A stretch of DNA of 27,919 bases, taken from assembly GCA_964510215.1 (NCBI GenBank), contig CAZEAV010000001.1:1-27919 (forward strand), written 5' to 3'. The notes beneath the pieces were generated by a model that was not told the origin of the DNA, searched no databases, and was given only the letters and a program-made list of their open reading frames with translations. Below, one piece after another: positions 1 through 27,919 of this stretch (position 1 is the first letter of the stretch; every line of letters starts with the position of its first letter). A program made the position numbers and the translations under genes. The DNA is from an uncultured Iamiaceae bacterium. Lineage in GTDB: Bacteria > Actinomycetota > Acidimicrobiia > Acidimicrobiales > Iamiaceae.

Positions 1-109
1 CCTGCTCGTTGGCCACGAACTGCTGGAACTCTCCCCACGGCCGCTCGGCGACGAATACGTCTCGCGTGCGGTCTGCCACGATCTGGTCGGACAGTTCCTG
101 CATAGACAT
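1..109 (-). CDS. Cupin-domain protein, mannose-6-phosphate isomerase (type II C-terminal-like); 5' end only, runs off the window
   Basis: Not in the ORF track; hand-translated from ATG at 109: MSMQELSDQIVADRTRDVFVAERPWGEFQQFVANEQ. Contains the ERPWG motif that opens the ManC/PMI cupin domain. GAGGGAG RBS lies just upstream (111-120). Confidence 0.7.
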   Translation of the reverse strand, partial: MSMQELSDQIVADRTRDVFVAERPWGEFQQFVANEQ

Positions 110-360
110 GACTCTCCCTCCGTATGGCTGCCTTTCGAGAGATTGTCTCCTGTCCATCGGCGGCAAGTGGGTGGAATGGAAAACTCCATCCCACGAATGA
201 GATGCTGCGCTGCACGTCGCGCAGGTCAGCGCTCAGCCCTACGTGACGGCCATGGGGCTGCGTATCTGTCCCATCGATGGCGAGATCTTTACCATTCGGC
301 TGCGAACTCATGACCATCGCGGATAGCGTCTCCTCAGGCAGCAACTCTTGGGGAGTGAAC

Positions 361-1929
361 ATGACCGACACCGTTGACGTGGGCGTAGACACGCCACACG
401 CGACGATCGTCTCGGGTCAGTCGACGGAGTTGATTTCCAGCCCAGCGAGCGCCGGTCTGTTGTCTGTGGGGGAGCCGATGAAGAGGCCGAACCGGCGTAG
501 CTGGGCAGGGCCTTATGTACGGCGTGCCATCGCCTTGGACGTCCTGGCGGCTCTGGTCTCGGCGCTCGTGGCCACAACCTTGGCCGGGGTCTTTGACTCG
601 GGCCGCTGGTCAATGGATCGGCTATCGGCGGGTTACCTCTACGTCGTTGTGGCCAGTCCCGCGGCGTGGGTGACCGCGGTCGCCTTGAGCCGCGGCTACG
701 AGCGACGGCTCCTGGGGGTCGGCACCGAGGAGTTCCGGGCACTGGTACGTGCTGGCGTCCGGCTGCTGGCCATTACCGGTCTTTTGTCGTATGCCGTCTA
801 TGACGAGCGTCCGTTCCTCTCGCGCATCTTCGTGATCATCCTCTTTCCGGCACTCATCAGTCTCTCGCTCTTGTTGCGCTTCGCGTTACGCAAGCGGCTG
901 CACCGCCAACGGGCGAAAGGCAAGTCGATGCAGCGCACCGTGGTGGTGGGACGGGCCGACTCGGTCATCGGACTCATCCACGAGCTTCGTACAGTGCCGA
1001 CCCACGGTCTAGATGTCGTGGCAGCCTGCACAGCCAGTTTTGATGTGAACTCAGGAGAGCCGTCCTCCGTCGCCGGGGTGCAGATGCTCGGAAGCGTGCG
1101 GAAGGCTCTCGACGCCGTTGACCTCATGAACGCCGAGGTCGTCGTCGTCTCGAGCCACTCCGAGATGACCGGCCCCGAGTTGCGGCGACTCTCGTGGGGT
1201 CTCGAGGCCAGAGACGTTGAGCTCATCGTCTCCCCCGGGATCATGGAAGTTGCCGGCCCGAGGCTGTCCATCCGTCCTGCAGCGGGGCTCTCACTCCTAC
1301 ACGTGGAACGGCCCACCGTGGGCGGCGGGCGGCTGCTGGGCAAGGTCATCTTCGACCGGCTCATGTCGATGATGATCGCGCTGTTTGCTCTTCCGGTGGT
1401 CGTCTTGGTCGCTCTCGCGGTCAAGATCGACTCTCGCGGACCAATCCTCTTCCGCCAGACGCGGATCGGGGCCCGAGGCGAACCCTTCCAGATGTTCAAG
1501 TTCCGTTCGATGGTGGTCGATGCTGAAGCTAAGTTGCAACAAGTCGCGGCGGAGGGTGACGACGGCAACGGAGTGCTCTTCAAGAAGCGGCACGACCCTC
1601 GCGTGACCAGGGTTGGTCGGCTCTTACGTCGCTACTCGCTCGATGAGTTGCCACAACTCATTAACGTGCTCCGGGGCGACATGTCCTTGGTGGGCCCTCG
1701 ACCACCACTTCCAACGGAAGTAGAGGGGTACGAGCCTGACGCCGTTCGTCGTCTTCGAGTCAAGCCCGGCCTCACAGGTCTCTGGCAAGTGAGCGGACGC
1801 AGTGACCTCTCATGGGATGAGTCCCTTCGGCTTGACCTGCGTTATGTCGACAACTGGTCGATGATCCTGGACCTGCAGATCCTATGGCGGACAGCCAGGG
1901 CAGTACTGCGAGGCTCTGGAGCCTACTGA
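361..1929 (+). CDS. Priming polyprenyl-phosphate glycosylphosphotransferase (WcaJ/CpsE-type sugar transferase)
   Basis: N-terminal TM helices, then the C-terminal PGT domain motifs MFKFRSM and DPRVTRVGRLLRRYSLDELPQLINVLRGDMSLVGPRP. Start moved from 277 to ATG 361, which has a GGGAG RBS at 351-355. Confidence 0.95.
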   Translation: MTDTVDVGVDTPHATIVSGQSTELISSPASAGLLSVGEPMKRPNRRSWAGPYVRRAIALDVLAALVSALVATTLAGVFDSGRWSMDRLSAGYLYVVVASPAAWVTAVALSRGYERRLLGVGTEEFRALVRAGVRLLAITGLLSYAVYDERPFLSRIFVIILFPALISLSLLLRFALRKRLHRQRAKGKSMQRTVVVGRADSVIGLIHELRTVPTHGLDVVAACTASFDVNSGEPSSVAGVQMLGSVRKALDAVDLMNAEVVVVSSHSEMTGPELRRLSWGLEARDVELIVSPGIMEVAGPRLSIRPAAGLSLLHVERPTVGGGRLLGKVIFDRLMSMMIALFALPVVVLVALAVKIDSRGPILFRQTRIGARGEPFQMFKFRSMVVDAEAKLQQVAAEGDDGNGVLFKKRHDPRVTRVGRLLRRYSLDELPQLINVLRGDMSLVGPRPPLPTEVEGYEPDAVRRLRVKPGLTGLWQVSGRSDLSWDESLRLDLRYVDNWSMILDLQILWRTARAVLRGSGAY

Positions 1930-2056
1930 GACTTGACCACCTCCATCTGAGAGGTCACCCGGCCCGGGTAGCTGCCTCTGTCTGCCCGAGCCTCGCGTTA
2001 ACATCACGTAACCACGTCCGCCCACACGCCAGCCGGATGAAAGGCATCACTCGCCG

Positions 2057-2998
2057 ATGGAGACGTCAAGCCGCCTACATCCCTGGAGCCAGTCCCACGA
2101 CGATCGCCGTGCGGGTAACGAACAGGGGCAGAAGGCTGCCGTCGCAGGCGAGCCGGATCGAGGCGGCCCGGTGCCGGGGACACATGGTTGGCGCTCCCTG
2201 AGCAGCCACGAGTTGAGGGCCCGTCAACTGCGCATCTTGGACGCCATCGACAGACACTGTCGAGAGTTCGGGATCACCTACTACCTGTGCGCGGGTTCTC
2301 TGCTGGGAGCGATACGACACGGGGGCTACATCCCGTGGGATGACGACATCGACATCATGCTCCCTCGCCAGGACTACGAGCAGTTTTGCCGCACCTTTGG
2401 GAGAGCAGACGGAGATGTTGTGTACTCGCTCCGCTCCTTGGAGACCTCACCGACATACCCTTTCCCGTTTGCCAAGGTCTGTGATGATGAGACGCGATTG
2501 GATGTGGGGTCCGACGTGGTGCGGGACATTGGCGTCTACGTGGATGTCTTCCCGATCGACGCCTGGTGTGATGGTCGGATCAGGGGATGGTTGCAACGAC
2601 AGGCGCTGGGCCTGCTGTGCTTGGCGATGCGCGCCAAGCATCTGCAGACCAAGACCGCCCGAAACCTGTTCAGAAAGGTGGTGCTTTCCATGGCCAAATT
2701 GGGAGCGCGGCCTGTCGGCGCCCGGTATATCGCACGCGCGCTGACCCTTATTGCCACGCTCTCCCGCCAGCGGCACCCCAGAGCGTCCGGCGTCATCGTC
2801 TGGGGCTATCGCGAACGGGTGCCTACCCACTGCTATGGTTCGCCTCAGCCTATCGTTTTCGAAGGTCGGAAATACCCTTCCCCCAAAGATTCTGAGACGG
2901 TACTAAAGATCATCTATGGCGACTACATGTCTCTGCCGCCTCTCGACCAGAGGACGACCCACCACCGCTTCAGTGCGTATGCAATGATCAAGGACTAA
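2057..2998 (+). CDS. LicD-family phosphotransferase (nucleotidyltransferase fold)
   Basis: YYLCAGSLLGAIRHGGYIPWDDDIDIMLPRQDY is the LicD/fukutin signature; VDVFPID and the C-terminal YGDYMSLPP also fit. Start uncertain (GTG 2171 after GAGGCGG is an alternative). Confidence 0.9.
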   Translation: METSSRLHPWSQSHDDRRAGNEQGQKAAVAGEPDRGGPVPGTHGWRSLSSHELRARQLRILDAIDRHCREFGITYYLCAGSLLGAIRHGGYIPWDDDIDIMLPRQDYEQFCRTFGRADGDVVYSLRSLETSPTYPFPFAKVCDDETRLDVGSDVVRDIGVYVDVFPIDAWCDGRIRGWLQRQALGLLCLAMRAKHLQTKTARNLFRKVVLSMAKLGARPVGARYIARALTLIATLSRQRHPRASGVIVWGYRERVPTHCYGSPQPIVFEGRKYPSPKDSETVLKIIYGDYMSLPPLDQRTTHHRFSAYAMIKD

Positions 2999-3025
2999 GC
3001 ATTTGTGCGGGCGGAAACGGGCGGC

Positions 3026-4255
3026 CTAAGAAGTCCATCGGGCGCGAAGCGCCGGTATTACCCACTCCTCCACCTTCCCAGAGCGTCCGCCCGCATCTCG
3101 TTGGGCGTCAAGTGTATATCGCAAGGCAAGGTCGATGAGATAGAGAGAGGCGACCGTTGCGGCCTCCCTTGAGGCGATACCAAAATGCGCCAACAGGTTC
3201 GAGGCTCCCTCAACGAGTTGACTTGCAACTGGTTGAGTCGGGCCGTCTTGTGACACTGCCACTCGGGCCGCGTAGTGGAGTGCATCGAAGCCGACTGGTA
3301 CGTCAGTTTCGAAACGTTCCCAATCCCACACCAGGAGTTTGCTGTCGGCCTTAGCCATGTTCCACTGAGTCCAGTCCCCGTGCCAAGATCCGAAAGTCAA
3401 CTCTGTCGAGTGCGCCGCGATCGTATCAATGATGTCCTGCAAGGGTTCAGCAATGAAGTCTTGCCTAACCGCAAGAATCTTCTCAGAAAGCTGGGCGAGG
3501 TAACTGCTGCCCGCCAATGGCCGTCGTGCTGTACCTGCCATCTTCGAGACGGTGAGCATGGCCTGAAATCGCTCGGCGGCAGGGACGCTCCACTGAGCCC
3601 TCCACGTGGGAAGGGGTGTGACAACTAGGGTCTCCAAGCCATTCCATTGGCCAGCGTGGATAGGTCGGGGCACCTCGATGCCGTCGAGGCGGTACCGAGA
3701 CAAGCGGCGGAGGGCTTCGGCCTCCCGTCGTACTAAACGGCGAGTGACCTCGTTGATGCCGACTTTGACAAATGCCAAAGGGGTGTTGTCCACCCCCATG
3801 ACCTGGAGGATCGGCTTGCGGTTGGCTCTCGGGGGCCCGAAATACATGCTGATGCGGACGGGTTGTTCGAAAAGCGCACTAAGGTAGGAAACGATGTGTG
3901 GTGCACCAGGGGCCTGTGGTATCTGAAGTGGTTCCGACCGTCCAGGGAGGGCGCCGAGTGTGCGGAGACTGCTACGCATCAACAGATTTCGTATTTGTGT
4001 GGCGACAGACCCGCTGCTGTTGAAGTGGCGCATGGCTGAAGCCGCAGCTTTTCTTCCTCTAGGGAGGAGATAGCGCGGGCTCCGAACCTTGGGGATCGCC
4101 AGATATGGTGTGCCCGGAGTCGATGCGTTGGCCCCGGAAGGGGAACTGTCGTATTCGGGCCAAAAGTCGGTGATCCAGTCATCGCCTAAGTTCAATTCAA
4201 CTCTTTTCAAGAGAATCTCGTGAGTATCTATGATCTCACTTGATTGTTCGGCCAT
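3026..4255 (-). CDS. APH/choline-kinase-fold phosphotransferase, substrate unknown
   Basis: Kinase-fold motifs in the right order: AFVKVG (Lys), RREAEAL (helix-C Glu), WHGDWTQWN (catalytic loop), VWDWE (metal-binding Asp). Start overlaps the flippase stop by 20 nt. Confidence 0.75.
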   Translation of the reverse strand: MAEQSSEIIDTHEILLKRVELNLGDDWITDFWPEYDSSPSGANASTPGTPYLAIPKVRSPRYLLPRGRKAAASAMRHFNSSGSVATQIRNLLMRSSLRTLGALPGRSEPLQIPQAPGAPHIVSYLSALFEQPVRISMYFGPPRANRKPILQVMGVDNTPLAFVKVGINEVTRRLVRREAEALRRLSRYRLDGIEVPRPIHAGQWNGLETLVVTPLPTWRAQWSVPAAERFQAMLTVSKMAGTARRPLAGSSYLAQLSEKILAVRQDFIAEPLQDIIDTIAAHSTELTFGSWHGDWTQWNMAKADSKLLVWDWERFETDVPVGFDALHYAARVAVSQDGPTQPVASQLVEGASNLLAHFGIASREAATVASLYLIDLALRYTLDAQRDAGGRSGKVEEWVIPALRARWTS

Positions 4256-5828
4256 CCACGGCTGGTCGGCGGATCTTTCGCAGGGCAGCCAATTCTAGCG
4301 TACCCCTGAAGACCCAGAGGCCGACGGCATAACATGAGCCACCAATGACGAGCGCGAAGAGGAGGCCATCCCAGCTTGCACCCAAGGCTATGCGCGCGAC
4401 CAGAGGAATGAGGGCGAAGGACAGAAGATTGAGACTTATGGTGACGACGGTAATCCGCCCAAACGGGTGAAGACCAATGGCCAATCCCACCTGCCCCAAC
4501 GCAAGAGCATTTTGGACGATGATCGCCGCCGCCCAACCGATAGCTGCGCCAAGAATTCCGTGGGAGGGAATGAGCCAAATATCAACCCCGACATTGACAA
4601 CGAGTCCAACCAGCACGTTCATGAGGTTCCAACTTGTGCGACCAGCCATCGTCAGAACAATATCCACCATGCCGGTCAGGGTCGCAGCCAGCATGGAGCT
4701 TGCCAAGATCACCAGCACGACCGTACCGGCGTTGTATCCCTTGCCGAATATCGAGAGAATGGTGGGGCCAAACAAAATGAAACACAAGTACATCGGCCAA
4801 GTGATAAGCATCAACCAAGCAGTTGATATTCGGTAGAGATGGCTGGCCCCGAGGTGGTCCTCGCGGGCAAGTGCCGCTGCGATACGTGGCTGAACCGCCA
4901 TGGAGATGGCACGGTTGCCCAACTGGCCCACCACCAAGAACCGTGTCGCGGCGGTGTAGATCGCAGCTTGGGGTGCGCCTGCGAGGGCGGCCACTAAAAC
5001 GATGTCCAAGCGCTGCATGATCTGTTGAGCAAGGCCTGACACCGCCCGAGGTGCAGTGAAACGCCAGAAGGCTCCCCTAAGGTTCGAGGGCGAGGGTCGG
5101 CGCGTATCGTCTTCGACATGTGTTGTGTTTGCGGCGCGCTTCACTACCGCTTTGGACAGCCGTCGCCACCAAAAGTAGGCGATTACGGCTGCGGGAAGGT
5201 AGGGGAGTGACCAGGCTAGGCCAACGCCCCATCTCGTGGGGGCGATGACGGCCAACGCTATGCAGCAGACCTGAAGCAGCGAGCGACCAATTTGCTCGAC
5301 CATTGCGTTTGGTCGCATTGTCCCCAGACCACGAGTGGCAGCGAGCGACACGTTCTCAAGGCCTGCTAGGGGCACCAGCAAGGCGCAGGCCCTCAGATAC
5401 GCCACCGCCTCTTGGGAATGGCTTGCGTTCGTCCGATCGGCGATCCAGGGAGCGAAGACAAACAGTGTGATCGCCATGCAAAAACCGACTGCGACTACGG
5501 GCCGGCTCGCCACTCGGAAGTAGTCAGGGACGAGGTGAGCTCTACCTGCGGCACGACTCCGGGCAATGAAGTAGACCAGCCCGGTGTTTGTGCCAAGAGC
5601 ACCCACGGAGGTGGCGATCAGGAAGACCGACGTGACGCCAAAGAAGACGCCGGCATCCGACTGATCCAACCGATGGGTGACCAGTAGGGTGACCACGAGA
5701 TTGGTGAGGCCGAAGATGAGGGCGCCAGCTAGGTTCGCGGCGCTCCCGCGGGCGACCCCGCCCATCGAGGGCTTGCTCATAATTTCGGAGGTCGGTCGTT
5801 CGGTCCTAGCTTCAGACATGACTGCCAC
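4236..5828 (-). CDS. wzx: Wzx-type oligosaccharide flippase (MOP superfamily)
   Basis: Roughly 12-14 hydrophobic segments; typical motifs GLGTMRP, QRLDIVLVAAL, AAIYTAATR, WLIPSHGILGAAIGW. Start GTG 5828 or ATG 5819. Confidence 0.9.
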   Translation of the reverse strand: MAVMSEARTERPTSEIMSKPSMGGVARGSAANLAGALIFGLTNLVVTLLVTHRLDQSDAGVFFGVTSVFLIATSVGALGTNTGLVYFIARSRAAGRAHLVPDYFRVASRPVVAVGFCMAITLFVFAPWIADRTNASHSQEAVAYLRACALLVPLAGLENVSLAATRGLGTMRPNAMVEQIGRSLLQVCCIALAVIAPTRWGVGLAWSLPYLPAAVIAYFWWRRLSKAVVKRAANTTHVEDDTRRPSPSNLRGAFWRFTAPRAVSGLAQQIMQRLDIVLVAALAGAPQAAIYTAATRFLVVGQLGNRAISMAVQPRIAAALAREDHLGASHLYRISTAWLMLITWPMYLCFILFGPTILSIFGKGYNAGTVVLVILASSMLAATLTGMVDIVLTMAGRTSWNLMNVLVGLVVNVGVDIWLIPSHGILGAAIGWAAAIIVQNALALGQVGLAIGLHPFGRITVVTISLNLLSFALIPLVARIALGASWDGLLFALVIGGSCYAVGLWVFRGTLELAALRKIRRPAVDGRTIK

Positions 5829-5905
5829 GGTCCGTCGATACCACTGGGCCGTGTCCGGGGCGCGGACAAATACCCCGAGGGCTCTGCCCAGCGATCCCGC
5901 CCAAC

Positions 5906-7513
5906 TTACGACGGGTCATTGCGAGTTAAGCTCCCTGTGGCAATGAACTCCTCAGCAGTCGAGGCCCGGGACGAGTCCCCGGTCGGTGCCTGTGCTACTT
6001 CGTGGCTGCTGTCCTCAGCGTATTTCACCGACGGTCGGCGGCGCCTGCCTTGTCGGCCGTGGTCGACCACGACGACGCCCAATACCGGCACACCAAGGCC
6101 TTGTGCCTGACCCGCGTCCCTACTGATTTGTGATTTGGTTGTGTATCCCTTTGTGCCGGTAAGGGCCAGGCAGTCCGTGGCAAGCGAGACGGCGAGACCA
6201 CCAGGAGCAGCAACTGGGTTAGCGACCACGAGCGTAAAGTCGCTTTCCTGCTTGAGCTTCCGAACGATTTGAGTGAAGCGGGGTCCGGCAAGAAGATCTG
6301 GATCGCTGGACTCCGCGTCTCCGTAGGCGAGTACTCCGAGATTTCCGACGCGCGGTAATGAAGGGATGGGCGCATCCGTCGATGTCAATAGGTCGTGCAA
6401 GCTAGACCCTGCCACCACCGGGAGGGAATCGTCCACCTGCCACTCTGGATTGGCGCAGACGAGCGTGACTGTGTAACCGGCGCGAGAGAGGCTCCGGGCC
6501 AGGTTCAACCCCACGAAACCTGCGTCGTCATAACCGTCGGAGGCGGCTAGGCTGATTGCCTTGGGAGGAGGCGCTGCTGCCAGCAGGGCAGCTCGAGCGG
6601 TCCGAAATGCCTCGACAACGCCGTCGACGTGGTCCCGGTTTCGCCGCTCGGAGATCTGGCTGGGGGCCACGGTCAAGATAGGAACGCCGCTGGCTGACGG
6701 CCCATCGCTCGCTTTGAGGCGGTCATCGGTGCGCTCTCGCCAGATGGCCAATGCGGCGCCAAGCCCAAGACCCAGCAAGCCGCAGACGGCAACGATCAGC
6801 CAGGGATCGATCGAACTGCGCGAAGAAGGCAGAGCGGCCGGCCGGATGACACTTCCCGAGTTCGATCCTTGCGCTTTCGTCCTGTTGATGGACGTCTGGA
6901 GGTCGTTGAGTTCCGCGGCATAGAGTTGCACTTGCTGAGTGGACGCGGCTGAGGGTTTGGCTTGGGCGGCGGCATTGCCCGCCGCCTCGAGGTTCTTCGC
7001 TGCCGCCTCAGCTTGGCTCCGAAGAGCCCGCAGTTGGGCTTCCCGCACCGATATCGCCCGCGAAGAGCGAGTCTTCAGGAGGGCATTTGCGACGGCACCG
7101 GCCCCTGCTTGCGCTTTGGCTGGGGTGCTCGCGGTGAATGTGACCTCAATGGTTTGAGTGTTCGGTGGAACTTCGGCCGTCACCTGACCTGAACCAGTCG
7201 AGATGTTGGTGCCGAGTTGTCTATTGACAAGGTCCAGGACGGTTACCGAGTCGACCAACGCAGCTTCCGTAGTCATCGCGGTGGTGACCTGTTGGGAGCT
7301 CTTGATGGTCTGTGATGAGAGGGCGTTCCCTGCCAGTGGTCGAAGGAAGACCGTTGTCGAGGAGCTGTAGGTCGCGGGCTGACCGAAGGCAAAAGCGGCT
7401 GCGGCCCCAGCGGCAAGAAGGACGGCGCATATGATCAGCGCGACGTGCCGTTTCAGCGCCGGGCCTATCACCGGTGGTAGCGTCTCATCGGACATTGACA
7501 GGACTCTGGGCAC
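5906..7513 (-). CDS. Polysaccharide co-polymerase (Wzz/Wzc-like) with degenerate tyrosine-kinase domain
   Basis: TM1 (ALIICAVLLAAGAAAAF), coiled-coil region, TM2, then EAFRTARAAL and a MinD/Wzc-like C-terminal domain ending VPVLGVVVVD. Start set at GTG 7513 (AGGAG 8 nt upstream); the ORF-track extension to 7849 runs into the IS remnant. Confidence 0.85.
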   Translation of the reverse strand: MPRVLSMSDETLPPVIGPALKRHVALIICAVLLAAGAAAAFAFGQPATYSSSTTVFLRPLAGNALSSQTIKSSQQVTTAMTTEAALVDSVTVLDLVNRQLGTNISTGSGQVTAEVPPNTQTIEVTFTASTPAKAQAGAGAVANALLKTRSSRAISVREAQLRALRSQAEAAAKNLEAAGNAAAQAKPSAASTQQVQLYAAELNDLQTSINRTKAQGSNSGSVIRPAALPSSRSSIDPWLIVAVCGLLGLGLGAALAIWRERTDDRLKASDGPSASGVPILTVAPSQISERRNRDHVDGVVEAFRTARAALLAAAPPPKAISLAASDGYDDAGFVGLNLARSLSRAGYTVTLVCANPEWQVDDSLPVVAGSSLHDLLTSTDAPIPSLPRVGNLGVLAYGDAESSDPDLLAGPRFTQIVRKLKQESDFTLVVANPVAAPGGLAVSLATDCLALTGTKGYTTKSQISRDAGQAQGLGVPVLGVVVVDHGRQGRRRRPSVKYAEDSSHEVAQAPTGDSSRASTAEEFIATGSLTRNDPS

Positions 7514-7638
7514 CGACCGCTCTCCTAACACCACGCAACACTGGGTGGGTTGCCCCCCACATGGGCGGGTTACCCCCGAGACCACCAGCCTAATAAGGAT
7601 CGTTCCCGCACGTGATGCATATGGAGAAATCGGCGGCC

Positions 7639-7663
7639 GGGTGATGTCTAAGCCCCGGATCCG
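7639..7663 (+). repeat. Imperfect direct repeat, copy 1 (GGGTGATGTCTAAGCCCCGGATCCG); includes the putative IS1380 end and CTAAG
   Basis: Matches 9381-9403 (GGGTGATGTCTCAGCCGGATCCG) with one mismatch and a 2-nt indel. Confidence 0.8.
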
Positions 7664-8455
7664 ATTGGGCGGCAGGACTGGGGACGCTGACTCGGTTGTG
7701 CTGAGCCGGTGGTGGGGCATGGACCTTCGTCCGACCTCGCTGTCGGGTGTTCCACGCGGCTTCTCCGGTCGTGCCGAATGGTGCGGCTGGCTGGTCAGGG
7801 GGAGGCGGTTACCGAGGGTCCGAGGGCGGTGGTGGATAGCGCCTCCCAAGCTTGGTGCCAGGGCCAGCGTCGCGGGGATGGGTGGCGCGGGTGAGGTTGA
7901 CCGCGAGCACGGCCAGGTTGAACCAGGCAGCGTTGGCGGCGAACGACTTCGACGGCAGGCGTGCCGGGGCCGGGCCGTTCAGGTCGGGGTGGACCTGTTC
8001 GATGGTCCCGTGGTGGCGGTGGAGCCTGTCCGCGGCGACGGTACCCAGATCGGTCGCGCCGCCCCTGGTGGTGATGAACGCGGTGAAGAACGCGTGGAAC
8101 CGCCACGTCGTGAATAGCTCGTCCTGTCCGTGGCGGCCGCGAGGGTTCAGGTCGGGAACCCGGCGAGCCTTGGCCTGGGCACGGGCGGCGGCGCCGAGAG
8201 TCGGTTGGCGTAGAACGCCGGCCCGGACCAGCACCTTCCCCGCTGGCCGGGGTCGAGCGGACGCGGGCGACCGTCTTCAGTGCGTCGCCGGCCAGTGGGC
8301 CACGCCGCGGCGCAGCCGCTGGGCCACCACCACCGGAGCCGCTTTGTCGGTGCTGACCGTGGCCGGCAGAGCGTTCAACCCGCGGTACCCGGCAGCAGCC
8401 GAACCCGGCACCCTGCTTGGCGTAGCCGTGCATTTGGTGGCCTGCAGGCCCGGGC
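7653..8455 (-). mobile_element. IS1380-family insertion sequence remnant (right end retained, left part lost)
   Basis: Transposase fragments at 7795-8433. The downstream non-coding tail ends in CCCCGGATCCG (7653-7663) next to CTAAG. GC is visibly higher than in the flanking cluster genes (46/60 G+C in 8161-8220). Confidence 0.8.
7795..8433 (-). pseudogene. IS1380-family transposase, frameshifted and internally deleted
   Basis: IS1380-like segments are spread over two frames: HGYAKQGAGFG; GLNALPATVSTDKAAPVVVAQRLRRG; DALKTVARV; RRVPDLNP..ELFTTWRFHAFFT; HRHHGTIEQVHPDL..ARLPSKSFAANAAW..AVNLTRA; C-terminal WPWHQAWEAL. In-frame stop at 8277-8279. Confidence 0.85.
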
Positions 8456-9169
8456 TCACACCTGAATAACGAGAGACAGGTTTGCGTGTTCAGCCGTTAG
8501 TCGCCCCTTCGAAGCCTTCGCGATCCCATGGAATCCCAGATCGACGACCTGTCGAACAACTGGTGGGAAGAAGGCCAAGTGGCCGTTGGTTGACATAGCG
8601 TCCAAGATAGTCAGACTATGCGTGGCACAATATCGCTCGAGCTGACGCCACGAGACGATTGGGTCATAGACAACCGGGAAAGGCCCATGCCCAAGAGTCC
8701 CAGCATGCTTTGAGCGCTGGACTACGCGCTTGTACCAGATATGAGTCTTGTGCGGTGTGTGGCGTGCTAGCCACCCGTAAACGGCGTCTCGGTCAGGAAC
8801 TCTCAGCAGTAACAAGCCCTTGGGCTTCAGCGCTTCGACCAGACGAGTCAACACCTGCTCAGCATCCTGAACGTGCTCGAGCACGAAGGAACAGAAAACC
8901 ACGTCGTACGCCTGAGGCTCCAGCGGAACGGTGCGGAGATCGCCGACGATCGCATCATCGAGATCCCCGACGACTTCTTGCCTGAGTCGCATAGACTCGG
9001 CATTGATATCGACTCCCACGAGTCGGTAGTCAACCCCGGCGAGGTCCAACGCCCAACGTCTGCCACAGCCCGCTTCAAGGATCACCAAGGGCCCCGAGCG
9101 GGTTCGCACGTGTTCTTCAAAACAAGTTAAGTCGTCGCGCGGTCCAACTTGACGAAGCGGCACTACCAT
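8456..9169 (-). CDS. Class I SAM-dependent methyltransferase
   Basis: Motif I ILEAGCG, post-II YDVVFCSFVLEHV, motif III LKPKGLLLLRVP. Confidence 0.9.
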   Translation of the reverse strand: MVVPLRQVGPRDDLTCFEEHVRTRSGPLVILEAGCGRRWALDLAGVDYRLVGVDINAESMRLRQEVVGDLDDAIVGDLRTVPLEPQAYDVVFCSFVLEHVQDAEQVLTRLVEALKPKGLLLLRVPDRDAVYGWLARHTPHKTHIWYKRVVQRSKHAGTLGHGPFPVVYDPIVSWRQLERYCATHSLTILDAMSTNGHLAFFPPVVRQVVDLGFHGIAKASKGRLTAEHANLSLVIQV

Positions 9170-9380
9170 CTTCCTAAGTTAGCAAATGGACGCCGGTAAG
9201 TCTGCGGAATGCGGAATCTGTCAGCGGCCTCGAACACTGAGTAGGTGCGGAGCTGGAGAAGTGAGCACTCTTCGAGGATTGGAGTGTGATCACCATGGAG
9301 GACTAGTTGTACTCGGCCACGAGGTTGGGGGCGATGCTCAGGGCTGGTGGTTAACGCAAGGGAGGACCGTCGGGTGCGGT

Positions 9381-9403
9381 GGGTGATGTCTCAGCCGGAT
9401 CCG
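9381..9403 (+). repeat. Imperfect direct repeat, copy 2 (GGGTGATGTCTCAGCCGGATCCG)
   Basis: Matches 7639-7663; first 11 nt identical. Confidence 0.8.
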
Positions 9404-9451
9404 TAAATTGTTCAGCGGCTTCGGAGGGCCGCTGAACAATTTACGGATCCG
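9396..9451. repeat. Perfect 24-bp inverted repeat (hairpin); possible terminator or miniature IS-derived element
   Basis: CGGATCCGTAAATTGTTCAGCGGC (9396-9419), 8-nt loop TTCGGAGG, exact reverse complement at 9428-9451. Overlaps the stop codon (9441-9443) of the upstream minus-strand gene. Confidence 0.9.
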
Positions 9452-11993
9452 AGCTAAGGTGTGCGGCCCCTGACCGTGCCTCGCACCCAGACTCGGCGAT
9501 GACAACGCCAACTACCTGGGCACCAGTGTGGTGTAGGCGGTCTGTCAACTGGTCGAACGCTCGGTGTTTCGTGTGCTCGGACACAACGATGAGTGTTCGA
9601 GCGTCCATGAAGGGGATGTGATGGTCCGGGGTGCCACAGACGGCTTCGTCCAAGTCGTTTGCGAGGCGCCGGGCCACGCCATCGGACAGGTCTGCCACCA
9701 GGCACGAAGTCGGGGCGAAGGCCTTCACCGTCGTCAGGGCGTCTGCATCGAGAACGCTGTGTCGCTCTTGGACTTGGATTCGGGCGACGACATTTGTGCC
9801 CGTGACGCGGGCTACGTCAGCGCTGCGTCGCAGGGACCCTCCGAGATAGCTCACCCGACGAGCGCAGAGCAGACCGACGAGCAGTCCTAAGGCGAGCCCG
9901 CTCGTCAGTGCGACGTTCCATGCTCCGGTGTCTCGTTTGATGATGGGCGGTCGGACGTGAACGTTGCTGATAGCTGGTTGTGCCCGCAAGTCGAGCAGGT
10001 CGCGTTGCACCCGGCTCAACTCCCGACTCAGGCTTGATTCGTGCTTCCTAAGTAGCGCAGTGGCGACTCGTGGGGGTGCAGAGCTAGAGGCTCTCAGCTG
10101 TCGATTGCTTCTCTCATCGCTGCGGATCCCCTGTTGCAGGGCAGCGGCGCGGGACGTCAACGAGTCATCGGCCTCTTGCCGACGCGCGGTCAGCAGGTTC
10201 TCCCGCGCCGCATCGAAAGCCCGGACTGCCGTCATGGCGGCAGTCCGGGCCCGATCGTGACTGGCGACTTCTACCGAGAGGTGCAGGATCCGACTGTTCG
10301 GTGTGGCTGTGACACTGATACCAGCGTCGGCTGCCTCGGAATTCGACACCTGTCGCGTAGCTTCGATCACGGTTCCCGACTTCGCCAACTGTGCCAGCGT
10401 GTCCATGGTCAGGTTGCCCTGGGTGGCCGAGACCGAGCCGCTTTCGTTCGGCACCCAAATGTCGACCGTGGCTTTCGTAGGCGTGCCCGAGACTAACTGC
10501 CACGTGGCCCCACCACCAATCCCGACGAGTGAACAAATTGCCAATACGCCAACGTGTCGGCGAAAAAGAGAGCTACGACGATAGCGCGACAGACTTGTGA
10601 CCACTGGGCGAGAACGCGCCACAGGCGCACGATTTTCCCGCCACACGAGCGCGATTGCGATGAAGATAACCAAGAGCCCCATGCCCAATGAGTTGTAAAA
10701 GGGCATCGTTACAAAGCCAGCCAATATCACGCACAGTGCTGTGGTGGTTGAGGGTGAACGTGATCTGACGTTCCGGAGAAAAGAAAGACCAATAAATGTG
10801 ATGTAAAATCCTGCGCCTATGACACCTTGAGTGAAGAGAATCAACCACAATTGACCCTGAGTCCCCAGAGACGGTGGGCTGCAGTGATCACATATAGCCG
10901 ACGAGCCGCCAGCAATCGTATTGAAGTTTCCTTGCACCTGCCGTGTGGTCCCATAGCCGACTATGGGTGACTTCTCCAGCATACTCGTCATTGTCAACGA
11001 AGCGAGGTTAGTGCGCGCTTGATTGCTGTTGTGCGCATCGCCGGTTAGCCGCTGCTGGACAACGTTTCCCAGTGGGCTTAAAGCAATACCAACCCCTCCG
11101 ATGCCTAGTGCCAGCACCATGGCAATTAAGATGGCAGGCCGACCTGTTAGGGCGGAGCGGATGGCGAGAAATGCTCCAAGCACCAACAGCCCAAGCCACA
11201 TGCCGCGGTTTGCCGAGTAAATGACGGGAATGGCCGAAAGGGCAAGAATAACGGGCGCGAGAAAACGCCTCCATTCGGAGTCTCGGCCGGTCCACGCTTT
11301 GATGAAGAAGGGCACGAGTACGAGATACGCCAGGCCCCACGTGTTGGTGTAGGTGAATGGTGCACTTGGCCGCGGAGCCTCGTGGCCCAATACCGTCATC
11401 ACTTGCGCCAGGTTGGGATGGATTTGAGCGTGCACAAACTCCTGAGTGGCAATGGCCCTGGGGAGGACAAGCTCCAAAGCGGACTTGAGCTGTACGTCGG
11501 GGAAGAACGTGCCTGCAAGGCCGCCCGCAACCACGAAGATGAACATCCAGGACAATATGCGATATATTCTCTGAGCGGGAAGGTGGTCGCGGTTGTTTCC
11601 GACATAAAGTAGGGCGACTGTTGCTGAGACGTAAAGAGATAACCGGTAAGCCCACGTGAGGTAGCGTGCGTGGCTCACCCCCGGCACCGCCCCAGGAGCA
11701 TTGGCCTGAAGGACAAACACGCCGGCCACGACCCACAGCAAGAACAGGAGCCAACAGGCGAAGTGTGAGGGCCACGCAACTCGTGGGTGCTTGATGAGGT
11801 TGACGCCCATCGGGATCGCGATGGCAACCATGACTACCTCTTGGACGCCAAGGATCCACCACAACGGGAAGCCGACGAACAGGAGCGCTACGGGCCAACC
11901 GGGCCGTCGGAACCACCCCAGGACGCGCGCGACCGCATCCGTGTCCGTCGAAGGAGGGATGTGGCGCATAGGCTGAGCGGTGAGTAGCGCCAA
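9441..11993 (-). CDS. Wzy/O-antigen-ligase-family polymerase fused to a C-terminal Wzz/Wzc-like co-polymerase domain
   Basis: N-terminal multi-TM domain with GWPVALLFVGFPLWW, RPSAPFTYTNTWG, SANRGMW and GTQGQLW. From about 10604 follows TM - coiled coil - TM - degenerate Wzc tail (GAQVVGVVIAE) with no intervening stop. Start uncertain: TTG 11993 (GAGGAG upstream) or ATG 11969; the ORF-track start 12215 overlaps the divergent gene. Confidence 0.8.
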   Translation of the reverse strand: MALLTAQPMRHIPPSTDTDAVARVLGWFRRPGWPVALLFVGFPLWWILGVQEVVMVAIAIPMGVNLIKHPRVAWPSHFACWLLFLLWVVAGVFVLQANAPGAVPGVSHARYLTWAYRLSLYVSATVALLYVGNNRDHLPAQRIYRILSWMFIFVVAGGLAGTFFPDVQLKSALELVLPRAIATQEFVHAQIHPNLAQVMTVLGHEAPRPSAPFTYTNTWGLAYLVLVPFFIKAWTGRDSEWRRFLAPVILALSAIPVIYSANRGMWLGLLVLGAFLAIRSALTGRPAILIAMVLALGIGGVGIALSPLGNVVQQRLTGDAHNSNQARTNLASLTMTSMLEKSPIVGYGTTRQVQGNFNTIAGGSSAICDHCSPPSLGTQGQLWLILFTQGVIGAGFYITFIGLSFLRNVRSRSPSTTTALCVILAGFVTMPFYNSLGMGLLVIFIAIALVWRENRAPVARSRPVVTSLSRYRRSSLFRRHVGVLAICSLVGIGGGATWQLVSGTPTKATVDIWVPNESGSVSATQGNLTMDTLAQLAKSGTVIEATRQVSNSEAADAGISVTATPNSRILHLSVEVASHDRARTAAMTAVRAFDAARENLLTARRQEADDSLTSRAAALQQGIRSDERSNRQLRASSSAPPRVATALLRKHESSLSRELSRVQRDLLDLRAQPAISNVHVRPPIIKRDTGAWNVALTSGLALGLLVGLLCARRVSYLGGSLRRSADVARVTGTNVVARIQVQERHSVLDADALTTVKAFAPTSCLVADLSDGVARRLANDLDEAVCGTPDHHIPFMDARTLIVVSEHTKHRAFDQLTDRLHHTGAQVVGVVIAESGCEARSGAAHLSSDP

Positions 11994-12132
11994 GTCCCTC
12001 TCCTCGTGCTGCTGGTCCACGGACAGCGTAGGAAGGTCGGGCCGGTGGTGCAGGGTTATGGAAAAATTTGCCTCCGAGCCGCTGGCTTCCTCCGTTCCGG
12101 GTACAAGACCTGCGCGCCCCAGATAACGTGCC

Positions 12133-14130
12133 ATGGTGTGCCGTCGGAGGTACGTGTCAGGCGAACGAGAGGGTGGGTTGAGAGTGGCCGTGGACCTGGT
12201 GAAGGGGGCGTGCACAGACTCAGCACCGACCGTGATCTACATCGCTGGGTCAGGTCGTTCGGGCAGCACCCTGCTAGAGCGGACCCTCGGGGAGATCCCA
12301 GGCTTTGTCAACGTCGGTGAACTCATCGATGTCTTCCGGCAGGTCATCGCAGACGATGAGATGTGTGGATGCGGGCAGCCCTTTCTTGAGTGTCCGTTCT
12401 GGACTGCGGTAGGGAAGCGCGCCTACGGCGGCTGGGCTGAGGATGGAGCGCGTGACCATGCGCGCCTGCAACAGCAGCTCGTGCGGCAGCGCCGGATTCC
12501 TCAGCATCTCCTCCCGCGCCCCCGGGTGAGCCAACGATCACCCATCGGCCTGTATGGGGAGTGGAGTAGGGCGCTATACGCGGCTATTGCTGAGGAGTCC
12601 GGGGCCGGCCTCGTGGTCGATGCCAGCAAGTGGCCGTCTCAGGCGCTGGCTCTTTCTCGTGCGGGGATCGACGTCAGGGTCATCTACTTGGTCCGCGACC
12701 CCAGAGGGGTCGCCTATTCCCACGCAAAAAGCAATGTAGAGCGGCCACACTCGCATTCTCATCAAACCACGATGTGGCACATCGGGCCCAAGAGGGCTGC
12801 TTTGAATTGGCGCCTCATAGACGCGGAGATCAAAGCCCTTGGTGTGGCGAGAACACCAATCTCTCGAGTCCGCTACGAAGACTTCGTCAAGTACCCGGCG
12901 CGAGAAGTGTCGCGTGCGCTGGAGGAACTTGGCCTGAGCCAGTCCGAAGCGGGCGTACAACACATTCACGGTGGAGCCATAATGCTTGGGTCCAGCCATG
13001 GTGTCTCGGGGAACCCTTCTCGATTCCGTGCCGGTGAGATAAGAGTACGAGCGGATGAAGAGTGGCGCTCGAAAATGCCGTGGCGCGACAGGATCGCTGT
13101 GTCAGCCATCACGTTCCCTGAAACCCTGTTGGTGCGGAGGCGTGCCAGGGGCGAACAGTTGAAGCGCTCCACAGCGGAGAGCCCCCGGCCTTCTGAGCCA
13201 GAGAGTGCAACTGAGCCACTGCCCTGCGTGTCCGTTCTCCTCCCTACACACGGTCGACCGGAGTTGGTTCGGCAGGCAATCCGTGGAGTCATGGACCAGA
13301 CCTATGAAGGGGAAATCGAGTGCTTGGTCATCCATGACCGGGAACCCGCGGACCACCTTCTGAGGGAACTGGGCGAACCAGGCCGAGAGGTGAAGGTGCT
13401 GTCAAACCAGCACGGAGCAGGCTTGGCGGGAGCGCGTAACACCGGTGTCGATCACGCCAGTGGAGCGCTCATAGCCACGTGCGATGATGATGACCGATGG
13501 CACCCCGAAAAGTTGAAGCTTCAGGTCCAGCACCTTCTCACACACAAGGATTTGCTGCTGGTTGGCTCTGGACTGAGGTTGGTCAGCGAAGGCAAGGAGC
13601 CCGTCGACTGGCCAGGACGGTCCGACACCGTCTCCCGTGAGTCCCTGCTTCGGAATCGCGTGAAGGAACTGCACTCGTCCAGTCTCCTGATGTGGCGAGA
13701 TGCCTACGCCAAGGTGGGGCGTTATGACGAAGGGCTCCCAAACGGTTACGGGGAGGACTACGACTGGGTGCTCCGTGCGTCCCGCGTGGGCCGCATCGGC
13801 ATCGTCCGGCAGGTCTTGGTGGACATCCGCAGGGGTGAGTCCTACTACACGGATCGCTACGCCAACACGCTTGCAGGACTCGAGGCGTTCTTGGAGAAGC
13901 ATCCTGAAATACGTGGATCGCGTCGTGGCTACGCTCGGATACTCGGACAGATCGCCTTCGTCCGGTCGTGCCTCGGGCAACGCCGTGCAGCCCTCGGGGG
14001 CTCGCTCAAGAGCATGTATCAGTGGCCGGTCTCGCCGTATCCTCTAATCGCTCTCGCTCATGCCATATCTGGAGCGGATGCGGCACGTATGCGCCGGTTG
14101 GCCGCTCGATTCGGCCGCGAACTGGTGTGA
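12133..14130 (+). CDS. Bifunctional sulfotransferase - GT2 glycosyltransferase fusion
   Basis: N-terminal PAPS motifs YIAGSGRSGSTLL (5'-PSB), LVRDPRGVAYS (3'-PB) and RYEDF. C-terminal GT-A domain VSVLLPTHGRP, CDDDDRWHPEKL, GEDYDW. True start is probably one of the GTGs at 12184-12199. Confidence 0.85.
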   Translation: MVCRRRYVSGEREGGLRVAVDLVKGACTDSAPTVIYIAGSGRSGSTLLERTLGEIPGFVNVGELIDVFRQVIADDEMCGCGQPFLECPFWTAVGKRAYGGWAEDGARDHARLQQQLVRQRRIPQHLLPRPRVSQRSPIGLYGEWSRALYAAIAEESGAGLVVDASKWPSQALALSRAGIDVRVIYLVRDPRGVAYSHAKSNVERPHSHSHQTTMWHIGPKRAALNWRLIDAEIKALGVARTPISRVRYEDFVKYPAREVSRALEELGLSQSEAGVQHIHGGAIMLGSSHGVSGNPSRFRAGEIRVRADEEWRSKMPWRDRIAVSAITFPETLLVRRRARGEQLKRSTAESPRPSEPESATEPLPCVSVLLPTHGRPELVRQAIRGVMDQTYEGEIECLVIHDREPADHLLRELGEPGREVKVLSNQHGAGLAGARNTGVDHASGALIATCDDDDRWHPEKLKLQVQHLLTHKDLLLVGSGLRLVSEGKEPVDWPGRSDTVSRESLLRNRVKELHSSSLLMWRDAYAKVGRYDEGLPNGYGEDYDWVLRASRVGRIGIVRQVLVDIRRGESYYTDRYANTLAGLEAFLEKHPEIRGSRRGYARILGQIAFVRSCLGQRRAALGGSLKSMYQWPVSPYPLIALAHAISGADAARMRRLAARFGRELV

Positions 14131-14138
14131 GGAAACGT

Positions 14139-14987
14139 ATGATCAACGTTCGACGACTCGTGCCCACGCGTCTACACAGCGTCGTGGAGCGCAGTTATCT
14201 GCAACTCGGTCGCGCGACGCCAGCTATCCGGATGAAGCCATCGTTCGTGATGGTTGGTGCATCGCGGTCTGGAACCACCTCTCTCTTCCGAACTCTTTCG
14301 ACGCATCCACAAGTCTTGCGGCCTGCGGTGAGCAAGGGTGTTCGGTACTTTGACCTCAACTTCGCGCAGCCCCGATCTTGGTACTATGGTCACTTTCCGG
14401 TCTCGCGCCCATCTCGGAGATCCGGCTGCGTCACCTTTGAAGCCAGCGGCTATTATCTCTTCCATCCTTTTGCCATCGAGCGTCTCGCGCAAGAGCTACC
14501 GGACGTACGAATCGTTGTCATGCTCCGGAACCCGGTTAATCGCGCGTTTTCGAGTTGGAAACACGAGTCGTCTCGGGGGTATGAGTGGGAGACCTTCGAG
14601 CGCGCTCTAGAACTCGAGGATGACCGTCTGGCGGGGGAAGTCGCCCGCATGGCTTCTGATGTGACGTACGAGAGTTTTTGCCATAGGCACCAGGCGCATC
14701 GAAGCCGGGGCCAATACGCCGAGCAGCTGGAGCGAGTCTTTGCCCACTTCGGTCGCGAGCAGGTGCACGTCGTCATGAGCGAGCGCTTCTTTAGGTGCCC
14801 AGCCAAGGAGTATGCACGGTTGCTGGAGTTCCTTGAACTTGACATGTGTGTCCCCAAGGACTTCCGTCAGCACAACGCTGAGCCGAGCTCTCCGATGTCC
14901 AAGGACGTGCAGCACGCTTTGGAAGTGCACTATCGCCCATACAACCTTGACCTGGAAGACGTCCTTCACGACCGCGTACCGTGGTAG
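14139..14987 (+). CDS. Sulfotransferase, heparan-sulfate sulfotransferase-like subfamily
   Basis: VGASRSGTTSLFRTLSTHPQV, KGVRYFD, FEASGYY, MLRNPVNRAFSSW. Start moved to ATG 14139 (GAGG at 14129); the 13968 start overlaps the previous CDS. Confidence 0.9.
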   Translation: MINVRRLVPTRLHSVVERSYLQLGRATPAIRMKPSFVMVGASRSGTTSLFRTLSTHPQVLRPAVSKGVRYFDLNFAQPRSWYYGHFPVSRPSRRSGCVTFEASGYYLFHPFAIERLAQELPDVRIVVMLRNPVNRAFSSWKHESSRGYEWETFERALELEDDRLAGEVARMASDVTYESFCHRHQAHRSRGQYAEQLERVFAHFGREQVHVVMSERFFRCPAKEYARLLEFLELDMCVPKDFRQHNAEPSSPMSKDVQHALEVHYRPYNLDLEDVLHDRVPW

Positions 14988-15171
14988 CCCGCGTTGGTAG
15001 CGTTGAAACCCGGCGCCTTTCAGCTCGAATACGTCTGTGTGCCAGCGATTTTGTGCAAAGTGAGGACGCGCTGTCAGTAGGGCGGGTAGCGTTTGCGGCA
15101 TGCCAAACCAGACTCTGCTCAGGCAGTGCCAGGCACTCATCCATCCCCGTCGTTGAGGAGAGACGACCAGA

Positions 15172-16098
15172 ATGAAACGCGCAGTTGTGACCGGGGGAGC
15201 GGGCTTCATCGGCTCTCACGTCGTGGATCTGCTGAGTCAGGCCGGGACGGATGTACTGGTCTTCGACAATTTCAGCTTGGGCAAACATGAGCATTTGGAA
15301 GAGGCGGCGGCGACGGGACGGGTGACCGTGGTCGAGGGCGACGTCCGTAGCCGACGTGACCTCCGCTCCGTATCGGACTTTGAGCCCGATGCCGTCTTCC
15401 ACATGGCCGCTTTGCACTTCATTCCGTACTGCATCGCGCACCCGACCGAGGCCCTGGATGTGAATGTGCTGGGCCTTGAAGAGGTAGTCCGGGCCAGCAC
15501 GACACCAGCGCTCAGCAGCTTCACCTTTCCGTCGAGCGGCGCCACCTATGGGTTCGGTGACGAAGCGTGGACTGAGGCGTCGGACCTGCATCCCGAGGAG
15601 ATCTACGGGCTGTCAAAATGGCTGGGCGAGAAGGTTATTCGCCGATTCCACGACGATCGCCCAGACGTCAGAATGGTGATCGCCCGGCTTTTCAACGCCT
15701 ACGGCCCGCGGGAAACGAACCCGCATGTGTTGCCGGAGATCATCAAACGCATGAAGGCTGACGAAACGCTTGAGTTGGGAAATCTGTGGCCAAAGCGTGA
15801 TTTGATCTTCGTGCGAGACATCGCGAGTGGCTTGGTGATGGCAGCTCAGGTCGCGAGCTCCACGCTTGAGACGTACAACGTTGGTACTGGTGTCGGCACC
15901 TCTATCGGCGACGTCATCGCGACCATAGAGCGAATCATCGGTTCCCAACTGGATGTCGAGCAGGTCGCTCATCGGATGCGGGATGGGGACGGCCATCTGC
16001 TTGGTGACGCTACAAGGCTAAGAGAGATCGGGTGGCGACCCGAATACGATCTCGAGGAGGGTCTTCGAGATCTGTTGAAGTGGGAGGGTTTGGTATGA
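15172..16098 (+). CDS. NAD-dependent NDP-sugar epimerase/dehydratase (extended SDR)
   Basis: TGGAGFIGS, SSGATYG, YGLSK catalytic motif, RLFNAYGP. Confidence 0.95.
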   Translation: MKRAVVTGGAGFIGSHVVDLLSQAGTDVLVFDNFSLGKHEHLEEAAATGRVTVVEGDVRSRRDLRSVSDFEPDAVFHMAALHFIPYCIAHPTEALDVNVLGLEEVVRASTTPALSSFTFPSSGATYGFGDEAWTEASDLHPEEIYGLSKWLGEKVIRRFHDDRPDVRMVIARLFNAYGPRETNPHVLPEIIKRMKADETLELGNLWPKRDLIFVRDIASGLVMAAQVASSTLETYNVGTGVGTSIGDVIATIERIIGSQLDVEQVAHRMRDGDGHLLGDATRLREIGWRPEYDLEEGLRDLLKWEGLV

Positions 16099-16982
16099 GC
16101 ACGTCAGAGGTTCAGGAGACATCGCCGCCTTCGGGCGAGGACGCCGACATGACGGTCAGCGGTCTATCGAGAGAGTTGGGAGCGGCATACCGGGCCCGCA
16201 AGCACGACTTCCTCGGAATCGGCCTGTCATGTCTTTCAGATGAGCAGTTCGTCGAGGCGGTCCGTGAAGCGGTCGCCACTCGCTCACGCCTTCTGGTGTC
16301 GTTTGTGAACCCTGACTACGTGTTGCGCGGGCACAGGACGCCTGGGCTGGTTGCCAAAATGAATCTGTTCGACATTGTCCTGCCCGATGGGTGGGGAATC
16401 GTCATGGGCGGTAGATGGTTAGGCCTTCCTGTGCCAGACCGGCAGGGCAACGACGACATTTGCCCCAAGGTCTTCCAATTGTCCGCTGACAAGGGTTATT
16501 CAAACTTCCTGTTTGGTTGCGCCGAAGGGGTGCCTGAGAAAGCAGCCAGAAACTTGATGGACACCTTCCCCGGCCTGCCGATTGCTGGGGCGCTGCACGG
16601 GTATTGGGATGTCAAGCGTGGACATCCGGGACGCTATGATTCGGACGATGTCGACATGATGGTCGACAAGATCAACGCGTCGGGCGCGGATGTTCTCCAT
16701 GTGTCGATTCCAACGCCGATGCAACAGGAGTGGGTCGCCCAAGTCGTTGAGAGGCTCAATGTCCCCGTGATTATCACGGGGGGTAGTTACCTCGACCACC
16801 TCGCCGAACGGGTCTATTGGTATCCGGGATGGGCCAACAAGCTCAGAATGGGCTGGTTCTACCGGCTCACCCGAGAGCCTGGTCGTTTGTGGAAGCGATA
16901 TTCACTGGATCTGATGGCCTACGGAAAGATGGTTCTGCGGGAGAAGCGCCGGCTTGGCCGAGGCTCGTCCCGGAACTCTTAG
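16095..16982 (+). CDS. WecB/TagA/CpsF-family glycosyltransferase (GT26)
   Basis: FVNPD, LPDGWGIV, FLFGCAEGV, LHVSIPTPMQQEW, GWFYRLTREPGRLWKRY. ATG 16095 overlaps the upstream TGA (ATGA), indicating translational coupling. Confidence 0.92.
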   Translation: MSTSEVQETSPPSGEDADMTVSGLSRELGAAYRARKHDFLGIGLSCLSDEQFVEAVREAVATRSRLLVSFVNPDYVLRGHRTPGLVAKMNLFDIVLPDGWGIVMGGRWLGLPVPDRQGNDDICPKVFQLSADKGYSNFLFGCAEGVPEKAARNLMDTFPGLPIAGALHGYWDVKRGHPGRYDSDDVDMMVDKINASGADVLHVSIPTPMQQEWVAQVVERLNVPVIITGGSYLDHLAERVYWYPGWANKLRMGWFYRLTREPGRLWKRYSLDLMAYGKMVLREKRRLGRGSSRNS

Positions 16983-17024
16983 CCATCACAATGGCCGGGC
17001 CTGGCATGCGAAAGCTGGGGTGGA

Positions 17025-18161
17025 GTGCGCAGAATCGTATTTGTCCTCGTCTGCTGCCTGTGCTTTGCGGTAGTGGCCTGCACGCCAGCAGGAAATAGCC
17101 AGCCGGCACCGGTGGTCACCAGCCGGGCAACAGGGTCTCTTGCAACTGGGGCCGAGGGCGATGACGGCAGCGGGGCGGCTCGGCAGCAACCGGGCGCGAC
17201 ATGCACCTTGTCACCGAAGCTCGTGCCTAGTTGCGGCGTCCTCTGGGGGATCGACCTCCCGTCCAGCACTGCTGCCGACTTCTTTGCCATGGGCGAGTTG
17301 GTTGGAAGGCCGTTCGACATCGACTACACCTATCACGATGTCAATGACGTCATTCCGACAGCCGAAGAGAAGGAAGTCGTCTCTCGGGGCGCAATCCTGC
17401 ACACGTCGATTGCCGCCCGCGACTTTGGCAACCCGGGTGCTGCCGTTACGTGGGCGCAAGTAGCACGTGGTGAGTTCGACTCAACCCTTTTTGCGCAAGC
17501 CCAAGGTATCGCTCGGCTTAAAGTCCCCGTCTTCGTGACCTTCGAACAAGAGGCGAGTCAAAAAAAGAAGTTCGGACGGTTGGGAGACGGGGCGGACTTT
17601 CGCGCAGCATGGCGGCATCTCTACCGGCTCTATGAGAGAGCTGGCGCGCATAACGCTGTCTGGGTATGGGTGATGACCGGAGGGCGTGATAACTTGCGGA
17701 ACGCGGCCCGCCTGTGGCCTGGCAACAAGTTCGTCGACTGGATCAGCTGGAACGTCTACAACACTTCTGGGTGCAGGAACGGCCGGATAACCTTGGCCAA
17801 GAAGGTGTCCTTCGGAGAAAAGATGACGATATTCTACGATTGGGTGCATTCACAAGGGCCAAGACTGGGAATAGATACGAACAAGCCCATGATGATCAGT
17901 GAGACGGGATCAGCGCTTTATGCGGCAGATCCGGAGGTGACAGCGGACTGGTACGCGAAAATACCAAACGTTCTGGAACGGTATCCACAGATCAAGGCAG
18001 TCCAGTTGTGGAGCAGCTACACGGACATGTGCGATTACCGCATCACAAACAATGCAAAGGTGCTACAGGCCGTTAAGGAGGCGGGGCTCTCGTCCTGGGT
18101 CGACAGGCTAGATGTAGCGGGAGACAGAAACCATCGATCACCAACAGGTGGCGGCTCCTAG
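17025..18161 (+). CDS. GH26-like glycoside hydrolase, predicted lipoprotein
   Basis: Lipobox AVVA-C19. GH26-type motifs: TFEQE (putative acid/base), NAVWVW, WPGNKFVDWISWNVYN, PMMISETG (putative nucleophile). Confidence 0.8.
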   Translation: MRRIVFVLVCCLCFAVVACTPAGNSQPAPVVTSRATGSLATGAEGDDGSGAARQQPGATCTLSPKLVPSCGVLWGIDLPSSTAADFFAMGELVGRPFDIDYTYHDVNDVIPTAEEKEVVSRGAILHTSIAARDFGNPGAAVTWAQVARGEFDSTLFAQAQGIARLKVPVFVTFEQEASQKKKFGRLGDGADFRAAWRHLYRLYERAGAHNAVWVWVMTGGRDNLRNAARLWPGNKFVDWISWNVYNTSGCRNGRITLAKKVSFGEKMTIFYDWVHSQGPRLGIDTNKPMMISETGSALYAADPEVTADWYAKIPNVLERYPQIKAVQLWSSYTDMCDYRITNNAKVLQAVKEAGLSSWVDRLDVAGDRNHRSPTGGGS

Positions 18162-19066
18162 ATTCCTCTGTAAGGCCCTCCGTTCAACCGCAGCCTCAGC
18201 TTGTTCAATTCTGATCGCACATCCTGAGTTTGTTCTTCTATCTGATCTAGTTCGTGCGCAGGAACGCGAGTCCTCCACTGTTGTGACGCCTCGGCCGAAG
18301 ACCGCGAGAGGTTGTGGAGGCGATGCTCGTCGACCTCCTTGGGACGGCGGGGCCTCATGAGCTGCTCGATACGGTGTGGGTCGGCTTCCAACCCAAGTTC
18401 CTCTACCAGCCGACGCGCAGCACCGACCCCACCAACGGACAGTTCTTCGTGGCTCACCGTGATGACTCGATCATTGGCTCGCATGGGGCCGAGAGCCATG
18501 CGATGCAGAACCTGCCAAAAGGCCGCCATCGACGTAGCACGAGCTTGGCCGGCCAATGCGTCGCTGCATTCTACGGGCGGTTCCTTCAGAGGTTGTGGTG
18601 CCACGGGTAGGAGATCTGCCACCTCTCGGGTGTCGGGTCGCCACCCCATGCGGCGGTAGCTGGCCAGAACGGCAGCCGGATGTCTATAGACCACCACCAC
18701 CGTCGCCCCAGTCGTCCTCTGTATCGCCGGAACGGAGAGGAGAGCGAAGGGGTCCTTGATCACGACGCGGGTCCACGGCAACGGCGCCGCCCACTGGCGG
18801 TGTCCATAGCGTCCGTAGGTCCATGGATTCCTGCCCTTGTATGTGCGGGTCAGCAATCGCCGTTGCCGTGCTGTGGGATGAGTGATCCTCGACCAACCAG
18901 TCACGCTTCCACCCAGCCGGTACTGGCCCTGGTGAGGGTTCATGGGTTCACGACCCACTAGAGCCGTTCCTCGGCATGTCGCGAGAAGCCGTGCGAGCCA
19001 GGTTGTGCCGGACCGCGGCACTCCCGTGACGAGAATCGGACTGCGGTCGGGTTGTGGATCCTGCAC
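18158..19066 (-). CDS. Sulfotransferase family protein
   Basis: ILVTGVPRSGTTWL (5'-PSB), IKDP, VYRHPAAVLASY (3'-PB), SHEEL. Strong GAGGAGG RBS before GTG 19066. Confidence 0.88.
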   Translation of the reverse strand: MQDPQPDRSPILVTGVPRSGTTWLARLLATCRGTALVGREPMNPHQGQYRLGGSVTGWSRITHPTARQRRLLTRTYKGRNPWTYGRYGHRQWAAPLPWTRVVIKDPFALLSVPAIQRTTGATVVVVYRHPAAVLASYRRMGWRPDTREVADLLPVAPQPLKEPPVECSDALAGQARATSMAAFWQVLHRMALGPMRANDRVITVSHEELSVGGVGAARRLVEELGLEADPHRIEQLMRPRRPKEVDEHRLHNLSRSSAEASQQWRTRVPAHELDQIEEQTQDVRSELNKLRLRLNGGPYRGI

Positions 19067-19293
19067 GGCGCCTCCTCACGCATCGCCAGGGTAGGCAGTG
19101 GCCCTTGAGGCTCAGTGCCCCAAGGCCGGATCGGCGGCCCAGTTTTACTGGCTGGAGTTCGGTGGACGAATCTGGGGATTTCGCTTCCAAGAGGCCCGTC
19201 GACCGCTAGCGTCTTCCACAGGGTAATCGAGAAGCGGCTGCGGTGTCCGTGGAACCACTTAACGCACCAGCCAAATGACCATGAGGAACGACC

Positions 19294-22200
19294 ATGCGCA
19301 AGTCCTTGCTAGCGGCGATCACCGCCTTCGTTGTCGGCGTAGCACTTGCCTTGCAGCCCATGCTGCCGGCCGCAGCCGTGAACGCTCCCCTGGATCGGCT
19401 GGTGAGCACCACCCCAGGAACCAACACGCCGAACATCCTCAACGGTGCCACCCGAACGATCACCAAGGTCGGGTCGCGGATCGTCGCTGGAGGCACCTTC
19501 ACTAGCGTCGCGCCCCCGGGCGGGTCCACTGGTGTGTCTCGCGACTACGTCGTTGCCTTCGATGAGTCAAGCGGTGCGATTGAGGCTCAGTTCAACCCGA
19601 CCCTTGACGGCGCAGTGGAGTCGGTTGAGCCGGGACCGACTGATGACACCGTCTATGTGGGCGGCAACTTCAAGTCTGTCAATGGCACGGCGCAGCGAGG
19701 AGTCGCTCTGCTGGATCTCAAGACCGGCCAGCGTGTCCAAGGCTTCAATCCCGCCTCGATCACCGGTGGTGGCGTGACGACAGTGCGCTTGTCAGGCGGT
19801 CACCTTCTCGTTGCCGGAAAGTTCACGAAGGTGGGAGGCAAGGCGCATGCCGGCTTGGTCTCCTTGAATCCCACGACGGGTGCTGTGGAATCCTATGTAG
19901 ACCTTCAACTCGCCGGTCATCACAACTACCGGGGACAACCAGGCCAGGCCAAGGGCGGAGTCGGCGCAGTAGCCATGGACGTCACCCCGGACGGGTCGCG
20001 GATGACGGTTATCGGCAACTTCACGACCGTGAATGGAGAGCCGCGGGACCAGATCGCGATGATTGACCTGGGTCCGAACTCCGCGTCCCTGGATGAAAAC
20101 TGGTCGACGCTGGCATATTCAGCCGCGTGCTTCAACTGGGCGTTTGACACCTACATGAGAGCAGTGGACGTCTCGCCAGACGGCGACTACTTCGTCGTCA
20201 CAGCCACAGGTGGTAGCGGCACGAACAGTGATGGGACCAACTCTACGTGCGACTCCGCAGCCAGATTTGAGACCAATGCGACGGGAAGCAACATCCGCCC
20301 CACCTGGATCGACTACACGGGCCAGGACACGTTGACCGCTGTCGCCGTCACCTCTGCTGCGGTGTATGTGGGTGGCCACGAGCGGTGGATGAACAACTCC
20401 ACTGGGTACGACTACGCGGGCCAGGGGGCAGTGCCGCGGCCGGGGCTAGCTGCGTTGGACCCCAAGACGGGAGTGCCATTCTCGTGGAACGCGGCGCGGC
20501 ATCCTCGTGGTGTGGGGACCCAAGCGCTGTTCGCAACACCTAGCGGTCTCTATGAGGGTAGCGACACCGACTACATCGGCAATCGTAAGTACACGCGCCA
20601 GCGAATTGGATTTTTCCCGGTTTCAGGCGGCCAGACCGTGCCTGAGCCCAAGACGCCCTCCCTGCCTTCGGACGTGTATCTCGCGAGTCCGCTCTCTCAG
20701 GCCGCGGGCAACACGAACGTCCTCTTCCGCGTCAATGCTGGTGGGCCCGCCTTGGCGGCGTTGGACAGCGGCCCGGACTGGATGGCAGACCAGAGCGACA
20801 GCGATCCTGGCGCTGCCTTCCGCAACAGCGGGAGTTCCTCGTCCGCCTGGTCAAGCGGCGCATCGATGAGCACATCGGTCCCGGCGACGACGCCTAATGC
20901 GATCTTCGACTCGGAGCGGTACGACTCGGGGAGCAAGGGTGACGGGGGAGAGATGAAGTGGCATTTCCCGGTGACCCAGGGCACGAAGGTAGAGGTGCGA
21001 CTCTACTTCGCGAATAGGTACTCGGGAACGAGTCAGCCCGGCCAGCGGGTGTTTGATGTGGCACTCGATGGATCGACGGTGTTGCCGAACTACGACATCG
21101 TGGCGGACGTCGGTGACCAGACTGGAACGATGCAGCAGTTCGACATCGTCAGTGACGGAGAGGTCGACATCGACTTCACGCACGAGGTGGAAAACCCTCT
21201 GATCGATGGAATCGAGATCCTAAAACAGGGGGACGACGCGACTCCGCCCACAGCCGGACTCCTGGAGCGTAGCTTCGACGGAACCAGCGCTGGGCAGACT
21301 TCCCCCGTGACGACGGACGGTATTGACTGGTCCACGGTTCGAGGTTCGTTCGTCATTAACAATGAGCTCTTCTACGGATCCTCCGACGGATACCTGTACA
21401 AGCGCACGTTCGACGGCACGACATTCGGCCCAGCAATCAAGATCGACCCGTACGACGACCCAGACTGGTCCAACGTCAGCACCGGCTCGGGTCAGACGTA
21501 CCGAGGTGCGAAACCGGACGTCTACGGTCAGATGAACTCCGTCGCTGGCATGTTCTACCTCGACGGGAAGCTCTACTACTCGCGCTTAGGAAGTACCCAG
21601 CTCTATGCGCGTTGGTTCCAGCCAGAGAGCGGAATCATCGGCTCGGATACGTTCCGGGTCAGCGGTGGCGACTTCAGCAACACGGCAGGGATGTTCTACT
21701 CCAATGGGCACATCTACTTCGCTGACCGTAAGACCGGGGACCTCAAGCGAGTGGACTTCGACGGGACTTCGGTGGATGGGGCATCGCTCACCTCCGTGAG
21801 CGGACCCGGAATCGATGGCAACGACTGGGCTTCGCGGGGGCTGTTCCTGGCCGGTCCAGGACAACAGCCGAATCAGCCGCCGGTGGCAGCGTTTGAGGCG
21901 TCGTGCCAGCAGAATGTGTGTGATGTTGATGCGTCTGGGTCGTCGGATCCGGATGGGTCTGTGGCGTCGTATGCGTGGGAGTTCGGCGATGGTTCGGGTG
22001 GTGCCGGAAAGACGGCGTCTCACGCGTATTCGACCGCTGGTGATTACACCGTGAAGTTGACGGTCACGGATAATGATGGTGCCACTGCGTCGGTGTCGAA
22101 GCAGGTGACTCCAGCGGCTCCGCCGGAGAGCTCGATTGCGTACGTCGATGGCGCGCACTCGGGGACAGGCGCGTCGAAATCGAAGTCGGTGACCATTCCG

Positions 22201-23646
22201 GAGTCGGCGAGTCCTGGCGACACGATGGTGTTGTTCTTCACTCAGGCCAGCGACGCCACGTGGACTGGCGTGGGAGATGACTGGACTCAGGTCGGGACCT
22301 TCGAGAACGGCTCTATCCGGTCGACCGTCTGGACCAAGCCGGTGGTGACCGCTGATGTGGGTTCGAAGGTGACCTTGAGTGTGGACAAGTACACCAAGGG
22401 CGCGTTGTCGGTGAGTGTGTACTCAGGTGTTGATCCCACCGATGTGGTGGCGGCGCATGCGGGGGATAGCAGGACCGCCACCCATGTGACTCCGACCGTG
22501 ACGGCGGCGGCCGGCGATCTGGTGATCTCCTACTGGGCGGACAAGTCATCGGGTACGACGGAATGGTCGGCTCCAAAGGCTGTCACCGCGCGCGATACCG
22601 CGGTAGGGGCCGGGGCTGGTCGCTACAGCTTCTTGGTCGGTGACTCCGACCAGGCTGTCTCGGCAGGCGAGTACGGCGGGCTGACCGCAACCACGGATGC
22701 ACAGAGTGGCAAGGCAGCCATGTGGACCATCGCCCTCACCCCTGGCTCTGTTCCCAAGAATCAGCCGCCGGTGGCAGCGTTTGAGGCGTCGTGCCAGCAG
22801 AATGTGTGTGATGTTGATGCGTCTGGGTCGTCGGATCCGGATGGGTCTGTGGCGTCGTATGCGTGGGAGTTCGGCGATGGTTCGGGTGGTGCCGGAAAGA
22901 CGGCGTCTCACGCGTATTCGACCGCTGGTGATTACACCGTGAAGTTGACGGTCACGGATAATGATGGTGCCACTGCGTCGGTGTCGAAGCAGGTGACTCC
23001 AGCGGCTCCGCCGGAGAGCTCGATTGCGTACGTCGATGGCGCGCACTCGGGGACAGGCGCGTCGAAATCGAAGTCGGTGACCATTCCGGAGTCGGCGAGT
23101 CCTGGCGACACGATGGTGTTGTTCTTCACTCAGGCCAGCGACGCCACGTGGACTGGCGTGGGAGATGACTGGACTCAGGTCGGGACCTTCGAGAACGGCT
23201 CTATCCGGTCGACCGTCTGGACCAAGCCGGTGGTGACCGCTGATGTGGGTTCGAAGGTGACCTTGAGTGTGGACAAGTACACCAAGGGCGCGTTGTCGGT
23301 GAGTGTGTACTCAGGTGTTGATCCCACCGATGTGGTGGCGGCGCATGCGGGGGATAGCAGGACCGCCACCCATGTGACTCCGACCGTGACGGCGGCGGCC
23401 GGCGATCTGGTGATCTCCTACTGGGCGGACAAGTCATCGGGTACGACGGAATGGTCGGCTCCAAAGGCTGTCACCGCGCGCGATACCGCGGTAGGGGCCG
23501 GGGCTGGTCGCTACAGCTTCTTGGTCGGTGACTCCGACCAGGCTGTCTCGGCAGGCGAGTACGGCGGGCTGACCGCAACCACGGATGCACAGAGTGGCAA
23601 GGCAGCCATGTGGACCATCGCCCTCACCCCCGAGAGTGGAGCGTGA
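19294..23646 (+). CDS. Large secreted protein: beta-propeller-like repeats, malectin domain, 2x (PKD + beta-sandwich) modules
   Basis: Sec signal (..PAAA-VN). Repeated GGxF/GxF blades. Malectin motifs FRVNAGG, VRLYFA, RVFDVALDG, NPLIDGIEIL (about 20716-21225). PKD motifs DASGSSDPDGSVASYAWEFGDG..HAYSTAGDYTVKLTVTD twice. No C-terminal LPXTG or TM anchor. Confidence 0.9.
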   Translation: MRKSLLAAITAFVVGVALALQPMLPAAAVNAPLDRLVSTTPGTNTPNILNGATRTITKVGSRIVAGGTFTSVAPPGGSTGVSRDYVVAFDESSGAIEAQFNPTLDGAVESVEPGPTDDTVYVGGNFKSVNGTAQRGVALLDLKTGQRVQGFNPASITGGGVTTVRLSGGHLLVAGKFTKVGGKAHAGLVSLNPTTGAVESYVDLQLAGHHNYRGQPGQAKGGVGAVAMDVTPDGSRMTVIGNFTTVNGEPRDQIAMIDLGPNSASLDENWSTLAYSAACFNWAFDTYMRAVDVSPDGDYFVVTATGGSGTNSDGTNSTCDSAARFETNATGSNIRPTWIDYTGQDTLTAVAVTSAAVYVGGHERWMNNSTGYDYAGQGAVPRPGLAALDPKTGVPFSWNAARHPRGVGTQALFATPSGLYEGSDTDYIGNRKYTRQRIGFFPVSGGQTVPEPKTPSLPSDVYLASPLSQAAGNTNVLFRVNAGGPALAALDSGPDWMADQSDSDPGAAFRNSGSSSSAWSSGASMSTSVPATTPNAIFDSERYDSGSKGDGGEMKWHFPVTQGTKVEVRLYFANRYSGTSQPGQRVFDVALDGSTVLPNYDIVADVGDQTGTMQQFDIVSDGEVDIDFTHEVENPLIDGIEILKQGDDATPPTAGLLERSFDGTSAGQTSPVTTDGIDWSTVRGSFVINNELFYGSSDGYLYKRTFDGTTFGPAIKIDPYDDPDWSNVSTGSGQTYRGAKPDVYGQMNSVAGMFYLDGKLYYSRLGSTQLYARWFQPESGIIGSDTFRVSGGDFSNTAGMFYSNGHIYFADRKTGDLKRVDFDGTSVDGASLTSVSGPGIDGNDWASRGLFLAGPGQQPNQPPVAAFEASCQQNVCDVDASGSSDPDGSVASYAWEFGDGSGGAGKTASHAYSTAGDYTVKLTVTDNDGATASVSKQVTPAAPPESSIAYVDGAHSGTGASKSKSVTIPESASPGDTMVLFFTQASDATWTGVGDDWTQVGTFENGSIRSTVWTKPVVTADVGSKVTLSVDKYTKGALSVSVYSGVDPTDVVAAHAGDSRTATHVTPTVTAAAGDLVISYWADKSSGTTEWSAPKAVTARDTAVGAGAGRYSFLVGDSDQAVSAGEYGGLTATTDAQSGKAAMWTIALTPGSVPKNQPPVAAFEASCQQNVCDVDASGSSDPDGSVASYAWEFGDGSGGAGKTASHAYSTAGDYTVKLTVTDNDGATASVSKQVTPAAPPESSIAYVDGAHSGTGASKSKSVTIPESASPGDTMVLFFTQASDATWTGVGDDWTQVGTFENGSIRSTVWTKPVVTADVGSKVTLSVDKYTKGALSVSVYSGVDPTDVVAAHAGDSRTATHVTPTVTAAAGDLVISYWADKSSGTTEWSAPKAVTARDTAVGAGAGRYSFLVGDSDQAVSAGEYGGLTATTDAQSGKAAMWTIALTPESGA
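21871..22742 (+). repeat. 872-bp intragenic direct repeat, copy 1 (PKD + beta-sandwich module)
   Basis: Read against 22759-23630 by eye with no differences found; period 888 bp, matching the offsets of the duplicated shadow ORFs. Confidence 0.95.
22759..23630 (+). repeat. 872-bp intragenic direct repeat, copy 2
   Basis: Identical to 21871-22742; separated from it by a unique 16-bp in-frame spacer (22743-22758). Confidence 0.95.
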
Positions 23647-23759
23647 CGAGCAATGTTGGGGAATCACCTTCGGGCCGGGCGTACCGAACCTAGACTCAGT
23701 GTCAGAGCGACTCGAGGAATCTGCCGCGAGCGCAGGGCCAGCAACTGTGGGAGCCACAA

Positions 23760-24539
23760 GTGAGTACACCGGGATCTGCCAGGCCATGGTGGGGGGCCGC
23801 TCTCCTCGCTGTGGGGTTGGGCATTAGCGGCTGCAGTTCGCCGTCGGTCTCGTCTCAGGGGGCGTCGGAGCAGACGCAAGTGCCGTCGAGTCCGAAGGCT
23901 ACGTCAACGTCCACCCCGCAAGCGACGTCCGGTTCGGTCCATAGGGACTCGAGCAACGCGGAGTCGTCAAGTGCTGGCACTGCAACGCCAGACGCCACGC
24001 GTTCCGGCGAGTCTGAACCGAAGAAGTCGAAGGCGTCCAGCCAGCCGGCTCCCCACGTCGGTCAGAAGAAGAGCTCGAAGGACCGTGACAAGGCAACTCG
24101 CCAGCCAGTTGCTGACGTCGAGGGGACGGGCGGGACCCGGGGGCCAAACCAGCAGGCTCTTCTGAAATCGATCGCCGGCCCTTCATCAAGCACCTGCGTC
24201 ACTGTCAACAGCTCGCAACGTACGGTCCGCTCCGGGAGCATGGCAGCGAGCGACTTCGTCGAAGCCAGGAATCAGTTCAAGGCCCAGTCCAAGGCAAACA
24301 AAGCCGCCAAGGTGTACTTGGTATTCATCCCTGAACATGCCGGTAAGAATGCAACGCTGAAGGTCACTGTCACGTCCTCACAAGGCAAGTCGAAGACCGT
24401 GACATCCAAGAACGTGGGGAATGCCAACGGCTGGACCTACTATGGCGCGCGTGTACCCGTCGCAAGTCCTGGAGTCTGGCAGTTCAAGGCAACGGTGGGT
24501 TCCGACACGGGCTGTTTCCGCGTGAGTTTCGCTGGTTAG
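23760..24539 (+). CDS. Hypothetical lipoprotein with Ser/Thr/Lys-rich linker and C-terminal beta-rich domain
   Basis: Lipobox GISG-C25, GGGAG RBS, low-complexity linker, compact C-terminal domain with two Cys. Confidence 0.75.
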   Translation: MSTPGSARPWWGAALLAVGLGISGCSSPSVSSQGASEQTQVPSSPKATSTSTPQATSGSVHRDSSNAESSSAGTATPDATRSGESEPKKSKASSQPAPHVGQKKSSKDRDKATRQPVADVEGTGGTRGPNQQALLKSIAGPSSSTCVTVNSSQRTVRSGSMAASDFVEARNQFKAQSKANKAAKVYLVFIPEHAGKNATLKVTVTSSQGKSKTVTSKNVGNANGWTYYGARVPVASPGVWQFKATVGSDTGCFRVSFAG

Positions 24540-24608
24540 CGTGTAAGGGGTAACGTTGGTAGACGTGGAAGACATGATGGGTGGCCACGGCAAACGTGGC
24601 GCCCAGGG

Positions 24609-25526
24609 GTGAGCAACGTGCCACGAGTGCTCTATATCGCTGGAGCTGAACGATCTGGAACAACCATCTTGGGCAATGTTTTGGCGACTGCACCAGGAGT
24701 GGAGCACGTCGGCGAGTTGGAGTATCTGGGGAAACCACGTGATATCGCAGGGCAGCAGTGTGGTTGCTCCCACTCCCTCGTGGAGTGTCCCTTTTGGAAA
24801 GAGGTCGTTGCGACGGCTGATATTGATTTGGCGCGGTGGCAGCGGCTGCGGAAGTCAACAACCAGAATTCGGCACGCTCCGCGCATTCTTTATGACCTCA
24901 AGCGCCATGGCCGAACATTTGAGTACGCCCAACTGCTCGATCGACTCTACTCGGCTGTGGGGAACCAAGGTGTGAGTGTCGTTGTCGACAGCAGCAAACG
25001 CGCCGGTGGAGCGTTGAGCGCGATCGCGGCTCCCGGAGCCGAGACGTCGGTCATACACATAGTGCGCGACCCAAGGGCCGTTGCGTACTCTCGCGCAAAG
25101 CGCACGAAGCGTCATGGCGCACATGGCGAAGGTGCCGAACTCGTTAGGCGATCCGTATTAGAGACGTCGCGTCAATGGCTAGCGTGCAACACTGAGATCG
25201 AATTGGTCCGACGGTTGGCAGTTCCCGAGGGGCGATTTCTTCGCGTCCGTTATGAAGATCTTATGTCCGATCCGAAGAAGAAATTCTTCGAAATTGCAAC
25301 ATGGCTCGGAATCAACCAAGAGAGCCTCGCGTTCCATAGCAGAAGCGGTGTTTCTTTGCGTCAGACGCACACGGTGAAAGGTAACCCCATTCGGTTCTCG
25401 ACCGGTGACACACAGTTGACTCTCGATGAGGAGTGGCGAACTGGGCTGAGCCGCAAGGATCGTGCCTCATGTGCCTCCGTTTGCTTGCCGCTGATGATCC
25501 GATATGGGTATAAGGTCGGGGCCTGA
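24609..25526 (+). CDS. Sulfotransferase family protein (paralog of the N-terminal domain at 12133)
   Basis: YIAGAERSGTT, VGEL, CGCx5CPFW, VVDSSK, IVRDPRAVAYS, VRYEDL, HTVKGNPIRF, DEEWR. Confidence 0.9.
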   Translation: MSNVPRVLYIAGAERSGTTILGNVLATAPGVEHVGELEYLGKPRDIAGQQCGCSHSLVECPFWKEVVATADIDLARWQRLRKSTTRIRHAPRILYDLKRHGRTFEYAQLLDRLYSAVGNQGVSVVVDSSKRAGGALSAIAAPGAETSVIHIVRDPRAVAYSRAKRTKRHGAHGEGAELVRRSVLETSRQWLACNTEIELVRRLAVPEGRFLRVRYEDLMSDPKKKFFEIATWLGINQESLAFHSRSGVSLRQTHTVKGNPIRFSTGDTQLTLDEEWRTGLSRKDRASCASVCLPLMIRYGYKVGA

Positions 25527-25605
25527 TCTGAGTGTGAGTGAACGACTTTCGGAAGTTCGATAGAAAACCTGCGCCGATGTCCCTGAGGGCCCTAACATCC
25601 GGATT

Positions 25606-26382
25606 ATGACTATCCGGAGTGTGGACGCCCTCACGGGCACAGAGCAGCGGGCTAGAGCCATTCTGATGGTGCTATTTTACGGCGGCCTCGCCGTCCTGAT
25701 GTTGGCCATCTTCACAGGTGCACTTGGCGCTGTGCTACCTGGTTCCATGGCGTCACACATCAGTGACGACAGCGAGGCCTACGTCTTCGCGCTGCTCCTG
25801 GGCGCTTGGATCCAGTGGGGTGTGTGGAGACTTCCATATGAGCGACTGGTGAAGCTCGGGGCGGCGCTTGGCGCTCTCTGTGGCGTGATCACGGTCGTTC
25901 TCCTGGTGACCGACCTCCCCGGCTCTGTCAAGACGCTGAACGAGACCTTCTTCGCGCTGGCGGTGCTGGTTCCATACGTCTCGCTGCGGCGGCCCTTGGG
26001 CTGGTGGCCGCACGTCTGTTCCATCGTTCTCCTTCTGGCAATCGTCGGTGGTGTGGGCTTGTGGCCCGAGTCGTTGTGGCGAACTCTCGCAGAGGGACTG
26101 ACGATCGTAGTCTTGGCGCCTTGGGCCTTCGATTTGCTCGATCGCACGATTCTTGACTTTCGGGCCGAGAACCAGCCGTGGATGCGGCCAACTCTCTATG
26201 GACTTCTGATCGCCATCCCGGTAGTTGTGGTGGCCCTTGGAGTCGAGCGACGAGTGGGGCACGGGTTGGTGCCGCAAACACTGGACTACATCGGGAGGAG
26301 TCAGGAGTCCTTCGTCGGACTGCTGCTGGTGTTGGTGTATTTCGCTCTGATCCGACGGAACCGCTCAGCTCACCTTGGTTGA
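25606..26382 (+). CDS. Hypothetical integral membrane protein
   Basis: About 7-8 hydrophobic segments across 258 aa; fills the gap between the flanking genes; no family recognised. Confidence 0.7.
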   Translation: MTIRSVDALTGTEQRARAILMVLFYGGLAVLMLAIFTGALGAVLPGSMASHISDDSEAYVFALLLGAWIQWGVWRLPYERLVKLGAALGALCGVITVVLLVTDLPGSVKTLNETFFALAVLVPYVSLRRPLGWWPHVCSIVLLLAIVGGVGLWPESLWRTLAEGLTIVVLAPWAFDLLDRTILDFRAENQPWMRPTLYGLLIAIPVVVVALGVERRVGHGLVPQTLDYIGRSQESFVGLLLVLVYFALIRRNRSAHLG

Positions 26383-26409
26383 GGGCCTCGAGAGTTGGGG
26401 CCGATCCCG

Positions 26410-27354
26410 CTACCGCATAAGTAGTTTGTCCCGCCTTGGGAGGGTGATGCTGCGCGCCATGGCCGGAAACCCATGACGGCGACGGATCGTCATCCACAAC
26501 AGCGGCGCCAGGAGAAGGGCCAGGACAAGGACCAAGGCGGTCACCGATGTTGGCATCCCCAACATCTTCAGCGAGGAAGCCAGCAAAACGAACGCCAGCG
26601 CGCGGCGGACCAGCCCGCCTGGTGCCCGCGAGGAGAGGTGCGCGCCCATCCACACTCCTGGGATCGACCCCGCGAGCAACGACAGCGTCACACCCATGTG
26701 CAGATCACCGAAGAACACGTGCCCCAGAGCGGCAGCCGCGACCAACGGCACCGCCTGAACTAGGTCGGTGCCGACGAGTTCACTCGCCTTGAGACCTGGG
26801 TACAGTGCCATCAGCGCGATGATGATGATTGAGCCGGCTCCCACGGAAGTCAGACCAACGACCACACCGCCGGCGACGCCCACAAGGACCGTGGGCACGA
26901 TACGTACCCTGAGAACTGGGGGTCCACTGGGGAGGGCCTTTCCCTTGCCGTCCCGGCGCCGCGCACGCTCCAGCAACCGCAGGTAGGCGCGGACGGTCAG
27001 TCCCGTGGCTGCAATGAGCAGAGCTATCCCCAATGCGACCTGGATAACCTCCTGTACCTGCTTCCCGTCTCCAAGCGCCCGGGCGATGAGGACACCGCCG
27101 AAGGCTGCCGGGACCGACCCCGCGACCAGCCACTTGACCAGGCCGAGGTTGACAGTGCCGTGGCGCAGGTGCACGAAAGATCCCACGGGCTTCATCACCG
27201 CGCTCGCCACCAAGTCGCTCGAAACGGCGGCTAGCGGAGGAACTCCGAACAGGAGCACGAGCGCCGGAGTCATGAGGGCACCGCCACCCATGCCCGTCAG
27301 ACCGACAATGATGCCGATCCCGAACGACGTGATCGTCATCATTGGATCGAACAC
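26410..27354 (-). CDS. TSUP-family transporter (sulfite exporter TauE/SafE-like)
   Basis: Two-fold repeated motifs GIIVGLTGMGGGALMTP..AVSSDL and VVGLTSVGAGS..LVGTDL; multiple TM helices. Confidence 0.92.
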   Translation of the reverse strand: MFDPMMTITSFGIGIIVGLTGMGGGALMTPALVLLFGVPPLAAVSSDLVASAVMKPVGSFVHLRHGTVNLGLVKWLVAGSVPAAFGGVLIARALGDGKQVQEVIQVALGIALLIAATGLTVRAYLRLLERARRRDGKGKALPSGPPVLRVRIVPTVLVGVAGGVVVGLTSVGAGSIIIIALMALYPGLKASELVGTDLVQAVPLVAAAALGHVFFGDLHMGVTLSLLAGSIPGVWMGAHLSSRAPGGLVRRALAFVLLASSLKMLGMPTSVTALVLVLALLLAPLLWMTIRRRHGFPAMARSITLPRRDKLLMR

Positions 27355-27619
27355 TGCATACCCTGCCTTCCCAACCGCAGCCGCGCGGTCGCGTTCTCCT
27401 CGCCCGGCAAGGGTGTACTGCGGGCCGCGACCGGGCGCTCGCCCGGCAGGCCCGAGTCATGGAGGCCGATTCGGTGACTCTGATCCATACCGATGACACT
27501 AACTAACGCCGTCTAGTTTGGTAGGAGAAATAGAGGAATTCTGACCACGATCCGGCTTGACTTCGGGTGGTGTGGGGTGTGTTTCTCGTTGTGGGTCTGG
27601 GCGTACCCTTGTCGTCGGA

Positions 27620-27644
27620 CCCCTGCCGATTCGTCGGACAGGGG
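27620..27644. terminator. Stem-loop upstream of mfd; possible terminator or 5'-UTR structure
   Basis: CCCCTG-CCGA-TTCG-TCGG-A-CAGGGG followed by CTTTC; 10-bp stem with one bulged base. Function not established. Confidence 0.35.
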
Positions 27645-27689
27645 CTTTCGTGCTGTCAACCTCCGCGTAGCCACTAGGAGCCCCCGCGC

Positions 27690-27919
27690 ATGAGCCTCAC
27701 CCCGTTGCTCGACGTCCTCGCCCAGGACGAGGGGGTCACCGCAGTCCTCGAGGCGGCCGAGACCGGGCTGCCGCTGGTCGACGTCGCCGTGGCATCCGGT
27801 GCCCGCGGCCCCTTGGTGGCTGCCCTCGCCGGTGCCCAGGAGCACGTCAAGGGCCACCCGATCCTTGCCGTCACGGCCACGGGCCGCGAGGCCGAGGACC
27901 TGATGAACTCGCTGCGCGC
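27690..27919 (+). CDS. mfd: Transcription-repair coupling factor, 5' end only
   Basis: Not in the ORF track (no stop in window); hand-translated MSLTPLLDVLAQDEG..HPILAVTATGREAEDLMNSLR, with the actinobacterial Mfd N-terminal motif LAVTATGREAEDL. AGGAG RBS at 27676-27680. Confidence 0.88.
   Translation, partial: MSLTPLLDVLAQDEGVTAVLEAAETGLPLVDVAVASGARGPLVAALAGAQEHVKGHPILAVTATGREAEDLMNSLR

Follow-up and report, generated by a model that had tools for sequence, protein, structure and literature searches.

What product does the 27,919-nt stretch CAZEAV010000001.1 (assembly GCA_964510215.1) of an uncultured Iamiaceae bacterium specify, and is that product a sulfated polysaccharide? The window, by which we mean this whole stretch, was examined by Pfam and NCBIfam scans of its ORFs, and gene families were assigned accordingly (Table 1). 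The scans confirmed the gene content listed in the preliminary description, namely a priming transferase, GT26, GT2, Wzx, Wzy, and Wzz, which form one Wzx/Wzy locus, and a set of decoration genes comprising four sulfotransferase domains of three sequence types, LicD, an APH-fold kinase, a methyltransferase, and a TauE/TSUP permease. The count of only three sugar-adding enzymes likewise stands, as the window contains no glycosyltransferase family beyond the priming transferase (PGT), GT26, and GT2. The kinase, the GH26-like lipoprotein, the 259-aa lipoprotein, and the 258-aa membrane ORF had no Pfam match in the window scan. We consider it probable that the window carries a Wzx/Wzy-dependent actinomycetotal locus of the wps-1 type, whose product is a heteropolysaccharide that carries sulfate and probably phosphate as well. 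The sulfated Wzx/Wzy polysaccharide proposed earlier is thus the best reading, given the recurring core, the sulfotransferase-GT2 fusion, and the PAPS-supply genes in or beside the clusters of relatives.

Table 1. Features of the analysed window in order of position.
Feature	Position	Strand	Evidence
Polyprenyl-phosphate hexose-1-phosphate transferase (priming PGT, WbaP/WcaJ class)	277..1929	+	PF02397 233 bits; TIGR03025 407 bits, over cut-off
LicD-family phosphotransferase, accessory, outside conserved core	2057..2998	+	PF04991 131 bits
APH/choline-kinase-fold kinase, WpsI type, core gene	3026..4255	-	Motifs and AF2 model; no Pfam match
Wzx flippase	4236..5828	-	PF01943 and PF01554 (MatE/Polysacc_synt)
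Wzz/PCP co-polymerase, C-terminal region weakly BY-kinase-like	5906..7849	-	PF02706 31.8 bits
IS-like insert, 1.8 kb, CTAAG repeats at both flanks	7653..9453		Flank sequences read
SAM methyltransferase, inside IS-like insert	8456-9169	-	PF08241 56.6 bits
Wzy polymerase (residues ~104-530) with PCP-like C-terminal extension	9441..12215	-	PF04932 weak, E 6e-5
Type-A sulfotransferase-GT2 fusion (equivalent to adjacent wpsB and wpsA)	12133..14130	+	PF13469 residues 35-270; PF00535 residues 367-479
Type-B sulfotransferase (WpsH/heparan-sulfate-sulfotransferase-like)	13968..14987	+	PF13469 and PF00685
GalE-like NDP-sugar 4-epimerase, accessory	15172..16098	+	PF01370 166 bits; TIGR01179 175 bits, under cut-off
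GT26 (WecG/TagA/CpsF family) glycosyltransferase, WpsC type	16032..16982	+	PF03808 152 bits
GH26-like secreted lipoprotein, WpsE type	17025..18161	+	Weak PF02156, E 0.018; lipobox-like N-terminus
Type-C sulfotransferase	18158..19066	-	PF13469 50 bits
Secreted beta-propeller/malectin/2x PKD protein	19294..23646	+	Pfam
259-aa predicted lipoprotein	23760..24539	+	No Pfam/NCBIfam match; N-terminal half Ser/Thr-rich
Second type-A sulfotransferase, stand-alone	24609..25526	+	PF13469 65 bits
258-aa multi-pass membrane ORF	25606..26382	+	No family match
TauE/TSUP-family permease, candidate sulfate importer	26410..27354	-	PF01925 140 bits

The chain-building and export genes have counterparts in a series of related loci. 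The priming PGT is 44-45% identical to those of L002, L006, and L009; the start given previously, 361, corresponds to an ATG in frame within the tabulated ORF. Wzx shares 42-49% identity with the flippases of seven loci (L002, L007, L008, and L060-L063), and residues 104-530 of Wzy share 38-42% identity with the polymerases of L002-L004, L007, L008, and L062, the match to L063 extending as far as residue 674. The Wzz-type protein, the true start of which is likely near 7495 (Met119), matches TIGR03029 and TIGR01007 far under their cut-offs. Homologs of GT26 are present in L006-L009 and L062. The top PDB matches of the GalE-like protein are UDP-glucose/hexose 4-epimerases, and its gene was not seen in the relatives' flanks examined.

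The four sulfotransferase domains fall into three sequence types, since the stand-alone protein at 24609 is a paralog of the sulfotransferase half of the fusion (34% identity, E 2e-42), and types B and C match neither this type-A pair nor one another. The 5'-PSB motif RSG[ST]T and the 3'-PB motif R-[DNH]-P are kept in all four domains, none of which has a signal peptide or TM segment. At least 120 full-length homologs of the fusion (49-55% identity) were identified; the motifs G-x-G-R-S-G-S-T, R-D...S, and DDDD, which mark both active sites, are invariant among them. The sulfotransferase and GT2 are separate neighbouring genes in L007 and L008. The database start of the fusion protein lies 7 codons downstream of 12133. 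Type B, with a likely start at 14136, matches PDB entry 3rnl (E 5e-22) and the heparan sulfate 3-OSTs (E 4e-14), and its orthologs (37-52% identity) occur in all seven 10-kb loci as well as next to the kinase gene in 11 of 29 further loci; the kinase gene adjoins at least one cluster gene in 17 of these 29. A PDB sequence search with type C gave no relative; in L002 and L003, orthologs of it (47-53% identity) come directly after GT2. Among PDB entries, the 24609 protein comes nearest to 4gox, a sulfotransferase domain from an olefin-synthase PKS. Half of the sulfotransferase matches in the 2.97-Mb assembly (4/8) are located on this 27.9-kb contig, which accounts for 0.94% of the bases; approximately 0.08 matches would be expected there, so the clustering is not a matter of chance.

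The kinase gene overlaps the end of wzx, and its product belongs to a family of more than 1200 homologs, chiefly from Actinomycetota. Residues K164, E178, H292-G-D294 (HGDxxxxN), N299, and D311-W-E313 are invariant in an alignment of 42 sequences, and the nearest PDB folds to the AF2 model (pLDDT 90.9) are fructosamine-3-kinase, APH(3'), APH(4), and LicA. With catalytic and PAPS-binding motifs intact in the fusion, the sulfotransferases, and the kinase, these enzymes look active. LicD, the sole one of the MAG, has homologs (48-50% identity) in L060 and L061, each immediately following the kinase gene; the Actinoplanes-type loci showed none. The segment 7653-8455 of the IS-like insert has a GC content of 72% vs. 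57-65% for the genes; removal of the insert in silico, with one repeat copy left, extends the Wzy ORF by a few codons only (924 to 939 aa).

Among the secreted proteins, the GH26-like lipoprotein has homologs in L002, L006-L009, and L060-L062, and the copies from L008 and L025 match GH26. The propeller-malectin-PKD protein is a recurrent neighbour, with homologs (35-48% identity) adjoining the clusters in L004, L006, L009, L060, and L061; its gene in the window contains a perfect 873-bp tandem duplication. The 258-aa membrane ORF, for which an Atlas search returned sub-threshold matches only, may not be a real gene.

Genetic study of the cluster family began in 2026 with Actinoplanes (PMC13390465). 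The wps-1 cluster of A. missouriensis (wpsA-K, AMIS_7280-7380, plus AMIS_7390; Tezuka and Ohnishi, AEM, June 2026, PMC13390465) is required for sporangium formation, and its product is predicted to be a sulfated EPS. Defective sporangia resulted from deletion of wpsA, C, G, H, I, J, or K, or of the adjacent Sat/APS-kinase gene AMIS_7390; the wpsH deletion phenocopied that of the whole cluster, and the wpsB deletion had a mild phenotype, nearly normal by SEM (PMC13390465). In the authors' trees, WpsA groups with galactofuranosyltransferases and WpsC with a glucosyltransferase (PMC13390465). The preliminary description knew of no characterised product for an actinobacterial locus of this design. 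As a statement about loci it is outdated, because wps-1 has the design and its genes have been knocked out singly (PMC13390465); as a statement about chemistry it stands, since no member of the family is known to have a chemically characterised product, and sulfate is a prediction even for wps-1.

The likeness to wps-1 was gauged through a congener, Actinoplanes sp. TBRC 11911 (L008), whose proteins are 26-46% identical to those of the window and whose gene order is that of the published cluster, K-J-I-H-G-F-E-(D)-C-B-A; its D position showed no DUF4262 gene, and its Sat-CysC gene corresponds to AMIS_7390. Both wps-1 and the window contain a GT2 beside a sulfotransferase, GT26, a GH26-like enzyme, Wzx, a heparan-type sulfotransferase, a protein-kinase-like/APH gene, Wzy, and Wzz, and both are predicted to yield a sulfated Wzx/Wzy polysaccharide. 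Nonetheless, gene order differs, and the window has four sulfotransferase domains as opposed to two. Unlike wps-1, it combines the wpsB and wpsA equivalents in one protein, includes its own priming PGT, LicD, GalE-like epimerase, TauE permease, and large PKD protein, and has neither a DUF4262 gene nor an adjacent Sat-CysC gene. Its methyltransferase is IS-borne and shows no similarity to the one that L008 has in the wpsF position. Unlike A. missouriensis, the host, an uncultured bacterium from soil, is not known as a sporangium former.

The cluster family is widespread in Actinomycetota. At least 11 loci of different actinobacterial lineages share a core made up of Wzy, the APH kinase, a heparan-type sulfotransferase, Wzx, GT2 (fused or not to a sulfotransferase), Wzz, a GH26-like enzyme, GT26, and a priming transferase; the carriers include MAGs of Propionibacteriales, Sporichthyaceae, Streptosporangiaceae, and Nocardioidaceae, Catellatospora aurea, Actinoplanes sp. 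TBRC 11911, and several uncultured Actinomycetota. The kinase is present in 33 of the 401 sampled genomes of the phylum, in all 81 genomes of the genus containing Actinoplanes sp. TBRC 11911, and in none of the 22 sampled genomes of the window's own order. Genes for PAPS supply accompany the clusters: Actinoplanes sp. TBRC 11911 has a Sat-CysC fusion gene directly beside the cluster and Catellatospora has one ~3 kb off, an APS kinase adjoins the cluster in two genomes of family f20, and CysN-CysD-CysQ lie inside the Streptosporangiaceae cluster. Each of the 32 other genomes with the kinase also has an APS kinase. The MAG of the window (62% complete) has, on contig C272, a TauE paralog (49% identity) between another sulfotransferase and an APS kinase; a search of it for ATP sulfurylase (Sat or CysD) was negative, which counts against the favoured reading. 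With a GC content of 61.2% vs. 67.9% for the MAG and a tetranucleotide distance ranking 101/106, the window contig may have been acquired laterally as an island, or mis-binned; if it is mis-binned, the C272 APS kinase tells nothing about the window locus.

Several other explanations of the gene set were weighed. It is improbable that the polysaccharide is made unsulfated while the sulfotransferases act on a lipid, a small metabolite, or a neighbouring secreted protein. Bacterial Sulfotransfer_3 does include lipid- and polyketide-modifying enzymes, with the PKS domain 4gox as the nearest solved relative of type A; the near-normal wpsB mutant (PMC13390465) and a literature without product chemistry for any relative point the same way. 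Such a role is, however, difficult to reconcile with the at least 120 proteins that join a sulfotransferase to GT2 with both active sites invariant, with the position of type B between wzy/kinase and wzx across lineages, with the wpsH phenotype, equal to loss of the whole cluster (PMC13390465), and with a window in which the Pfam/NCBIfam scans found no lipid or PKS genes. The IS-like insert between wzy and wzz, the tandem duplication in the PKD gene, the Wzz kinase-like domain far under family cut-offs, and the outlying composition of the contig could be taken as signs of a decaying, chimeric, or mis-assembled copy that makes nothing. We regard this as highly improbable, as the core ORFs are all full length without stops or frameshifts, the insert alters just the last Wzy residues, the catalytic motifs are intact, and the region 12200-16000 recurs in four independent runs of a single soil-metagenome study (75-85% of sampled words).

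The nature of the chain admits two further alternatives. A covalently wall-linked secondary glycopolymer (teichuronic- or teichoic-like), rather than a free capsule or slime, seems unlikely: GT26 is typical of wall-polymer linkage units and gives TagA/TarA matches in NCBIfam, LicD-type phosphotransfer is common in such polymers, and contig C72 of the same MAG carries a TagF-type locus with sulfotransferases, but no LCP ligase was found in the window or the annotated flanks of L060-L063, the priming PGT is of the WbaP class and not of the TagO/WecA type, and the A. missouriensis phenotype concerns the extracellular sporangium matrix (PMC13390465). The earlier label "glycosaminoglycan-like" found no support in the scans, which detected no uronic-acid, amino-sugar, or deacetylase genes in the window (UDP-glucose dehydrogenase, HexNAc pathway, and N-deacetylase included), the sole precursor gene being GalE-like. 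An alternating uronic acid/amino sugar chain with O- and N-sulfates is therefore very unlikely, even though heparan sulfate 3-O-sulfotransferases and the NDST sulfotransferase domain are the nearest characterised relatives of type B and sulfotransferase domains (4) equal or exceed sugar-adding enzymes (3). The hexose-1-phosphate (WbaP/WcaJ) class of the priming enzyme and the placement of WpsA and WpsC in the published trees (PMC13390465) also argue against it.

For the favoured product, a sulfated heteropolysaccharide, a pathway can be proposed in which the fusion is seen directly in the sequence and the other steps follow from family knowledge. The WbaP/WcaJ-class transferase would place hexose-1-phosphate on undecaprenyl phosphate, to which GT26 and the fusion's GT2 half would add further sugars. 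At the cytoplasmic face, up to four PAPS-dependent domains (two A, one heparan-type B, and one C), one of them physically coupled to GT2, would O-sulfate the lipid-linked unit. The APH-fold kinase would most likely phosphorylate a sugar hydroxyl of the unit, and LicD would perhaps add a phospho-alcohol. Wzx would then flip the unit, and Wzy, with its own PCP-like tail, would polymerise it together with Wzz; outside the cell, the GH26-like lipoprotein and the propeller-malectin-PKD protein may trim or bind the polymer. Sulfate for PAPS is plausibly imported by the TauE/TSUP permease, members of this family being involved in sulfate uptake (PMC5840216, PMC11535334). The terms "heavily sulfated" and "about 3 sugars" per repeat unit were drawn from gene counts, and sulfotransferase gene number does not give sulfates per repeat: one of the two sulfotransferases of synechan is dispensable (PMC8205485) and the wpsB deletion is mild.

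Synechan (xss) of Synechocystis sp. PCC 6803, a product shown to be sulfated (Maeda et al., 2021, PMC8205485), resembles the window, by description, in being specified by a Wzx/Wzy-dependent EPS cluster with sulfotransferases of distinct subfamilies. That cluster, however, is cyanobacterial and located on a megaplasmid, has eight glycosyltransferases to two sulfotransferases with a sugar:sulfate ratio of 8:2 (PMC8205485), contains XssQ/R/S regulators and an OPX protein, and lacks an APH kinase, GH26, LicD, and a sulfotransferase-GT2 fusion. Vibrio sp. KMM 8419 (PMC11641403) and Cobetia marina KMM 1449 (PMC11766843) are reported to have structure-verified sulfated capsules whose biosynthetic clusters, like the window, contain sulfotransferase genes; these marine clusters, likened here by description, are Gram-negative and of other architectures. 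Resemblance to the glycosaminoglycan pathway is confined to the type-B sulfotransferase, which shares the PAPS-binding fold with the animal heparan sulfate 3-O-sulfotransferases and NDST domain (E 4e-14 to 3e-9). Its closest solved relative is not an animal enzyme but the uncharacterised bacterial sulfotransferase 3rnl, and its 5'-PSB motif has Arg where the animal heparan sulfate sulfotransferases have Lys.

Open reading frame (ORF) calling combined with Pfam and NCBIfam scans resolved the window, which is the entire contig C1 of its metagenome-assembled genome (MAG; 2.97 Mb, 492 contigs, 62% complete), into one continuous polysaccharide locus. The genes are listed in the table below, and the gene inventory of the preliminary description is correct. 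A priming transferase, Wzx, Wzy and a PCP/Wzz protein occur within the single locus, as in a Wzx/Wzy-dependent pathway. The window Wzy matches PF04932 weakly, yet is orthologous to the Wzy genes of the relatives, and the GH26-like protein is homologous to GH26-matching proteins in two stretches of Actinoplanes sp. TBRC 11911 (L008 and L025). Apart from the priming transferase, GT2 and GT26, no other glycosyltransferase families were detected in the window by the Pfam/NCBIfam scans, and an Atlas search with the 258-aa membrane ORF returned sub-threshold matches only. DNA of the window was detected in four soil-metagenome runs, all belonging to one study.

Predicted genes of the polysaccharide locus on contig C1
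Gene product	Position	Strand	Model match
Priming polyprenyl-phosphate hexose-1-phosphate transferase	277-1929	+	PF02397/TIGR03025
LicD	2057-2998	+	
Kinase	3026-4255	-	No Pfam match
Wzx	4236-5828	-	PF01943
Wzz-type protein	5906-7849	-	PF02706
SAM methyltransferase	8456-9169	-	
Wzy, long C-terminal extension	9441-12215	-	PF04932, weak
Sulfotransfer_3-GT2 fusion	12133-14130	+	
Second sulfotransferase (type B)	13968-14987	+	
GalE-like epimerase	15172-16098	+	
GT26	16032-16982	+	PF03808, 152 bits
GH26-like lipoprotein	17025-18161	+	Weak match, E 0.018
Third sulfotransferase (type C)	18158-19066	-	
Secreted propeller-malectin-PKD protein, 1450-aa	19294-23646	+	
259-aa lipoprotein	23760-24539	+	
Fourth sulfotransferase (type A)	24609-25526	+	
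258-aa membrane ORF	25606-26382	+	
TauE/TSUP permease	26410-27354	-	

The locus was compared with the wps-1 cluster of Actinoplanes missouriensis (AMIS_7280-7380; Tezuka and Ohnishi, AEM June 2026; PMC13390465). This cluster comprises genes for a GT2 (wpsA), a sulfotransferase (wpsB), a GT26 (wpsC), a DUF4262 protein (wpsD), a GH26 (wpsE), a methyltransferase (wpsF), Wzx (wpsG), a heparan-type sulfotransferase (wpsH), a protein-kinase-like protein (wpsI), Wzy (wpsJ) and Wzz (wpsK), and lies next to AMIS_7390, a member of the Sat/APS-kinase family. The published knock-out phenotypes demonstrate that normal sporangia need all wps-1 genes except wpsD and also, "unexpectedly", AMIS_7390, whereas a sulfated exopolysaccharide (EPS) is the authors' prediction, pending experimental verification. 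Their paper is silent on conservation in other taxa, on the missing priming transferase and on a PAPS-supply role for AMIS_7390 (PMC13390465).

As a proxy for the A. missouriensis proteins we used Actinoplanes sp. TBRC 11911, whose locus has the published wps-1 gene order, encodes proteins 26-46% identical to those of the window and had no DUF4262 gene found at the wpsD position. The GT2 and the sulfotransferase corresponding to wpsA and wpsB form one ORF in the window, whereas they are separate neighbours in TBRC 11911 and in Catellatospora aurea. The wpsH-type and wpsI-type genes accompany wzx and wzy in the window, being 10 kb apart there and adjacent in the relatives, and a GT26 and a GH26-like protein (the latter by a weak match) are also shared. 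In contrast to wps-1, the window lacks an adjacent Sat/APS-kinase gene of the AMIS_7390 kind, the APS kinase of the MAG being located on another contig, and additionally contains its own priming transferase, GalE-like epimerase, LicD, TauE permease and PKD protein. The window methyltransferase has no similarity to the protein at the wpsF position of TBRC 11911 and was rejected as a wpsF ortholog. A role in sporangia is documented for wps-1 (PMC13390465), whereas the window host is an uncultured soil MAG. The shared core and the TBRC 11911 gene order argue, via this proxy, that the window core is a wps-1-type cluster; judged by its sequence, the locus is a further member of this recently described kind, with a predicted sulfated product.

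The four sulfotransferase domains of the window fall into three types, as BLASTP among them gave no significant cross-type matches: type A, formed by the N-terminal half of the fusion and the protein at 24609 (34% identical, E 2e-42), type B (the protein at 13968) and type C (the protein at 18158). Each type is seen singly in relatives, whereas the window joins all three and has type A twice, so that it contains four domains versus two in the Actinoplanes-type loci and the relatives' loci L060-L062, and three in two other relatives (L003 and L063). All four domains retain the 5'-phosphosulfate-binding loop (RSG[ST]T) and the 3'-phosphate-binding motif (R-[DNH]-P...S) for PAPS. None of them has a signal peptide or membrane segment, and therefore the sulfotransferases are expected to be cytoplasmic, where PAPS is. 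The nearest match of type B is an uncharacterised bacterial sulfotransferase (3rnl, E 5e-22), followed by heparan sulfate 3-O-sulfotransferases and the NDST sulfotransferase domain; the nearest solved relative of type A is the sulfotransferase domain of an olefin-synthase PKS (4gox), and a PDB sequence search yielded no solved relative for type C. The window contig accounts for four of the eight sulfotransferase matches in the assembly, versus approximately 0.08 expected from its share of bases.

At least 120 full-length sulfotransferase-GT2 proteins are on record with 49-55% identity to the window fusion; they originate from Streptosporangiaceae, Nocardioidaceae and Micrococcales MAGs and are named merely "glycosyltransferase" by their sources. 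The catalytic motifs are invariant in both halves of the fusion, including DDDD in the GT2 half, and the PAPS-binding motifs are invariant among 32 fusion homologs. The type-A domains (12133-13160 and 24609-25526; alignment A2) also display an invariant C-G-C-G ... C cluster (residues 71-80 of protein P0121) situated shortly past the PAPS loop, which may be a metal site; we know of no described equivalent.

Database homologs of the kinase (409 aa) number more than 1200 and stem largely from Actinomycetota. Many of them bear the name "phosphotransferase enzyme family" and are matched by the Pfam APH model, which gave no match to the window kinase itself. A PDB sequence search was also empty, and the fold came from modelling. 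The AlphaFold2 model (pLDDT 90.9, pTM 0.88) has fructosamine-3-kinases, aminoglycoside phosphotransferases, homoserine kinase, LicA and maltokinase as its top structural matches, with a Foldseek probability of 1.0 against FN3K, APH and LicA. The bilobal fold, HxDxxxxN loop, metal-binding Asp and beta3 Lys/alphaC Glu pair of the APH/choline-kinase fold are all present, and K164, E178, H292-G-D294, N299 and D311-W-E313 are invariant in a 42-sequence alignment. A pseudokinase identity is ruled out by the intact catalytic residues, and the model indicates an intact kinase probably acting on a small molecule or a sugar hydroxyl.

Relatives were collected with the fusion protein as query against species-representative genomes, and all window proteins were then compared with them by tblastn. 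These relatives share a core of variable order consisting of Wzy, the kinase, the type-B sulfotransferase, Wzx, GT2, Wzz, the GH26-like protein, GT26 and the priming transferase. Carriers of this core include a Propionibacteriales MAG, a Sporichthyaceae MAG, Catellatospora aurea, Actinoplanes sp. TBRC 11911 and several uncultured Actinomycetota. The kinase was detected in 33 of the 401 sampled Actinomycetota genomes (~8%), concentrated in a few families; this tally, like that of the APS kinase given below, includes six unpublished genomes (G003, G050, G090, G122, G320 and G338), none of them kinase-positive. All 81 sampled genomes of the TBRC 11911 genus contain the kinase, but it was not detected in any of 22 genomes sampled from the order to which the window belongs. 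Among 29 further loci, the type-B sulfotransferase directly adjoins the kinase in 11, and some cluster gene lies within 1.5 kb of it in 17. The wide spread of the kinase and the fusion argues that the wps-1-type family is not tied to sporangia, and the window adds to the evidence for a widespread cluster family.

In the closer metagenomic relatives L060 and L061, sulfotransferases A and B and Wzx lie on the same strand, followed by kinase-LicD and then by GH26-Wzy-Wzz and PKD proteins; since LicD adjoins the kinase in both, it is a recurrent accessory of the window's sub-branch. The Nocardioidaceae MAG GCA_050998615.1 (locus L063, 10001-21401) encodes a sulfotransferase-GT2 fusion followed by two more sulfotransferases, as well as a 778-aa Wzy with an extended tail, a polysaccharide deacetylase and an Alg13/14-type split glycosyltransferase; a deacetylase beside sulfotransferases would fit the logic of N-sulfation better than the window does. 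Outside Actinomycetota, homologs of the type-B and type-A sulfotransferases (29-33% identity) occur in an uncultured Chloroflexia MAG (locus L010, 8921-19462), together with a weak homolog of the kinase.

The wps-1-type family repeatedly recruits its own PAPS-supply genes. A gene for a PUA-ATP-sulfurylase-APS-kinase (Sat-CysC) fusion is located directly upstream of wzz in Actinoplanes sp. TBRC 11911 and approximately 3 kb upstream in Catellatospora aurea; in two genomes of another family, an APS kinase closely precedes the kinase gene. Nowhere are PAPS supply and PAP removal more clearly built into the family than in the Streptosporangiaceae MAG GCA_036495525.1 (locus L062): here, CysN, CysD and a CysQ-type phosphatase (18633-21690) separate a wps-1-type cluster, which includes a sulfotransferase-GT2 fusion, from its priming transferase. 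An APS kinase is present in all 32 other kinase-positive genomes versus 284/401 (71%) of the whole sample, which is a weak signal since the gene is common anyway. The Sat-CysC genes adjoining the TBRC 11911 cluster and close to that of C. aurea suggest that the AMIS_7390 phenotype could be explained simply by PAPS supply to WpsB and WpsH.

Within the MAG, contig C272 carries a compact sulfation module (1777-4543 of the stretch L024) consisting of a sulfotransferase (396-aa frame), a TauE paralog 49% identical to the window TauE, and a stand-alone APS kinase. ATP sulfurylase (PF01747; CysD TIGR02039) was not found in the MAG, which is 62% complete. The TSUP/TauE family includes the sulfate transporter CysZ of C. 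glutamicum, and also a Pseudomonas TauE homolog that allows a cysA mutant of E. coli to grow again (PMC5840216, PMC11535334), so that a role in sulfate import is reasonable for the window permease.

The GC content of the window is 61.2% versus 67.9% (SD 2.8) for the MAG, the 11th lowest of the 241 contigs of at least 5 kb, and its tetranucleotide distance ranks 101 of 106, making it an outlier. Together with the lack of the cluster in sampled genomes of the same order, these features fit a laterally acquired glycan island. Alternatively, the contig could have been mis-binned in this MAG, in which case the evidence from C272, whose GC content (69%) is typical of the MAG, unlike that of the window, drops out.

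The following route is our inference as regards which acceptor each enzyme uses, how many sulfates a repeat carries, which sugars it contains and what becomes of the polymer. The three transferases would assemble a short Und-PP-linked unit, which the four sulfotransferase domains would sulfate in the cytoplasm, the fused one presumably acting on or near the sugar added by its own GT2 half. The APH-fold kinase would phosphorylate the unit and LicD might add a phospho-alcohol, before the unit is flipped, polymerised and processed extracellularly. Glycerol-3-phosphate cytidylyltransferase, a possible source of the LicD donor, and UDP-galactopyranose mutase were not found in the MAG at its 62% completeness. 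The interpretation in the preliminary description is supported in part: a sulfated Wzx/Wzy polymer is probable in view of the conserved core, the intact PAPS motifs, the fusion and the linkage to PAPS genes, whereas its glycosaminoglycan-like character is rejected, because the Pfam/NCBIfam scans of the window proteins found no HexNAc or GlcA transferases, uronic-acid or amino-sugar precursor genes or N-deacetylase, the epimerase is GalE-like, and the priming transferase belongs to the hexose-1-phosphate class.

Textbooks describe sulfated polysaccharides from animals, algae and cyanobacteria; for Gram-positive soil bacteria, to our knowledge, the sole hint is a genetic one, from the 2026 Actinoplanes paper. 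It is possible, albeit rather unlikely, that wps-1-type loci represent a phylum-wide actinobacterial pathway for an EPS both sulfated and phosphorylated, in which the lipid-linked unit would be the substrate of a dedicated APH-fold kinase and the fusion would couple sugar addition to sulfation; the window version would then carry about one or more sulfates per sugar, giving common soil bacteria a heparin-like charge density on a non-glycosaminoglycan backbone. Chemical confirmation would make these loci a source of new anionic polymers, and some of the sulfated EPS observed in soils and sludges (PMC10483923) could then be attributed to them. Known sulfated bacterial polysaccharide loci include those of synechan (PMC8205485) and of Vibrio and Cobetia capsules; given these capsules, the claim that among bacteria only cyanobacteria have sulfated polysaccharides (PMC13390465) is too strong.

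The window methyltransferase lies within a 1.8-kb IS-like insert flanked by CTAAG repeats and would better be left out of the pathway. Inactivation of wzy or wzz by the insert was rejected, as its in silico excision alters only the last residues of Wzy. The insert ends (7640-7660 and 9381-9458) share GGGTGATGTCT[A/C]AGCC..GGATCCG, the segment 7653-8455 has 72% GC versus 57-65% in the surrounding genes, and the insert abuts a 59-bp near-perfect palindrome that is the source of the Wzy stop codon. Two identical PKD plus beta-sandwich modules of the 1450-aa secreted protein result from a perfect tandem duplication of 873 bp (21870-22742 and 22758-23630; 100% identity, spacing 888 bp), which is either very recent or an assembly artefact.

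Elsewhere in the MAG, a teichoic-acid-like locus on contig C72 (205-7844 of the stretch L057) encodes a sulfotransferase, a GT4, a TagF-type CDP-glycerol glycerophosphotransferase, a GT2 and a second, weak sulfotransferase-like ORF, and possibly specifies a second sulfated glycopolymer. Another sulfotransferase adjoins an ABC exporter on contig C193.
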